Shown: piece after piece, positions 1-64,000 of the stretch | Layout: every line of letters starts with the position of its first letter | Position numbering within the stretch: the first letter of the stretch is position 1 | Virus record (IMG/VR): IMGVR_UViG_3300032038_007781 | Span: 1 to 64,000 of that record | Reading direction: 5' to 3' (one strand) | Source: a virus | Lineage: Duplodnaviria; Caudoviricetes | DNA length: 64,000 nt | Made by a program: the position numbers and the translations under genes | The notes under the pieces: generated by a model | Told to the model about the DNA's origin: nothing | What the model saw: only the letters and a program-made list of their open reading frames with translations | The model's database searches: none

Positions 1-112
1 TCATTGCGGAATCCGCAGTTCTCCAATCAAGTTCTGTGAGAACTTGGTTTACAGACTCCTTCACAATCTTGCTGAGTGTGGATTCTGTTAATCTAATTCT
101 ATTCTTATTCAT
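1..112 (-). CDS. Partial gene (5' end) with the shared LTE leader; putative capsid-packaged protein
   Basis: Not in the ORF track. Hand translation from ATG at 112: MNKNRIRLTESTLSKIVKESVNQVLTELDWRTADSAM..., running off the window edge. TATTTAT lies upstream at 133-139. Confidence 0.8.
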   Translation of the reverse strand, partial: MNKNRIRLTESTLSKIVKESVNQVLTELDWRTADSAM

Positions 113-149
113 ATTATATACGTATTTTTCTAATAAATATCATCAAGAT

Positions 150-181
150 TTTGTTTTTCTCAGAAGATATCCATATATTTA
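150..181 (+). promoter_or_regulatory. Bacteroidota-type promoter (TTTG-N20-TATATTTA)
   Basis: TTTG at 150-153 and a near-consensus -7 box at 174-181, upstream of the ORF at 206. Confidence 0.5.
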
Positions 182-205
182 TTGTTGAATTAAAGTTTAT
201 AGGAT

Positions 206-2167
206 ATGAAATACTTAAAAGAAGACGGTAGCTTAGACATCAAGCGTATCAACCAACTACCTATTGAAGAATATATGACTGTGGATGTAAAGTTTGGGAG
301 TGGAATGGATAAAACAAAAATTTTTATTGATAAAGCTAAAAAGGTTTGGGGTGAAACCACATTTGATTATAAAGATGTTGTTTATGTTAAGAATAACATA
401 CCTGTTGTTCTATGGTATAATGGAATTAGGGTTGAGCAAACACCAAAACATCACTTAGCACACCATATGCCAATAGAACTTTCAGACAAAAAGAAGCACA
501 CTAACAATGAACTGATTAAAAAGTTCAATGAAGTGCATAATTCAAAATATTCTTATGGCGATTTTAAGTATGTAGATGCTAAAACTAAAAATATTCCTGT
601 TTATTGTAAATGCTTAGGGGCAGATGGTAAAGAACACGGATGGTGGAATGTTAGTGCAACTAATCACCTTTCAGGATGTGGATGTCCTAAATGCAAAAGT
701 GAAAAACTATCAAAGTATTTTGCTTCAAACACTGAAGATTTCATAGCTAAAGCTAAATTAGTTCATAATGGAAAATATACTTATGATAAAGTAAAATACA
801 TAAATAACACAACAAATGTTATAATAACTTGTAGTAAGCACGGAGATTTCTCACAAACACCGCATAATCATTTGCAAGGTAAAGGATGTCCTAAATGTAA
901 TGAAAATAATCTCGAAAAAATAGTGGAATCTATTCTTGTAGATAACTCAATTAAATACATTCCACAATATAGGGAAAAGTGGCTTGGAAAACAATCATTG
1001 GATTTTTATTTACCTGATTATAACGTAGCAATAGAATGTCAAGGTGAACAGCATTACAAGCCAAACAGATTTTCTGAATCATTGGAAACAATTCAAAATA
1101 GAGATAAAATTAAGTTTGAAAAATGTATCAAAAATGGCGTTAAATTACTTTATTTTGCAAATGAAAAATATGACAAAGAAATCATAAACAATTCAAATGA
1201 ATTGATTAAATCAATTGATGAAAATATAAATATAGACAAAAAAAATATTTCAGAAATACACAATTTCCTTAAATCATTAAACGTTAAATTCACTTATGAA
1301 GTTAATAAGATAGTACATGATTCATCTTATATGTCTTTACAAGATATTTTTACTATTAACGATAGCAATTTAAAAATAATATACGTTAACAGTTATGATT
1401 ATAGAAAGAAAAATGAAGAAGGGGTTGGTGTATCACCATCTTTTTTTATTTCAGAGACTAAAAAATATAATAGCGATGGATATAATGTCATTTGGATTAA
1501 AGATTATGAAATGATTGAAGAAAAAAATGGCTATAAACGTAAATGGGAAGTCATTAAATCATATATCAGATATGCTTGTAATCTATGCGAAAACAAAATA
1601 TTTGCAAGAAATTGTGAAATACACGAAGTACCAAACAATGAATTGAAAGCATTCTTGGATAAGAATTGCTTCTATGGATATAGACCTGCTAAAGTAAATC
1701 TTGGGCTTTATTTGAAAAAAGATTGTGGTGACTTTAAAAAAGGCGATTTAGTTATGGTATACACTTTTGGAAATAATTTCTATGGTAGGTCTGATAAGTT
1801 AGATACATTGGAAGTTATAAGGGTATCTACAATTCTAAATTCACATGTAGTTGGCGGTTCATCGAAGTTACTTAATTTTTTTGAAAAAAATTATAAGCAA
1901 GTTAAAATAGCTAATAAAACTATAAATGTTAAAAAATTAATATTCTATGTGGACGCTGACCATAATAACGGAAAAAGCTTACAGAATAGTGGATTTGAAT
2001 TTACGAAATGGGTTCCTGGGTTTATGAATGTCAACTCTATTAAAAGGACTGCGACAATGAGAAAACCATTTAAAAATGATGAAATAAACAAATTAATCAA
2101 TTCTAATCAAATGTACATTTCCCCTACAAATGGCGTTATGGTATTTAACAAGATTTTAGAACGTTAA
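206..2167 (+). CDS. Free-standing homing endonuclease-like protein (DUF723-like Zn repeats, Vsr/PD-(D/E)xK-like nuclease, Hef-like C-terminal region)
   Basis: Repeats KYxY...C..HG...HL.G.GCPKC; LDFYLPDYNVAIECQGEQHY nuclease motif; C-terminal IFARNC/FLDKNCFYG/GGSSKLL/YVDAD motifs. Confidence 0.75.
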   Translation: MKYLKEDGSLDIKRINQLPIEEYMTVDVKFGSGMDKTKIFIDKAKKVWGETTFDYKDVVYVKNNIPVVLWYNGIRVEQTPKHHLAHHMPIELSDKKKHTNNELIKKFNEVHNSKYSYGDFKYVDAKTKNIPVYCKCLGADGKEHGWWNVSATNHLSGCGCPKCKSEKLSKYFASNTEDFIAKAKLVHNGKYTYDKVKYINNTTNVIITCSKHGDFSQTPHNHLQGKGCPKCNENNLEKIVESILVDNSIKYIPQYREKWLGKQSLDFYLPDYNVAIECQGEQHYKPNRFSESLETIQNRDKIKFEKCIKNGVKLLYFANEKYDKEIINNSNELIKSIDENINIDKKNISEIHNFLKSLNVKFTYEVNKIVHDSSYMSLQDIFTINDSNLKIIYVNSYDYRKKNEEGVGVSPSFFISETKKYNSDGYNVIWIKDYEMIEEKNGYKRKWEVIKSYIRYACNLCENKIFARNCEIHEVPNNELKAFLDKNCFYGYRPAKVNLGLYLKKDCGDFKKGDLVMVYTFGNNFYGRSDKLDTLEVIRVSTILNSHVVGGSSKLLNFFEKNYKQVKIANKTINVKKLIFYVDADHNNGKSLQNSGFEFTKWVPGFMNVNSIKRTATMRKPFKNDEINKLINSNQMYISPTNGVMVFNKILER

Positions 2168-2224
2168 AAATGTTAATTCTATTGTTTTATTAAAAACAAA
2201 GCGTTATATTCAAAATAAAAAAAT

Positions 2225-2674
2225 ATGAAATTAACGAAAAGCATTATTAAAAGTTATTATTTGGATAATAATAACAATTATTTCAACAATGAATTACCAA
2301 CTAAAAACATAACATTTGCTATTGACCATTCAATACATAATGTAGCTGGTTTTGTAAGGCAAACAAAAAACAAATATAAAATATTTGTTAGTGACATGTT
2401 CTTATGGGATAAAGAAGAATTATCTGATATAATTACGCACGAAATGATTCATTTGAAATTGTCAATGATTGGTAAAAATGATTTTAGTAACCATGGCAAT
2501 AATTTCAAGGCTGAATGTGCAAGAATTTACCAAGAAAGAAAAAGAGTAATTCCTTTAGATGGGAGTCATATTTTAAAAACTCGCAAATGTAAAGAATTAC
2601 TCCTTAAGGAAAAAAATAGAAAACATAACATTTTCCTTATAATGTTAAATTGGCTAATTAATAAGATTTGTTAA
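2225..2674 (+). CDS. SprT-like zinc metalloprotease
   Basis: HEMIH zincin motif followed by NHGNNF. Confidence 0.75.
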   Translation: MKLTKSIIKSYYLDNNNNYFNNELPTKNITFAIDHSIHNVAGFVRQTKNKYKIFVSDMFLWDKEELSDIITHEMIHLKLSMIGKNDFSNHGNNFKAECARIYQERKRVIPLDGSHILKTRKCKELLLKEKNRKHNIFLIMLNWLINKIC

Positions 2675-3075
2675 TTATAGATATTATTAATTGACCTACT
2701 ACGTCTACTATTTGCATTACCCTTCATACTTTGAGCTGACCTTATAACTTGGGAAAGTGTTGCATTTCCACCGTATCTTTTGACTAACGGCATTAAAGTG
2801 TTAATAAGTTCTTGGGCTTTATAATATGAATTAGATGCTTTAAAATTAGTCGCAGCAGCTTTAAATCGCTTATTAAGGTTATATGGAAATTCAGTATCAT
2901 TTGGCGCAGGTCTTCTTCTTTCAGAATTACCAGGACCGTTTCCAAAAAATGCACTTACTGCATTAGCCCCACTTTTAACCATATCTTTAAAACCTTCATT
3001 CTCATCGTTTTCATTGATGACTTGCTGAATGTTTTCTTCAATTACTCTATGTAAATAATTTTCATTTATTACCAT
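2671..3075 (-). CDS. Putative capsid-packaged protein with leader variant
   Basis: N-terminus MVINENYLHRVIEENIQQVINE resembles the shared leader. Confidence 0.6.
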   Translation of the reverse strand: MVINENYLHRVIEENIQQVINENDENEGFKDMVKSGANAVSAFFGNGPGNSERRRPAPNDTEFPYNLNKRFKAAATNFKASNSYYKAQELINTLMPLVKRYGGNATLSQVIRSAQSMKGNANSRRSRSINNIYN

Positions 3076-3112
3076 AATATTATGTTTTTTTAATTATAAT
3101 TTTAATTATGTT

Positions 3113-3487
3113 TTATTTGTTACTAGAACCGTCATCAGTTAATACTTTATCACTTTCCAAAAATACCTTTTTGAAAAATTCATATATTGATGATGTTGGG
3201 TCTTCTGCATATTTTCTCAGCCCATCAATCGCAGTTTGACGTATTTTCTGAATGATTGGTTCGTGCTGAATGATTTCATGAACATGCATCGCTTTTTGCT
3301 CAGCATTATCATCACCATCTTGCTGCTGCATATGATTTCCTTGCTGCTGAAAGTCTTGTCCCATTTCCATGCCATCCATCATTTGGTCTTCATCACCTTC
3401 ATTAAATATATAGTCTTCGTTTAGATAACGCATTGTATTATTCAGGTCATCTAATACTTTGTGAATATAATTATTTTTCCTTTTCAT
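3113..3487 (-). CDS. Hypothetical late protein (possible prohead core component)
   Basis: 124 aa ORF, acidic Q/M-rich linker, LNE/FNE/FLE sites, TATTTAT upstream at 3512-3518. Confidence 0.55.
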   Translation of the reverse strand: MKRKNNYIHKVLDDLNNTMRYLNEDYIFNEGDEDQMMDGMEMGQDFQQQGNHMQQQDGDDNAEQKAMHVHEIIQHEPIIQKIRQTAIDGLRKYAEDPTSSIYEFFKKVFLESDKVLTDDGSSNK

Positions 3488-3530
3488 AATTATTAAACGT
3501 TTAATTTATATATAAATATAATACAAATAA

Positions 3531-3565
3531 AAAAAGAGAACCCACCATCAAAGGATTCTCTTTTT
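3531..3565 (-). terminator. Intrinsic terminator after the tail sheath gene
   Basis: AAAAAGAGAA...TTCTCTTTTT inverted repeat with T-tract on the minus strand. Confidence 0.65.
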
Positions 3566-3572
3566 ATATTAA

Positions 3573-6500
3573 TTAAATATTATCGAATGAAACGCCTTCA
3601 GGGGTTAAAACAAAGTCAATAGGAATATATTCCAATGAGTTAATTGGCTTAAAATAAATCTTAGCAGGCAATTCTCTTCTTTCCCTTGCTTCTTCAGATG
3701 AATCTACTTCAATCTTATAATCAGAAATACCTCTATTTGCCCTAATATTATCCAAAATAGGCGTAACAGTTGATAAGAATGAATTCTTTGCAACAGAATC
3801 ATTTGGTTCAAAAATTAAACTTCTACAAGCAATTGCAATAAGCTTTCTCATACGAAGCAGCAATCTACGTACAGCTATACGATTCAATTGTGTATCAGTT
3901 TCTTGTAAGTTTTTCTGTCCCCAAATCTTAACACCGTCAGTAGCAAATGTCTTAACTGGATTAATTCTATTGTCATAAAGTTCATCTTCATCAGCCAACT
4001 TTGTAACATAGTGTGCTTTTACACAATTAACATCACCACGTTCAAGGCCTGCAGGTGCAAACCAAGGATAAGCAGAATTATCGGTTTGTGCAAAGTTTCT
4101 TACAACATCCTTTGTAGGTGGCAAATAAATATACTGGCTATTATCTTGGTCAAGATATTTAACCCAAGGATAATATGTACATGTATAGTTAGATGTAATT
4201 TCCGATTCTTCCAAATTGAACACAGCTTCTTCAGGTGTAAACATTTCGTCTACATAATCACCAGCGCCAAATGGTTTATCAGGTGTTGTTACAACGTAGA
4301 TAGAGTCAGCTCTTTCCTGTTCAAGCATATCAATTGTTTCTTCTACAAGAGTTTTATTGTTTACATAATCAATACCTGGTGTGGCAAAAACATTGATATC
4401 AACTGATTCAGGGTTAGAGAATTGTCTAATAGCTGCAAGATAAGCGTACCAGTCAGATGTTAGACCATTCTGATTTAGCCCTAATGACTCAGGGTCAGCA
4501 ATTCTATCAAATGAATAACCTTCGCCTGTAGTCTTGTTATATTTACCTAAATACTTAGAGAGTTTAAAGTCATCAGTGTTACTTCTTGATGTCCTAAATA
4601 CATCCCAACCATCAAATCCACCATAGAAATAAACAGTGAACTTACGTAATGATACATTTTCATAAATTGAGCCATACATTGAGTATTCATCGCCAATGAT
4701 TGGTTCACCGTCTAATGTAGATGTTCTTGTACTCTTAGAAACTGCATCAAATTTATATCCTTTTTCACCGTCTACTGTAACCAATGGGTTATAGTTAGCA
4801 TCAAAATCAAGCCTTGAATCCAAGTGGAAACCATGCGTTAACATTGAAGGATTGTTAATGTATGCTGCAACGCCTTTAAATTTAAATAAATCTAAATCAA
4901 CGCCTACTCTTGATGATAAGCCGAAATATTGTTTTCTGTTCCTCAAATCTTCATCATAAGTAGTATTATATTTAATAAAAGGTGCTGTAACACCTGACTG
5001 TCTATCATCTACAATTGGTGTTCCACCATACTGAACTGAAGGGTAGCCTAAGAAACCTGCAGGTACTGCATTTTCAGCAGCGTCACTTTCCTTGCATTCA
5101 ACTGTGATATATTTTGACTTGCTTTCATACATTCCGTCAAATGAGCCAATCTTATAAGAAATATAATTCTTTGACCCAGGAATTAATGAACAACGAGAGA
5201 ATTTTTCAAGTGGAACTTGAACTTCATCAGTGTCATTAATATCACGTACTACAACATCAAACACACCTTCATCAGGTTTAATGTTTTCAATTGAAACCTT
5301 AACTTCATTAACAGACATATTACCATCAGAAATTGTATGGAATCTAAACAATTTCTTCAATTCAATATGATTGTAATCACCCATCAAGTTAGATACAATC
5401 CAAGGTGTTGATGAATATCGGTAAGCTGATTTATAGTTATTTAAATCACAATTTACAAATGTAACGTCATCACCTACCTTATTTAAACGATAATACAAAT
5501 CATCAGCTAAGTTCTTAACTAAAGTGTATTTTGTGTTAGCTGGTGTCGTAACTTTATTACCATTAATAAGTACGCCTGGTGATTTTAAAACATCAACATA
5601 GTCACCGCCATCTTCAGGATTATCATAGTAATCATATCGTTTATAAACGTAATGTCTACTACCTTTATTATCTGTGTATTGAGCTACAGTATAAATTTTT
5701 CCTACAGCTAAATTTTCAGCTTCATTAGTAATTGTTTCACCACTATTAAATATGTGTGCAGTAAATCCTGCTTTGCCAACAACTTCTTTATCAGCCAAAT
5801 ATCTTAAACCTAAATCTTTTCTTGTCAAAGAAGCTTCTGGCTTTCTAAGTAAACCATCAACAGGCTCAATGCTTGAAAACTCTGACGGATAAAGTACTTG
5901 ATAGAAAGTCAATTCACTATTAATTGCTGTTGCATGAGTGCTGCCTGTATTTGCAATTGCTCGCTCTAAAGCAACGTCATATAACTCTTCTACATAAATA
6001 GGGGCATCGCCATTTACAGGGTCAGTACCCAAAACATTAATAATATATTCTTTATCATTAGGGTTTAAAGAAACTGCATATTCAAAGCCATTAGATGCGC
6101 CACTTGTATATGACGCACCACTTGTTTCACCTGTCACGCCTTGAATTTTAAATCTACCTAAATTTGTAGATGATATACTATACGTTTCTTCATTTCCAGA
6201 AAAATTATACTCTGAACAGTCACTACCTGTTGAATATAAAGAAACATAAGGCGCTAAGTTAAGTGCATTCTTATTGTACAATGTAGGCTTTTTACAAGCA
6301 TCTGTACCTTTAGTAAGTTCACCTACACGATATACTAATTTATCATATAAATCAGTTGGGCAAGTACAGGTACCATTTGCACTGTTGAATTTATAATACT
6401 TTTGATAATCTGCCCTTGAACGTAGCACAGCAACTACCATATCATCTTGTGTGCCTTCAATATCAGGATTAGCGTCACCTTCCATTTTAGCTGTAATAAC

Positions 6501-6827
6501 CCATGCAGGTCCTGCATTGTACCCACTAAGCCCTAACACACGTACAACTTCAAGCTGGTTAGACTGTGTGAGGTAAGATTTTGCTACATATGGTAATTCA
6601 TATTTAGGATATTGGCTACCTGTAAATTTTTCAGCGCTAGTTCCGCCAAATGTGCTTACAAATTCACGCCAGTTAGTGATTGACATTGGCTGAAAAGCAG
6701 GGCCTTTTAAGGTTTCACCTGCAAGGCCTAAAGTCGTAATGCCAAGGCTCTTAACTGCATAAGTCATATCAATTTCACGTGAGTAAACACCAGGAGATAC
6801 ATGTACACCCCTTGCATTATCTGCCAT
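3573..6827 (-). CDS. Contractile tail sheath protein (T4 gp18-like)
   Basis: SPGVYSREID start, GETLKGP, YYPW, PWFAPAG, RINP, IWGQK and RRL motifs typical of sheath proteins. Confidence 0.95.
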   Translation of the reverse strand: MADNARGVHVSPGVYSREIDMTYAVKSLGITTLGLAGETLKGPAFQPMSITNWREFVSTFGGTSAEKFTGSQYPKYELPYVAKSYLTQSNQLEVVRVLGLSGYNAGPAWVITAKMEGDANPDIEGTQDDMVVAVLRSRADYQKYYKFNSANGTCTCPTDLYDKLVYRVGELTKGTDACKKPTLYNKNALNLAPYVSLYSTGSDCSEYNFSGNEETYSISSTNLGRFKIQGVTGETSGASYTSGASNGFEYAVSLNPNDKEYIINVLGTDPVNGDAPIYVEELYDVALERAIANTGSTHATAINSELTFYQVLYPSEFSSIEPVDGLLRKPEASLTRKDLGLRYLADKEVVGKAGFTAHIFNSGETITNEAENLAVGKIYTVAQYTDNKGSRHYVYKRYDYYDNPEDGGDYVDVLKSPGVLINGNKVTTPANTKYTLVKNLADDLYYRLNKVGDDVTFVNCDLNNYKSAYRYSSTPWIVSNLMGDYNHIELKKLFRFHTISDGNMSVNEVKVSIENIKPDEGVFDVVVRDINDTDEVQVPLEKFSRCSLIPGSKNYISYKIGSFDGMYESKSKYITVECKESDAAENAVPAGFLGYPSVQYGGTPIVDDRQSGVTAPFIKYNTTYDEDLRNRKQYFGLSSRVGVDLDLFKFKGVAAYINNPSMLTHGFHLDSRLDFDANYNPLVTVDGEKGYKFDAVSKSTRTSTLDGEPIIGDEYSMYGSIYENVSLRKFTVYFYGGFDGWDVFRTSRSNTDDFKLSKYLGKYNKTTGEGYSFDRIADPESLGLNQNGLTSDWYAYLAAIRQFSNPESVDINVFATPGIDYVNNKTLVEETIDMLEQERADSIYVVTTPDKPFGAGDYVDEMFTPEEAVFNLEESEITSNYTCTYYPWVKYLDQDNSQYIYLPPTKDVVRNFAQTDNSAYPWFAPAGLERGDVNCVKAHYVTKLADEDELYDNRINPVKTFATDGVKIWGQKNLQETDTQLNRIAVRRLLLRMRKLIAIACRSLIFEPNDSVAKNSFLSTVTPILDNIRANRGISDYKIEVDSSEEARERRELPAKIYFKPINSLEYIPIDFVLTPEGVSFDNI

Positions 6828-6917
6828 AATTTGAAATATTTTGTCTTAATTATTTTATTATTTAATAATAAATATTTGATATAACCAATAAATTTAATTA
6901 TATTATAAAAAAATAGA

Positions 6918-7214
6918 TTACATACTATTTATTCTATTAATAAATTCTTTAATATCAGTTACATCAAAATTTATATTGTTTTTTAATAATTTTTCACGAT
7001 AAGAAATCAGTAAATCAGCATAATTTTCTTCATCTTTAATCTTATTGGCATAATCTACTTGTGAATTAAAAAACAAGTCAGTGATTTCACCTATACTTTT
7101 TAAGTATTTTTTAAGTAGTAACAAATCATTTAATTCAAGACTGTATTTTAAATCTGAATTATCAATATCTAACAATTTTTTTTCTAAATCAATCAATATC
7201 TTTATTGTTACCAT
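6918..7214 (-). CDS. Hypothetical protein
   Basis: 98 aa ORF overlapping the stop of the upstream gene. Confidence 0.65.
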   Translation of the reverse strand: MVTIKILIDLEKKLLDIDNSDLKYSLELNDLLLLKKYLKSIGEITDLFFNSQVDYANKIKDEENYADLLISYREKLLKNNINFDVTDIKEFINRINSM

Positions 7215-8475
7215 CTATAATGATTTTTTCATTAGTAGGGACTACATCAAGCTCTGATTCTTTATTTTCAACATTATCCACTATAATATTAGGGTCATAA
7301 CCTTTAATTGTTATTTTAGAATCAGAATACAAATTATCCCTTGTTATGTTAATTTTAATTTCATCTCCTTTTAAAAAGGATACATCAAAATCTAAATCAG
7401 TAAACTCATTATTTGTATAAATTGTAAAATTATATATGTTTTCGGTAGTAACTTCAGTTAATACCATATCTGATTCTATGACGAATGTTATTCCATCCTC
7501 ACAATTTGGTATTGTAATTTCATATTCAAGTGATTTATTATGATATTTGTCTTCTTCATCCTTAATGCAGCAATTATCAGGTAATTCTTCTTCTTTAAGA
7601 ATTACAGTACCATGTTTTTTATGCAAGTCTACTGTGTCATAAGGAACAGTGCAGTCAAGTTCACTAACAATCTTATTTGTTTTTAAATCGAAATCAGTAA
7701 TTCTTTTATTTTTCTTAGTTTCTTCAGAATCAAGAAACTTAACAATAAATCTTGATGGTACTCTTGTTACTTTGTAATCCTCTTTCCTTATAATATATCC
7801 CATTACTTTAATTGAAAAAGTTTGTGAATAAAACTTTCTATCGTCAATTGTATATTCTGATTCATCATTAATAGATTCTAATATCATAGGCATTGCATGA
7901 CCATTAGGTGCTATATAGCATTCAAGTGATTGAAATTCATAATGAACCATTTCGTTAAATCTATTAAGCAATTCATACTTATTACATATTAAATTCACTG
8001 TATATGCAAAATTAATGGCAAATGGCTGCTTCATTGAATATAAATCATATGCTTCTTCCCCATTTTCTTGCAAAACAGGTACAGCAAACATTGTATAATC
8101 CCTATGCCCAGGTACATTAAACGGAGCACCTTGTCCTTCACCATGTTGTGGGTTGTTATCACGTGTAATTGTTTTAAAATTCATTATAATATTACCTGTA
8201 TCATCAAGATTTTGCCAAGTTTGAGAATATTCAGAAATCTTCTGATTGGAAAACAATCTATATGTAGGTAAACGTTTTCCATCATATACCAAATCAAGCT
8301 TTTTGTCTACCCAATTAAAAAATTCTTTATCTATATCTTCGTATGTAATAGGTAAAGGCGTTGGTGTTCCATGTTCTAGTATGATTTTTGACATATTCCT
8401 TCTACGTTCTTCACCTGTTGCTTTATTCCTTACTTTAAACCTATCTAAATATGGCTTTGGCTGTATCAATCCCAT
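7189..8475 (-). CDS. Tail completion / sheath stabiliser-like protein (T4 gp15-like)
   Basis: RLP...ITRD...QPFAINFAYTVNLIC...FSIKVMGY pattern; lies between the neck and sheath genes. Confidence 0.5.
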   Translation of the reverse strand: MGLIQPKPYLDRFKVRNKATGEERRRNMSKIILEHGTPTPLPITYEDIDKEFFNWVDKKLDLVYDGKRLPTYRLFSNQKISEYSQTWQNLDDTGNIIMNFKTITRDNNPQHGEGQGAPFNVPGHRDYTMFAVPVLQENGEEAYDLYSMKQPFAINFAYTVNLICNKYELLNRFNEMVHYEFQSLECYIAPNGHAMPMILESINDESEYTIDDRKFYSQTFSIKVMGYIIRKEDYKVTRVPSRFIVKFLDSEETKKNKRITDFDLKTNKIVSELDCTVPYDTVDLHKKHGTVILKEEELPDNCCIKDEEDKYHNKSLEYEITIPNCEDGITFVIESDMVLTEVTTENIYNFTIYTNNEFTDLDFDVSFLKGDEIKINITRDNLYSDSKITIKGYDPNIIVDNVENKESELDVVPTNEKIIIDGNNKDID

Positions 8476-8507
8476 TTTAACAATTTTTATACTAATAAAT
8501 ATACAAA

Positions 8508-8542
8508 AATAATGGGAACTAATTAAATAGTTCCCATTATTT
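8508..8542. terminator. Hairpin / terminator
   Basis: AATAATGGGAACTA-loop-TAGTTCCCATTATT. Confidence 0.65.
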
Positions 8543-8600
8543 CTTCTCTTAATATCTTTCCTATTCTTCTTGTTAAAGTTTCATAAAAAATATCATGTAG

Positions 8601-9134
8601 CTACGCAGTGAATTCTGATTGGTCCACTGGATAACATTCAATTGTCCTATATAAAGGTTCGACCCCAAACAATGTGTGTGCATTATCATAGTTATTTCTA
8701 CCATCATTTGAAACAGTAAAGTATTCCATATGCGTTTGACTTATCTGAACACCAATATAATCGCCCTTCTTAATATCAACGCCAAGTTCATCCAACGTTT
8801 CTTGATAAACACCAAGTGTTAATTTGCCAGTTTTCATATATGTACCTAAATTTTTTGATTTGTCATATGATTTTAATTCAGGCTGCTCAATTTCATAAAC
8901 ACAATGAATTTCAACAGGTGCTTTATAAGCAACCTGTTTAGCATCAGTTTCTCCATATAAAGCATCTGCATTTGATTTAGTTAAATCAACTTGATATAGA
9001 ACTACAATTTGATTCATATCCTGTTCTATATAATTTTTACCTATTTCCCTTTCAAAATCAAAATCTTCTTCAGAATAAAAGAGATTGTTTCTATTGATTG
9101 GTACTCTTCTTGGTGTGTTTTTATTGAAATCCAT
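8601..9134 (-). CDS. Neck / head-closure protein (T4 gp14-like)
   Basis: LYGE...PVEIHC...KKGDYI...YFTV pattern and morphogenesis context. Confidence 0.5.
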   Translation of the reverse strand: MDFNKNTPRRVPINRNNLFYSEEDFDFEREIGKNYIEQDMNQIVVLYQVDLTKSNADALYGETDAKQVAYKAPVEIHCVYEIEQPELKSYDKSKNLGTYMKTGKLTLGVYQETLDELGVDIKKGDYIGVQISQTHMEYFTVSNDGRNNYDNAHTLFGVEPLYRTIECYPVDQSEFTA

Positions 9135-9148
9135 TATTCTTTATCGCC

Positions 9149-9868
9149 TTATCTTCTTCTGTAAAAATTATTATATATTTCTTCACTTAATCCTGAATCA
9201 AGGATAACCATATGTGCTTCCCCATCACGTTGAACCATTCCCCAATTTGCTAATCTTGTATAATCACCTGTTGGTGGTTGATAGCTTCCGAGATAATTTT
9301 CTAATTCATTTAAGAAATATGAACCATTTTCATCAGCTTCCAATATTTCATCAATATTATTATCATTAATAATAGACCTATCATATCGTGCAATTCCTCG
9401 TTCATATCTACTACCTTGGTACATTATAAAATTGCAAACAAGCTTCCAATCAAAACCTGTGACTTTTTTAAAGTCTTGAGCCTTTGCTGGTAGAACATAT
9501 TCACATACTATCCATTGATATCTTGGTTCTTCATTACCATCATATCCAAACAATTGAGTATGGTCGCCATCAAATTGATATACCTTAGGAAATAGTCCTG
9601 TCTGTTCCTTATACCTGTCACGTGTTATTGAACATTCTTCTTCATTTTGTGCGATTCCTTTTTGATTCTTAGCCAATTTAAGGCATTTTTCGTCATCAAT
9701 TTGGAAGACAATTCTGCTTGAACCATTCCCTATTGGATTTCCAAGCATTTCTTTGCAATACCTGACTTTCTTAGCATAAGGCATTGTATTTAAAGCATCC
9801 AAACGAAACCCTTCCATTTGTGCTTCAAACAACTTTTTATATTGTGATTCAGTGATTATTACTTTCAT
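9149..9868 (-). CDS. Leader-bearing protein kinase-like enzyme
   Basis: Leader MKVIITESQYKKLFE; Gly loop IGNGSSRIVF, CLKLAK, QNEEE, D-x4-N (DYTRLAN) and ILDSG motifs of the kinase-like fold. Confidence 0.7.
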   Translation of the reverse strand: MKVIITESQYKKLFEAQMEGFRLDALNTMPYAKKVRYCKEMLGNPIGNGSSRIVFQIDDEKCLKLAKNQKGIAQNEEECSITRDRYKEQTGLFPKVYQFDGDHTQLFGYDGNEEPRYQWIVCEYVLPAKAQDFKKVTGFDWKLVCNFIMYQGSRYERGIARYDRSIINDNNIDEILEADENGSYFLNELENYLGSYQPPTGDYTRLANWGMVQRDGEAHMVILDSGLSEEIYNNFYRRR

Positions 9869-9973
9869 TAATTTTTTTATTTTTATAAATAAATAGTTTC
9901 CATTTGCAAATAAGAAATAAATAGTTGATTTGTATTGAAAAAAAGTTATATTTTATATATAATATAAAATATA

Positions 9974-11938
9974 ATGGCAATATCATTAAAAAAGACAGAA
10001 CAAGCATATGGAATTTTGAAAGATTATAATGGGGAAAATCCTTACATTATTAATCTTAAAAATAATGTGTATGCTTATAAAACATCTCAATTAAATGATT
10101 TTCAAGTAGAATTTATTCTTAGAAATTACGATAAAAAGCCAATTTTAATTAATAAATTAGTTAAAGTAGCAGAATGGTGGGGAGAGAAAAAGAAAGAAGA
10201 ATGGAATATAGATTTTACACCTAAAAAACTGTTTGTTGGGTGGTATATTGGTGATACAACAACAACTTACGTGTTTTATGCTAAATACAGGCAATCATTA
10301 GAAGCGCAAATGATGTTTGTTTCTAAAGATGCTGTTCTAACAGACTTTTTATTAGAAGATTGGTCTAAAAAAGAAATAGATTTTAGCCCTTATAATGAAC
10401 GTAGTGGAAGAATCCTCTACTCTCATCAAGAAGACGCTGTAAAGTTCCTTGTAACACGTAAAAAGGCGATTTTAGCAGATGAGATGGGCCTTGGCAAAAC
10501 GGTTTCTGCCATTGTTGCAGCACTTGCAGGCGGCTATAAGCACATTTTGGTTGTTTGTCCTGCTTCAGTTAAGGAAACATGGAAAAATGAGTTGAAAAGC
10601 TACGTTGATGAAAAAGACATTACTATTGTTAACGGCTCTAAATGGGATGATGCAAAATTTACAATCATAAATTATGATATTTTGGAAAATTTTTACAAAA
10701 TACCAACACAAAAAATCAAAAAGAAGGAATTAAACGTAGATGATAATGGAAATGTGTTCACTGAAGTAAAAGAAAAGGAAATTGTGTCAAGAAATACGCA
10801 AATTGTTTCAGATGCAATGGATAATAGCCAATTATATAAGTCAAATTTTGACCTTTTTATCATTGATGAAGCGCATAGACTGTCAAATTCATCGTCAGGA
10901 CGTTTTAAAATTGTAAAAGACCTACTTAAACGTAGTAATCCTGACGGAATTTTCGAACTTACAGGTACAATGATAACAAATGGCGCTCATAATCTTTATA
11001 ATTTGCTTAAAATTATAGGTTGTAGGGTTACAAAAAATTGGGAAAACTATATGACAAGATATTGTGGGGCTAAAGTCTTCTATAAAAAAGGACCAAGAAA
11101 AGCGTACACATCAATTTTCCTTAAGAAATGCGGTAAAAAGGAATGGGCGGACCTTTCTTATAATGAAAAAAGGCTATTAGATGAATATCTTGAAAAATCT
11201 TGCCCTAAAATAGTAATACCTGGTGAAGACACTAATATGGATGAATTACAGGAAATAATTAAGCCTTTTTATCTAAGACGTGTAACTGAAGATTTGAAAT
11301 CTATGGTTGAAAAACGTGTAAAATTCTTACACTACAACCTTTCAACTGAAGAAGAAATTTCATATGATGATATTTGGAATAATTATAAACAGCAATTAGA
11401 TTCTGAAGAAAAGTCTGAAAATTCCGAAAAATACAAAAAACTTATTGAAGGTAGCATTTTAAGGCAATGGCTTGCTGATAAAATGATTCCAAGAACAATT
11501 TCGCTTGTTAGGAAGTGCATTGAAAAAAATCATAAAGTTATTATATTTTGCGCATATGATAATGAAATAAACACATTTAGAAAAGAATTTGAAGGTATTT
11601 CGGTTTATCATAATGGCAAAATATCATTAAAAAAGAAAAACGAATCAGTAGAACGTTTTCAAAAAGATGATAGTGTAAAAGTTTTCATAGGTAATTTACA
11701 AAGTGCTTCGGTAGGTCTTACCTTAACAGCAGGTGATGTAGTTGTATTTAACAACTTTTCCTTTGTTCCAGCTGATAATTTACAAGCTGAGAACAGAATT
11801 CACCGTTTAAGCCAAACAAAACCTTGCACAATTTATTATCAATCATTTAATGGAACGTATTTTGATAGAATGTTAGATATTGTTCGTGGCAAGCAAGATG
11901 TTATTAATAATATTATTATATCGGAAAAGGAAAAATAA
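9974..11938 (+). CDS. SNF2-family (HARP-like) helicase/translocase
   Basis: DEMGLGKT Walker A, VVCP, DEAH, LTGT, VGLTLT, QAENRIHR. Confidence 0.92.
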   Translation: MAISLKKTEQAYGILKDYNGENPYIINLKNNVYAYKTSQLNDFQVEFILRNYDKKPILINKLVKVAEWWGEKKKEEWNIDFTPKKLFVGWYIGDTTTTYVFYAKYRQSLEAQMMFVSKDAVLTDFLLEDWSKKEIDFSPYNERSGRILYSHQEDAVKFLVTRKKAILADEMGLGKTVSAIVAALAGGYKHILVVCPASVKETWKNELKSYVDEKDITIVNGSKWDDAKFTIINYDILENFYKIPTQKIKKKELNVDDNGNVFTEVKEKEIVSRNTQIVSDAMDNSQLYKSNFDLFIIDEAHRLSNSSSGRFKIVKDLLKRSNPDGIFELTGTMITNGAHNLYNLLKIIGCRVTKNWENYMTRYCGAKVFYKKGPRKAYTSIFLKKCGKKEWADLSYNEKRLLDEYLEKSCPKIVIPGEDTNMDELQEIIKPFYLRRVTEDLKSMVEKRVKFLHYNLSTEEEISYDDIWNNYKQQLDSEEKSENSEKYKKLIEGSILRQWLADKMIPRTISLVRKCIEKNHKVIIFCAYDNEINTFRKEFEGISVYHNGKISLKKKNESVERFQKDDSVKVFIGNLQSASVGLTLTAGDVVVFNNFSFVPADNLQAENRIHRLSQTKPCTIYYQSFNGTYFDRMLDIVRGKQDVINNIIISEKEK

Positions 11939-11984
11939 ATTATTGTTAAAAAGCATTATAAGTATTTTATAATTAAGGGAGTTG

Positions 11985-12014
11985 ATTTGGCATATTTAAT
12001 TAAATATGCCAAAT
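11985..12014. repeat. Perfect 30 bp palindrome
   Basis: ATTTGGCATATTTAA|TTAAATATGCCAAAT. Confidence 0.85.
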
Positions 12015-12052
12015 TGGCTTAAAAAATATTAAATAAAAAATGATACTGCGTT

Positions 12053-12475
12053 ATGGATGAAGATTTGAAATTTGAAGAAACTGAAGAAAAAGAACTTTAT
12101 TTATGCTTCGTAAATTTAGTGGGACAAGAAGAAGATGGTAACTATAGGTATGAATTCATTTTTACCGACAACCCTGATGAAGTGTGGGGTGATGATTTTG
12201 AATATAAACCTTGTTCCCTTATTAATAACCTAATGGTGGCAGAAGAGTATAAAACCGAAACGCATATAGTAAAAACAAAAATACAATTTGACTTAATTCA
12301 AAATAATGGATGCTTTGGGATGCAAGATTGTATGGACGGTGTAGTTTCATTGTGTTTCGAGAATATTGACGGTTACGATTCTTATCCTGAAGATGGGAGA
12401 TTAATATTTATGTTCGGAGAAACATATGATGAAGTTGAACGTAAGTTAGCAATCAAAAATATTTTAATGTCATAA
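12053..12475 (+). CDS. Acidic hypothetical protein
   Basis: 140 aa ORF with a plausible start. Confidence 0.7.
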   Translation: MDEDLKFEETEEKELYLCFVNLVGQEEDGNYRYEFIFTDNPDEVWGDDFEYKPCSLINNLMVAEEYKTETHIVKTKIQFDLIQNNGCFGMQDCMDGVVSLCFENIDGYDSYPEDGRLIFMFGETYDEVERKLAIKNILMS

Positions 12476-12502
12476 ACTATTTATATAGAAAAAGAACTTA
12501 TT

Positions 12503-12883
12503 ATGCAGTACTTCTATATACGACAAAATAGCACACTACCAACACTACGAATGGAATTAATCGAAGACGGTAGACATGACTACAGAAAATTTTATGACTC
12601 GATTCAGAATTGTTCTATAACATTTACAATGGTGAATATAGATACCAATATCACAAAAGTAGCTAAAGCGCCTTGTTACATCAAATTAAAAGAAGATGGT
12701 GGATGCGTGGAAAAATATGTAATATGCTATGATTGGAAAGAACGTGACACTAAAGATGTTGGAACTTATAAAGGAACATTTGACATTACATTCAACCCAA
12801 TCAAATCTGATGAAACTGAATATCCAACAGGTAAATTAATAATGCCAATCCGTGAAACCCTCAGCATAATTATTTTACCATAA
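12503..12883 (+). CDS. BppU-like (baseplate upper protein N-domain) virion protein
   Basis: FYIRQNSTLPTL...YDWKERDT..VGTYKGTFDITF...P; TATTTAT at 12478-12484. Confidence 0.6.
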   Translation: MQYFYIRQNSTLPTLRMELIEDGRHDYRKFYDSIQNCSITFTMVNIDTNITKVAKAPCYIKLKEDGGCVEKYVICYDWKERDTKDVGTYKGTFDITFNPIKSDETEYPTGKLIMPIRETLSIIILP

Positions 12884-12904
12884 AAAAGGGTAATAATATA
12901 GAAG

Positions 12905-13480
12905 ATGACACAAATGGAAAAGAAACTTATAAAACTAACAGAACAAGACCTTCACAAAATTATTAAAGAAGCGGTTAGGAAAACACTAAATGAAGCATAT
13001 AATTCAGATTTATATCATTTTACAAATTTAGAAGGCATATATTCCATATTGGAAGATAATTGCCTATCTGCAATTGTAACTGGTGATGACGAATATGATG
13101 AAAATGATGTTGCTGTATGTTTGTCAAGAACAAGCAACCCTTATATTGGCTATTCTCCAAATACAAAATACGATATAATTTTCAGAATAACGTTAGATAC
13201 TGAAAAGATGCTATCTTCAATTAGAGGGATGAAAATAAAACCTTGGTCAATGAATAATCCAAGGACAACAACAAGCCATTGGAATGGTAAGAAAAAATAC
13301 ATATCAGTTAGCGATTTTGAAGAAAGGGCATATACAGACATTTTCCCATTAGATAGATACTGCAAGTCAATTGACGCATTTCCATATACAAAGGGGGAAA
13401 TATTCGATGAAGAACAAACAAAGATTTTAGATAAACTTAAAGAAGTTTTTCCACAATGGAATAAGTTTTTTGGCTTTTAA
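12905..13480 (+). CDS. Leader-bearing ADP-ribosyltransferase-like protein
   Basis: Leader KKLIKLTEQDLHKIIKEAVRKTLNE, then LYHFT..SIL, VCLSR, ITLD and FEER, an ART-fold pattern. Confidence 0.55.
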   Translation: MTQMEKKLIKLTEQDLHKIIKEAVRKTLNEAYNSDLYHFTNLEGIYSILEDNCLSAIVTGDDEYDENDVAVCLSRTSNPYIGYSPNTKYDIIFRITLDTEKMLSSIRGMKIKPWSMNNPRTTTSHWNGKKKYISVSDFEERAYTDIFPLDRYCKSIDAFPYTKGEIFDEEQTKILDKLKEVFPQWNKFFGF

Positions 13481-13494
13481 TTGTGCCAACATCT

Positions 13495-13531
13495 AAAAAA
13501 GAGGAACTATTTATTTAGTTCCTCTTTTTTT
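13495..13531. terminator. Bidirectional terminator
   Basis: AAAAAAGAGGAACTA-loop-TAGTTCCTCTTTTTT between convergent genes. Confidence 0.8.
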
Positions 13532-13764
13532 TATCTTATTCTTTTAGCTGTATCTTTAAGACCATTTATGGCTTTCTGCCAATTAAGCAATACAATATCA
13601 CGTTTACTGTGTACACCATCGTTTATTATTTTGTTTAAGTCATCCTGCATTTCATTAGCATATATTTCTATTTTATTAGCTATATTAGGATTTTTAAACG
13701 TATCACCATATTCCATAAGAATTTTTCTTGTCTCTTCTTTTATGATTTTTTTAATTTTATCCAT
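13531..13764 (-). CDS. Small protein with leader variant
   Basis: MDKIKKIIKEETRKILME; TATTTAT upstream at 13833-13839. Confidence 0.6.
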   Translation of the reverse strand: MDKIKKIIKEETRKILMEYGDTFKNPNIANKIEIYANEMQDDLNKIINDGVHSKRDIVLLNWQKAINGLKDTAKRIR

Positions 13765-13871
13765 AAGAATTAATTGATTTATTTTCTTACATCAAACTTA
13801 TTTTTTTTTAGTAAAGTATTTTATTATATATAATAAATATTTAATTTTTCAAAAAAAAGTTAAATATAAAT

Positions 13872-13903
13872 TTTGTTTTTTAATAGATTTTAGTGTATAT
13901 TTG
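13872..13903 (+). promoter_or_regulatory. Bacteroidota primary-sigma promoter for the DNA polymerase gene
   Basis: TTTG (13872-13875), 20 nt spacer, TATATTTG (13896-13903); matches the -33/-7 consensus. Confidence 0.7.
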
Positions 13904-13970
13904 TTTTGAAAATCAATGCTACTTGATGTAGCTTTCAGATTTTAAGCATAAAAAAATTAAAGTAAATAGT

Positions 13971-16415
13971 ATGACTAAAGAAATTACAACTGATGTTGTT
14001 AACACTTTCCTTATGGGGCATAACCCCATGGAACATATCATCACTATGGAATGCAGTTATGATGATGAAAAGGTAAGTGTCATTTATGTTAATGAAGAAG
14101 GGCAAAAAAGGGTAAAGCTTGAACCATTTAAACCTTTCGTTTGGGTCAAGCATAGTGCTGCTATTCGTATGTTTGAAGGTAATCGTGGTACATTACGCAA
14201 GAAATTACGTGAATATGGTATAACGATTAAAGCATTAAAAACAGGTGATGAAGGTAGTGAATTCTCTGACCGACTTGAAAACGGATATAAATATCTTTTT
14301 CAATCAACAAGGGCAATGAGCTATCAGCACTTTATGATGTTCTTCCAAGAAGCAGGCACACCTATCTATGAAAGGAAAAAGAAAGGTGATGATTCGAAGG
14401 ATTCTAATAAAGAATTTATGGCTTGTTCACCTGTTGAGCAACATATGATTGAAACAGGTGAACGTCTATTTAAAGGTTATGAAAACTATGATGATTTACT
14501 TAGAATGTCATTCGATATTGAAACCCAAGGTTTGAATCCTAAAATACATAGAATTGAACAGATTGGTATTAGAACAAACCACGGGTTTGAAAAGATTATC
14601 ACTATAACAGGTGAAACTGATGAAGAACGTGACAAAAATGAACTTGAAGCAATAGAAGAAACTGTTGCTATAATGGCAAAAATTAAACCTGATGTTATAT
14701 TCGGTCACAACTCTGAAGTGTTTGACTGGGACTTTTTCATTGTTCGTTCACAAATATTAGGCACTACATTTGAAGAAATTTCACTTAAATATTTCAAACA
14801 TCCTATATATAAGAAAGCTAAGGAATCAATTCTTAAATTGGGTGGTGAAATGGAATACTATAGACCTACTATTATGTGGGGTCATAACATTCTTGATTCA
14901 CTTCACGCAGTAAGACGTGCCCAAGCACTTGATTCTAATATGAAATCAGCAAACTTGAAATATATCACGAAATATCTTGACTTAAAGAAGGCAAATCGTG
15001 TGTACGTACCAGGTAATATTATTTCAAAAACTTGGAATATAACTGAGCCAAAGTTTGCTTTCAATGATGAAAATGGTGATTGGTATGAAATAACACAAAA
15101 ACACCCTTTAACTAAAAATTATGTAGCTAAAAGTGGACGGTACATAGTTGAAAGATATTTGTTGGATGATATTTGGGAAGCTGAAAAAGTAGAACTAAAG
15201 TTAAACGAATCAAATTTCCTTGTTGCTAAGATGCTACCAACCACATTCACACGTGCTTGTACGATGGGAACAGCAGGTATTTGGAAACTTATTATGTTAG
15301 CTTGGTGCTACGAAAACGGATTGGCAGTACCATCAACAGGTAATAACAAACGTTTTACAGGCGGACTTTCTCGTCTTTTAAAAACAGGATATGTTAGCCG
15401 AATTGTAAAGCTTGACTACAATTCACTTTACCCTTCAATTATTCTTACTTGGAATGTTAGAACACCTCTTGATGTAACACATATTATGCTCCATCTGCTT
15501 GAATATATTTTAACACAACGTGAAAAATATAAGGAATTAAAAGGTGATGCAGGTGAAAAAGCTAAAAAAATTGGCAAGTACATCAAGGAAAAAGGCGATA
15601 GTTTAACACCAGAGCAAATTAAAGAATTAAAGGAAAAGCAACAATATTGGAAAGCTGAAAAGATGGGTAATGATAAGAAGCAGCTTCCATTAAAGATTTT
15701 AGGAAATTCATTTTTTGGCTCTTATGGATGCCCTATGGTATTCCCATTTGGCGATATTGATGCTGCTGAAATGACTACATGTATTGGTCGTATGTCACTT
15801 CGGCTAATGATTTCACATTTCTCCAATCTTGGCTATGTTCCTATTGTAGGTGATTCATTCACAGGTGATACACCATTATTTATTAAATATGATAGTGATG
15901 GAATGATTGATATTAAACCAATTGAAGAGTTGATAGGTGAAACAAAAACAGATGCTTTGGGAAGAGAATATGATTATTCTAAAAAGCCATATAAAGTCCT
16001 TTGTAGAAGTGGATGGGCTCGACCTAGCTACATATACCGTCATAAGACAAATAAGCCATTATACACCGTTTCTGAAGGTAATATGAGCGTTACAGTGACA
16101 GAAGACCATAGTTTGTTTAACGCTAGCCAACAAAAAATTAAGCCAAGTGATGTTAATGATAACACTAAATTTGAATATTATACAAAACCAATAGAAACTA
16201 ATGGCAATTTTAAGTGGCTAACCGAAAAAAAGGTTAAAATGATGGCAAAAATGATAAAAGATGGCACTATTGATAGAGTACCGATTGCATTATTAAATAC
16301 TAACAATCTAAACATAGTAAAAGCCTTTTTAAACGAATGGGGAGAAATGCCGTTAGATACATTTAGCAAAACTTGCCAAGCTGGAATATTGTTCTTAAAA
16401 AGAAAAACGCACTAA
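13971..16415 (+). CDS. polB: DNA polymerase family B, N-terminal part fused to split intein N-half
   Basis: Exo motifs FDIET, HNSEVFD, YLLDD; motif A DYNSLYPSI; motif B KILGNSFFG; motif C breaks off after IVGD and intein sequence follows. Confidence 0.93.
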   Translation: MTKEITTDVVNTFLMGHNPMEHIITMECSYDDEKVSVIYVNEEGQKRVKLEPFKPFVWVKHSAAIRMFEGNRGTLRKKLREYGITIKALKTGDEGSEFSDRLENGYKYLFQSTRAMSYQHFMMFFQEAGTPIYERKKKGDDSKDSNKEFMACSPVEQHMIETGERLFKGYENYDDLLRMSFDIETQGLNPKIHRIEQIGIRTNHGFEKIITITGETDEERDKNELEAIEETVAIMAKIKPDVIFGHNSEVFDWDFFIVRSQILGTTFEEISLKYFKHPIYKKAKESILKLGGEMEYYRPTIMWGHNILDSLHAVRRAQALDSNMKSANLKYITKYLDLKKANRVYVPGNIISKTWNITEPKFAFNDENGDWYEITQKHPLTKNYVAKSGRYIVERYLLDDIWEAEKVELKLNESNFLVAKMLPTTFTRACTMGTAGIWKLIMLAWCYENGLAVPSTGNNKRFTGGLSRLLKTGYVSRIVKLDYNSLYPSIILTWNVRTPLDVTHIMLHLLEYILTQREKYKELKGDAGEKAKKIGKYIKEKGDSLTPEQIKELKEKQQYWKAEKMGNDKKQLPLKILGNSFFGSYGCPMVFPFGDIDAAEMTTCIGRMSLRLMISHFSNLGYVPIVGDSFTGDTPLFIKYDSDGMIDIKPIEELIGETKTDALGREYDYSKKPYKVLCRSGWARPSYIYRHKTNKPLYTVSEGNMSVTVTEDHSLFNASQQKIKPSDVNDNTKFEYYTKPIETNGNFKWLTEKKVKMMAKMIKDGTIDRVPIALLNTNNLNIVKAFLNEWGEMPLDTFSKTCQAGILFLKRKTH
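15855..16412 (+). mobile_element. Split intein N-fragment (186 aa)
   Basis: Block A SFTGDTPLFIK directly after VGD; IKPIEEL; block B VTEDHSLF. Confidence 0.88.
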
Positions 16416-16492
16416 ATGAAATAATTTCTCTTTTCTTTTTTTAAATAACCTGAAAATCGGATTAAAAACTACATGAAACGAAGCAGGTATAG

Positions 16493-16702
16493 ATTAAATC
16501 AGAATTAAGGCCAAATTACAGATATTTTATAAATGGGACTTGCATTAGATTCCATAAATTTGGGTTTAGAAAAGTAATATTAAATAAAAAATACAACCTT
16601 CCACTAACCATGACAGAAACCGAAATGGTTAAAAAAATTGGTGCGAAAAAAATATGGGATTGTGGGCTTTTTAAATACGTTTGGAAAAATGAAAAAAATT
16701 AA
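16493..16702 (+). pseudogene. 3' remnant of a Hef-like homing endonuclease between the polB halves
   Basis: Hand translation, no start at the 5' end: IKSELRPNYRYFINGTCIRFHKFGFRKVILNKKYNLPLTMTETEMVKKIGAKKIWDCGLFKYVWKNEKN*. PxYxY, TE.E and IWDCG..KYVW are C-terminal motifs of this family. Confidence 0.75.
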
Positions 16703-16787
16703 TATTGGTAAAATAAATGACTATGTATTTGACATAAGTTTAGATGGCACTGTAATTAATGCTTTGGGTTTGAACGTAATTTCAAAC
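16689..16787 (+). mobile_element. Split intein C-fragment (33 aa)
   Basis: MKKINIGKINDYVFDISLDGTVINALGLNVISN|T: block F YVFDI, terminal Asn, +1 Thr. Confidence 0.88.
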
Positions 16788-18242
16788 ACAGATGGTTTTA
16801 ACTTCCAAATGCCTAAAGATGATGAATTTAGATATACAGATGCTAACCCTTATATCAGTACTGGTGCTGGTAGAAATAGTGTAAAAGGTAAAAGTTATAC
16901 TGGCGTTGAAGCTGACGTGGCTGAGTTTGAGGATTTGTACCTTAGCAAACCATATAACGGTGGTGTGAACAAAATGGGATTAGGAATAGACGAGTTCTGT
17001 GATGCTACTATCAACTTCGCAAGAAAGAACTATGCTGACTTAATGCCAAATGGTTCTACAAAGAAAGTAGGTAATACCATTAAATCAAGAAAAATGTCAG
17101 GTTACCTTGAAAAGTTTATTGATAAGGGTGTAGATATGTTACTTCACGCAAAAGGTCATGATTTTCTCGAAGCATACTATGATTATATTGATAGAATCTA
17201 TAATTACCAAATACCTATTAAGGATATAGCATCTAAAGGTAATATTAAGAAAACTATCAATGATTATATAGCAGACACTAAGACGTTAACAAAAGCAGGG
17301 ACTAAAAAGTCAAGGCAAGCTTGGTACGAACTTGTCATTAAGAATGATGTTAAAGTAAATGTAAGTGATACAATTTTCTATATAAACACTGGTGAAAAGA
17401 AATCTGATTCAGACGTTAAGCGAATAACGCATCAATATGTTATGTTTAACGGTAAAGAAGAAGAACTTAATGCTAAAATTACACGTGAACTTTTGACACC
17501 AGAATGTGAGAAGAAAAACATTCTTTATAAAAATCTTAAAACTAAAGATAAAAAAGAAATGTTGAAAAAGTATATCATTCGTGAAGAAGATGAAATTGTT
17601 CTTAATTGTCAATTAGTACCAAAGGAAATTGTAGATTCTGAAGATGATGTACTTTGTTCTGAATCAGAAGAGTTAGGGTTTGGCTCAATTGAATATAACG
17701 TTGAAAAATATATTGACCAATTTAACAAGCGTATCACACCGTTATTGGTTTGTTTCTCAACTGATATTCGTGAAGATATTCTTATAACAAATCCTAAAGA
17801 TAGAAAATATTTCACAGAAGAACAAGCACAACTTGTATCAGGACAACCTAATAAGGTAGAAGACCAAGATTCATACGAAGCATTAATGACTCCAGAACGT
17901 AAAGAAATAGAATATTGGGTTAAAATTAAGCAAGTACCGCCATTTATTAAAGAAATTGGTCAAGATTGGGACAAACTTGTTTCTGATTATCAAGAAGAGT
18001 TAAAACAAGAAACTGACGAAACTTATCAAATTGAAAACGAAAAATATTTAAATGCTTTGAATAATTTGTCTGAAGCCGAAATTAGAGAATTTGAAACTGA
18101 AGGAGTGATTCCATCATCATTGAATTCTATTGTAACAATGAATTCTGATATGCATTTCTACTTTAAAAGGCTGCCAGATAAAAAGCCTTCAACAGGAGGG
18201 TTCGTATTTGATGACATCAAATCAGAATTTTTTGCATACTAA
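16689..18242 (+). CDS. polB: DNA polymerase family B, C-terminal part preceded by split intein C-half
   Basis: Probable start ATG at 16689; 33 aa intein C-half, then TDGFNF, RKNYA, YIDQF. Confidence 0.9.
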   Translation: MKKINIGKINDYVFDISLDGTVINALGLNVISNTDGFNFQMPKDDEFRYTDANPYISTGAGRNSVKGKSYTGVEADVAEFEDLYLSKPYNGGVNKMGLGIDEFCDATINFARKNYADLMPNGSTKKVGNTIKSRKMSGYLEKFIDKGVDMLLHAKGHDFLEAYYDYIDRIYNYQIPIKDIASKGNIKKTINDYIADTKTLTKAGTKKSRQAWYELVIKNDVKVNVSDTIFYINTGEKKSDSDVKRITHQYVMFNGKEEELNAKITRELLTPECEKKNILYKNLKTKDKKEMLKKYIIREEDEIVLNCQLVPKEIVDSEDDVLCSESEELGFGSIEYNVEKYIDQFNKRITPLLVCFSTDIREDILITNPKDRKYFTEEQAQLVSGQPNKVEDQDSYEALMTPERKEIEYWVKIKQVPPFIKEIGQDWDKLVSDYQEELKQETDETYQIENEKYLNALNNLSEAEIREFETEGVIPSSLNSIVTMNSDMHFYFKRLPDKKPSTGGFVFDDIKSEFFAY

Positions 18243-18247
18243 AAATA

Positions 18248-18283
18248 AAAAGGTGAGTGATTTTTTTTTTTCACTCACCTTTT
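18248..18283 (+). terminator. Terminator after polB-C
   Basis: AAAAGGTGAGTGA-T-run-TCACTCACCTTTT. Confidence 0.75.
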
Positions 18284-18351
18284 AAGGTTTATTAAAACTG
18301 TGCAAGGCTGCTTAGGCTTGTAAATCTCATCTATTTGCATCAATTAGTTGA

Positions 18352-18513
18352 GTGACATTGCGCATTTTCCTACAGTCTTACATTGACGAAGCTGTATACC
18401 GTTGGAATACACGAAAAATGAGCGAATCAGAGAGATTCGCCCATATGTTCAAGAAGTCCATTGGACTTGTGAAAACTTGGAATGAGATTAAGATTGGGCT
18501 TGAAGCTGCCTAA
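18352..18513 (+). pseudogene. C-terminal remnant of an IS1595-family transposase
   Basis: Hand translation LQSYIDEAVYRWNTRKMSESERFAHMFKKSIGLVKTWNEIKIGLEAA*; matches the LQxYxDE.x(F/Y)R(W/Y)N motif of IS1595 transposases. Confidence 0.7.
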
Positions 18514-18831
18514 TTAGACTTTGCCATATTTTTCAACTCCTTTATCAAACCCATAACGATACCCAGCTTCATTGTTATACCCTAACTTTGGATTTTCTTG
18601 ATAATTCTTCCAAGCTGTATCGCTTGCCATTCCCATTACTTTATTGTTTTCTGCTTCTGCATTTGCACCCATATTTGTTCTATAGTGTTTTGCAGCCCTT
18701 CTTCCTCTAACAGCATCAAGCGCAAAGTTACCACGAGGTGTATCACCAATCTCATTAAGTACCCTATTCACCGATTCCTTCACAATCCTATGAAGGTCTG
18801 ATTCTGTTAGTCTTATAAGTCTTTTATTCAT
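18514..18831 (-). CDS. Leader-bearing putative capsid-packaged protein
   Basis: Likely start at 18831: MNKRLIRLTESDLHRIVKESVNRVLNE|IGDT... Confidence 0.75.
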   Translation of the reverse strand: MNKRLIRLTESDLHRIVKESVNRVLNEIGDTPRGNFALDAVRGRRAAKHYRTNMGANAEAENNKVMGMASDTAWKNYQENPKLGYNNEAGYRYGFDKGVEKYGKV

Positions 18832-19117
18832 ATTTTTTTGATTCTGTTCTAATTCTGTGCATTTTTTCAATATCATAGGAAGGGTCATTCATTACAAAGA
18901 ACCTTAATGGCCCATCGTAGTAATTGAGGTATTGACGAATACATTCTTCAAAACTACGTCCGCCACTTTCTATTTTATTGAAACTATAACAATCATTATG
19001 TGGGTCTTTGCCTATACTTATAGTTCTATATAAGTGGTTATAAAAATGTTTTGCTTCTTCACGTGGCAACTCATCATACATATCATCATATTTTTGTTGT
19101 TCTGAAATTCTATTCAT
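18824..19117 (-). CDS. Hypothetical protein
   Basis: 97 aa ORF starting MNRISE; TATTTAT at 19137-19143; stop overlaps the next start. Confidence 0.6.
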   Translation of the reverse strand: MNRISEQQKYDDMYDELPREEAKHFYNHLYRTISIGKDPHNDCYSFNKIESGGRSFEECIRQYLNYYDGPLRFFVMNDPSYDIEKMHRIRTESKKYE

Positions 19118-19153
19118 ATATGTATATATTTTCTAAATAAATATCACGTAGAA

Positions 19154-19185
19154 TTTGTTTTTCTCAGAAATTGAACGTAATTTTG
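19154..19185 (+). promoter_or_regulatory. Bacteroidota-type promoter
   Basis: TTTG (19154-19157), 20 nt spacer, TAATTTTG (19178-19185). Confidence 0.6.
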
Positions 19186-19221
19186 CAGCGAGAAGATATT
19201 TATGGTAAATATCGTATCAGA

Positions 19222-19311
19222 ATGAAACAGATAATCAGATTAACAGATAGTGGCATACATAACATAGTAAGACAAGTAATCAAAGAAATAGGCTATCGTG
19301 GTGCTGCTTAA
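19222..19311 (+). pseudogene. Leader-only mini ORF (29 aa)
   Basis: MKQIIRLTDSGIHNIVRQVIKEIGYRGAA*, preceded by TATTTAT at 19197-19203. Confidence 0.6.
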
Positions 19312-19342
19312 TTATTGCCAACCTTTACTTTTTTATTTATGT

Positions 19343-20125
19343 TTATAAATATATTTCGTCAATGTTGTCATATTCTCCAGAATCAAGTGACGTACTTCCT
19401 TGAATAACTGCTTGGCCATTATCTACTTTAATATTAAATTTTACGTTATGATTTGCATCTCCTTCTGTATCAAATTGAATTTCTTCATTTTTTCCATTTT
19501 TGGTGATGATTAATTTGGGGCTAGAATTATCTAATGAAACATTAGTGATAACATCTCCTGACAACGCAGTAATCCTATTATTTAAATCATCAACACTAAC
19601 TTTAGCATAATTTTTATTCTTAATTATTATACCAATAATCTTTTTGATTGCTTCGTTGACGGTGTCTCCTGATGATGGTGATTCATCGTTCGACTCACCA
19701 TCGTAGTTTTCACCCAAATAGATTGAATCACCACTAATTGTAAAGTTTATTCCATTTTCGCTTGTAACTCCACTAACGCCATTTACCTTCACACTTGAAA
19801 GTGCTTCTTTAATATTTCCAACTTCATTCGCAGTTTCTATTTTAATATTTTCAACCTCGGTCGCAGTCGCTATTTTATGCCAATTATTAATATCAGTAGG
19901 TGGCATATGAATCAACTGATACAAGCCATTTTTAGTTGCATCTTTATCATCAACTACTGAAACTACGATACCGTCATAGAACACATTATCACCTGATGAT
20001 GCTTGAGTTAAGCCACTATATTCAGTAACTACAAGTCTTGCATCAAGTGGGATTGGTTGGTTGACATTGAAACCTAGAGCCAAAGAAACTGCATTCTCGT
20101 TTTTTATATACTTTGATGTTGCCAT
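19343..20125 (-). CDS. Tail fibre-associated virion protein
   Basis: PLDARLV...YDGIVVSV...NGLY N-terminal domain; GDTVNEAIKK; C-terminal LDSGEY. Confidence 0.6.
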   Translation of the reverse strand: MATSKYIKNENAVSLALGFNVNQPIPLDARLVVTEYSGLTQASSGDNVFYDGIVVSVVDDKDATKNGLYQLIHMPPTDINNWHKIATATEVENIKIETANEVGNIKEALSSVKVNGVSGVTSENGINFTISGDSIYLGENYDGESNDESPSSGDTVNEAIKKIIGIIIKNKNYAKVSVDDLNNRITALSGDVITNVSLDNSSPKLIITKNGKNEEIQFDTEGDANHNVKFNIKVDNGQAVIQGSTSLDSGEYDNIDEIYL

Positions 20126-20136
20126 TTATTATCTTT

Positions 20137-21492
20137 TTACATTTTAATGTTAATTTGGAATGCTACACGTGCATTACCTGTACCATCATTACCAATAGAT
20201 TTTGCTTTATGCTTAAGCAAGTAGCATTCATAATCAGTATTGTTAGCATCTTTTAATTTTGAAAGATTTTGGTCCACTTCCCAATTTGCAGTGTCATCAC
20301 CATTAAAAGCATTTGCTCCTGCATTATATTTCATAACCTTAACACTATTCATATTACCATTCCAAATAGCATTAGGGACTGCAATCTTATAGCCACCACC
20401 TTCAACAACTTTACCATTGTCATTTACAGATTCTTTTGTTTTAAAATCAATGGTCATATTTTTTGTGGCTTTTGCATCTAATTTAGCGATAATATCAATA
20501 TTATTATTATTTGCACCAGGCTTATAATATGTTGAAACTGAAGTTGTTGCACTAACACTGCCTGCTGGATGTGGGTTTTCACGTAGTGTGGTTGAAGTTG
20601 CTGCTGTACTTGCAAACGCCTCAATACCTTTGGTATCACCTGAGTTACCCTTCGAATCACATAAAATATCACCTTTCGCATAATTTACTATACCAGTGAA
20701 AGTGTAAGTTCCTAAACCTGATAAAGTCAATGATGAACCAAAATCAGTTGAAGTGCCACCATTAAAACTATATTTAATTGAATTTGAAATTTCATTGCCT
20801 GTATCAGCCGTAGCTGACAAATTTTGTTTTTCCATTTTAACTTGTGCTTGACCTTTTCCATACGTCAAATGAAATGAGTCCGCATTGCTAATTGTAGTAC
20901 CTACCTCAACTTCAGATGAACTGGTTGGTCTTGAAATAGTAGCATAAGGCTCATTTAAGATTGTTGGATAAATTGTCTTAAACAACATTGCATCAATCAG
21001 TCTTGATAATGTATATTTCTTCAATTCAGATGCTTCTGTCCCTGCTTTAATATCACCAATACTTACAGAAACCTTCTCGGTGTCATTAGAAACAGGGGTG
21101 AAGAAAAGTCTGAAGAACTTATCATCATCAGTATTTGCCATATCAACCTTATACGTATCAGTAGTGCCACTATTATAAGTTGCAGCACTAACTAATTCTA
21201 CACCACTTGCATATTTTAAAGTATTCTCAATAAAATTCTTGACTTCTTCGATTTGATTTTCAATATCCTTTACGTCAATTGTGAATAGCTTAGTCTCATC
21301 TCCCTTCTTGACATAAATACCAACAATGTAAGCTATATCTTTTTTGCCATTATCGGTAGTTTTATCATCATAGAATGCGGCCGCCATTATCTCACCATCA
21401 GCATAAGTATTCTCGTACTTCTTTAGATTAGCCAAAGCAGTATCACGATTCTTGAAAATTATATCAAATCTCTTAAGTTGTAATTGTCTCAT
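20137..21492 (-). CDS. Virion/fibre protein, S/T/G-rich and predicted beta-rich
   Basis: 451 aa; MRQLQLKR...DGEI N-terminus; part of a co-oriented late operon. Confidence 0.6.
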   Translation of the reverse strand: MRQLQLKRFDIIFKNRDTALANLKKYENTYADGEIMAAAFYDDKTTDNGKKDIAYIVGIYVKKGDETKLFTIDVKDIENQIEEVKNFIENTLKYASGVELVSAATYNSGTTDTYKVDMANTDDDKFFRLFFTPVSNDTEKVSVSIGDIKAGTEASELKKYTLSRLIDAMLFKTIYPTILNEPYATISRPTSSSEVEVGTTISNADSFHLTYGKGQAQVKMEKQNLSATADTGNEISNSIKYSFNGGTSTDFGSSLTLSGLGTYTFTGIVNYAKGDILCDSKGNSGDTKGIEAFASTAATSTTLRENPHPAGSVSATTSVSTYYKPGANNNNIDIIAKLDAKATKNMTIDFKTKESVNDNGKVVEGGGYKIAVPNAIWNGNMNSVKVMKYNAGANAFNGDDTANWEVDQNLSKLKDANNTDYECYLLKHKAKSIGNDGTGNARVAFQINIKM

Positions 21493-21520
21493 TATATCTA
21501 ATAATTATATTCTCTTATCT

Positions 21521-24190
21521 TTAATAGCCTTTTAGATTATCGTCACCTTCCATCATTCCATAATCAATAGAGCCACCGAAATACAAACCATTAACATTTG
21601 CACCAAGCTCAATTGGTAATCCTTCATATTTTGATTTTGCCTTTACAATTTGAAGTAGGTTATCTTCATATGGAATTTCTGTTCTTGTTAGTCCAGACTC
21701 CTTTTGGCCAGGAACAACTGATAGCCTAACATCAGCCTTAAGTAATGAAACATCAGTATTATCATACTTCTCGGTGAACACATTAACTGAATAAGTTTTA
21801 CTACCTCGCATTAAACTAGCAATTGATTCATTAACATTTGCTACTGCATCTGCAAGTTTCATATCAGCTTCAGCCAATGAAGTTGCACCTGAAATATAAG
21901 GTTTGCCAGAAGGATGATATTTGCCTTCCCTATCTAAACCAGCATAATCCTCAACATTGTCTATTTCTTTTTTAACGTCATCAATTTTACTTAATAAAGA
22001 ATCATCAGTTTCACTTAATGCATTAATGTCCTTTAAGATGCCAGAAGCATCTGCATACAAAGCACCTTTACCTTCTTGTATTGTAGTTTTAAGAATATTT
22101 CCTGATACTTTATCAGCTATCTTAACATCAGCCTTAATCCTATTAACTGAAACACCATTTTCTTCCTTTTGTGTAACTGTAATTTCGATAGGTGTGTTAG
22201 CTGTTTCGTCTGCCTTAGTGTCCTTGATAAGACCTGTAAGATTAACTTTTACATTTTTAGCAGCACCGTCAGTTGTATGATAAGCAATGTTTAATTCGTG
22301 AGTTTCATCACCATAAGTGATGCTATCAATGAATGAAGCAGCATTAAGTTTCTGAGTTAACACTGGCTCATTATTAAGACCATTGATAGTCAATGTGTTA
22401 GTCTGGGCATCATATGATGCGCTTATATCACCTACATATAAACCATCAGCATTAGCTACGATTCTATTATTATTACCTGAAGCGATTTTAACATCAGCAG
22501 CAATTTTCTTATCTGTTACACTAACAGTTGCAGTTTTAGTTGCATCACCAACAAGTGTGATGCTACCAACTTCCTTATCAACATAGGTCTTAATTGCACC
22601 ACTCAAACTAACGTTCTGTGTATCAGTGTATGTTTTAGCACTTTCTATTGCCTTATCAACCTCTTCTTTTGCAATAGCTCTTGCAGAACCACTAACTTCC
22701 TCACCACTTACGTAAAGACCCTTCATTTCCTCATCATAAGCAGTCGTTGTTACCTTCTTAATCAAGTTGTCTGAGTAATTGCCTTCAGTAGCAAGAACAA
22801 CGTCACCTGACAATTCATCAGTACCATTTACTGCGTGTGGAGTCCTGATTAATCTAACACTATGGCCATTATTGTTTGTTTCCCACTCACTCAATATATC
22901 AGTAATAGGAATTTCAAGTTGCTTTGTTTCACTTGAATAAGCATTTGTCTTATAAGCAATAATGATTTTCTCACTTGCTTTGTCGTACCTCGCATACTCA
23001 ATTGATGAAACTGAGTTCAACTGAATCTCCCTACTATGTGTGTCATTATTTGTGTCAGAAATAATAATGACATTTCTTTCAGCATCATAATCAAATGAAG
23101 CATAAAGACCTTTATTGCCATCAACTAAAATAGTGTTCTTATCTTTAGAAGAAACCTTAACGTTAGCAGTAACTGTATGCGATGTGACATCAGTATTCTT
23201 TCTCATTGCTACAGTATCAGTATCTCCAACCTCAAAATATGAAGAAGCGCTCAAACTGTTAAGTTTCTCAACTTCATCAGACAAACTATTGTCTAACCTA
23301 TCAAGAGCGTCTTTAACTTTTTCATTATTGTTGTAATGAATATTATCAGCAGTACCTCTTACATAAAGTTTTCTTCCGTCTTCTATCTTTTCAAGAATGT
23401 TATCATTCTCAGAAGCAATTCTAACATCAGCCTTAAGTACATCCTTCCAATGGTCACTATTTCTATCGTTTATATCAGTGTTCTTATCAGTCTTTCTCTC
23501 CTTTGTTAAAACAATTGGAGTTTCAGACCCATTACCTTCAGTTGTCCACTCATTAATAAGGTCATCAACGTCAACCTCAATTTTTTCGTTATTAGTAAGT
23601 GTGAAAACGATTGCTTCCTTGCTAATGTCATACTCACCACTCTTAATTACAGGAATTGAAAATTCAGTAGTATGCTCATTAACTTGGAACGTAAAAGCAT
23701 TCTTCTCATTATCGAACTTAAGATTTACATAAGAATAAAGACCATTCTCACTTTTCTTGATTATATTATTGATGTTATTATCATTAATAATAACCTTCTC
23801 AGGAACTTTAACATTACCTTTTAAGGTGATACCATCTTCAGTCTGTGTTTTTTCTAATTCCAAAGTATCAGTATCAACTACTGCAAGGGCAAGTTTAGCA
23901 AGAGCATTCTCAATTTCATCATATTTCTCTTGAACATCATCCTTAATGCCTTGAGCATCAATCATAAAATATGATGAATCTTCTGTTGGTTCACTTGAAC
24001 CTGAGCCAGTAGCACCAATTGCAAGAATTATATTCGGCTCTTTCTCATCACCATATCTTAACACAACAGGCTCCGCATATAATGAAGGGCGTACTGATTG
24101 CCTATAGAATAGTTTATTCAAGGATTCAATGGCTTCTTCCCTTGATTTGAACAACTTATTATTATGTACAAATTGTAATCTATTAATCAT
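21521..24190 (-). CDS. Fibre-like virion protein with internal repeats
   Basis: Recurrent ADVKI.....N.L.....GLY(V/A) units; C-terminal IDYG. Confidence 0.65.
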   Translation of the reverse strand: MINRLQFVHNNKLFKSREEAIESLNKLFYRQSVRPSLYAEPVVLRYGDEKEPNIILAIGATGSGSSEPTEDSSYFMIDAQGIKDDVQEKYDEIENALAKLALAVVDTDTLELEKTQTEDGITLKGNVKVPEKVIINDNNINNIIKKSENGLYSYVNLKFDNEKNAFTFQVNEHTTEFSIPVIKSGEYDISKEAIVFTLTNNEKIEVDVDDLINEWTTEGNGSETPIVLTKERKTDKNTDINDRNSDHWKDVLKADVRIASENDNILEKIEDGRKLYVRGTADNIHYNNNEKVKDALDRLDNSLSDEVEKLNSLSASSYFEVGDTDTVAMRKNTDVTSHTVTANVKVSSKDKNTILVDGNKGLYASFDYDAERNVIIISDTNNDTHSREIQLNSVSSIEYARYDKASEKIIIAYKTNAYSSETKQLEIPITDILSEWETNNNGHSVRLIRTPHAVNGTDELSGDVVLATEGNYSDNLIKKVTTTAYDEEMKGLYVSGEEVSGSARAIAKEEVDKAIESAKTYTDTQNVSLSGAIKTYVDKEVGSITLVGDATKTATVSVTDKKIAADVKIASGNNNRIVANADGLYVGDISASYDAQTNTLTINGLNNEPVLTQKLNAASFIDSITYGDETHELNIAYHTTDGAAKNVKVNLTGLIKDTKADETANTPIEITVTQKEENGVSVNRIKADVKIADKVSGNILKTTIQEGKGALYADASGILKDINALSETDDSLLSKIDDVKKEIDNVEDYAGLDREGKYHPSGKPYISGATSLAEADMKLADAVANVNESIASLMRGSKTYSVNVFTEKYDNTDVSLLKADVRLSVVPGQKESGLTRTEIPYEDNLLQIVKAKSKYEGLPIELGANVNGLYFGGSIDYGMMEGDDNLKGY

Positions 24191-24217
24191 TGTCTTAATA
24201 TATCTTTCTATATTATT

Positions 24218-24901
24218 TTATATCTCACCGAAATCTCCATCGAAATTAAGTGTGATATTGTGTTCTTCAATGCCATCATAAGAAGGGATTAGTACGCCAT
24301 GATTAACTGAAACAACATAAGTACCACCTTTATGAATTAAGCCTTCAATCCTATTTTCTTCATTCTTTGCACGTGTTTCTTCTGCTTTAATAGCATCTGA
24401 CAAGCCACTTTCAGATTTTGCTGCTCTATTACTTTCATTATCAAGTGCATCGCTTATGTCAGTAATAGCACCAGATAAAATCTTATCAGTATCAGTTCTA
24501 TCCTTTACTTCAGCCCTAAAATCATTAGTGCGCTCTTCTATAGCATCGCTTATTCTTCTATCAAATGCAATTCTTTCTTGTCTCTCAGTTTCAATTGCAC
24601 CAGATAATCTATCATCAGCACTTTCCCTTTCATTGACTTCATTTTCAAGGTCAGCTGTTAATGTTTCATATAAGTTTGACGACAATCCTTCATATACACA
24701 AGACATATCGACTTGCACCTTCTCGCCATTATTTCTTGTGAGAATTAAGGTGTTCGTTTCACAATCGAATTCAGCACTTTTAATGTCCTCATCCTTAAGA
24801 TTCAAAAAGTTACTATCAATTTCATTAATAGACAATTTGCAATTTTTTGCTACATCTTCTGGATATGGAGACATTAACTTGTAAAAGTAAAGTCCTTTCA
24901 T
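24218..24901 (-). CDS. Coiled-coil fibre-associated protein
   Basis: LSINEIDSNF N-terminal motif; E..R...D..LS.AI repeats; C-terminal DFGEI. Confidence 0.65.
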   Translation of the reverse strand: MKGLYFYKLMSPYPEDVAKNCKLSINEIDSNFLNLKDEDIKSAEFDCETNTLILTRNNGEKVQVDMSCVYEGLSSNLYETLTADLENEVNERESADDRLSGAIETERQERIAFDRRISDAIEERTNDFRAEVKDRTDTDKILSGAITDISDALDNESNRAAKSESGLSDAIKAEETRAKNEENRIEGLIHKGGTYVVSVNHGVLIPSYDGIEEHNITLNFDGDFGEI

Positions 24902-24951
24902 TTTAATTATTTTATTTAGCTTATTTGTTAATAAATAGTAAATAAAACAAT

Positions 24952-24986
24952 AAAAGGGTGAACTCCATTGAAGAAATTCACCCTTT
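24952..24986 (-). terminator. Intrinsic terminator
   Basis: AAAGGGTGAA...TTCACCCTTT. Confidence 0.65.
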
Positions 24987-25051
24987 AATAACCATTTAAT
25001 TTTCTTATTTATAATTAATTTTATCTTAATTTATAATATACAATGCAATTT

Positions 25052-25834
25052 CTATTTTTTATTCTTAATATTGCCTTTAAATTTTAAAACTGCTTCATAA
25101 ACATCACCATTTTCCGAAATAAAACTAAATTTATTACCAATTTTCATTGCTTTTAAATTATTGCTACCATTTGAAGCTCTATTTTCATTTAGTAAAGATT
25201 TATTCAAAGCCTTTGCATATTTTTTTACTGCCGTTTCAACTATATTTTGTATCATATTATAGTCAATTCCATTATTGGTAGTTGTCTCTTGAGTCATTTT
25301 GCGTTCATTAACATAACCATTTGTAGCACCAATTGTATCAAGAACAGGTTTATTTGGGCTTAACGCTTCAGTGTCAATAGGATTACTTTTAAACTGCTCA
25401 AGAATTTCTTTCGGAAGAAAATTACTTGCTTTAGGTGCATCTTCAACAATTCTATTTTGCTGGATAAGCCCAAGGCCACTGTTCATCGTATTCTGAACTT
25501 GATTATTCATACTTTGCTGTAATTTAAGCATTCTTTGCTGAAGCATTTGGTCATACTGTAATCCAGCTGCCCCTATTTCTTCGTTAATTTGACCCTGTTG
25601 CATTTTATTAGTTGAAGTGGCATAACTGTCTTCCATAGAGTCAAAAGCATCGTTAGCAAGCGAATTTGAAGATTTAAGAAAATTGCTTCTTTCTTTTTGC
25701 CTTTCAGCAATTATATGAGCATCATTTTTAGCATCTTCGTGTATTAGTTTTCTTGCTTTACTATTTCTCGCATTTTGTTTTATTCTTGCAAATGCCGAAT
25801 TATCTAATGTTGTAATATTATCTGCCGCTGCCAT
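25052..25834 (-). CDS. Hypothetical late protein (possible head core protein)
   Basis: 260 aa, Q/N-rich, many [ILV]xE sites (IHE, INE, IVE, VNE, LNE). Confidence 0.6.
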   Translation of the reverse strand: MAAADNITTLDNSAFARIKQNARNSKARKLIHEDAKNDAHIIAERQKERSNFLKSSNSLANDAFDSMEDSYATSTNKMQQGQINEEIGAAGLQYDQMLQQRMLKLQQSMNNQVQNTMNSGLGLIQQNRIVEDAPKASNFLPKEILEQFKSNPIDTEALSPNKPVLDTIGATNGYVNERKMTQETTTNNGIDYNMIQNIVETAVKKYAKALNKSLLNENRASNGSNNLKAMKIGNKFSFISENGDVYEAVLKFKGNIKNKK

Positions 25835-26594
25835 TTTTTATAAAATTTTCGTAATCATTTTCATCATCATCAAAATCTTTCACAGGCCCACGATAATTAT
25901 TCATTTCATCATCCTCTTTATTTTGAATCTGCTGATTTATTATTTCTTGTTCTGCCTTATCATAGTCACCCCAATACTTTTCAGTTTCGGTTGCATCCCT
26001 TTGAGTGTTCATAACATTTTTTCTATATTCGGCATATTTTTTACTATTAGGTCTTGAAGTAAAAATATTGTTTTTCTTTTGTACAATTGGACCTTTAGGC
26101 ATTGTTCCCAAATTACTTAAGTCCATTGCATTTGCATGGTTTTTAACCATGTCAGTTCTTTTTCTTTCTTTGTCAAGCGAAGGTTGATATAAATCATTAT
26201 TCTTGCCAAAGCTTACTTGTTTAATCACACTTACTAACGTATTGTCCCCACGTTCATTATAAGCAGGTGAATCAAATCCTTGCTCATTAGGTGGCAAGTT
26301 AAAATGTGATTTAAGAGGAGTCCATTTATTAATTCTATCAAGTCTAAATAGTTTCCATTTAGGTATACCACGTAAAGTAGCTCCTTGATATTGGAAAGCT
26401 CTTAATGCTAAATTTCCTGCTTTAGTAACACCCAAGGCATAAGGCTCTATTAACCTTCTACCTGGGGCATTATTATCTTCGTCACTATAATCTATAAAGA
26501 CACGATTTTTTGAATCAATCGCATTTATTACACTATTTTGATTGACCGATTCATTTAATACGTTGTTAAGTATGTCGTATAGATTCAAACTCAT
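25818..26594 (-). CDS. WYL-domain protein
   Basis: FIDY...GRRLIEPYALG...LRAF...WKLFRLDRI; N-terminal ILNNVLNE. Confidence 0.75.
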   Translation of the reverse strand: MSLNLYDILNNVLNESVNQNSVINAIDSKNRVFIDYSDEDNNAPGRRLIEPYALGVTKAGNLALRAFQYQGATLRGIPKWKLFRLDRINKWTPLKSHFNLPPNEQGFDSPAYNERGDNTLVSVIKQVSFGKNNDLYQPSLDKERKRTDMVKNHANAMDLSNLGTMPKGPIVQKKNNIFTSRPNSKKYAEYRKNVMNTQRDATETEKYWGDYDKAEQEIINQQIQNKEDDEMNNYRGPVKDFDDDENDYENFIKNGSGR

Positions 26595-26609
26595 GTTTTA
26601 TGCTTTAAA

Positions 26610-27023
26610 TTATAGATGTTTTGTTGTTTGGCCAATGAAATATTGTCCGTCTGCCACATTTTCAGCAGTGCTTATTAAACCAGCACTATATTGATTTTCT
26701 TCATTGTATAATTGCGAAGCCATAGCTTTTTTACGGCCGCCAATATCATTTCTACCTTCAATATCATAAAGGCCACCACCATTACTTGTATCAAAGTTAG
26801 AATAATCAATCATATTGGTTGGCTTAGAACAGTCAGGCAACCAAGCAGTATGACCACCATGCCCTGTACCTTTACCAAGTGCGTCACCATCACTTAAAGC
26901 ATCTTTATGTGTTGCACTATATTGGTCTTCAATATTGTAATCTGAACGTACAATTTCATTTTGTCTTTCGGTAATGCCCCTTGTTTCAAGACAAGTCTGT
27001 CCGTTTTCATTAATTGTTGACAT
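26610..27023 (-). CDS. Hypothetical virion protein
   Basis: 137 aa, G/D-rich; TATTTAT at 27058-27064. Confidence 0.65.
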   Translation of the reverse strand: MSTINENGQTCLETRGITERQNEIVRSDYNIEDQYSATHKDALSDGDALGKGTGHGGHTAWLPDCSKPTNMIDYSNFDTSNGGGLYDIEGRNDIGGRKKAMASQLYNEENQYSAGLISTAENVADGQYFIGQTTKHL

Positions 27024-27066
27024 AATTTATATAAATTTTAAATATTTTATTTTAATAATAAATAGT

Positions 27067-28440
27067 TTATGCTTTAATAATTATAGGTTTTTGTAAACCA
27101 AATGATTTATCTTTACCAGTTGTGCTGTCGTAAATTGTGACTGAACCAATTTCTACGTTAGCATTTGGTATGTAAAGTTCTTTTTCTTCATTTAAGTCAT
27201 ACATATTTACGTATAATGTATGATACCAATCAACTTCTGATGGGTCAACCCAACCTTTAAGTGTTACAGTTGTTCCTTGACCGCCACAATAAGGTTCACT
27301 ACTTCCATTTTCCCAAGTCCAATATTCACCTACTGAATCATATTTACCAATAAATGGGTTAGTTTTCTGCCTTTTCATTAACCCGTTAACACTGATAGCT
27401 CTTTCAACATAGATTAGCCCTCTATCATTGTATGTTAAAGAATAAGGAAAACCATATTCACCTAATCTGTGTTTAAAAAATTCATATACATATTCTTCAT
27501 ACGCTTCTTCACCTGTTCTATTTAGGCTATTAAACACGTCATTCACATCAAAGTCTCTAAGATATTCATCTGCACTCATTTCTTCAGGATTAAAGTCATC
27601 AAAGTCTTCCATTGATACGTATTCTTCGCTATACCCATCGTTAAGCATTTCGTATATAAAGTCTTCTTGCCTTAATTCATTATACATTCCTTCCTCGCCT
27701 CCAACTAATTCATCTAAAACATTTGGTAAAATGTCTGCAATCTTATCCTGAACATCACTTACGTCACATTGCGAATGTGGTAATTGTCCATATTTCCCAT
27801 ACTCTTCAAGAAAATCTATATAATGTTCCCAATTTTCTTTATAATCATAATTTTCCGTATCATGATTAAATGGAATATTTAATTGGTCTTTATGTTCTGT
27901 TAATATGATAAGTTTTGATTCAGGTATAATAATTTTTTTCCTTTTTGTTTCATGTAAGTTTACATTAGCGTTACCAACTTTAATAGAACTTGCTGTTTTT
28001 TCTTGTTTAACCTTTGGTGGTTTTGCAAGTTTTTGGACTTGTGGAACATTATTATTATTTTTTACTGCACTTTCTTTAGATTTAACGTCAGTTGCCAAAT
28101 AATTTATAATCTGTTGTTTTGCTTGTGGGTCAACGAAATTCTTTTCTTTTTTTAAATCAATTACCATTTTACGTGCTGCTGATGTTGGGAATTTTACAAG
28201 CCCATCTTTTTTATCTAACTTAGGTTCATTATCATCTTTTGCTGAAATGCCATCTTTTTTTTTCTTCCCTTTATTGTAAGAAGAGTCTAAAAGGCGGTTA
28301 ACTGTTTTATAACCGTCTTGCGTTGTATTATTACCGTATTCACCTTTAACCTTTAAAACAAGATTATGTATATTTTTTGGTATAACAGTAGTTTTTTTAC
28401 TAAGTTTGTCATCTACTGCTTCATCTATAAAAAGAGCCAT
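27067..28440 (-). CDS. Multidomain protein with internal leader and C-terminal ART-like domain
   Basis: Basic N-domain, internal KKIIIPESKLIILTE, acidic middle, then YVERAI / GEYWTW / EEKEL. Confidence 0.5.
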   Translation of the reverse strand: MALFIDEAVDDKLSKKTTVIPKNIHNLVLKVKGEYGNNTTQDGYKTVNRLLDSSYNKGKKKKDGISAKDDNEPKLDKKDGLVKFPTSAARKMVIDLKKEKNFVDPQAKQQIINYLATDVKSKESAVKNNNNVPQVQKLAKPPKVKQEKTASSIKVGNANVNLHETKRKKIIIPESKLIILTEHKDQLNIPFNHDTENYDYKENWEHYIDFLEEYGKYGQLPHSQCDVSDVQDKIADILPNVLDELVGGEEGMYNELRQEDFIYEMLNDGYSEEYVSMEDFDDFNPEEMSADEYLRDFDVNDVFNSLNRTGEEAYEEYVYEFFKHRLGEYGFPYSLTYNDRGLIYVERAISVNGLMKRQKTNPFIGKYDSVGEYWTWENGSSEPYCGGQGTTVTLKGWVDPSEVDWYHTLYVNMYDLNEEKELYIPNANVEIGSVTIYDSTTGKDKSFGLQKPIIIKA

Positions 28441-28441
28441 A

Positions 28442-28699
28442 TTAATAATTTAATGCGTGATTATTATTTGTTGTTCCATTAGCGTACCATTGTTGTGCAG
28501 ATAATTGATTTGCAACATCGTCAGTATCAGGTTGTTTACCAAATTCAACGTTTCCATCTGTATCATGTACTGAAGCTGAATTTGTAACCTTTTCTCCAGA
28601 ATTGTATTCAGTTACATCACCACCATCAAAAGAAGGCGCACTATCGTCCGATTCCAATAGTCTACGGAACTGTGATTCAGTTAATTTAATTACTTTCAT
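28442..28699 (-). CDS. Small leader-bearing protein
   Basis: MKVIKLTESQFRRLLE; TATTTAT at 28720-28726. Confidence 0.7.
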   Translation of the reverse strand: MKVIKLTESQFRRLLESDDSAPSFDGGDVTEYNSGEKVTNSASVHDTDGNVEFGKQPDTDDVANQLSAQQWYANGTTNNNHALNY

Positions 28700-28843
28700 A
28701 CTATGCCTTTTATTATAAAATAAATATTTATTAAATAGTAAATAGACTGTGATAATTAGTGGAATTAATCAAAATATTGAAGACTAATTCACTGAATTAA
28801 ATTGAATAAGTTAAAAAACTAAAATATTAAAAATGATAGTATA

Positions 28844-30655
28844 ATGTCTAATCTAAAACAAAATAACCTTCACAATTTAAAACTGATAATTGACAAAGAT
28901 GAATACTGGGATTTCTTTGTTGATAAAGATAAGTATTCTCATTATAATTTCAGTAATGGGTTATATGATGATTGCTTATGCGCTTATATTGACATATGTA
29001 ATGATGATTGTGTTAGCGGTGATACTTGGATTCTAAGTACAAATAACTACACATGGGAAAATAGTGTGTCTATTGACAACACAATGTACAACATATCTTA
29101 CACTGGTTTAGATAACGGGTTATTCCAATTTAGAAAAGATAGAGTTTCTAATAAAGAATTTTGGGAACTTTATCAAAATAACCCATGGAGAATTGATGAA
29201 GGTGACAATAGGCTTAAATTACATGCTGTAAGTGGAAATACATTGCAATATGAATACCCGTTACATTTGGAAAAATGCCAAGTTAAACTAAATGGTGGAT
29301 TTTACCAAGGTTTTTTCAAAACGCAATGTGATAAATATCAAGTCTTACCATCTAAATTATCAGAAGATTCACCTTGGGAATTTGAATTCCAATTAAAAAA
29401 ATGCGATTTAGAAAAGGAATCCAACAAAACTTTAAATGATAAATATCCTGAAAATAAAGGTATATTTTTCTATATAGGGACAAGAGCTGAAAATAAATGG
29501 TCTTATCTTTATAAAAAAGAAGACGAATGTGAAGCTTTATCACCAGATGACTATGTGGAAGATGCACACATTGATAAAGACGATTATATTATTGGTAATT
29601 TCTACGACCCAAATCCTGAATATATAGATGAATTTAATCTTGATAATTTTTTAAATTACAATTATTATGATGAAAAATTATATGAAAAAGACTCTGAAGA
29701 TGAATATTTTGGACTTGAGACTTTTATAGATTTTTCTGCGAAGCCTAAAGTGATAGATAAAGAATTCTTTGGAGAAGATGACTTAATATCAGATTTTGAC
29801 GGATTAGATGATGACAGAGATTATATAGAACCAGAAATGGATATTACTTATTTTGACTATAAAACTGATAATGAATTAAGCATAAGAACGCTTCACCAAG
29901 AAGTATTGTTCACGACTGATAATAAATTTATAACATTTAATAGAACTGCTACAGGATACACAGTAGATAATTGGGTAGAAGGGACACAATTTGAAATGTA
30001 CGGCAGAAAAGATAGATTTAAAGGGAATCTTTTTATCTTGATGAATAGAACTTGTACAGGATATACAGTAGATAGCATTGAAAGTATACGTGAATCAGCT
30101 AATTCAGAGTATAATATGTCAGAATTGTATAATGATATATATAACAACGCACTTGCATTTAGAATAACTGATGATGGTAGAATAGGATATAGGTTATTAA
30201 CTATAGATTGTACAATAAGTGGTGATGATAAAACATCTATAGAGGAAGGGTATTCTTTCCCTAACATTATAAAAGATTGTGAATGGCAAACAATACATGT
30301 TAAAATAATTCCTTCGTCAGACACAATGAAAATGTATTTCTATGTAGACGGTAAATTAGTGTATATCACCAAATCATTACCAAAAATAAATCTTAGGGAA
30401 TTAAATGAACCTTACGAAAAACAAGAAGGTGTTCCTTATAACATTTCTTTAGGAGGTGGAACACAGGGGTTAGCTGAAACAATTTTGCCTAATTATATGC
30501 TTAACCCAACTAAAGTTTATCCATTAGAAAAGAATTTTGCAGGTACATTTATAGGATATTTAAAGTCATTTAAATTTTATAATTGTCCTATTGAATATGG
30601 CAATATAGTTAGAAATTATAAATTTGAAAATAAAGGTAATAAATGTTGCAAATAA
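28844..30655 (+). CDS. Probable virion protein with a LamG/concanavalin A-like domain and acidic insertion
   Basis: WQTIHV...YFYVDGKL...ISLGG...FIGYLKSFKFY pattern. Confidence 0.55.
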   Translation: MSNLKQNNLHNLKLIIDKDEYWDFFVDKDKYSHYNFSNGLYDDCLCAYIDICNDDCVSGDTWILSTNNYTWENSVSIDNTMYNISYTGLDNGLFQFRKDRVSNKEFWELYQNNPWRIDEGDNRLKLHAVSGNTLQYEYPLHLEKCQVKLNGGFYQGFFKTQCDKYQVLPSKLSEDSPWEFEFQLKKCDLEKESNKTLNDKYPENKGIFFYIGTRAENKWSYLYKKEDECEALSPDDYVEDAHIDKDDYIIGNFYDPNPEYIDEFNLDNFLNYNYYDEKLYEKDSEDEYFGLETFIDFSAKPKVIDKEFFGEDDLISDFDGLDDDRDYIEPEMDITYFDYKTDNELSIRTLHQEVLFTTDNKFITFNRTATGYTVDNWVEGTQFEMYGRKDRFKGNLFILMNRTCTGYTVDSIESIRESANSEYNMSELYNDIYNNALAFRITDDGRIGYRLLTIDCTISGDDKTSIEEGYSFPNIIKDCEWQTIHVKIIPSSDTMKMYFYVDGKLVYITKSLPKINLRELNEPYEKQEGVPYNISLGGGTQGLAETILPNYMLNPTKVYPLEKNFAGTFIGYLKSFKFYNCPIEYGNIVRNYKFENKGNKCCK

Positions 30656-30682
30656 AAGGGTGTAGTAAACAACTACACCCTT
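30654..30682. terminator. Bidirectional terminator
   Basis: AAGGGTGTAGT-loop-ACTACACCCTT between convergent genes. Confidence 0.75.
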
Positions 30683-30729
30683 AATTTTTGTTAAAAAAAG
30701 TTAAATAAAATATTTAAATTACGCTCAGA

Positions 30730-31959
30730 TTACTCTTCGTGTTCTCGAACTATCTTCCTATATGCTTCAACCCTTTGCTTACATACAGTTTCAAGTGAAT
30801 ACTTATCTTTAACCAAATTATGCAAATTATTTTTCAATTTGGTTACATATTCAGGATTAGCTGCTAAAAATTCAATATTCTTTTTCCAATCTTTGTGGTT
30901 CTTTCTACTATCAACAAGTAATGCAGTTCCGTTTTCATCAATTTCACCACCAAATTTCTTAAATGGTGTTAAATCCAATGTATAAGCGCCAAAGTTTTGT
31001 GCAATTAATGCAGTATCAGTAAATCCAGCTTCAATTTCTTTAAGCTGAGACTTCATTTTATTAAATTCATTTTCCTTCAAAGGTGCTAACAATACATCTA
31101 CATTTTGGTAGTGCGTTGCATATGAGTTAATATCTCTTGTCCACATTCTTCTATATGGTTCATTTACAAATGGGTCATCAACACCCTTCATAAATTTCAA
31201 CAAGAAATCACGATGTTCAGGTGAAATGTATTTGTAATTATTTGTGATAATCTTTTCATATTCAAACCACACAGATTCTTGTGGTAAGATAGGTTTTCTT
31301 TCAACTTGTCCTGTATCATTATGATAAATTGTTCTTGTACCATTTGTGTCAAAACCACATAGAACTAATTGAACGCCAGAACCAGGTTTTGCTGTTTCTG
31401 AAATGCCTTTCAAAAGTTCAACATCGTGTAAATGTGATGAACCACAGATAAGACCAACTCTCAATAAGTCAGATTTATTCTTTTCAGGACTATACTGTTT
31501 TTCGGTAGGGTCAATTGCATTAGGAAATACTAAAACATTTTTATTATGCTTTTTTAATTCTTTTGCAAAAATTGGTGTTGTTGTAGACACATAATCAGCA
31601 GCTTCCAAATGTTTAATAATTGGTTCATGCCACTTTTCTTTTTTTGCTGAAAGACTCATAGGGTGGTCATTACCAAGATAATAATGGTCATCAACATCAA
31701 CAATTACAGGGATTCCTAAAAATTTAATTAAATTCATAAGTTCCAAACCCTTGTCAAGTTGCTTATGAATATGAATCAAGTCGTATTGTTTGAAAAAATT
31801 TTCCAAATCACCTACAGGTATATCGTTAAGGTACATAATATCTATATCAAACTCGTCTTTATAGTGTTCTGCAATATAAGTATGAGGACTTACTGAACGG
31901 AACCTGCCAACGCCTGTGAAATCACTGGGAATAACCAGCATTCTTATCTTTTTATCCAT
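30730..31959 (-). CDS. Glycosyltransferase, GT-B fold (GT4-like)
   Basis: GVGRFR, DVDD, VFPNAID, DVLLAPL..NEFN..KS.LK.IEAG. Confidence 0.85.
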   Translation of the reverse strand: MDKKIRMLVIPSDFTGVGRFRSVSPHTYIAEHYKDEFDIDIMYLNDIPVGDLENFFKQYDLIHIHKQLDKGLELMNLIKFLGIPVIVDVDDHYYLGNDHPMSLSAKKEKWHEPIIKHLEAADYVSTTTPIFAKELKKHNKNVLVFPNAIDPTEKQYSPEKNKSDLLRVGLICGSSHLHDVELLKGISETAKPGSGVQLVLCGFDTNGTRTIYHNDTGQVERKPILPQESVWFEYEKIITNNYKYISPEHRDFLLKFMKGVDDPFVNEPYRRMWTRDINSYATHYQNVDVLLAPLKENEFNKMKSQLKEIEAGFTDTALIAQNFGAYTLDLTPFKKFGGEIDENGTALLVDSRKNHKDWKKNIEFLAANPEYVTKLKNNLHNLVKDKYSLETVCKQRVEAYRKIVREHEE

Positions 31960-32220
31960 CTAATGTAACATTTATTTAAAAAATAAAAAATAAATTGGAT
32001 AAATCAATATATGAAGTAACAAAAAAAGGAAATCTTTCATGATTTCCTTTTAAATTATCTTTATAATTTCGCATTTTCTTTTTTTTATTTTTTGAATAAT
32101 TTGTATTCTTGAACGTTAGCAGAATCTATAGTATCATTTCATTCAATTGGAAGTAACATTATTTTTTATTGTATTTGAATTCCAACTGTTTTGTTGTTTG
32201 TATGTCTGTACAGCAATTCA

Positions 32221-32390
32221 TTTCTTCTTTATATATTTCTTCTTTTTTTAAATATTTTATTAAATACCATGTAATATATCATGTGAATATTTTATTAAAT
32301 ATCATGTAATATATAATATAATATTATTTTATTTTTTATTATTATATAAATAATATTATATAAAGAAAGAAATATATAAAGAAAGAAAAA
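32221..32390. repeat. AT-rich direct and inverted repeat array in a divergent intergenic region
   Basis: 29 nt direct repeat AATATTTTATTAAATAYCATGTAATATAT at 32251 and 32286, flanked by imperfect inverted TTTCTTCTTTATATATTTCTTC and GAAAGAAATATATAAAGAAAGAAA. Confidence 0.7.
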
Positions 32391-32405
32391 TCTATTTAAC
32401 ATTTA

Positions 32406-32437
32406 TTTGCTTTTACCAATAATTTTATGTATATTTG
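32406..32437 (+). promoter_or_regulatory. Bacteroidota primary-sigma promoter
   Basis: TTTG (32406-32409), 20 nt spacer, TATATTTG (32430-32437). Confidence 0.75.
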
Positions 32438-32481
32438 CATTGTATTTGGAAAAAATATTATTCAATTTTAAGTTAAAAGAT

Positions 32482-33054
32482 ATGACAGAAGAACTTAAAC
32501 AACACAATTTTGATTTATTTATCAAGAAACTAAATCAATTAGGTATTGAAACTGACCAATTAGTTGAAACAATTGGTGAAAAACTTAAAAACGCAAGTTT
32601 TTCAATTTCAAGAGAAAAAGGTGACGGACTTTGTGGTGATGGTACATTAATAGAAGTTATTCTTAAAGTACTTACAATTTTTGCAGTCAAACTTAATGGT
32701 TTATTTGCTGAAGACACAAGAGTTAATCAGGAAACATTAGTTAAAGTTTGCTTATTGCACCAAATTGCAAAGGCAGTAAGACTCATTCCTAATGACAATC
32801 CTTATGAGATTGAGAAACGTGGCTTAATTTACAAATATGATTCAACGCAACCTTCAATCAGAACAGGTTTACATTCTTTAGTGTTAGCCCAATCATTTGG
32901 AATTAAATTCACACCTGAAGAAGCTGAAGCTATGACAATTAATGATAGGGATTTAAGTGATGACCAAGCACGTTGGCATGCAAGTCAACTTGCATCAATT
33001 GTAAGGCAAGCAAACGAAATGACATATTTACAGGCAATTAATAAAAAACGATAA
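32482..33054 (+). CDS. HD-domain-like protein (degenerate HD motif)
   Basis: Likely start MTEELK; G.LIE...CLLHQIAK...EEAEAM...VRQAN. Confidence 0.6.
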   Translation: MTEELKQHNFDLFIKKLNQLGIETDQLVETIGEKLKNASFSISREKGDGLCGDGTLIEVILKVLTIFAVKLNGLFAEDTRVNQETLVKVCLLHQIAKAVRLIPNDNPYEIEKRGLIYKYDSTQPSIRTGLHSLVLAQSFGIKFTPEEAEAMTINDRDLSDDQARWHASQLASIVRQANEMTYLQAINKKR

Positions 33055-33063
33055 AAACATTAT

Positions 33064-33693
33064 ATGAGTAGAAAAACGATTAACGTTAAGATTAAAAAAC
33101 TAGATGAAAAAGCAGTAATTCCAACATATGCACATGTAACTGATGATGGTGTTAATGAAGGTGATGTTGGTATGGATATAACAGCAATTTCTGTAGAATG
33201 GGATGAAAAAATGGATTGCTATATCTATCATACAGGGATTACATTTGAAACTGATAAAGGTTTTGGGGTTTTTATGTTTCCAAGGTCTTCAAACAGAAAA
33301 ACAGATTGCTATTTAACTAATTCAGTTGGAATTGTAGATTCTACATTATATCGTGGTGAAATCTTGTGGTGTTTCAAATCAAGAACATCAACATACCAAA
33401 GAGCTGAAACAGTTGCTAATAAGGCTTTTATGAAATCAATTGCCAAACAGTTAACTAACCCTTTCAACGTTCTAAGATTTAATAAAGTACTTAAAAAGGC
33501 AAATAATGAAGCTGAAAAGGCTAAAGAACGTATTATTGAAATGACACGTAATCTTGAATTTGCTCCATATGAGGCTGGTAAAAGAATAGGCCAAATGGTT
33601 GTTTTGCCTTATCCTGATGTTAATTTTGAGATTGTTAAAGAATTAAGTGAAACTTCCCGTGGTGAAGGTGGGCATGGTTCTACGGGAGAATAA
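33064..33693 (+). CDS. dut: Trimeric dUTPase with an insertion
   Basis: GMDI, PRSS, GIVDSTLYRGEI, RIGQ, RGEGGHGSTG. Confidence 0.93.
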   Translation: MSRKTINVKIKKLDEKAVIPTYAHVTDDGVNEGDVGMDITAISVEWDEKMDCYIYHTGITFETDKGFGVFMFPRSSNRKTDCYLTNSVGIVDSTLYRGEILWCFKSRTSTYQRAETVANKAFMKSIAKQLTNPFNVLRFNKVLKKANNEAEKAKERIIEMTRNLEFAPYEAGKRIGQMVVLPYPDVNFEIVKELSETSRGEGGHGSTGE

Positions 33694-33702
33694 TTAAATA
33701 TT

Positions 33703-34218
33703 ATGACATTAAAACAAATATTCTTAAGATTTTGCAAGAAAGAAAAAATCTACAATTCAATAGTAGTATCAGTAAATGATACTTTAAATAGAAATTTAAA
33801 AATATTAGTGAAAGTCCCTACTTCATTTGATGAAATATTTATTAGTAAAGTAAAATATTGCGGTATTAAAAATGTAATACCTGGTTTATTAGGGTTTACT
33901 TATTGTGGTGCATATTTTTATGCACAATACCCACAATATAAAAAAATAATGAGAAAGTGGCAATATTTTGTAGACAACAATATTTTACTTAATGAGCAAA
34001 CATTAAAAATTGGGGATAACATTTCACTAAGGAATTTTTTTGGTAAGGATGTCAATATTAAAATTGATAGAATTATTAATTGTATAAATGTGTCTGGATT
34101 ATCAGAAGATGGTATGCGAACTGATTGTAATGTTTTTGATATTAAAACAGTAAACGGTAAGCCTGCTAATATTAATTGGATTGTAAAACGAAATAGAAAA
34201 ATATATGGCAATAAATAA
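33703..34218 (+). CDS. Hypothetical protein
   Basis: 171 aa ORF within the operon. Confidence 0.7.
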   Translation: MTLKQIFLRFCKKEKIYNSIVVSVNDTLNRNLKILVKVPTSFDEIFISKVKYCGIKNVIPGLLGFTYCGAYFYAQYPQYKKIMRKWQYFVDNNILLNEQTLKIGDNISLRNFFGKDVNIKIDRIINCINVSGLSEDGMRTDCNVFDIKTVNGKPANINWIVKRNRKIYGNK

Positions 34219-35284
34219 AGAAGTTAAATATTGCTATAATGATATAGCAATTGTACCATCAATTGTTAGTGACATAAAACATAGAAATGAATGTTGTCCA
34301 TTTTACAATGGAATGTTACCATTATTTACTGCGCCTATGAGTAGTGTTGTTGATGAAAACAATTTTGAATTATTTGAACGTAATAAAATTAACGCAATAC
34401 TACCAAGAACGGTAAATGTTAATACAAGAGTTGAATACTCTTTAAATGGAAAATGGTCTGCATTTGGTTTAAATGAATTTGAATCTTTATTCATCAATAA
34501 GCATCAAAAATCAAACAATATTAAAATTCTAATTGATATTGCTAACGGTCATATGCATAAAATGATTGATTTGGTTAAATCATTTAAAACATTATACGCT
34601 AATACAAAAACTGAGATAATGGTAGGCAATATAGCGAACCCATTAACTTATAAAGTTTTAGCTGAAGCAGGTGCTGACTACGTTAGGATTAATATTGGAA
34701 CTGGTGCAGGTTGCATAACAAGTTCAAATACTGCAATACATTACCCAGTTGCTTCTTTAATTGATGATATTGTAAAGGTTAAAGACGAGATTAATCGAAC
34801 AAGCCCAAAAAGAAATTTACCAAAAATAATAGCAGATGGTGGCATTAGAAATTATTCTGATATTATTAAGGCGATTGCTTTAGGTGCTGATTATGCTATG
34901 ATTGGCGGACTTTTTTCTTCTTGTGTTGAGAGCTCTGCTGAGGTATGGGTAGAAGATAGTCCTAACAATTATCATAGAGCTAATCAAAACGAAATCGACA
35001 GTTATTTAGCAGGTAACGAAGAACTAAAAGGTAGATTATATAAAAAGTTTTATGGAATGGCTTCAAAAGAAGGTCAAATTGACTTAAATGGTGAAAAAAC
35101 ACACACATCTGAAGGTATTTCTAAATTTATTAAAATAAAATATAATTTACCGCAATGGACTGAAAATCTTTCTGATTATTTACGTTCAGCAATGTCATAT
35201 ACTAATTCAAGGACGTTGGATGATTTAAAAAATTCAGAAACAATTGTCATATCTAAGGCTTCTTACGAATCTATTAATAAGTAA
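34205..35284 (+). CDS. IMP dehydrogenase / GMP reductase family (no CBS domain)
   Basis: TAPM, IDIANGH, VGNIA, GTGAGCITS, ADGGI, YGMAS, EG, LRSAMSY. Confidence 0.9.
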   Translation: MAINKEVKYCYNDIAIVPSIVSDIKHRNECCPFYNGMLPLFTAPMSSVVDENNFELFERNKINAILPRTVNVNTRVEYSLNGKWSAFGLNEFESLFINKHQKSNNIKILIDIANGHMHKMIDLVKSFKTLYANTKTEIMVGNIANPLTYKVLAEAGADYVRINIGTGAGCITSSNTAIHYPVASLIDDIVKVKDEINRTSPKRNLPKIIADGGIRNYSDIIKAIALGADYAMIGGLFSSCVESSAEVWVEDSPNNYHRANQNEIDSYLAGNEELKGRLYKKFYGMASKEGQIDLNGEKTHTSEGISKFIKIKYNLPQWTENLSDYLRSAMSYTNSRTLDDLKNSETIVISKASYESINK

Positions 35285-35297
35285 GTAGTTACAAATT

Positions 35298-35338
35298 AAA
35301 ATACAGGTTTATCATTATTGATTTACCTGTATTTTTTT
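35298..35338 (+). terminator. Intrinsic terminator
   Basis: AAATACAGGT...ACCTGTATTT followed by a T-tract. Confidence 0.7.
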
Positions 35339-35364
35339 TTATTTTTTATACAAATTAAAAAAAA

Positions 35365-36054
35365 ATGGAAGACAGTATTTCAGTGGTTGTTTGTTCAAGA
35401 GAAACAAGTGATGATAAAAAAGATTTTATACAACACATGAAAAACACTTGTGGGTGTAATTCACATATATTTTTTCTGATTAATCCTGATGGGGTTGGGC
35501 TAACACAAATTTATGAAGATATGGTTAAGTCTGAAAAAGTTGAAAGCAATATTATAGTTTTTGTTCATGATGATGTTGAATTTTTAAAAGAAGGATGGGG
35601 TAAAGAAATATTAAGATTATTCAATGAACATGAAGATTATGGAATAATTGGTGTAGCAGGGTCTGCCGAATTTGATGAAAATGGCGCTTGGTGGCAGTAT
35701 GAAAAAAAATATGGTCAAGTATTGCATAGGAATAACGGAAAATCTTGGCTAACGGCATTTTCGCCATTAATTAAAAATGATTTAGAAGAAGTATGTGTAA
35801 TTGATGGTCTTTTCATGGCAATACATAAAAAAAGAATAAGTAAAAATTTTGATGCTGATATACCTGGGTTCAACTTTTATGATATTGATTTTTGCTTAGC
35901 TAACTATATTGACGGAAAAACAAAAATAGGCGTAACTACTAATATTAGAATTGCACATAATTCAGTTGGTGAGTTAAAAAATGAATGGTATATAAACAGG
36001 GATATTATAATCGAAAAATATAAAGATAATTTGCCGATTAAAATAAAAAAATAA
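35365..36054 (+). CDS. Glycosyltransferase, GT-A fold (GT2-like)
   Basis: VFVHDDVEF, GIIGVAG, IDGLFMA, FNFYDIDFC, H..VG. Confidence 0.85.
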   Translation: MEDSISVVVCSRETSDDKKDFIQHMKNTCGCNSHIFFLINPDGVGLTQIYEDMVKSEKVESNIIVFVHDDVEFLKEGWGKEILRLFNEHEDYGIIGVAGSAEFDENGAWWQYEKKYGQVLHRNNGKSWLTAFSPLIKNDLEEVCVIDGLFMAIHKKRISKNFDADIPGFNFYDIDFCLANYIDGKTKIGVTTNIRIAHNSVGELKNEWYINRDIIIEKYKDNLPIKIKK

Positions 36055-36097
36055 TGGCATAGATTTTGCTAATATTAAATAAAATAAAAAAAGAATT

Positions 36098-36346
36098 ATG
36101 AATGTAGAAAAATTAAGAAAAAAGACATTAACTGAATTAATTGAATTGATGTCCGCAACTGAAGCTATGTGTGAAAGCTATGCTAAGGATTTAACAAATT
36201 ATGCGACAATGAGTGCTGACCCACAATTTCAAAGAATGGATGTCAATACGCAGCATTTATATAACGAAAGAGGTAAATTCGTGTCATTACTTAATATGCT
36301 AAGGAATATAATTAAAGAAAAACTTTTTGAAATATATGATGAATAA
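36098..36346 (+). CDS. Hypothetical protein
   Basis: 82 aa ORF within the operon. Confidence 0.65.
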   Translation: MNVEKLRKKTLTELIELMSATEAMCESYAKDLTNYATMSADPQFQRMDVNTQHLYNERGKFVSLLNMLRNIIKEKLFEIYDE

Positions 36347-37355
36347 AATAAAAGATATTGCGTATAAGCTTTTTTACGCATTACCTTTTGGTATGAAAGC
36401 TGCCAACGAAGAAATAATGGTATCAAATTCAAGCAATGGTGATGGACAGGAAATCCAAAAAGAAGTTTCTGATGAAAGGGTTGCAAAACATTTACTAAAA
36501 GGTGAAGTAACGCAATCAGTAAAAGAATTACGTTATAGAACCTATAAAGTTGATGATGAAGCCAAAAAGTATGAATATGTTGGTAACGGGACTGTTTTGA
36601 AAAAAGAAGAAACTAAGAGAACCAATCACATTAAATTTTCACAGGAATGTAAATTAATTACGTCTGATGTGTTGGAAGAACTGAAAAGAATTGGGTCTTA
36701 TGGTGTGGAAAATTATACATTACAGATAGCATACAATAACCCTATTGTTATTTTTAAATTAGAACAATTTGCAACACAAATTGATGTGGATATAAACAAA
36801 GAAACTAATGAAATATTTACCACTTTACACTTTAGTAATATTCCTGATGGGTATAATAAAAAATCAGCACCATTCATCAATGAATTAAAAAAACTTATTA
36901 CCATTTACGAAAACACAAAATTGTTTTCTAATAGAAAAATGGTCGAAGCAGCATATGGGCATAATGAATTAGCGTCTTCTATGATAACATTAAATTTCAC
37001 AACATACAAGGCAACTAACGATGAACCAGACTTGATAGTATACGGATTTTATAATCCTTTTTTGACTAAATGCGAAGAAAGCAATGCTGAAATTAGGCTA
37101 ACATTCAATTGGGAAGGATATACAATCAATAATTTGAGAAACAAATTTTTTGATGAATCTATGGAAAAAAAATATCAGAATAAAGAGCGTAAAAACGTTT
37201 CAGTTGATATAACAGGTGGGGTGACAAGAGTTACCAAGTGTGAAATTTGTGGTGATGAAATGAATGTGTATGATGCTGATGTAACGAAATATACTTATGG
37301 AAAATGTATTTGCAAAAAATGTTTACCAGAATATTTACTTGGTCGGAATAAATAA
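36336..37355 (+). CDS. Hypothetical protein with a C-terminal CxxC...CxxC zinc finger
   Basis: CEIC...CKKC at the C-terminus; exact start uncertain (36327-36339). Confidence 0.7.
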   Translation: MMNKIKDIAYKLFYALPFGMKAANEEIMVSNSSNGDGQEIQKEVSDERVAKHLLKGEVTQSVKELRYRTYKVDDEAKKYEYVGNGTVLKKEETKRTNHIKFSQECKLITSDVLEELKRIGSYGVENYTLQIAYNNPIVIFKLEQFATQIDVDINKETNEIFTTLHFSNIPDGYNKKSAPFINELKKLITIYENTKLFSNRKMVEAAYGHNELASSMITLNFTTYKATNDEPDLIVYGFYNPFLTKCEESNAEIRLTFNWEGYTINNLRNKFFDESMEKKYQNKERKNVSVDITGGVTRVTKCEICGDEMNVYDADVTKYTYGKCICKKCLPEYLLGRNK

Positions 37356-37382
37356 TATATTTTATAAGAAATAAATAATGTA

Positions 37383-38009
37383 ATGATTACTATAGCGATT
37401 GAATTAAATCACGTAATAAGGAACATAAACAAACAGTTGTTAAAATATTATCAACGAGATTATAATGAAGAACTTGACATTGAAGATATTGATGAAAAGT
37501 CTGAAAATGTTTTGAGTAAGTATATCAAATTTGATAGTAAAAAAGAATTAAATGAATTCATCTATATTGATTATCCATATGAAATTTTTGGGTGTGCTAA
37601 AGCAATGGATAAAAATCTACCAAGAGACATTACAAATTGGATGGAAGAAATGACAAATAGGGAAGATGAAGAATTTAGGGTGATTTACTATAGTCTGAAT
37701 GAAGAAGCTTTGACTATACAGTCAACATATTTTTTTCTGAGTAAATTAGGAACCAGAGTTCGTGAGATTATATTCCCTAAAAATATCGAAGAAATGTCAA
37801 ATAAATGTGATGTAATTATTTCTTCTAATGATGATGTAATTAAATGGGCTAAGAAGGATGGTAAAATACCTGTTCAAATTACAACGAATTGGAAACTTGA
37901 AAAGGATGAAACGTTTGATGCGTTAGAGGATGACATCATTTATTCAGATATGGAAAGTATTATAAATGATGAAAATTTTCTTGATAAATTAATTGAGCTT
38001 AAAAAGTAG
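37383..38009 (+). CDS. HAD / 5'-nucleotidase-like protein with degenerate motif I
   Basis: ITIAIELNHVIRN where IxxDxD is expected; CDVIIS; NT5C-like layout. Confidence 0.55.
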   Translation: MITIAIELNHVIRNINKQLLKYYQRDYNEELDIEDIDEKSENVLSKYIKFDSKKELNEFIYIDYPYEIFGCAKAMDKNLPRDITNWMEEMTNREDEEFRVIYYSLNEEALTIQSTYFFLSKLGTRVREIIFPKNIEEMSNKCDVIISSNDDVIKWAKKDGKIPVQITTNWKLEKDETFDALEDDIIYSDMESIINDENFLDKLIELKK

Positions 38010-38013
38010 TATA

Positions 38014-38364
38014 ATGGAAGAAAACAATAAAATTAACGAAAACTTGGTTTTCGATTTAAATGAAATTAAAAAATTTGTTTTTGAAGAAGACGTTGACCTG
38101 AACAAGACACGTGATAGTGAAATTACTGAAACTTGGGGCGTTAATGATGAAGGAAAACAGGAACTTTTAAGTAAGGTTGTTCATGAAGTTAAAGGAAGTG
38201 ATTTTTCTGGAAAACAGACTATTCGTTATGATTTGCTAAAAACATTTATGCAAACATTAGATAATATTGAATTTGATACATCAATTACGCCTATGTCACT
38301 TGGTGAAAGAATGGTATTGAATACTATGGTGAATTATGGATTAATTAAAGAAATAAATCAGTAA
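38014..38364 (+). CDS. Hypothetical protein
   Basis: Likely start MEENNK, 4 nt after the upstream stop. Confidence 0.7.
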   Translation: MEENNKINENLVFDLNEIKKFVFEEDVDLNKTRDSEITETWGVNDEGKQELLSKVVHEVKGSDFSGKQTIRYDLLKTFMQTLDNIEFDTSITPMSLGERMVLNTMVNYGLIKEINQ

Positions 38365-38374
38365 TAATTTTAAA

Positions 38375-39493
38375 ATGGATAAGAAAGAAGAAAAAGCTTT
38401 AAAAAGGATTAAAAGTGAAATATCAAAGATTGATAAGAAAGAAAATAACGTTTTCTTTTTCGTTCTTGATACTAAAGGTAATCCTAGTGGAAGTCTTGAA
38501 TATATATACAAATTAGCTAAAATTGCAAGTTCAGAAGGGTATAAAGTTTCAATGCTTTATCAGGAAGATAAAAATGATGAATTCGTTGGAGTAAAAGATT
38601 GGCTCGGTGAAGATTATTCAAATATTCCTCATTATAACATTGCAAAAGATGATGTAGAAATTACGCCTTCAGACATTTTGTTTATTCCTGAAATTTTTGC
38701 TAATGTAATGAACCAAACAAAGAAATTACCTTGTAAGAGAATCGCTATTTTGCAAAATTATGATTATCTTATTGAGCAAATGCCATTTGCAGCACAGTGG
38801 GGTGATTTTGGTATTATGGAAGCTATTACAAATACAAATCATAACGCAGAACTTTTGAAGGATATTTTTCCATACGTAAAGACTAAAGTAATTACACCAT
38901 ATGTTGATAAAATGTTTGGGAATACAATCGCACCAAAAAAGATGATTGTTAATATTGTTGCTTCTGACCAATCTGATATCAATAGAATTGTTAAACCATT
39001 TTACTGGAAATACCCATCATTTAAATGGGTTTCGTTCAGAGATTTGAGAGGCTTGCCAAAAGAACAGTTCGCACAATCTTTGCGAGATAGTGCTATCACA
39101 ATTTGGATTGATAATGACACAAGTTTTGGGTATAGCGCACTTGAAGCAGTTAAAAGTGGGTCTATTGTGATTGCTAAAATACCTGATGCACCATTGGATT
39201 GGATGTATGATGATGATGGTAATAGTGTTGGAAATTTAAGAAATTCATGCATTTGGTTTGACGATATAAAGAACGTTCAAAAGGTAATAGCAAGTGCAGT
39301 ACGTTCTTGGCTCACTGATACTGTGCCTTCTAAGATTTACGATGAAGTTAAAAAAGTTAATGAACTTTATCCTTATGAAGCAACGAAGAAAGAATTTACA
39401 GAATACCTTGATGGCGTTATTTCAAACAGGAAAGCTGAAATGGAACAACTTGTTAAAGTTGTTGAGGATAAAAATGCTAAAGCCGAAAAATAA
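38375..39493 (+). CDS. Glycosyltransferase, GT-B fold
   Basis: DILFIPEIF; SFGYSALEAVKSG donor-binding motif. Confidence 0.75.
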   Translation: MDKKEEKALKRIKSEISKIDKKENNVFFFVLDTKGNPSGSLEYIYKLAKIASSEGYKVSMLYQEDKNDEFVGVKDWLGEDYSNIPHYNIAKDDVEITPSDILFIPEIFANVMNQTKKLPCKRIAILQNYDYLIEQMPFAAQWGDFGIMEAITNTNHNAELLKDIFPYVKTKVITPYVDKMFGNTIAPKKMIVNIVASDQSDINRIVKPFYWKYPSFKWVSFRDLRGLPKEQFAQSLRDSAITIWIDNDTSFGYSALEAVKSGSIVIAKIPDAPLDWMYDDDGNSVGNLRNSCIWFDDIKNVQKVIASAVRSWLTDTVPSKIYDEVKKVNELYPYEATKKEFTEYLDGVISNRKAEMEQLVKVVEDKNAKAEK

Positions 39494-39590
39494 TGGAGAA
39501 ATATACATGCAGTGAAATTTTAGGCAGTTACGAACCAAATAATGAGGATTGCATTGTATTAATTAATAATTTTTAATAGAGACTAAAAAA

Positions 39591-40355
39591 ATGAGTGAAA
39601 TATTAGTTATTTTGCCTTTACATAAATTTGATGAAGAAGTTAAACCATTGCTTGAAGATGCAATTAAATCTGTCCCAAATGATTTTGATATTGTAGTTTC
39701 AACAAATGACACTTATTCTGATGAAATTACTAAGGCAGTAGCGGATTATAAGAACGTAAAAGTATTATCAAATGGCGATGTTACTAATTTTCAGACATTG
39801 GTTAACAATGCAGTAGATGAAAATTATAAGTGGTTTACTATTCTTGAATATGATGATGAATATACACCAATTTGGTTTGATAATGCTAAGAAGTATATTG
39901 ATAATGAGCCTACTGTTAGTGTTTTTATGCCACTTGAAGATTTGGTGGATTTCAACACTAAAGAATATGCTGGTTTTGGTAATGAAGCGCCTTGGGCATC
40001 AAGTTTTAGTAATGAAATTGGCTATATTGATTTAGACTGTTTACAAAACTTTTTTGAGTTTTATTTAACAGGTTCTGTATTTAATACCGCAGATTGGAAA
40101 GAAATTGGTGGACTAAAGTCAAATATCGAAATTTACTTTTGGTATGAATTCCTTTTAAGGGCAACTAATAAAGGCAAGAAAGTATTTGTCATTCCAAAGG
40201 TTGGATATGTTCATTATCTTGGAAGAAAGGATTCTTTGATTGAATCTTACAGAAATACTGTTACTGATGATGAAGTAAAGTATTGGATGGGAATTGCTAA
40301 AAAGGAGTATTTCTTCAAAGAAAGAGAAATATCGCCTTATAACAAAGAAAACTAA
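39591..40355 (+). CDS. Glycosyltransferase family 2-like
   Basis: ILVILP..AIKSV, ILEYDDEY, EIGG, YEFLLR. Confidence 0.78.
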   Translation: MSEILVILPLHKFDEEVKPLLEDAIKSVPNDFDIVVSTNDTYSDEITKAVADYKNVKVLSNGDVTNFQTLVNNAVDENYKWFTILEYDDEYTPIWFDNAKKYIDNEPTVSVFMPLEDLVDFNTKEYAGFGNEAPWASSFSNEIGYIDLDCLQNFFEFYLTGSVFNTADWKEIGGLKSNIEIYFWYEFLLRATNKGKKVFVIPKVGYVHYLGRKDSLIESYRNTVTDDEVKYWMGIAKKEYFFKEREISPYNKEN

Positions 40356-40572
40356 AATAATTGAGTTTTAAATGATTTATATAATGGCGTTAATTGTAAT
40401 GGTTAACGTCATTTTTTTATACATCAAAATAGCAACACGGAGATTTTTGAAAAAAAATGTGAAAGAAAGTGCGTTGAAATTACGTAGAATTTTGCCTTTG
40501 ATGATATTTAGTATAAAAAAATAACTTATTTAGACGTTCCATCTAAATATAAATACAAAGACAAAATTAAAA

Positions 40573-41298
40573 ATGGGTCGTAGAGGTCGTAAACCTTCAA
40601 AAAATAAAAATTATTTTGGCTTGGAGCAGGAACAAGCTATTAAAGATTATTTGAAAGCGGAAACAAAGGAAGAAAAAGATAAAATCTTTAATGAATGGTT
40701 AGAGCCAGCTCTAACTAAAATGGTGGAATCAATTATAAGAAGATATAATCTTTATCCACCTGATGAAGAATTCAAAGAAACATTTGATGACACAATTTCT
40801 TTTTTGATGACTAAGATTAATAATTTTAAACCTGATGTTGGGTATAAAGCTTATTCATACTGTGGTACAATTTGCAAAAATTATTTGATATATAAAATTA
40901 ATCAATTTAATAAAAATCAAAAAAGGAATGATAGGTATGACGTAATGCAAAACGATATCATTGATAATATTAAGTTTTCCTATTCAGATGAAACAACAAA
41001 TTTAGCATTTTTAAATGAGTTAATGAGAAAGACCATTAAAGAAATTTATGGAATTATAGAAGATAGGGATATTTTAAAACTTAATGATGATGAAATAAAG
41101 GTAGGACAAGCGCTTATTGAATTAATGACTAACTGGGAAGATTTATTTGCACAAATGGGTAGTAATAAATTCAATAAAAGTTCTATTTTATTGTTTCTTA
41201 AAGAAACAACATTGCTTAATACCAAACAAATTAGAGATGGTATGCGAAAGTATAAAGCAGCGTATTATGGCTTAAAAAAAGTAATGATAAATGAATAA
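40573..41298 (+). CDS. Phage late sigma factor (T4 gp55-like)
   Basis: NYF...AIKDY...RRYN...KINNFKPD...KAYSYCGTICKNYL, a region-2-like pattern. Confidence 0.65.
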   Translation: MGRRGRKPSKNKNYFGLEQEQAIKDYLKAETKEEKDKIFNEWLEPALTKMVESIIRRYNLYPPDEEFKETFDDTISFLMTKINNFKPDVGYKAYSYCGTICKNYLIYKINQFNKNQKRNDRYDVMQNDIIDNIKFSYSDETTNLAFLNELMRKTIKEIYGIIEDRDILKLNDDEIKVGQALIELMTNWEDLFAQMGSNKFNKSSILLFLKETTLLNTKQIRDGMRKYKAAYYGLKKVMINE

Positions 41299-41325
41299 AC
41301 TAATATTTATTTATAAATTATAAAT

Positions 41326-41721
41326 ATGGCAAAATTTAAAGTTGAGTTAAATAGTTCCAATAATATTCGTGAATTGTTACAGGAAACGTATAGATTAGCT
41401 GACCAACAACTTATTCAAGCGCAAGATGAAATGAATAAATTGGCAAACGCTACACGTTTACAAGACGAAGTAATGGACAGTAAACAAAAGTATTCTAAAG
41501 CTATGAATGATTATATGGCAATCAAAGACAAAGCTATTAGAACAAAATTGGATATTGCCAAATTAATGACTGAAATTATGAATCACAACGGCAATGTCAA
41601 AGAAGCAGTTGAATCTGGGGCTGCAAGTGTAGGTACATTTGACATGAAAAAGATTAGGCAAATGGTAAGTGAATCATACGAAGAACCAGATAAAACTAAA
41701 ACAATAGAACTTAAGAAGTAA
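41326..41721 (+). CDS. Helical hypothetical late protein
   Basis: 131 aa; TATTTAT at 41304-41310. Confidence 0.7.
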   Translation: MAKFKVELNSSNNIRELLQETYRLADQQLIQAQDEMNKLANATRLQDEVMDSKQKYSKAMNDYMAIKDKAIRTKLDIAKLMTEIMNHNGNVKEAVESGAASVGTFDMKKIRQMVSESYEEPDKTKTIELKK

Positions 41722-44717
41722 TGGCAGTAAGTACATCATCAAATAAAGTATCTTCTCAAGTGCAAATAAATAGTAATGCTTTAGTAGGAAAAACTGAAGG
41801 TGCTAAAAATAATGCATTAGATACAAAGAAAAAATCAGTAGTACAAGATAAGGTAAATGAATATCAGAAAAAAATTAAAGATTCTGAAAGGAAAGTGTAT
41901 GCCAATCTTGATACTGCAATGGCAATTATGGAAGACTTGCCTGCATTTGTTGATGCTGGGATGGATATACTTACGTCTAATTCTTTTAATTTTTCTTTAA
42001 GTCCGTTGGGGTTACTAATGGATTTATTATCAAAACTCGGTGTAACTGATGAAGAATTAAAAGCTTTTTTAGTTGATTTGTTGGTTGATGTTTTACCTGC
42101 TGTTGAACTTGGTATTAAAGCTTCATTACTATCTAATATCAAATCAATAGTATCTTGTGCAGCTGACCCAAGAATACCAAAGCAATTAAGACAAAGAACT
42201 GGAGAATACTATTTTGATGAATTAAAATATAAATTTAAATCATATGATGGAACACCATCTGCTGAAGCAGAACGTGGAATGTTAATAGACTGTGATTCAA
42301 TTGACCCTGAAGGTATATTAGCATTTTCGCCTTATAGTGATAAAGGTAAAAATTATTACTTTGGCGTTCTTTATGATGAAATGGCTAAGTTTTTGAAAGA
42401 CTTTGGTGTTTCTGAAAACGCTGGATACAATATAACGCAAAAAACTGATGGGTCAAATGAAGTGAATAGGAATGCTATTTATGGGAATAAGAGAAGTAAA
42501 TGGGAACTATGTAGGGCTGAAGATAGAAATGCCTTTATATGGTTTGTAATGCATGTTGCAAAATTTCCTTCTCCAACAGAAGCAGTTATTTCAGGACAAA
42601 CAGTATCAATAAATGGTACTAAATTTGTTGATATGTCAGGCCAAGATGGAAAGACAAGCCTTTTTACACCGATGAATCTTAATGTTATTGATGAAAATGA
42701 ATCATCTAATGTATCAGTAGGTACAGCAATTGTTAATGAAAATACACCTAACGAAATAGCATTATGCATAGGTGTTAACTATGAAGAACAAGATATTTCA
42801 GATACAGGCGCAAGAAGAATTTTTTCTAATCAATTTGTACCTGTTTCAAGTAATTGGAATAGTGCTGATTTATATGTTGATAAAACTAAATATTATAACT
42901 ATAATTTAGGGTATAAATCTAAAAGCAGTATAGATGATTATACAAACCAAATAGCTATATGCAATTTGCAATATATGCAGCCTACTGATTATGCAACATC
43001 ATATGTGGGAGGGTCAACGCAAAAGCTTAAATTTACTATTTTGCCTAAACCATATGTATATCTACCATATGTTGATACAGGTGAGCCTATATGGAGAGCA
43101 AAAAGAATATTATTTGATGCTTATGGGAATCCTAACCCAAATGGTGCTTTTTCACTGCCAACTGAAAGAATGAATTCTAAAAATTTGCCATATGTTCATA
43201 ATGATAAAATAGGACTTTTTAATAGTAATATGGCAGTAACTGAAGCAATGAATAACGCTTCATATTTAGATAATCTTAAAGATGTTGCTGTTATGATTTA
43301 CAGTGAAACGGTTGATGGTGTAAAGGACATTAATAAAGTTAAAGCTAAAATAGTAGAAACTTATGAAGCTCATGAAATATTAGCTTTTAAAATGTCAATT
43401 AAAGCGTGGAAACCGTCTAATTCGCAAAGCGACCCTACTGATACAGACTCTACAAAGGCTAAATATATATCAGTTCTTACTGAATGCCTAAATACTAAAA
43501 TAGCTAAAAGTGAAGAAAATGGTAATGGGTATGTAAAATTAATGGTTGGCGAAGAAGAGGATTCTTGTGGGTTATACATTAGCATAGACACAGGTGACTA
43601 TTTTTTGGCTGATTACAATGATATAAATAATAGGGAAGGTGATTATACCAAACATTTAGTACAATGCTATAAAGGTCTTACAGTGTATGAATTTAACTAT
43701 GATTTTGTCATGGGAATGAAGCTACTTGACTCTAAAGTTGTATGTTATAAACTATTGGAAGCAGCAACTAACCCAAGTAATGATGCTTCTTTTGAAGTTG
43801 GGTTTGATTTTGTAAGCAAAAGTAATGATGGAAAATCAGACATTAATTTCAATGATATGAGAAATTCTATTGTTGAAATTGTTAGGGAAATTGTTGAAAC
43901 TGAAGATTCTGAATTGTCTGATTGTTTTTTTAAGTTTGACAATAGCAGATTTGAATCAATGCTAAAAACTGCTGAAGAAAAAAGATATAATCAGCAACCA
44001 TATATAAACGATAAGAATAATTCGGTAGATTTTACTGATGTATATAGCATGCTTCAAGAATATCCTGAATATGGTACTAAAGAAGAACAGAAAAAAGTAA
44101 TTAGTAATGTAATAACAGCAGCTACGGCTAAAATTAGCCAAACTAATGGAAGTGCATTAACAACAGCTTACACAACTGCTGACACCAAAAAAGTTAAAAT
44201 TAATTTTACTACCAACATGATAAGTCAACTTGTATCTGTTATAGTAGAATCAATATTAAGTCCTAAACTATTAATGCTTATTGCAGTTAACAAGCAATTA
44301 ATGGGTGATGGAGGTGAAACATTTAATGCTAATGATTTGCTTAACGGAATGAAAGGTGTTGTTGTGGGTATAGTTAAAGAAATAAGGGATTTAATAATTA
44401 AGAAAATACTTGATTATGTTCTTGATTCTGTTGGTAAATTGGCTGTTTATTTAAAAGTTGAAGTTTATAAAGAACAGATATCAGTTTATCAAAACATTTT
44501 ATCACAATTAATGGCATTGTTAAACGTTGGCAAGTCTTATTATGCCCGATTAAATTCAGTATTAGAAGGGTTAAAGAGTAAATTTAGCGGTTCTGAATAT
44601 TATAACAATGGAAACGGATATGATTATGATTTGCCTACAATTATAGACAATGTAGGATATGCTGATATTATAGCAAATAATAATACTGATAAACCAGTAT
44701 CTACAGATAATTGTTAA
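41721..44717 (+). CDS. Large putative baseplate/tail structural protein
   Basis: 998 aa with helical termini; co-transcribed with the spike-like gene. Confidence 0.55.
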   Translation: MAVSTSSNKVSSQVQINSNALVGKTEGAKNNALDTKKKSVVQDKVNEYQKKIKDSERKVYANLDTAMAIMEDLPAFVDAGMDILTSNSFNFSLSPLGLLMDLLSKLGVTDEELKAFLVDLLVDVLPAVELGIKASLLSNIKSIVSCAADPRIPKQLRQRTGEYYFDELKYKFKSYDGTPSAEAERGMLIDCDSIDPEGILAFSPYSDKGKNYYFGVLYDEMAKFLKDFGVSENAGYNITQKTDGSNEVNRNAIYGNKRSKWELCRAEDRNAFIWFVMHVAKFPSPTEAVISGQTVSINGTKFVDMSGQDGKTSLFTPMNLNVIDENESSNVSVGTAIVNENTPNEIALCIGVNYEEQDISDTGARRIFSNQFVPVSSNWNSADLYVDKTKYYNYNLGYKSKSSIDDYTNQIAICNLQYMQPTDYATSYVGGSTQKLKFTILPKPYVYLPYVDTGEPIWRAKRILFDAYGNPNPNGAFSLPTERMNSKNLPYVHNDKIGLFNSNMAVTEAMNNASYLDNLKDVAVMIYSETVDGVKDINKVKAKIVETYEAHEILAFKMSIKAWKPSNSQSDPTDTDSTKAKYISVLTECLNTKIAKSEENGNGYVKLMVGEEEDSCGLYISIDTGDYFLADYNDINNREGDYTKHLVQCYKGLTVYEFNYDFVMGMKLLDSKVVCYKLLEAATNPSNDASFEVGFDFVSKSNDGKSDINFNDMRNSIVEIVREIVETEDSELSDCFFKFDNSRFESMLKTAEEKRYNQQPYINDKNNSVDFTDVYSMLQEYPEYGTKEEQKKVISNVITAATAKISQTNGSALTTAYTTADTKKVKINFTTNMISQLVSVIVESILSPKLLMLIAVNKQLMGDGGETFNANDLLNGMKGVVVGIVKEIRDLIIKKILDYVLDSVGKLAVYLKVEVYKEQISVYQNILSQLMALLNVGKSYYARLNSVLEGLKSKFSGSEYYNNGNGYDYDLPTIIDNVGYADIIANNNTDKPVSTDNC

Positions 44718-44719
44718 AA

Positions 44720-45112
44720 ATGAATATAAGTTCAATAACAAGACCAATAAATGCAGTTTTTGAATCAATAAGGTCAGCTGCACCAATTATACCTCCAATG
44801 CTTATGGCGATAGGCGGTTTTAAAAAGCCTGGGTTATCCACTGTTATATCAGTTGGTAATATTGTTAAAGCTTTGCAAAAACACGGAATACCTACAGGTC
44901 ACTTTAAAGATGGTAATGAAAATAAAACCGTTGCAGTAATATTTGCTATTGTTGAAGAAATATATAGGGCTTTACATGAAGATGCAAATATTCAAATTGC
45001 AATGCAACCTGGTGCAGTAACAGTCATAACTACTGGTTCTAATTCAGGTGGCCCTATGATTTCACAAGGAATTAATACAAATTTTGCTAACGGTACAGCA
45101 ATTATACAATAA
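44720..45112 (+). CDS. Putative baseplate/spike-associated protein
   Basis: Likely start MNISS; G-rich C-terminus PGAV...GSNSGGP. Confidence 0.6.
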   Translation: MNISSITRPINAVFESIRSAAPIIPPMLMAIGGFKKPGLSTVISVGNIVKALQKHGIPTGHFKDGNENKTVAVIFAIVEEIYRALHEDANIQIAMQPGAVTVITTGSNSGGPMISQGINTNFANGTAIIQ

Positions 45113-45113
45113 A

Positions 45114-45296
45114 ATGGAAAATTATAAAAATTATACTAATGCTGAACTTAATTTAAAACTTAAAGCATTGGAAAATAAATACGAAGCTAATAAAAGAAAA
45201 GTTTTGCAACTTATACATGAAATGCAAGAACTTGATATTGATTATTCCAATGCTAAAAAAGAGATAGATAAACGAAGTAAAGGATTATGGCGATAA
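45114..45296 (+). CDS. Small coiled-coil protein
   Basis: MENYKNYTNAELNLKL..., tightly packed between neighbours. Confidence 0.65.
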   Translation: MENYKNYTNAELNLKLKALENKYEANKRKVLQLIHEMQELDIDYSNAKKEIDKRSKGLWR

Positions 45297-46240
45297 TAGT
45301 AAAAATGGGTCATGTAGAAGAAACTACAACTGACCCTGCAGGTGGTCTAAGAATTAAAGCAAGGACTAAACAAGATGGGAGCTCTGAATTACCTTGGGCA
45401 TTCCCTCTAATGCCTAAACAGTTTCAAGTAGTGCCTAAAGTTGGCGAAGGTGTGTTTATTATCAATGAAGATGATAAGAGAAAAGATAGCAATAGGTATT
45501 ATATAGGACCAATTATTCCACAGCCGCAATATAATACCAAAAGTGAATTCCAATATGGTAGAGGGGAAGCATTAGCCTGTTTAGATGGTAGGGCGGTTGA
45601 AGCTTTGGGTAATATATCTAATGATTCAAGGACAGATGGTTCTTTTCCTGAGATTGGTGATGTATCAGTTGTTGGAAGGGACAGTCAAGACATGATAATG
45701 AGACACACAAAAGAAGGGTCTGATGAAGTTGTTCTTAGATGCGGTATAAGAAAGGAAGACACACTTGCAAATATTGGTTCAAGAAAAGAAGGCACTATTC
45801 TTAATGTAGGCAAAATAATTTTTAATAATGTTGACCCTGCTTATATACAAATGAAGTATAAGGAAAATTTGGGTACATTATCTAAAAATTATAATGCTAA
45901 CGCAGGTGAAAAGATTAGTCAATCTAATTACATGAATAGTGCAATTAATATTGTTGCAGACAAGATTAACATTGTAGGCGTTAGAGATACGTCTATTAAT
46001 GTCGAAAAAACAAAGAATAAATCTTTAATTAGTGATGGTGATATGGATGAAATGATGTCGCAGCTCCATCAACTCCCTAAAGGTGATGTGCTTGTAAAAT
46101 TTCTTAAATTATTATGTGATGCATTTTTAAATCATGTACATAATTACAATGGTTTACCACCAGTTGTAGCTGATTATGTTCTTTCAGTTAAGAATTTTGA
46201 CTTGAACGATATACTATCAACAGTAGTTCGCATATCTTAA
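45287..46240 (+). CDS. Baseplate central spike protein (gp5/gpV-like)
   Basis: OB-fold motifs DP..GLRIKAR, LPWAFP, VPKVGEGV, YYIGP; C-terminal NHVH metal-binding tip motif. Confidence 0.75.
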   Translation: MAIIVKMGHVEETTTDPAGGLRIKARTKQDGSSELPWAFPLMPKQFQVVPKVGEGVFIINEDDKRKDSNRYYIGPIIPQPQYNTKSEFQYGRGEALACLDGRAVEALGNISNDSRTDGSFPEIGDVSVVGRDSQDMIMRHTKEGSDEVVLRCGIRKEDTLANIGSRKEGTILNVGKIIFNNVDPAYIQMKYKENLGTLSKNYNANAGEKISQSNYMNSAINIVADKINIVGVRDTSINVEKTKNKSLISDGDMDEMMSQLHQLPKGDVLVKFLKLLCDAFLNHVHNYNGLPPVVADYVLSVKNFDLNDILSTVVRIS

Positions 46241-46267
46241 AATATTTATAGTAAATATAGTAAAGAA

Positions 46268-47791
46268 ATGATACAACGTACATATTTAAGCAAATTTAAT
46301 ACTATTATTAAAGAAAGCAAAATAAATACTGGCATAAACCCTATATCAGAATTGGTATATGGTTTACACACTACGAGAATGTTATTTTATTTTGACCATA
46401 GCAAAATAAAAGAAATGGTTAAAAATGGAATATTCCCAAATGTAGATAAACTAAAGCATACACTACATATAACAAATGCAGGCTCTTTAGATTTTACACA
46501 ATTACATGGAAAAAATGCAAGTTCTATTGGTAATGGTGTTAAAAAACGTGCAACGTCTTTTGATATTATTTTTTTCCTTGTGCCACAAGAATGGGATAGA
46601 GGTAAAGGTTTTGACTATACCAAAAATGCTTTTAATATAGATTATTTTGACGTTAAAAATAGGCATAATGCATCAAGATTAGTGTCATACGATGGAAGTA
46701 ATTGGTATCAACCTAAAAATGGCTATAAGTGGCCTGAAGATGGTATATATTCTACAGATACGTTATCAAAAGAATACGATAAATTTTCTTCTGAAATGGG
46801 AAGTGAAATTATTATAGGTAGACAACATTTTGATATTGGCAATGAAAATATATCATTGGATATAACAGACATTTTCAATAAGTTTATTACAGGTGAATTG
46901 GAAAATTATGGTATTGCTGTAGCATTTACGCCAGACTTTGAAAACACGTCAGAAAAAAATACTTATACTTATTATAGGTCAGAAAGTTTACAGGATAATT
47001 ATGTTGGCTTTTTAACAGATAAAACAAACACATTTTTTGAACCATATGTAGAAACTGAATATTCTGACTATATTTCTGATGATAGGGCTAATTTCGTTAT
47101 AGACAAGGACAATAAATTATATCTTTATTGTACAATAGGTGGCAAATTGACGAACCTTGACGAATTACCTAAATGCACAGTATCAGGTGATGTTTATTCT
47201 GAAGAAAATGGTTGTTATGAAGAATTTTCAAAAGATTATGAAGTAAAACAACATTCAACTGGTGTTTACTATATAGATATCAATTTGTCACATAACGATT
47301 TTGAGCCCAATACAATGCTTTATGACACTTGGACTAATATTATATACCATGGAACAAAATTAAGCGATGTAGGGCTCGATTTTACCCTTAAACAACCATC
47401 TGTATGGTTTAATATTGGTAACTCAATAGAAGATGAGCCAACATTTACACCTCAAGTGTTTGGTATTGCTGACAATGAAGAAATAAAACGTGGTGATGTT
47501 AGAAAACTTGGCGTTATAACAAGGGTAAACTACACACCAAATCAAGTACAAAATATTGACGGTATAGAAGCAAGATTATATATAAAAGACGGTGAAAGGG
47601 AAATAGATGTTATTAAATGGGAGCATTTAAATAAAACAATAACAGAAAGTTATATGATAATTGATACTAATATGTTAATACCGCAAAATTATTATGTGGA
47701 TATTAAAATAAATTACGGTATGCAATCAATTATACATCACGATAAAATACATTTTAAAATTGTGGATGATTTAAATAATAAGTATGCATAA
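46268..47791 (+). CDS. Virion structural protein (beta-rich, Ig-like C-terminal domains)
   Basis: 507 aa; WD.G.G, LDITD, NYG, TFFEPY, TGVYY; TATTTAT at 46243-46249. Confidence 0.6.
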   Translation: MIQRTYLSKFNTIIKESKINTGINPISELVYGLHTTRMLFYFDHSKIKEMVKNGIFPNVDKLKHTLHITNAGSLDFTQLHGKNASSIGNGVKKRATSFDIIFFLVPQEWDRGKGFDYTKNAFNIDYFDVKNRHNASRLVSYDGSNWYQPKNGYKWPEDGIYSTDTLSKEYDKFSSEMGSEIIIGRQHFDIGNENISLDITDIFNKFITGELENYGIAVAFTPDFENTSEKNTYTYYRSESLQDNYVGFLTDKTNTFFEPYVETEYSDYISDDRANFVIDKDNKLYLYCTIGGKLTNLDELPKCTVSGDVYSEENGCYEEFSKDYEVKQHSTGVYYIDINLSHNDFEPNTMLYDTWTNIIYHGTKLSDVGLDFTLKQPSVWFNIGNSIEDEPTFTPQVFGIADNEEIKRGDVRKLGVITRVNYTPNQVQNIDGIEARLYIKDGEREIDVIKWEHLNKTITESYMIIDTNMLIPQNYYVDIKINYGMQSIIHHDKIHFKIVDDLNNKYA

Positions 47792-47886
47792 ATGCTATTA
47801 TAATAAATAGTGATGTTCCTATCAGCAACGTTTATAGTTTTGTAGCTATTTAAGGTATATAATAATTGTTTGATAAAAAAAAAGAA

Positions 47887-47917
47887 ATGGGTGAATCAAT
47901 CTTGTTGGTTCACCCAT
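47887..47917. terminator. Hairpin terminator between convergent genes
   Basis: ATGGGTGAAT...GTTCACCCAT with an A-tract on the left. Confidence 0.65.
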
Positions 47918-47975
47918 ATGTTTAATGACTCTAAAATAGTCTGAGATTGTGGCTGTGCTGATAGTAGCTTAGTAT

Positions 47976-48875
47976 TTATTTTTTAATTAAAAAAGTCCCT
48001 CCATCATCACTTTCCCCAACCTTAATGAAACCATATTTCATAATGGAATTAGCAAAAGTAGTTTCATCAACACCATCTGTTGGGCATACCCTTAAGTAAA
48101 ACTGATAGCCACTGTATTTGTTAAGAATATATTCCAGCAACCTTTTGGATATTCCCATATTTCGAAAACCTTTATTAACAGCAATATCGGCAAGGTCAAT
48201 TACACGCTTATCATTATCAAGTTTCCTAACTACATTATATGCAATATCATGACCGTCTTCAATGCTGTCACTTATGTTGCTATAAATATCATCTGGATAG
48301 CATATATAATAGTTTAAATACCCAGCCTCATTACCATTATAATATGCGCCAACACAAAGGCCACCATATTCATCGCTGCCATCTTCAAATTCAAGACCAC
48401 TGCTCATACTCTCATATATGTTAGAATGAACAGATAAATCATTTGAATCTCCTTCAGACCCTTTATAAACTATTTTAATCGCTGAAATAGGTATAGGAAT
48501 ATCATAAACAAAACATCCTTTCATTGATTTATCTGGGTCTCTGAGTATATGTTTCTTATCTAATTGTGAAACATCAATTCTATAAATATCATCATCGTAA
48601 GTTGAATCATACTCACCATTGTTAATTGTATCATGGTCATATAAGAAAACATAAGGCTTTAAATCTTCTCTGTCATCCCAATGTGCTTTATATGAATCAC
48701 CAACAGAAGGAACTAACCCATTTTTTATAATAGAACGTCTAACAGTAATAGGTGCTTTATGATAAAGAAATCTTGGAAATTTATATTTAAGAGTCTCTTC
48801 CATCACTTGAATAACAGACTCCTTTATGATTGTATGAAGGTCAGATTCTGTTAATTTTATAAGTTTCTTAGGCAT
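47976..48875 (-). CDS. Leader-bearing fusion of an ART-like (KptA/Tpt1-type) domain and a GNAT acetyltransferase
   Basis: Leader KKLIKLTESDLHTIIKESVIQVMEE; LYH...SIIKNGLVP...YVFL...YRID...IPISAI; then IAVNKGFRNMGISKRLL...KYGF. Confidence 0.65.
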   Translation of the reverse strand: MPKKLIKLTESDLHTIIKESVIQVMEETLKYKFPRFLYHKAPITVRRSIIKNGLVPSVGDSYKAHWDDREDLKPYVFLYDHDTINNGEYDSTYDDDIYRIDVSQLDKKHILRDPDKSMKGCFVYDIPIPISAIKIVYKGSEGDSNDLSVHSNIYESMSSGLEFEDGSDEYGGLCVGAYYNGNEAGYLNYYICYPDDIYSNISDSIEDGHDIAYNVVRKLDNDKRVIDLADIAVNKGFRNMGISKRLLEYILNKYSGYQFYLRVCPTDGVDETTFANSIMKYGFIKVGESDDGGTFLIKK

Positions 48876-48930
48876 ATTTGTCTTTTTTTGTTTAATTTCT
48901 AATATAAATAGTTTGTTTGATAAAAAAAAT

Positions 48931-48954
48931 AAACGCAGCCAATTGACTGCGTTT
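48931..48954 (-). terminator. Intrinsic terminator
   Basis: AAACGCAG-loop-CTGCGTTT with a T-tract on the minus strand. Confidence 0.7.
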
Positions 48955-48967
48955 CAATTTTATTTTG

Positions 48968-50005
48968 TTATCCAATAACAAACTTATCCATAAAGTTCAG
49001 TAATGCAACATTTTGTGGGATTACCTGAACACTATCCATCTGCTGCGCCTTCTGTGTGTCAGTAGCTGCATTGTAAAAATCCCAAGCTGTAATGAACCCC
49101 TGTTTGTTAGGGTCAGCATAAGAATTCTGTTTTGCCTTGATAAGGCAAGTTTCGATAAATGTATTCAACTGAGAGTTGTTAAGTGGATATGTTTCCTTAA
49201 CGTGAATACTCTGAACTGTTGTGTCACACTGAACACGATATGCTGCAAGTACGCCAAATAATCCATACATTACATTAGCAGGGATGACAGTACTCTTCAT
49301 CTTCTTGATTCGCTCGCTTCCATTGTGTGCGATTGAATCCATATGGTCTAACCAATCAGCAATCTTCTGAAGAATACTTTCATAATTCATCTTAACACGT
49401 GAATAGCGACCTTTGTTAGGTGTAGTACCATCATTGAAGGTAGAAATAGTCTGTTCAGCACCAAGGATTGTCATGTTATGACAAGCATATACGTGCTGTC
49501 CTACAGCTGCTTGTATACCACGCTGTGAATAAGACAATGTAAGTGCGTTAGTATATTCAGAACTTTCATCGAAATCCTTAATCACAATATTGCAGAACAC
49601 ACGTCTTACAATTGTTGCGTGAATGTTTCTTTGCTGAAGTAATTCTGGTTCGTCAATACGCTTTGCAATATCATCAACGATTGATACGCCAGGCCACTGT
49701 GAAGAACCTTGCTTACAAGCAAAAAGGTCACGAATTTCAGCGTTGAATCCACGTTCATTACACATATCAAGAACTTTTTGAATGAACTGATAATGAAGAA
49801 TGCCATTGTTAGGAGCACCATTTCCACCAAGTTCACGTGAAGTCTGACGAAGTTGGTCAAGAGTTAAGTCTTGAACCTTTTTTTCAGACCAATCCTCGAA
49901 GTGGTCAAAGTCGATAACTGATGGTGTAGTTTCTACATTGTTTTCTACTACTACGTTGTCTACTGCTGTTGGCATCTGAAATGCACTGAAATCTAAATTC
50001 TGCAT
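48968..50005 (-). CDS. DUF932-like protein, probably strongly expressed early
   Basis: SYSQRGIQAAVG.HVYACHNM and TAWDFYNAAT motifs; tandem promoters upstream. Confidence 0.6.
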   Translation of the reverse strand: MQNLDFSAFQMPTAVDNVVVENNVETTPSVIDFDHFEDWSEKKVQDLTLDQLRQTSRELGGNGAPNNGILHYQFIQKVLDMCNERGFNAEIRDLFACKQGSSQWPGVSIVDDIAKRIDEPELLQQRNIHATIVRRVFCNIVIKDFDESSEYTNALTLSYSQRGIQAAVGQHVYACHNMTILGAEQTISTFNDGTTPNKGRYSRVKMNYESILQKIADWLDHMDSIAHNGSERIKKMKSTVIPANVMYGLFGVLAAYRVQCDTTVQSIHVKETYPLNNSQLNTFIETCLIKAKQNSYADPNKQGFITAWDFYNAATDTQKAQQMDSVQVIPQNVALLNFMDKFVIG

Positions 50006-50052
50006 ACTCTTCTAAAATTTGAAGTTATTAATTATTGTTTTGATTAACGACT

Positions 50053-50323
50053 GCAATATATTATTTTGCTTTCATAATTGCAAATCTTTTTTGTTAAAAG
50101 ATATTAAACATTTCGTTAATTAAATAACGTTGTTGCTTTCTTGTTAACAATGGCAATATATTCTTTTATTTCTATTTTTCCAAATAGTTTTAGTTAATGT
50201 TTGTTAAACCTATTTTTTAATTCTAAGAATAACATTTTTATATTTTTTTATTTACCTTATTATTAATTAAATTGAACATTTCATAATTTAAAACAGTTGT
50301 TTGATTTATATGTTGCAAATATA
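50053..50323 (-). promoter_or_regulatory. Tandem Bacteroidota-like promoters
   Basis: TTTG-N20-TATATTGC at 50084-50053 and again at 50184-50153; a third TATATTTG at 50323-50316. Confidence 0.6.
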
Positions 50324-50532
50324 ACGCTGTTTTTCTTAATAACTCTATCAAAGTTCTAAAAAAATGTTAAATAGACAAAATATTTCTACTTTCTTGACAA
50401 ATTCGTATGTTTTTATATCATTTAAATAAGAAATGGACAATATTTATAATTGAAAAAAAAAGGTTAAATTATAATAGTATTATAGTTTTCATACCATTTA
50501 TTTTTTTACTAACAATTTTAATTAAAAATTTT

Positions 50533-51345
50533 ATGGGAAAAAGAAAGCGTTTAGCAAACATTTCAGAAGAAGATTTGGACTTCATCAATGCAAAAATGAA
50601 AGCGCCTGAATTAAGCGATAATTATGAATATGTTGATGGATATAAGAATCAGCTAAAACTTTTAAGTTATAAATTAAACATTAAATGCAAAAATGAAAAG
50701 CAAAAAGAATTTCTAAAATCACTTAAAGATAAAAATAAAGAAATATGCTTTGGGACAGGTTCTGCTGGTACGGGTAAATCATTTATGTCGTTATCTTATG
50801 GGCTTAAGGCAATAAAGGATGGTGAATTTGATAAAATTATAATGGTAGTACCTACAGCACAAGCATCTGGAAAAGACATGGGGTTTGGTTTCCTAAAAGG
50901 TGAACTTGAAGATAAAACAAGACCATTTAAGGATGTGGATAGATATACTATTGAAAAAATCCTTAAAATGAGTGAAAATAATGAAGCAAAATTAATTTCA
51001 AGCCAACTGATTAATAGTGGGGTTATTCAATATGAATTTATTAACTTTATGTTAGGTAAAACATTTGATAATGCACTTATCCTTGTCAATGAAGCAGAAC
51101 AATATACCAAGGAAGACATGAAACTTATCCTTACTCGCATTGGTGAAAAAAGTAAACTTGTCATTACAGGTGATTGTGAACAAGTAAATAGGCAGTCAAT
51201 TGTAAAAGGAAAAGATGAATGTGGGTTATCATATGTGGCTGATAAATTGGATGGTATGGAAGAAGTTGCAGTTACAACATTTTCAAGGGAAGACATTGTT
51301 AGAAACAAATTAATTACTAAGATTCTTGACAGATTAGATTCTTAA
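50533..51345 (+). CDS. phoH: PhoH-family ATPase
   Basis: GSAGTGKS, GFLKG, GKTF, NEAEQ, LTRIG, TGD..Q, DIVRN; likely start MGKRKR. Confidence 0.93.
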   Translation: MGKRKRLANISEEDLDFINAKMKAPELSDNYEYVDGYKNQLKLLSYKLNIKCKNEKQKEFLKSLKDKNKEICFGTGSAGTGKSFMSLSYGLKAIKDGEFDKIIMVVPTAQASGKDMGFGFLKGELEDKTRPFKDVDRYTIEKILKMSENNEAKLISSQLINSGVIQYEFINFMLGKTFDNALILVNEAEQYTKEDMKLILTRIGEKSKLVITGDCEQVNRQSIVKGKDECGLSYVADKLDGMEEVAVTTFSREDIVRNKLITKILDRLDS

Positions 51346-51356
51346 TACTATTATAA

Positions 51357-51394
51357 AATAAAAGGTAGATAAGTTAACTTATCTACCTTTTATT
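51357..51394. terminator. Perfect 38 bp palindrome, bidirectional terminator
   Basis: AATAAAAGGTAGATAAGTT|AACTTATCTACCTTTTATT between convergent genes. Confidence 0.8.
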
Positions 51395-51426
51395 ATTTTC
51401 ACTATTATATAATTATTGACTACAGT

Positions 51427-51855
51427 TTATTCACCAATCCACCAATCTGTTACATCTTCCATAGACTCACCCATACCTTCAATGCAGTCTCGAAGACTTT
51501 CTCCATTGTTTGGGTATACATTCGATGCATATGGCGCTCCTGTGAAATGTACGCTAATTGGGGCATCAGGAAGTGGGTCATCAATGGTATATGTTTCTCC
51601 TTGATATGATGCTGTTGGGAATTCATTATTTCTTAATTGATGAACTCGTTCCATTCTATCCAAATCTTGGTATTTATCCCATAAATCGTCACTTTCGTCA
51701 CCACCGTATTTTGAGTTTCTCCATTTGTGAGTTATTTCATCAGCATAATCTTCTAACGGTCTGTTTCTCCTTGCTTCTTTTATTACTCTTTTTACCGATT
51801 TCTCCACAATCCTGTGAAGGTCTCCTTCTGTTAATCTTATAAGTTTTTTAGTCAT
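51427..51855 (-). CDS. Leader-bearing putative capsid-packaged protein
   Basis: MTKKLIRLTEGDLHRIVEKSVKRVIKE; TATTTAT at 51876-51882. Confidence 0.75.
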   Translation of the reverse strand: MTKKLIRLTEGDLHRIVEKSVKRVIKEARRNRPLEDYADEITHKWRNSKYGGDESDDLWDKYQDLDRMERVHQLRNNEFPTASYQGETYTIDDPLPDAPISVHFTGAPYASNVYPNNGESLRDCIEGMGESMEDVTDWWIGE

Positions 51856-51897
51856 ATTCTATATTTAATTTTTTAATAAATATCAGCAAGATTTGTT

Positions 51898-54762
51898 TTA
51901 TTTAGTATTCGACTTGCTTTCCAACTCAGTAATTTTTTGGCTCAAGTTTGTTATTTGCTCAAGTATCTTTGTAAGAACTGTAGACAATGAATCACCATTT
52001 GCAAAAGGTGCATCACCATTCATATTTGTTGGGTTTGTAAAACCTCTCACAAACAAATTATCAGTTCCCAAATCCGTTGTATTAACTTTAGCGTTCCAAG
52101 CAGTTCTTTCGCTAGCAGTGATATGAATATCATTATTACTTGTATGAGAACTTACTGAACCTGAAATTGAATTATAAGCTGCTGCCGTTGTATATTCGTT
52201 ATCAGTAATAACCTTTGCAATTGTCTTTGCATCAAATGTGGTACCAGAAGCATTAGAATCAGCATCCCAAACTGTTAACAAATCAGTTTTAGCTAACTTA
52301 CTTGCATCCCCTTCTCCACCACCTTCGCTAAGGTCATTTAATTTAGCTACAACAGCTTCAAATGCATCAGCTAAGGTATCAGTACTCTTAACAATTCTAT
52401 TCCCGTCTTCTGTCAATTTCTGAAGGGCATAAATATCACCGTTTTGCCTAATTTCGAAAGCATTCTTTCTAACATGATTAGGCAAATTATAATTTCCAAT
52501 ACCTACTGTAAATATAGTATTTCCACTATCCCCAAAAGTATCACTTGCATGACTAGATGAGTTAAAAATACCAATAGCAGTTTCATTATCATTTAATGCT
52601 TCAGTGTAAGAGCCTGAAGCGTGTGAATAATTACCTTTTGCATTAGTTTGAAGTCCTTCAGCATGAGAAGATTGCCCACTTGCAGTTGTACTTTTACCTT
52701 CAGCATGAGAATTATTACCACTTGCTAATGTTCCAGCACCTTCTGCGTGAGAATATTGACCACTTGCGGTTGTATATGAAGGAGCTAAACCACCTGTACC
52801 ATCTACATATCCACCTTCAGCATGAGAGCCTTGGCCACTAGCAACTGTTTGTTCACCTTCTGCATGTGAATATAAATTACTAGCTAATGTACTTAGACCT
52901 TCAGAATGAGTTGCAGCACTTGTTGCACTAGTTCCAATGCCTTCAGCATGGGAATTGTTACCACTTGCTAATGTGCTTTGACCTTCTGCATGAGAAGTAT
53001 CACCAATAGCCTTTGTCATATTGCCTTCAGCATGGGAATTGTTACCACTTGCTAATGTACTTTGACCTTCTGCATGAGATGCATTACTTGTTGCACTAGT
53101 TGCAATACCTTCAGAATGTGAACCTTGACCCCCAGCGACTGTGCTTTGGCCTTCAGCGTGAGAAGTAATACCACTTGCAGTTGTTTGATTACCTTCAGCA
53201 TGGGAATTATCATAACTTGCAGTTGTACTTGAACCTTCTGCATGAGAATATTTACCGCTAGCTGTTGTCCTTGAACCTTCTGCATGAGAATATTGACCAC
53301 TTGCAGTTGTATATGAGCCTTCAGCGTGGGAAGATTGACCTCCAGCAACTGTTTGTTCACCTTCTGAGTGAGAGCCATTAGTACCGCTAGCTGTTGTGCT
53401 ATAACCTTCAGCATGGGAATTGTTACCACTTGCTAATGTGCTTTGACCTTCTGCATGGGAATTGTTACCACTTGCTAATGTGCTTTGACCTTCTGCATGT
53501 GATGCATTACTTGTTGCACTAGTGCTTTGACCTTCAGAATGCGAATAGTAGTCACTAGCTGTTGTTTGATAACCTTCTGCATGCGATGCATGCCTTGTTG
53601 CACTAGTTCCGATGCCTTCAGAATGAGAAGATTGACCAATGGAAACTGTTCCAGCACCTTCTGCATGAGAATATTGACCACTTGCAGTTGTACCTGAGCC
53701 TTCAGCGTGGGAAGATTGGCCACCAGCAACTGTACGTTGACCTTCAGAATGAGAAGATTGACCGCTAGCTGTTGTGCTATAACCTTCAGCATGTGAATAA
53801 TCACCACTAGCAATGGCTTCATCACCTTCTGCGTGAGAACCATAATTACCACTTGCTATTGTATTATAGCCTTCTGAATGAGACGCATCACTTGTTGCGC
53901 TAGTATGATAGCCTTCAACATGTGAATATTGACCACTTGCTATTGTATTATAGCCTTCTGCGTGTGAAGAATCACTTGTTGCACTAGAAGAATTACCTTC
54001 AGCGTGAGAACCATAATAACCACTTGCTATTGTATTATAACCTTCTGAATGGGAGTCGCTTCCTGAAGCTTCTGTATTGTTTCCTTCAGCGTGAGAAGCA
54101 TCACCAATAGCCTTTGCCATATTACCTTCAGCATGAGAATTATTACCGCTTGCAACGGTTCTTTCACCTTCAACATGAGAGCATGCCCCTGAAGCTTCTG
54201 TATAGCTTCCTTCAGCATGAGAATATACCCCTAATGCCATTGCGCTGGTACCTTCGGCATGAGAGCAAATTCCTGATGCAGTTGTATAACTCCCTTCCGC
54301 ATGAGAATATTTACCGCTTGCTAATGTACTATAGCCTTCGGCATGAGATGCGTCACTTGTTGCACTAGTGGTTTGTCCTTCAGCATGAGAAGAAATACCA
54401 CTAGCAGTTGTAGTATCGCCTTCAGCGAAAGATAAACTACCAGAAGCAACTGAGCCACTTCCCTTTACTGCAAGACTTTTTAATCCTTCGTTATATACAA
54501 AAGGCGATGCTGTGCCAACATATTCAGCCATTTTACCAGTTGTTGGAAAAGTAACGACATCATTACTATCATTTCTTAATGAAATGGTTTCATAGCCATG
54601 AGCATAGTTAATGGCAAGTTCACCGTATTCAATCTGTGGGTTATCAAGTACTTTACCTTCACTGTCTTTAACGGATGGCAATTTAGGTGTATAATGCTTA
54701 TTTTCACCAGTACCATGTTCAATTAACTGGTTACTCTTAATATGTTTAATTTTTAAAGCCAT
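51898..54762 (-). CDS. Tail fibre / receptor-binding protein with YadA-head-like repeats
   Basis: N-terminal YGELAINY; about 40 14-aa SHAEGxxTxASG repeats; neck-like VGIG...RKNAFEI. Confidence 0.85.
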   Translation of the reverse strand: MALKIKHIKSNQLIEHGTGENKHYTPKLPSVKDSEGKVLDNPQIEYGELAINYAHGYETISLRNDSNDVVTFPTTGKMAEYVGTASPFVYNEGLKSLAVKGSGSVASGSLSFAEGDTTTASGISSHAEGQTTSATSDASHAEGYSTLASGKYSHAEGSYTTASGICSHAEGTSAMALGVYSHAEGSYTEASGACSHVEGERTVASGNNSHAEGNMAKAIGDASHAEGNNTEASGSDSHSEGYNTIASGYYGSHAEGNSSSATSDSSHAEGYNTIASGQYSHVEGYHTSATSDASHSEGYNTIASGNYGSHAEGDEAIASGDYSHAEGYSTTASGQSSHSEGQRTVAGGQSSHAEGSGTTASGQYSHAEGAGTVSIGQSSHSEGIGTSATRHASHAEGYQTTASDYYSHSEGQSTSATSNASHAEGQSTLASGNNSHAEGQSTLASGNNSHAEGYSTTASGTNGSHSEGEQTVAGGQSSHAEGSYTTASGQYSHAEGSRTTASGKYSHAEGSSTTASYDNSHAEGNQTTASGITSHAEGQSTVAGGQGSHSEGIATSATSNASHAEGQSTLASGNNSHAEGNMTKAIGDTSHAEGQSTLASGNNSHAEGIGTSATSAATHSEGLSTLASNLYSHAEGEQTVASGQGSHAEGGYVDGTGGLAPSYTTASGQYSHAEGAGTLASGNNSHAEGKSTTASGQSSHAEGLQTNAKGNYSHASGSYTEALNDNETAIGIFNSSSHASDTFGDSGNTIFTVGIGNYNLPNHVRKNAFEIRQNGDIYALQKLTEDGNRIVKSTDTLADAFEAVVAKLNDLSEGGGEGDASKLAKTDLLTVWDADSNASGTTFDAKTIAKVITDNEYTTAAAYNSISGSVSSHTSNNDIHITASERTAWNAKVNTTDLGTDNLFVRGFTNPTNMNGDAPFANGDSLSTVLTKILEQITNLSQKITELESKSNTK
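52620..54450 (-). repeat. 42 bp-period degenerate coding tandem repeat
   Basis: Recurrent CCTTC(A/T)GCATG(A/G)GA on the + strand roughly every 42 nt. Confidence 0.9.
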
Positions 54763-54834
54763 AAATATAAATATTTGTTATTAATTTTATTTACTTGTGT
54801 TCTTACTAATATAAATATTTTAGAAAATATAAAA

Positions 54835-54863
54835 AATGGATGATAAAATTATTATCATCCATT
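54835..54863 (-). terminator. Hairpin terminator
   Basis: AATGGATGATAA-loop-TTATCATCCATT. Confidence 0.65.
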
Positions 54864-54892
54864 AATTATTATTTCATACTAAGCATTAACTA

Positions 54893-55546
54893 TTAGTATG
54901 TCCCACCATCAATTTCAGAAATCTTAATGCCCTTTGCGCTATCAATTGCAAGGCCAGTTTGTGTGTCAACTTTGATAGTCAAAGTTGTACCACTTGACTG
55001 CGCAACAATATCAAGAGCATCATTAGCAGATGTCAATGTATTCTTCGTATTAACAGAAGTAATTGCGTCATAGTTTGCCTTAACCTGAGTATCAAGAGCT
55101 TTGATGTCAGACGTGATTGTGTTAGTAGAACCTTTACCAATATACTCACCAGTGTTAGTATAAGTTCTACTTTCACCATCAGCAGCCTTAGACAAACCTA
55201 CAACTGTATCAATTGATGTTTCAGCAGATTGGGCACGTGTAATTTCAGCAGAAAGCTCACCACCATCAACAGTTGAATTTTGATTAATAGATGCTACCTG
55301 TTTGCCACCTTGATAGAATATGATTAAATTACCGTTTTGTTCTACAGTAATGTTCTTATTTTCAATTTCTACATCTTGTTCTTTATTAGTTTTGTCAAGA
55401 TTGGCTATTTCAGCATCTTGCCTGATGTTGACTTTATCTTGTTCATCATTTTTACCCTTAATGGTAGACAAGTCATTAGAAAGCCCATCAAACTTAGTTT
55501 GTTCTTCATAACCATAAGGGTCTGGATATTTAATTCTTATGTCCAT
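54893..55546 (-). CDS. Fibre-associated virion protein
   Basis: Coiled coil EITRAQSAE..., IKALDTQVK; C-terminal IDGGTY. Confidence 0.65.
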   Translation of the reverse strand: MDIRIKYPDPYGYEEQTKFDGLSNDLSTIKGKNDEQDKVNIRQDAEIANLDKTNKEQDVEIENKNITVEQNGNLIIFYQGGKQVASINQNSTVDGGELSAEITRAQSAETSIDTVVGLSKAADGESRTYTNTGEYIGKGSTNTITSDIKALDTQVKANYDAITSVNTKNTLTSANDALDIVAQSSGTTLTIKVDTQTGLAIDSAKGIKISEIDGGTY

Positions 55547-55936
55547 TTTTAATTATTTTCTAATTTTGTTATTCTTTTTTTTTTTCAAGTTATTTGTTTT
55601 AGATTGCATTTGAAACCTTTTATTACAGTATGTTTTTTATTCATCAGTAGTAATATGAATGCTATCATTTCTATTGTGGAATAATTAACATTAAAATCCA
55701 ATGCAACATCTATTTTTATATAAATATTATATTAACTGCTTTAATTACTTTACTATAAATAATATCTTAATATAAAATTACAATAAGCCTCTCTTTTTTT
55801 TTAACTTGAGCAATTCACTACATATGTTGGTAGTTATATATCATATTCAAAATTTGGGCTTAGAATACTTTAAGTCATTTATTTTTAATATAAGCCATAG
55901 CACTGTTAATAATTATCCATTATATGATGATATAAA

Positions 55937-55968
55937 AAAAAAAAGGACTTGCTTAAGTCCTTTTTTTT
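55937..55968 (-). terminator. Intrinsic terminator
   Basis: A-run GGACTT-GCTT-AAGTCC T-run. Confidence 0.75.
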
Positions 55969-55972
55969 GAAA

Positions 55973-58900
55973 TTATTTGAGTTCATTAGTAATGCTACTA
56001 TAGTTAGTAATTTGGGTTGAGCTAATATTACGGTAAGCACCTGTATAATACGTCATATTTCTAAATGCCTTATTCCAGAATTCTGGAACTGTACCAGATG
56101 TATTACCTGCATAATACATGAAGTATCTAACATCTCTTATGGCAGGGTTCTTTTCTGGTGTGAACAAGTTACTACTCATTATATAAGGCGCACGATAAGA
56201 CCAATTTTCATGTCTATAGAACATATAACTTACATTCTGAATATCACTGCATTTTGCAAATAAATTAGATGGTACTTGTGCATTTTTAGTGTCAGCAAAC
56301 TTACAATCAGAGAAAAGATATGACAATTCTCTAAGTTTAGTATTTGTTGCAAAGAATGTATCAGGTATTTGTTCATAAGGATAAATGTAGCAGCCTTCAA
56401 ACATATGAGATACATCAGTCAATGAACTCATGCCATTTAGCAAGTTAGGCGGGAACATATTACCCAAAACAGAATTTTTTTGCGCCCAGTTATAAGGGGT
56501 TAAACCCTTAACACCTAAGAACATGTTAGCTAAACTTGTCGTGTTTCTAACATTGTCGAAGAAGAATGGAGGTATTGAACCATAGAAGCCCTTCTTAAGA
56601 GTATTAGGCCATCCCAAACCATTATCACTATCAATATTTGCACCACCTGAACCTTGGAATGCACTATGAATTGATGCATTATTTGTACAATATCTGAATA
56701 AGTCGCCAGCAACTAAATAATTACGCACTTTTTGCCTATCGTTCTGTTCAGAGAACAAATCATCAATAGGTAATAATGTTGTTTCACTGGTAGGTGACGT
56801 GTTCAAAATATCATTAGGCAAATCTTCACTAATGCCAATATCATCATTAGTACCTATTTTTTTATATATTTCTGAACCTACAATAGCATTATACAATGTA
56901 GCAGTGCCATCGTTAACCCATTTATTCCAAATCTTACGATATTTGTTATAAGCAGAATTTTCTTTAACACGCCTTGGGTCATAGTTAGGATTCAAAGTAG
57001 TAGTCCCATCAATTGAATTGTGGATGTAAAGCACTGGGTTAAATGAATCATTAGGTACTACAAAGATTGGATTATAATCAGGATTATCCTCAATTACATT
57101 GCTGCAGCCGCCTGATGAGTAGTTTTCTATAGTTAAATCATCAGCATTAAGATTCAATGCGTAAGCATGTAAATTTTCAGTTGTAATGTCCTTAAATATT
57201 GAATTCATACTAGTGATATTTTTTATGTATGTCTTGTAAGAACCATTGAATGTATAAATGTCACTATCACTAGACTTAACAGGATTTTTAACATCTTTAG
57301 TACTGCCTGTGTGAAGCTCACCCTTGCTATCTGTCCAAGTTGTGGTTTCATTATCACCAATAGTTGATGGACACAACTCACCATAATCATCCATGTAATA
57401 AATTGTACCACCTGAGCTAAATGGCTCAGACTTACCTTTTATAATCTTGTTATCCTTATCAAATTCGACAATTACTTTATTTGTTGATGCATTAATTACT
57501 AAGTTTTGAACCCCATATTTAGCATTCTCAATACCTTTTTTAATTGCATCATCATAAGTAAGTCCCTTCATAGTTGGATAAGAGTTAGTAACTTCTCTAT
57601 AGAATAACCCATAAGGAACTTGGCCTTTTAATTCTGTATATTCAAATAAGCTTGCAACATTCTTTAACTTTGTAGCATTGGTAAATCCAAAACCTTTCAA
57701 AGTGAAAGGAATTTGTAAGTGATAGAATCCATACGCAAAGTTTGATAAGCTAATTGAATCAGCAAACATACTAACCATTTCACCGTTTTCAGTGTAGTAA
57801 GGAAGAGTCAATTCTATATTTTGAGCACCAGTAGGACGTTTCATATTAGAAAAGAAGCCAGGTGCTTCTATTAAGTTTGTACATTTACGTAAAACCTTAG
57901 AAGGGAATATAGTTGCATTATCAACATCAACAGTGTCAACATATTTATTGAATTTGCCAGAGAAAATAGGCGCACTTGATGAAGTACCATCTTTAGATGA
58001 AGTACCAAGATATTTAATAGAATTACTAATCTTTGCTAAGAAACTGTCTCCAATATAAACGCTAGCAATATTTCTTTCATCTTCAGGTACAGTAGTGTCT
58101 CCACTAATAGTGCTAACACTAAATGAGCTTGTCACCGCAGTAATCTTAGATGAAAAGTGTCCTGGCATGCTTCTAGTAGAGCTATAACCACCGAAAATAT
58201 TACGTATGTAACCACAAGCGGTCAAATTTGTGAACGAAGCGTTAATGTTCGTTAAATTAGGAGTGTTATAGAATATATCAGTTGAATAAATCCTAGTATT
58301 ATTAATAACTAAATTAGTATCTACATGTGAGAAGTAGATTCTTGAATTATTAAATGAGTGGTCAATATTATTCAAGTATGGCATATATTTAAATAACTTG
58401 CCTGCATTTGCCCAGCCAATATTTCCTATTTCTGTTGAATTACTATTCTTAACGAAAATAGGGTTAAAGTAAATGATACTATTTATTGATAAGTTTTTGC
58501 CATCCTTAGTTGAATGGAATAAGTTATCATCTGCATAAACAGTGCAACCATCAAATGCTGAATTGAACCATGTTAAATTAGGCATATATTGAAACATACC
58601 ATTATTAGTAACATTTCCATTACTATCCAATATAGGTGAAGGTATACGTGTTCTTAAACCACAATAATAGAATAAGCCACTAATATTAGTTACTTTACCG
58701 CAATGACTAAATGCTTCAGCTTTTAATGAATTACTTTCAGTATCTGTTTTTATAGTTTTAACATTATAGAACATATTTGTGATGTCAGTAACGTCAATTT
58801 TATTACCATTACCCTCTGAATCACACTTTTGCAAGATATAATACACATCGTGAAGGTTACATTGAGTATTAGCAAACATACTATTAAGTGATGTAACCCC

Positions 58901-61900
58901 AATTTGTATATTAGTTACAAACCCATTATTATTTTCATTACTTTTGTCAAATTGTCTAGCAGTTGGTATTTCAATTTCACCTGTAGGTAAATCGTGGATT
59001 GAGAAATTTACGCAACCGTTGAAAATAGCTGTGCCTGCTAATTTAATATTACCAAATACTCTCTTAAGTGAAGTACAACCATTAAAGAAGTTCGAGCCTA
59101 AAGAGAATGGGCTACCTTCAACATTAGCAAATTTAACATATTTTACCGAACTCGTATTATGCATCTTCAAACCAGTTGAAGTTAAAGATGCAAATGCTGA
59201 TAAATCAAGTACATTTTCTTGGTTATATTGAAGTACATTTGCAGTTTCACCAAATTTAAATCCATCAAGACCAACTGAGTTTTCTAAGTTTAAAGTTTGT
59301 ATACTTTTAACCATATCTGCCGCAGGCATAATGATTGGCTTTTTTGTCCTAAGTCCTGATAATATAACCGTTTTCAACTTAGGGCAGTCAATAATTGAAA
59401 TCTGCAAATTCTCATTGGTGCATTTACCCAAATTCAAACTTGTTAGTTCAGAACAAGAAGAAATGGTTACTGATGTCAACTGAGTATTACCTGATGCCAC
59501 AATTGATTGAATTTCAGCACAGTTTGATACTTCGAGAGTATTCAAAATATTCATTGCGTTTATTTCTAAACTTGTTTTAAGACCCCTACAATTTCTAATG
59601 TAAAGTTTTTCCAAACTATCGCATTGTTTAAAGTTAAAATCTTCATCAGTCAAATAAGGTTGAGACTCAATTGTCAAGTTAGAAATATCGCTATCACTTA
59701 CGTTCAGCACTGAAAGTGGTGAAGAAGAAAGTACCAACGAACTTACACAAGAGTGACTAATGTCAATAGTATTAATTTTCCAATAGTTAAAGCCTTCTGA
59801 ACTCGAACTTTGGTCAGAAAGTGTCACAGGGAAGTTAGTAGAACCCTTTGAGTTACTCAAATTAATCTTTCTAACATCAGATAATCTCTTGCCATCAATT
59901 TTATTAATGAAGGTTGTTGAGAAATCAACTGGTGTATCTTTAGATAAAGTAGTAACTGAGTCCAAATCAATTTCGGATAATGAAGGTAGTTCCATACTTT
60001 CAAATTTCTCAAAACGATTGTCCTTAAGTCCATCCAATTTTGTAATAATTGTTGTTGAGTTAATACCAATACGCTTAGAGTCTGAAGACAACTGAGGTAA
60101 AATAATCTTTGTGTCTGTGTAAGCAGGTATGAACCACTTATTAACCTCACCATTCTGGCCAATTTCAGCAGTAAAGATTGTAGGTGAAGTTGTTGAAATT
60201 ATAAAGTTAGGGTAGCCACCTCCTTCAGGTCCACCACAAGTGATGTAGCCACGCACATAATAAGGGTATCGGTCATTTACAGGACTGCTAACATTAAGGA
60301 CACCATCCAAAAAATAGAACCTATCCTTTAGCCAAGAACGTATATACTCAATACGTGTGCCATGAAGCATTTCAATATTACCATAAGTGTAATTACCTGA
60401 AGCAGTTTGATACTTAGTCAAATATTTTACGTTAAAGTCATCATTGTAAAGCATTTCACCAACATCACTTGTTTGGTCGGTAAAGATTGAAATGAAGCTA
60501 TCAGGAGAGCTTAAAGGACCATTAGTTGTACCGTCATTTTTTATAGAGCCATCTCTAAGTAATCTCCAGAATTCACCATAGAACCCTCCATTCCAAACAC
60601 TTTCACAATGAGTAGCCCAGAAACTCTTGTTACCACGTTCATCAGATGTAGCACGTAAAATATTCCATAGCTTAGAATTATACGCACCATATCCATGAGC
60701 TTGCTGAGAATTTCTCTTAACTGCCATTATATTTGGTTCATCAGTTTTTGTGCTATTTTCAAATGAATCAATATAAACAGTTGATGGTACGCTTTCCTCA
60801 CCTGCATTAGTAAGGCCTAAAGCCGTATCCATATCATAGAATGCTGGATACCACTTTCCGTTTCCCCAAGTCCTAAGTGTCATATTTTTACCTAATGAAT
60901 CCACCATGCCAAATGCCATAGCAATCACAAAATAACCATAAGCATTTTTAATTGATAATTTATCAACAAAAGTTTCAACTTCATTAGTTTCAGCATAAAC
61001 TTCACCGTTGGTCTTAAAAGTCTTTGAAGAAGAATCATATGTGTAAATCTTAGATGTTGATGGCTCAGGTATACGTGCAGTTTGTGCAAATAAATCTCGT
61101 AATTTCAGCCAAGGGTCAGTGCCTGATGGTGGTTGCGAACTATGGTCATCAGAACCACCATTGTATTTGAATTCACCTAAGTGTTCAAGAACTGTTAAGT
61201 TGTCTTGCGACCAAGTTGAATGTTCTTCGGTATTGTCATCAGCATCACTACCAAACTCAAAAGAGTATACATCAGAAAGATTAATCTGATTTTGGCCATT
61301 ATTATACTTAATAGTCTCAGTTCTTTCATAAGGCACATATGCATCAACCAATGCTGGCGTGCTTTCATCGTTATATTCATCAGCAGCATTTTTCTTTCTT
61401 CTTGAATAAGACTTCAAGAAGTTAAATCCCATATTGAAATATGAATAACGACCTAAGTTAAAAGAATAAATACCCAAGAATGTAGGAGAACTTTCACCAG
61501 GAAATCGCATAAGTAGGATTACAGGGAAGCCTTCAAGTGTATGTTTAACATCAGGTAAAGTAGATTGTACTCCATAATCATTACCATTTTCATCAACATC
61601 ACGAGGTTTGTTTTCTCTTGCTGCAATCATAGCAGGGTTATCTTCCAACACAGATTTAGCACCATATTCGTTAATCCATTTACCAAGCGTAGCGTTGTTT
61701 GCGTGGGCAGAATCCACAACGTCAGCCTTTAATGTAAACTCACTTTCAGGAAACCAAGTATCTTTTGGTTGGAACATCTCTAATCTACCATTAGCAAGTG
61801 TTTTCATAAAATACAACTCAAGATTCTTAGACCTCAAAGTAGTTGTAGACGTACCCTGAATACTTACACCGATAGTATCTGCTTGAACCTCTTTACCATT

Positions 61901-64000
61901 TTGCCCTACATTAGGGTCAAAGTAATTTAATGTAAAGTTTTCATATTTCTGTTTTGTTTGGTCAGTTGTTAAATTAGTACTAAAGAATATATCTTTAGTG
62001 AAATTACTTAGAGAGCCATCTAAATAAACAATAGGCAATGACGTTTTTTGCTTATCTGCTAATGCAGCATAGCCAACATTTTCAAGATAAGTGTAGTCGT
62101 TATTTACCATTTTATACAATTCACTTCTTGCAATTGTACTGCCTTTATCAGGGTCTAACAAATAGTTTCTCTTTTTCCATTCATCATATGCCACAGGGTC
62201 TATTGAGTTATCATCAAGTCTTTTTGCTCTATCGTTATGTGAATTAACTACAACTTCAATATCATTCAAATATTTACTGAAAATACGTAAACCATAAATG
62301 TTAACGTCAGCGTTATTCCAAATTGTGCCATCAGGTGAAGCATTACAACCTAAATAGATTGTATTAGGTATACTTGTCCCGTAAGAGTTGGCCTCTTTAG
62401 CAGCATTGATAATACCATTAACATAGATTTTAGCCATACCTGTATTCACGTTCTGGCCATTTTCAACTAATGTTTTGTGTATATATACGAAGTCAACTGT
62501 GGTTAATGCATTTTGCTTAATGTTAACTTCCATTTTCTGCTGAATGCCATTAGCAGTAAAATACCAATAAACCTTTTCAAGGTCAATCTTTAAGCCTGAC
62601 TTAAATTCGTTGTTATTATCGTTTGTGCCCATAAAGAATATTGTTCTATTATTATATGGGTGATAATCACTCTTGAATGTTACTGATATAGTGAAGCCAT
62701 CGTTTGACAGCCATTTGCTAATGTCCTCACTTATGCTTACCGTAGCATAAGCTTCATTTGACAATCTTAAGAAAGAAGAAGAGCCTTTATCAGACATAAA
62801 GCCGTTCACTTCACCATTAATGCCATTGACATGCATAGTAACTTCTGAATTTATTAGATTCTCATCAGTACTACCAGCAGGTAAATAATTTGCAATTGAT
62901 GATTTAACAGAAGAAGCATCGGAATTAACATTACTGAACTCCTTGTTACCCCAAAAAGCATACATAGTATTGCCAACACTGCTATTAAGGCCTCTAATTG
63001 GCACTTGCGTTTTATATTCATTAGTGCTGGAAGCAATTACTTTGCAAGCGCCTGTAACAGTTTCAACAATAAGTCCGTCAGCAGACCAACATTTAACCTC
63101 AACTAACACTTCATTACCAATAAAGTCGTCGCCTAAGTCAGTAGTTATTGTTTTGACAGCGCCAATAGTTGTGAAAGGGTTTTTGTTATATTTAATTGCT
63201 TCGCCATTCTCATCAACTAAGTCAAAATAACCTGCAACTGGCTTACTAACACTTCCATTAGACAACTTAATTGCATAGTAAACTGAAGACACATTAGATG
63301 TGAAGAACGGAGTGAATCCAAATGATAAGTTACCGCTCGAACTAACTTGTTTTTTATTAACTTCATCAAGTTCTTCAAATTCTTCCTTAGTTGGTAAATC
63401 ACTAAGAGTGATAACAATTTTATCGGAGCCCTGAATCAATACACTAGCATTAATTTCTTCAGCATCAATATGGAGACCACTAGATGTTGTGACCTGACCA
63501 TTGATAGTAAGGTTATATCTACTACCTACTTTAACTGAAGCGGTATCAACCAATTTCTCAAAAAAGTTAAACTTAACAGTCTGAGTTGCCGTAGTATTAG
63601 AATTAAATGAGCTTACGGCAGAATTATTAGTTGTAGTGTTCTTGACGTTGATAGTTACCTCAGAATTCAAAATTTTATTAGTAACACTAACAATGATTTC
63701 ACTGTCGCTACCAATCTTAAATACATTATCTTTTTGTGTAGATAAGACAATAGAAGTTTCAGTAATATTTAATGTGTATGATTGAATACTCAGACCATTA
63801 GGGTCAATTGCATCAATAATAAAAGTGTGAGGAGCTACAGTTGAGTATTTTTCAATGTCACTAACGTCAACTTTAACTGTTGTATTTACCCTTACTTGTG
63901 CATAATTGCTATCTAAAGCATTACCGTCATAAGTACATCTATACTGAACATAGTCAGTAGCTGTACCTCCAGTAATTTTAAAATAGACTGTAAAATTCTT
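55973..64000 (-). CDS. Giant virion protein (partial): Ig-like, LamG, CotH-like kinase, LRR and BspA/DUF285-like repeats
   Basis: Frame stays open from 63670 to the window end. CotH-like QGTS..KN, TLKAD, DSLGKN, FYDMDT; LxxLxIxxC LRRs; MFxxC repeats. Confidence 0.8.
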   Translation of the reverse strand, partial: KNFTVYFKITGGTATDYVQYRCTYDGNALDSNYAQVRVNTTVKVDVSDIEKYSTVAPHTFIIDAIDPNGLSIQSYTLNITETSIVLSTQKDNVFKIGSDSEIIVSVTNKILNSEVTINVKNTTTNNSAVSSFNSNTTATQTVKFNFFEKLVDTASVKVGSRYNLTINGQVTTSSGLHIDAEEINASVLIQGSDKIVITLSDLPTKEEFEELDEVNKKQVSSSGNLSFGFTPFFTSNVSSVYYAIKLSNGSVSKPVAGYFDLVDENGEAIKYNKNPFTTIGAVKTITTDLGDDFIGNEVLVEVKCWSADGLIVETVTGACKVIASSTNEYKTQVPIRGLNSSVGNTMYAFWGNKEFSNVNSDASSVKSSIANYLPAGSTDENLINSEVTMHVNGINGEVNGFMSDKGSSSFLRLSNEAYATVSISEDISKWLSNDGFTISVTFKSDYHPYNNRTIFFMGTNDNNNEFKSGLKIDLEKVYWYFTANGIQQKMEVNIKQNALTTVDFVYIHKTLVENGQNVNTGMAKIYVNGIINAAKEANSYGTSIPNTIYLGCNASPDGTIWNNADVNIYGLRIFSKYLNDIEVVVNSHNDRAKRLDDNSIDPVAYDEWKKRNYLLDPDKGSTIARSELYKMVNNDYTYLENVGYAALADKQKTSLPIVYLDGSLSNFTKDIFFSTNLTTDQTKQKYENFTLNYFDPNVGQNGKEVQADTIGVSIQGTSTTTLRSKNLELYFMKTLANGRLEMFQPKDTWFPESEFTLKADVVDSAHANNATLGKWINEYGAKSVLEDNPAMIAARENKPRDVDENGNDYGVQSTLPDVKHTLEGFPVILLMRFPGESSPTFLGIYSFNLGRYSYFNMGFNFLKSYSRRKKNAADEYNDESTPALVDAYVPYERTETIKYNNGQNQINLSDVYSFEFGSDADDNTEEHSTWSQDNLTVLEHLGEFKYNGGSDDHSSQPPSGTDPWLKLRDLFAQTARIPEPSTSKIYTYDSSSKTFKTNGEVYAETNEVETFVDKLSIKNAYGYFVIAMAFGMVDSLGKNMTLRTWGNGKWYPAFYDMDTALGLTNAGEESVPSTVYIDSFENSTKTDEPNIMAVKRNSQQAHGYGAYNSKLWNILRATSDERGNKSFWATHCESVWNGGFYGEFWRLLRDGSIKNDGTTNGPLSSPDSFISIFTDQTSDVGEMLYNDDFNVKYLTKYQTASGNYTYGNIEMLHGTRIEYIRSWLKDRFYFLDGVLNVSSPVNDRYPYYVRGYITCGGPEGGGYPNFIISTTSPTIFTAEIGQNGEVNKWFIPAYTDTKIILPQLSSDSKRIGINSTTIITKLDGLKDNRFEKFESMELPSLSEIDLDSVTTLSKDTPVDFSTTFINKIDGKRLSDVRKINLSNSKGSTNFPVTLSDQSSSSEGFNYWKINTIDISHSCVSSLVLSSSPLSVLNVSDSDISNLTIESQPYLTDEDFNFKQCDSLEKLYIRNCRGLKTSLEINAMNILNTLEVSNCAEIQSIVASGNTQLTSVTISSCSELTSLNLGKCTNENLQISIIDCPKLKTVILSGLRTKKPIIMPAADMVKSIQTLNLENSVGLDGFKFGETANVLQYNQENVLDLSAFASLTSTGLKMHNTSSVKYVKFANVEGSPFSLGSNFFNGCTSLKRVFGNIKLAGTAIFNGCVNFSIHDLPTGEIEIPTARQFDKSNENNNGFVTNIQIGVTSLNSMFANTQCNLHDVYYILQKCDSEGNGNKIDVTDITNMFYNVKTIKTDTESNSLKAEAFSHCGKVTNISGLFYYCGLRTRIPSPILDSNGNVTNNGMFQYMPNLTWFNSAFDGCTVYADDNLFHSTKDGKNLSINSIIYFNPIFVKNSNSTEIGNIGWANAGKLFKYMPYLNNIDHSFNNSRIYFSHVDTNLVINNTRIYSTDIFYNTPNLTNINASFTNLTACGYIRNIFGGYSSTRSMPGHFSSKITAVTSSFSVSTISGDTTVPEDERNIASVYIGDSFLAKISNSIKYLGTSSKDGTSSSAPIFSGKFNKYVDTVDVDNATIFPSKVLRKCTNLIEAPGFFSNMKRPTGAQNIELTLPYYTENGEMVSMFADSISLSNFAYGFYHLQIPFTLKGFGFTNATKLKNVASLFEYTELKGQVPYGLFYREVTNSYPTMKGLTYDDAIKKGIENAKYGVQNLVINASTNKVIVEFDKDNKIIKGKSEPFSSGGTIYYMDDYGELCPSTIGDNETTTWTDSKGELHTGSTKDVKNPVKSSDSDIYTFNGSYKTYIKNITSMNSIFKDITTENLHAYALNLNADDLTIENYSSGGCSNVIEDNPDYNPIFVVPNDSFNPVLYIHNSIDGTTTLNPNYDPRRVKENSAYNKYRKIWNKWVNDGTATLYNAIVGSEIYKKIGTNDDIGISEDLPNDILNTSPTSETTLLPIDDLFSEQNDRQKVRNYLVAGDLFRYCTNNASIHSAFQGSGGANIDSDNGLGWPNTLKKGFYGSIPPFFFDNVRNTTSLANMFLGVKGLTPYNWAQKNSVLGNMFPPNLLNGMSSLTDVSHMFEGCYIYPYEQIPDTFFATNTKLRELSYLFSDCKFADTKNAQVPSNLFAKCSDIQNVSYMFYRHENWSYRAPYIMSSNLFTPEKNPAIRDVRYFMYYAGNTSGTVPEFWNKAFRNMTYYTGAYRNISSTQITNYSSITNELK

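Follow-up and report, generated by a model that had tools for sequence, protein, structure and literature searches.

A conserved N-terminal leader on otherwise unrelated small proteins of a rumen jumbo phage, a predicted prohead-targeting propeptide

A portable capsid-targeting sequence (CTS) is already established for T-even phages (PMC9026906 and PMC12373910, both in excerpt) and is a route by which T4-like phages place varied proteins in the capsid (PMC9026906, in excerpt). According to the same excerpt, processing of the T4 tag is governed by residues 8 and 10, T4 internal proteins are basic, and T4 Alt is a packaged ADP-ribosyltransferase (PMC9026906). The T4 internal proteins IPII and IPIII start with a 10-residue peptide that ends in I-A-E and is followed by Ala.

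Encapsulin cargo-loading peptides are short and portable and load diverse cargo into a shell of the HK97 fold. They are usually C-terminal, stay uncleaved and bind the shell protein; they have no sequence relation to the leader described here, and the comparison is by analogy only. The cleavage motif of phages SPN3US and phiKZ has a small residue at P3. Both are jumbo phages, like those studied here, and their heads contain many internal proteins, some of which are cut at N-terminal propeptides by a gp21-like protease; of the 55 head proteins of SPN3US, 21 belong to 'paralog B', and 9 are processed (PMC10052503, in excerpt). Each of these protein families has a long propeptide of its own, in contrast to a single portable leader.

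The window analysed is the first 64 kb of the 126,040-bp virus record IMGVR_UViG_3300032038_007781, which derives from an uncultured giant T4-like phage of the cattle gut (rumen). Many otherwise unrelated small proteins of this jumbo phage begin with a common 27-residue leader ending in Leu-x-Glu. Within the window the full leader is present in six ORFs, a short form of 15–16 residues in two and a partial copy in one (Table 1). An HMM built from five window leaders was run against the whole 126-kb record, cut into 2,112 stop-to-stop segments. Nine ORFs matched with E values from 2.7e-20 to 6.3e-10: 2–112(-), 12905–13480(+), 18514–18831(-), 47976–48875(-) and 51427–51855(-) in the window, and 74863–75183, 75733–76239, 100543–101490 and 114484–114834 beyond it. 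An independent HMM built solely from 109 leaders of other phages found the same nine ORFs (E 1e-18 to 8e-11) and also recovered 19222–19311. A third HMM was made of the short leaders that other phages have on their orthologues of the 12905 cargo; among the 2,112 segments it placed the two short-form ORFs at the top, 28442–28699 ahead of 9149–9868.

Table 1. Leader ORFs and promoter-like motifs of the window
Coordinates	Strand	Feature	Leader	HMM match	ATATTTAT upstream	Remarks
2..112	-	leader ORF cut by record start	32-112 (27 aa)	E 7.4e-19; independent HMM 3.3e-12		10 cargo residues present
133..140	-	ATATTTAT promoter-like motif				28 nt upstream of start at 112
2671..3075	-	partial leader, 134-aa ORF	3010-3075, second half only	weak: E 1.3e-3; independent HMM 0.067		no TATTTAT upstream
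9149..9868	-	short-leader ORF, 239 aa	9824-9868, 15 aa ending L-F-E	short-leader HMM E 1.2e-3
12905..13480	+	leader + ADP-ribosyltransferase-fold domain, Tpt1/DarT type	12914-12994	E 9e-18
18514..18831	-	leader protein, 105 aa, no recognised cargo family	18751-18831	E 2.7e-20		no match in Pfam or PHROG
19222..19311	+	29-aa ORF, little beyond leader		independent HMM E 3.5e-8	19196-19203, 26 nt upstream	39-aa counterpart in locus L017
28442..28699	-	short-leader ORF, 85 aa	28652-28699	short-leader HMM E 5.8e-4	28720-28727, 28 nt upstream	heads minus-strand block of large ORFs
47976..48875	-	leader + domain A + GNAT	48795-48875	E 3.4e-18		domain A, residues ~31-145 (begins LYHK); GNAT, residues 157-299
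51427..51855	-	leader protein, 142 aa, no recognised cargo family	51775-51855	E 5.6e-18	51876-51883	orthologues on 339-kb and 393-kb contigs

With nine ORFs at E values of 6.3e-10 or below, the leader reported by the initial annotation on dispersed ORFs is real. Two entries of its copy list are not supported. The ORF at 13531–13764(-) gave an E value of 0.43 with the five-leader HMM and was absent from the short-leader and independent HMM results; the internal copy placed in 27067–28440(-), near residue 175, gave an E value of 4 with the short-leader HMM and was absent from both other results. Extending the search to relatives, as had been proposed, added to the four further copies of the record 8–30 copies in each of five related phage records of 280–412 kb, and the leader profile matched 6,139 protein clusters in metagenomes. 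No family match to the leader was obtained in Pfam or PHROG, designed helical repeats were the sole matches in the PDB, where no natural family was found, and the leader HMM had no match in T4 or in a Flavobacterium phage, the nearest cultured relative by portal. No published description of the leader was found in the literature.

Conservation ends sharply. Across an alignment of 118 leaders, position 27 (Glu in 109) carries 3.78 bits of information and residue 28 carries 0.84 bits, so similarity does stop after the last Glu, as annotated initially. Different codons are used in 293 of 581 codon pairs encoding the same residue, and selection therefore acts at the level of the peptide, not on DNA; because of this, and of the nine strong matches, the leader is taken as a peptide signal. 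It fits (L/I)-x-E at two sites. At residues 25–27, P3 is L, I, V or M in 117/118 leaders and P1 is Glu in 109/118; at residues 8–10, P3 is Leu in 117/118 and P1' is Ser in 84/118, conservation of this half being partly a selection effect, since loci were retrieved with a pattern from leader residues 3–12. Residues 11–27 are strongly amphipathic (moment 0.59, reached by 29 of 2,000 shuffles) and in structure models of the 12905 and 47976 proteins form a helix that runs on into the cargo domain.

As with the T4 CTS, the N-terminal tag alone is common to otherwise unrelated proteins (PMC12373910, in excerpt). The first ten residues (M-x-K-K-L-I-R-L-T-E, then Ser) match the IPII/IPIII decapeptide in length and in the layout of a hydrophobic residue at 8 (L8-x-E10) and Glu at 10, and residues 11–27 would add an amphipathic helix terminating in [L/I]-x-E. 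There is no detectable sequence homology, and the resemblance lies in format rather than ancestry. The T4 CTS has 6–19 residues compared with 27 in the leader, which carries a second, helical half with a second (L/I)-x-E and is far more strongly conserved. T4 has three copies, and its relatives have 'at least 10' types (PMC12373910, in excerpt); the leader occurs 8–30 times per genome. From these sequence features and the genomic context described below, we favour the leader as a predicted prohead-targeting propeptide that would act like the T4 CTS, being loaded and then cleaved, and regard this as on balance probable.

The strength of conservation, far above what is usual for cleavage sites, could also be expected of an uncleaved docking or oligomerisation helix for a non-head partner (a chaperone or AAA+ protein of the phage, a hub protein of the host, or the leader itself), with a structural role for the terminal Glu. 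The amphipathicity of residues 11–27, the modelled continuity of the helix with the cargo domain, the occurrence of the motif inside proteins and between domains and the presence of a ClpB-like AAA+ protein in the record are all in line with such a helix. Its matches to known folds are limited to designed helical repeats, with no Pfam, PHROG or natural PDB family, and it leaves unexplained why conservation stops exactly at (L/I)-x-E, why leader ORFs are over-represented in the interval from portal to protease and why a promoter-like motif is common to leader and virion genes (see below). We consider it quite unlikely.

The cargos are indeed unrelated to one another: blastp clustering of 115 cargos gave 75 groups, of which 62 had a single member. 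Most are acidic proteins of about 100 residues without a recognised family (median length 99 aa, net acidic in 79/115, poor in hydrophobic residues), and a Pfam cut-off was reached by only 1 of 101 scanned leader proteins, the family being a DUF. Orthologous cargos nevertheless retain 50–90% identity across many contigs. The AF2 model of the 12905–13480 protein (pLDDT 72) aligns with Tpt1 7yw4_A (VIA-align Z 9.1, 111 aligned residues, rmsd 3.2) and with DarT (Z 7.1–7.7); the best Foldseek E value was 4.9e-3, and Pfam Tox-ART-HYD1 scored 19 bits, under its 25-bit cut-off. An ADP-ribosyltransferase (ART) fold for this cargo is confirmed at the level of the model. In the 47976–48875 protein the GNAT label given initially holds (PF00583, 27.1 bits against a cut-off of 20.7; model pLDDT 78.7, Z 12.1 for the GNAT part versus 6tgx_A), while a second ART-like domain, domain A, is only hinted at. 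The third of the ART-like domains originally listed was not found. The cargo of 9149–9868 matches phrog_4301, a function-unassigned family, at E 7.4e-13; its previous designation as kinase-like was not borne out, the best PDB match, SteC, having a non-significant E value of 0.4. Enzymes are a minority among the cargos, and the 'set of enzymes' first proposed is overstated, with 1 of 101 at the Pfam cut-off.

The modules are swapped between proteins, as the word 'swappable' had suggested. For one cargo, some orthologues have the long leader and others the short one. The GNAT and domain A of 47976–48875 recur in relatives in differing leader-linked combinations, and another cargo, which in locus L015 is the sole module behind the leader, takes second place in longer ORFs of L005 and L076.

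All six genomes examined (this record and five related jumbo records) encode a gp21-family protease, as in T4, together with a T4-type portal; the PF03420 protease match scores 77.4 bits in the record and is found in 5/5 of the related records. Unlike SPN3US and phiKZ, this phage group has a T4-type capsid protein as well as the T4-type portal. In 5/5 genomes read, the major capsid protein has a conserved I-Y-E followed by Ala near residue 60, positioned like L-T-E and Ala of T4 gp23. The scaffold protein of this phage is extremely acidic. A gene for a ClpB-like AAA+ protein is also present in the record.

At the place of T4 genes 67 and 68 (order 20-67-68-21-22-23), the phage group has small ORFs between the portal and protease genes, leader ORFs among them: two strong and one weak in the record, 3 of the 13 leader ORFs of genome G001, 4 of the 8 of G004, 1 of the 10 of G005 and a short-form one in G002. 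The enrichment has a binomial P of 1.5e-5 in G004 and 2.8e-4 in G001. The ORF 74863–75183 resembles T4 gp67 in that its N-terminal helix leads into an acidic tail. These ORFs matched neither Pfam GP67 (PF17634) nor any other family, and in contrast to gp67/gp68 the leader family reaches far outside the head module: the majority of copies lie there, e.g. 12905 and 18514, which flank DNA polymerase genes. This gp67/gp68 site, occupied by the leader ORFs of most conserved position, would also suit leader proteins that are targeted to the prohead but mostly serve as expendable core, scaffold or filler, like gp67, gp68 and gp22 of T4, and are broken down to peptides or expelled at maturation, leaving no injected arsenal. 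Short, acidic, hydrophobic-poor and fast-evolving cargos (75 clusters among 115) that so rarely reach a Pfam cut-off, the acidity of the phage's own scaffold and the gp67-like build of 74863–75183 agree with such a role. Folded enzymes of ART and GNAT type are needless for filler, 8–30 different fillers per genome seem excessive, and specific cargo functions can be argued because orthologous cargos are kept at 50–90% identity. We regard a filler role as unlikely.

In the record, the genes for sheath, portal, protease and scaffold, as well as seven leader genes, have ATATTTAT 23–50 nt upstream; the motif is not present ahead of the DNA polymerase, helicase and TerL genes. In relatives it precedes the scaffold gene in 4/4, the portal gene in 4/4 and the protease gene in 3/4 cases, and 58 of 107 leader ORFs versus 103 of 443 other ORFs (odds ratio 3.9, p 1.4e-9). 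It is absent at 12914, 18831 and 76239 of the record and before the remaining 49 of the 107 leader ORFs. The statement that most of the initially annotated ORFs sit behind TATTTAT is correct, with this sequence no more than 60 nt upstream of six of the ten. A motif common to leader and virion genes, together with an N-terminal tag on variable C-terminal parts, would also be found if the leader stayed uncleaved and, like the conserved N-terminal anchors known from receptor-binding proteins, held variable small domains on the outside of the particle, as capsid decoration or at the neck or tail. The cargos are mostly small and acidic without recognisable binding folds, the particle surface is an implausible place for ART and GNAT enzymes, and the (L/I)-x-E ends and gp67/gp68-like position point inside the head. 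An external anchor appears very improbable.

If the leader is a prohead-targeting propeptide, ATATTTAT promoters would drive the leader genes along with those for head and tail, presumably late. The leader helix may dock each protein on the acidic scaffold core during prohead assembly, after which the gp21-family protease would cut after Glu10 and/or Glu27 and release the cargo in the head; cargo retained there would exit with the DNA. Several observations speak against such a propeptide. Conservation over 27 residues exceeds what a cleavage site needs and could reflect binding to another conserved partner. Bulky residues are frequent at P1' of the Glu27 site (Ile in 28/118), in contrast to Ala or Ser at the T4 sites examined. 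Most copies lie beyond the head module, and the upstream motif is often missing. The leader is frequently internal to proteins (127 internal copies in 149 database proteins, 64 of them without Met) and occurs in tandem modules, unlike the T4 tag. The predominance of acidic cargos (79/115) contrasts with the basic T4 internal proteins (PMC9026906, in excerpt).

We propose that, because the tag is self-contained, cargos may be swapped, fused in series or lost. One leader cargo has an ART fold, and T4 Alt is an ADP-ribosyltransferase; if the propeptide reading is true, the ART-fold and GNAT cargos would be delivered into the host, as is the case with Alt.

The leader, a 27-residue N-terminal helix motif ending in Leu-x-Glu, was located in the record by six-frame scanning and translation. 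An HMM built from five window leaders was run over the record's complete set of 2,112 stop-to-stop segments; it retrieved nine ORFs with E-values from 2.7e-20 to 6.3e-10, five of them in the window and four outside it. A second HMM, constructed from 109 leaders that all come from other phages, found all nine again together with a 29-aa ORF at 19222-19311 (E = 3.5e-8). These window ORFs are among the ten for which the initial annotation had claimed a leader, and for them the claim is upheld. For 9149-9868 and 28442-28699 it has to be modified: the leader is genuine, but in a short form of 15-16 residues. Orthologues of the 12905-13480 cargo (the part C-terminal to the leader) in other phages carry either a 27-residue or a 16-residue leader with the same end point, and an HMM of foreign short leaders ranked 28442-28699 and 9149-9868 as the top two in the record (E = 5.8e-4 and 1.2e-3, respectively). 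In ORF 2671-3075 the second half of the motif alone is present, and weakly (E = 1.3e-3 with the five-leader HMM and 0.067 with the foreign one); 13531-13764 (E = 0.43) and the internal copy proposed in 27067-28440 (E = 4) were not supported. The foreign HMM also pointed to a 71-aa ORF whose leader-like motif lies in its second half and not at its start (E = 8.2e-4).

Coordinates of leader ORFs, upstream motifs and other features of the record and related loci
Feature	Location	Coordinates	Remarks
Strong leader ORF	window	2-112	
Strong leader ORF	window	12905-13480	
Strong leader ORF	window	18514-18831	
Strong leader ORF	window	47976-48875	
Strong leader ORF	window	51427-51855	
71-aa ORF, leader-like motif	record, outside window	100269-100484	
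ATATTTAT sites	window	133-140, 19196-19203, 28720-28727, 51876-51883	and others
gp23-like capsid protein	record, outside window		PF07068, 1.5e-73
Scaffold-like protein	record, outside window		540 aa, extremely acidic
gp21-family prohead protease	record, outside window		PF03420, 77.4 bits
T4-type portal	record, outside window		PF07230, 4.5e-88
Large terminase	record, outside window		
HNH / treble-clef ORF	window	206-2167	
HNH / treble-clef ORFs	record	68213-69724, 77257-78240, 80421-81539, 108578-109720	
HNH / treble-clef ORF	record	83459-84403	placed by its N-terminus only
WYL-domain ORF	window	25818-26594	PF13280, 2.1e-6
ORF with YadA-head repeats	window	51898-54762	954 aa
2,774-aa ORF	window	55973-64000	extends to 64297
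ClpB/ClpA-like double AAA+ protein	record, outside window	95136-97655	839 aa
TonB-dependent receptor	record, outside window	117763-121587	signal-peptide-like start
DUF5856-like ORFs	related loci	L089:1820-3616, L090:1218-2957, L093:6723-7445, L040:5095-6084	leader-like motifs further in
74-aa ORF	Flavobacterium phage record	L084:11510-11731	between portal and protease

In the nine leaders of the record, K3, I6, L8, E10, L13, I16, V21 and E27 are invariant. Over 118 aligned leaders the information content is 1.8-4.3 bits up to residue 27, the conservation of residues 3-12 being partly a selection effect because the related loci were fetched with a pattern derived from these residues; residues 13-27 were not in the pattern. 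From 3.78 bits at Glu27 the content drops to 0.84 bits at residue 28 and does not reach 0.9 bits thereafter, so that the likeness does stop after the last Glu, as had been proposed. Different codons are used in 293 of 581 codon pairs encoding the same residue, and leader serine is encoded by both TCN and AGT, which argues that selection acts on the leader peptide. A DNA-level repeat or RNA element was ruled out, since half of the conserved residues differ in codon. Residues 11-27 are amphipathic and are predicted to be helical in structural models. The (L/I)-x-E tripeptide at residues 25-27 has L, I, V or M at P3 in 117 of the 118 leaders and Glu at P1 in 109; a second one, L8-T9-E10, has Leu8 in 117/118 and is followed by Ser in 84/118. 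Judged from sequence, the motif would offer two putative (L/I)-x-E sites to a gp21-type protease, one of them terminal.

A profile of the nine record leaders was compared with 1.84 billion representative proteins and gave 6,139 matches at E ≤ 0.001 and 1,284 at E ≤ 1e-10. One protein among the best 150 matches, P0079, is repetitive (4,271 aa, 16 partial matches) and most likely unrelated. The IMG/VR search yielded 111 confirmed stretches, and 78 loci were retained, many of which lie on records 280-412 kb long; five such records (G001-G005) contain 13, 18, 30, 8 and 10 leader matches at E ≤ 0.01, respectively. The leader has no family in Pfam or PHROGs and is therefore overlooked by current gene annotation. 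A profile search of the PDB matched designed helical repeats only, and tblastn against 50,697 deposited phage records returned nothing (best E 0.6 with a leader protein and 3 with the leader alone). The motif strings were not found in a literature text search. In the main texts covered, literature on capsid targeting and rumen jumbo phages offered T4 and giant-phage background only, and the accessible part of a study of gut jumbo phages (PMC11662467) mentions neither a motif nor ADP-ribosyltransferases. Scores in the ESM Atlas did not exceed 0.80; the RMF family, found on 41% of the members of one cluster, is a lead only.

The record is rated 36% complete by CheckV, the window being the first 64 kb of its 126,040 bp; G+C content is about 30%. 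Window genes encode a tail sheath, DNA polymerase, helicase, dUTPase, a PhoH-like protein and glycosyltransferases, and a T4-type head module lies outside the window. Among deposited phages, the portal protein is closest to that of a Microcystis phage (37% identity), with those of Flavobacterium phages next (35%). Contigs of 339 and 393 kb bear orthologues of one leader protein, parts of the sequence turn up in sequencing runs that carry the label bovine gut metagenome and stem from several studies, and one contig with a relative of a leader protein was assigned to a genome bin labelled Bacteroidaceae. On these grounds, the phage belongs to the uncultured jumbo myoviruses and has head genes of the T4 kind, and its host is probably among the rumen Bacteroidota. 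Six HNH / treble-clef ORFs (phrog_559, DUF723, DUF4379) look like homing endonucleases, and three of them lie between head genes (capsid, portal, terminase). The phage carries its own TonB-dependent receptor gene, next to which stand genes for a PnuC transporter and a NadR-like NMN adenylyltransferase; the accessible part of PMC11662467 describes NAD+ synthesis genes in gut jumbo phages. It also encodes a ClpB/ClpA-like protein, a WYL-domain protein within a minus-strand block of large function-unassigned ORFs (19343-28440), and two long proteins, one with YadA-head repeats, that are probably fibre or surface proteins.

The 78 loci contain 128 leader ORFs (113 unique ones), whose median length is 125 aa. 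When 115 cargos from the loci and the record were clustered by blastp, 75 clusters resulted, 62 of them singletons, in agreement with the initial view that the cargos are mutually unrelated. Their median length is 99 aa. A Pfam scan covered 101 leader proteins (97 of the 113 unique ones and four from the record, near-duplicates and very short proteins being left out), and a single one, a DUF, reached the cut-off. One alternative makes the leader proteins expendable core filler and not delivered effectors; we consider this unlikely. Enzymes are present among the cargos, as initially annotated, yet they form a minority. One is 47976-48875, in which residues 157-299 match the GNAT family PF00583 with 27.1 bits (cut-off 20.7); the model gave Z 12.1 to NAA60 (6tgx_A) and a Foldseek E of 4e-6, and GNAT matches fill both fold lists. 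The cargo of 12905-13480 has a predicted ADP-ribosyltransferase (ART) fold, and here too the earlier assignment is borne out. Its model resembles Tpt1 (Z 9.1; rmsd 3.2 over 111 aligned residues) as well as DarT (Z 7.1-7.7), and of the 50 matches listed for it almost every one is an ART. The mean pLDDT of this model is only 72, the best Foldseek match is weak (E 4.9e-3), and so are the sequence matches (Tox-ART-HYD1, 19 bits against a 25-bit cut-off; DarT, E 0.36). His38, Ser74-Arg75 and Glu139-Glu140 are invariant in 16 orthologues and would fit a putative ART triad. Alignment of the two enzyme cargos with hhalign covered the leader and an LYH motif only, 55 columns in all. The kinase-like assignment of 9149-9868 is not confirmed by sequence: there was no Pfam match, and SteC, the sole PDB match, is not significant (E 0.4).

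One cargo, of the 12905-13480 type, occurs behind either the long or the short leader. Relatives of 47976-48875 combine a leader with GNAT, or a leader-like motif with domain A (unassigned; about residues 31-145, between leader and GNAT), and others have another domain followed by a leader-like motif and then domain A. Another cargo stands alone behind the leader in one locus (L015) and forms the second module in two others (L005 and L076). Translation of locus DNA with table 11 revealed five stop-free ORFs with at least two leader motifs each. Among 149 of the best database matches, 121 have an N-terminal copy and 92 more than one copy; 127 copies in these 149 proteins are internal, of which 63 begin with Met and 64 do not. 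The Met-starting ones may reflect gene calls that were fused or ORFs that were extended upstream. As far as sequence goes, the leader is a portable tag. Separately, four ORFs of related loci have a weak DUF5856-like N-terminal domain with leader-like motifs further in, and one protein of this kind lies within the head module of G005. Comparison of the DUF5856 proteins with T4 gp68 gave no correspondence.

Four observations tie the leader to head assembly: the protease, the (L/I)-x-E sites, gene position and an upstream motif. The record and all five related records encode a T4 portal and a gp21-family protease (73774-74469 in the record), PF03420 being above the cut-off in 5/5 of the related ones. 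In each of the five genomes read, the capsid protein has a conserved I-Y-E followed by Ala at about residue 60, placed as is L-T-E/Ala in T4 gp23, where gp23 is cleaved. The T4 gene order is 20-67-68-21-22-23, and small leader genes lie, as do those of T4 gp67 and gp68, between the portal and prohead protease genes. In the record this interval holds two strong leader ORFs and a weak one; it holds 3 of 13 in G001, 4 of 8 in G004, 1 of 10 in G005 and a short-form ORF in G002, and in G003 the portal and protease genes are 30 kb apart. The binomial P for enrichment is 1.5e-5 for G004, 2.8e-4 for G001 and 0.028 for the record, and not significant for G005, figures that tandem duplication could inflate. 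In a Flavobacterium phage record, the 74-aa ORF at this position starts with a helix ending V-L-E-E that is faintly like the second half of the leader, not significantly so by HMM.

In the record, the motif ATATTTAT precedes seven leader genes and the genes for sheath, portal, protease and scaffold by 23-50 nt, and it is absent before the DNA polymerase, helicase and terminase genes. Its spacing before virion and leader genes is fixed, mostly at 24-33 or 39-44 nt, in the record and its relatives. Of the relatives' leader ORFs, 58 of 107 have it upstream, versus 103 of 443 other ORFs (p 1.4e-9), and so do scaffold, portal, capsid, sheath and protease genes there. We infer that ATATTTAT is a putative promoter from which the class of virion genes is transcribed; in this phage group it is probably the late promoter. 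The class takes in the tail sheath as well as head genes, and one alternative would have the leader serve as an external virion anchor, which we regard as very improbable. RNA-library contigs from three studies cover both 47976-48875 and 51427-51855, a weak hint of transcription only, because such libraries can contain DNA; the PhoH gene (about 50229-51050) is uncovered, though contig gaps prove nothing.

That unrelated, rapidly evolving internal proteins share a portable capsid-targeting leader is established in T-even phages, according to the accessible parts of PMC9026906 and PMC12373910. The former describes propeptides that target T4 internal proteins to the core, with residues 8 and 10 governing processing, and co-purification of these proteins with gp22. 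T4 IPII and IPIII start with a 10-residue peptide ending I-A-E followed by Ala, and Alt with a 6-residue one. As in this capsid-targeting sequence (CTS) system, an N-terminal tag is common to otherwise unrelated proteins of one phage, but the likeness is one of layout alone. The leader HMM had no significant match in T4 head proteins or the whole T4 genome, and head-module leader ORFs matched neither GP67 (PF17634), which T4 gp67 matches at 1.8e-48, nor any other family; by sequence, the leader falls outside the T4 CTS and gp67 families. Unlike the T4 tag, it is much longer and extremely conserved, occurs in 8-30 copies per genome, recurs as a delimiter within multi-module proteins and has a short alternative form. 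These properties, and how large the family is among uncultured gut jumbo phages, are what is new relative to known systems.

On balance we lean towards the leader being a prohead-targeting propeptide that acts like the T4 CTS. Leader proteins would be made together with the head genes, the leader would dock onto the scaffold core, and a cut would be made after Glu10 and/or Glu27, with the cargo remaining in the head. Against this stand the lack of homology to the T4 tag, the frequent Ile at P1' after Glu27, and internal copies, which are not a T4 feature. Cargos are mostly acidic (79 of 115 net acidic), unlike the T4 internal proteins, which are basic in the available part of PMC9026906. Nearly half of the relatives' leader ORFs are without ATATTTAT, the majority of leader copies are outside the head module, and a cleavage site would need neither the length nor the conservation that the leader has. 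The other reading considered here is that of a docking helix which stays on the protein and binds a partner outside the head; the ties to head assembly notwithstanding, it keeps a small probability.

If the proposed role of the propeptide tag is correct, the head-carried proteins of a large uncultured group of gut jumbo phages could be listed from sequence alone with a simple profile, and the leader could double as a packaging handle for engineering. A more far-reaching version, which we offer tentatively and hold to be rather doubtful, is that the leader is an 'address plus cut-here' cassette by which a cattle-gut jumbo clade would load up to ~30 proteins per virion, DarT/Tpt1-like ART and GNAT enzymes included, with polyproteins resolved in the head by the prohead protease. 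Head-carried proteins are able to inhibit host defences specifically: in the accessible part of PMC12373910, Ip1, Ip2 and Ip3 of T4 each block a different GmrSD enzyme. Were the cassette reading true, the 6,139 metagenome clusters would represent a very large unexplored pool of phage-injected host-takeover or anti-defence proteins, recognisable from sequence alone. The leader would thereby bear on what giant phages inject besides DNA.
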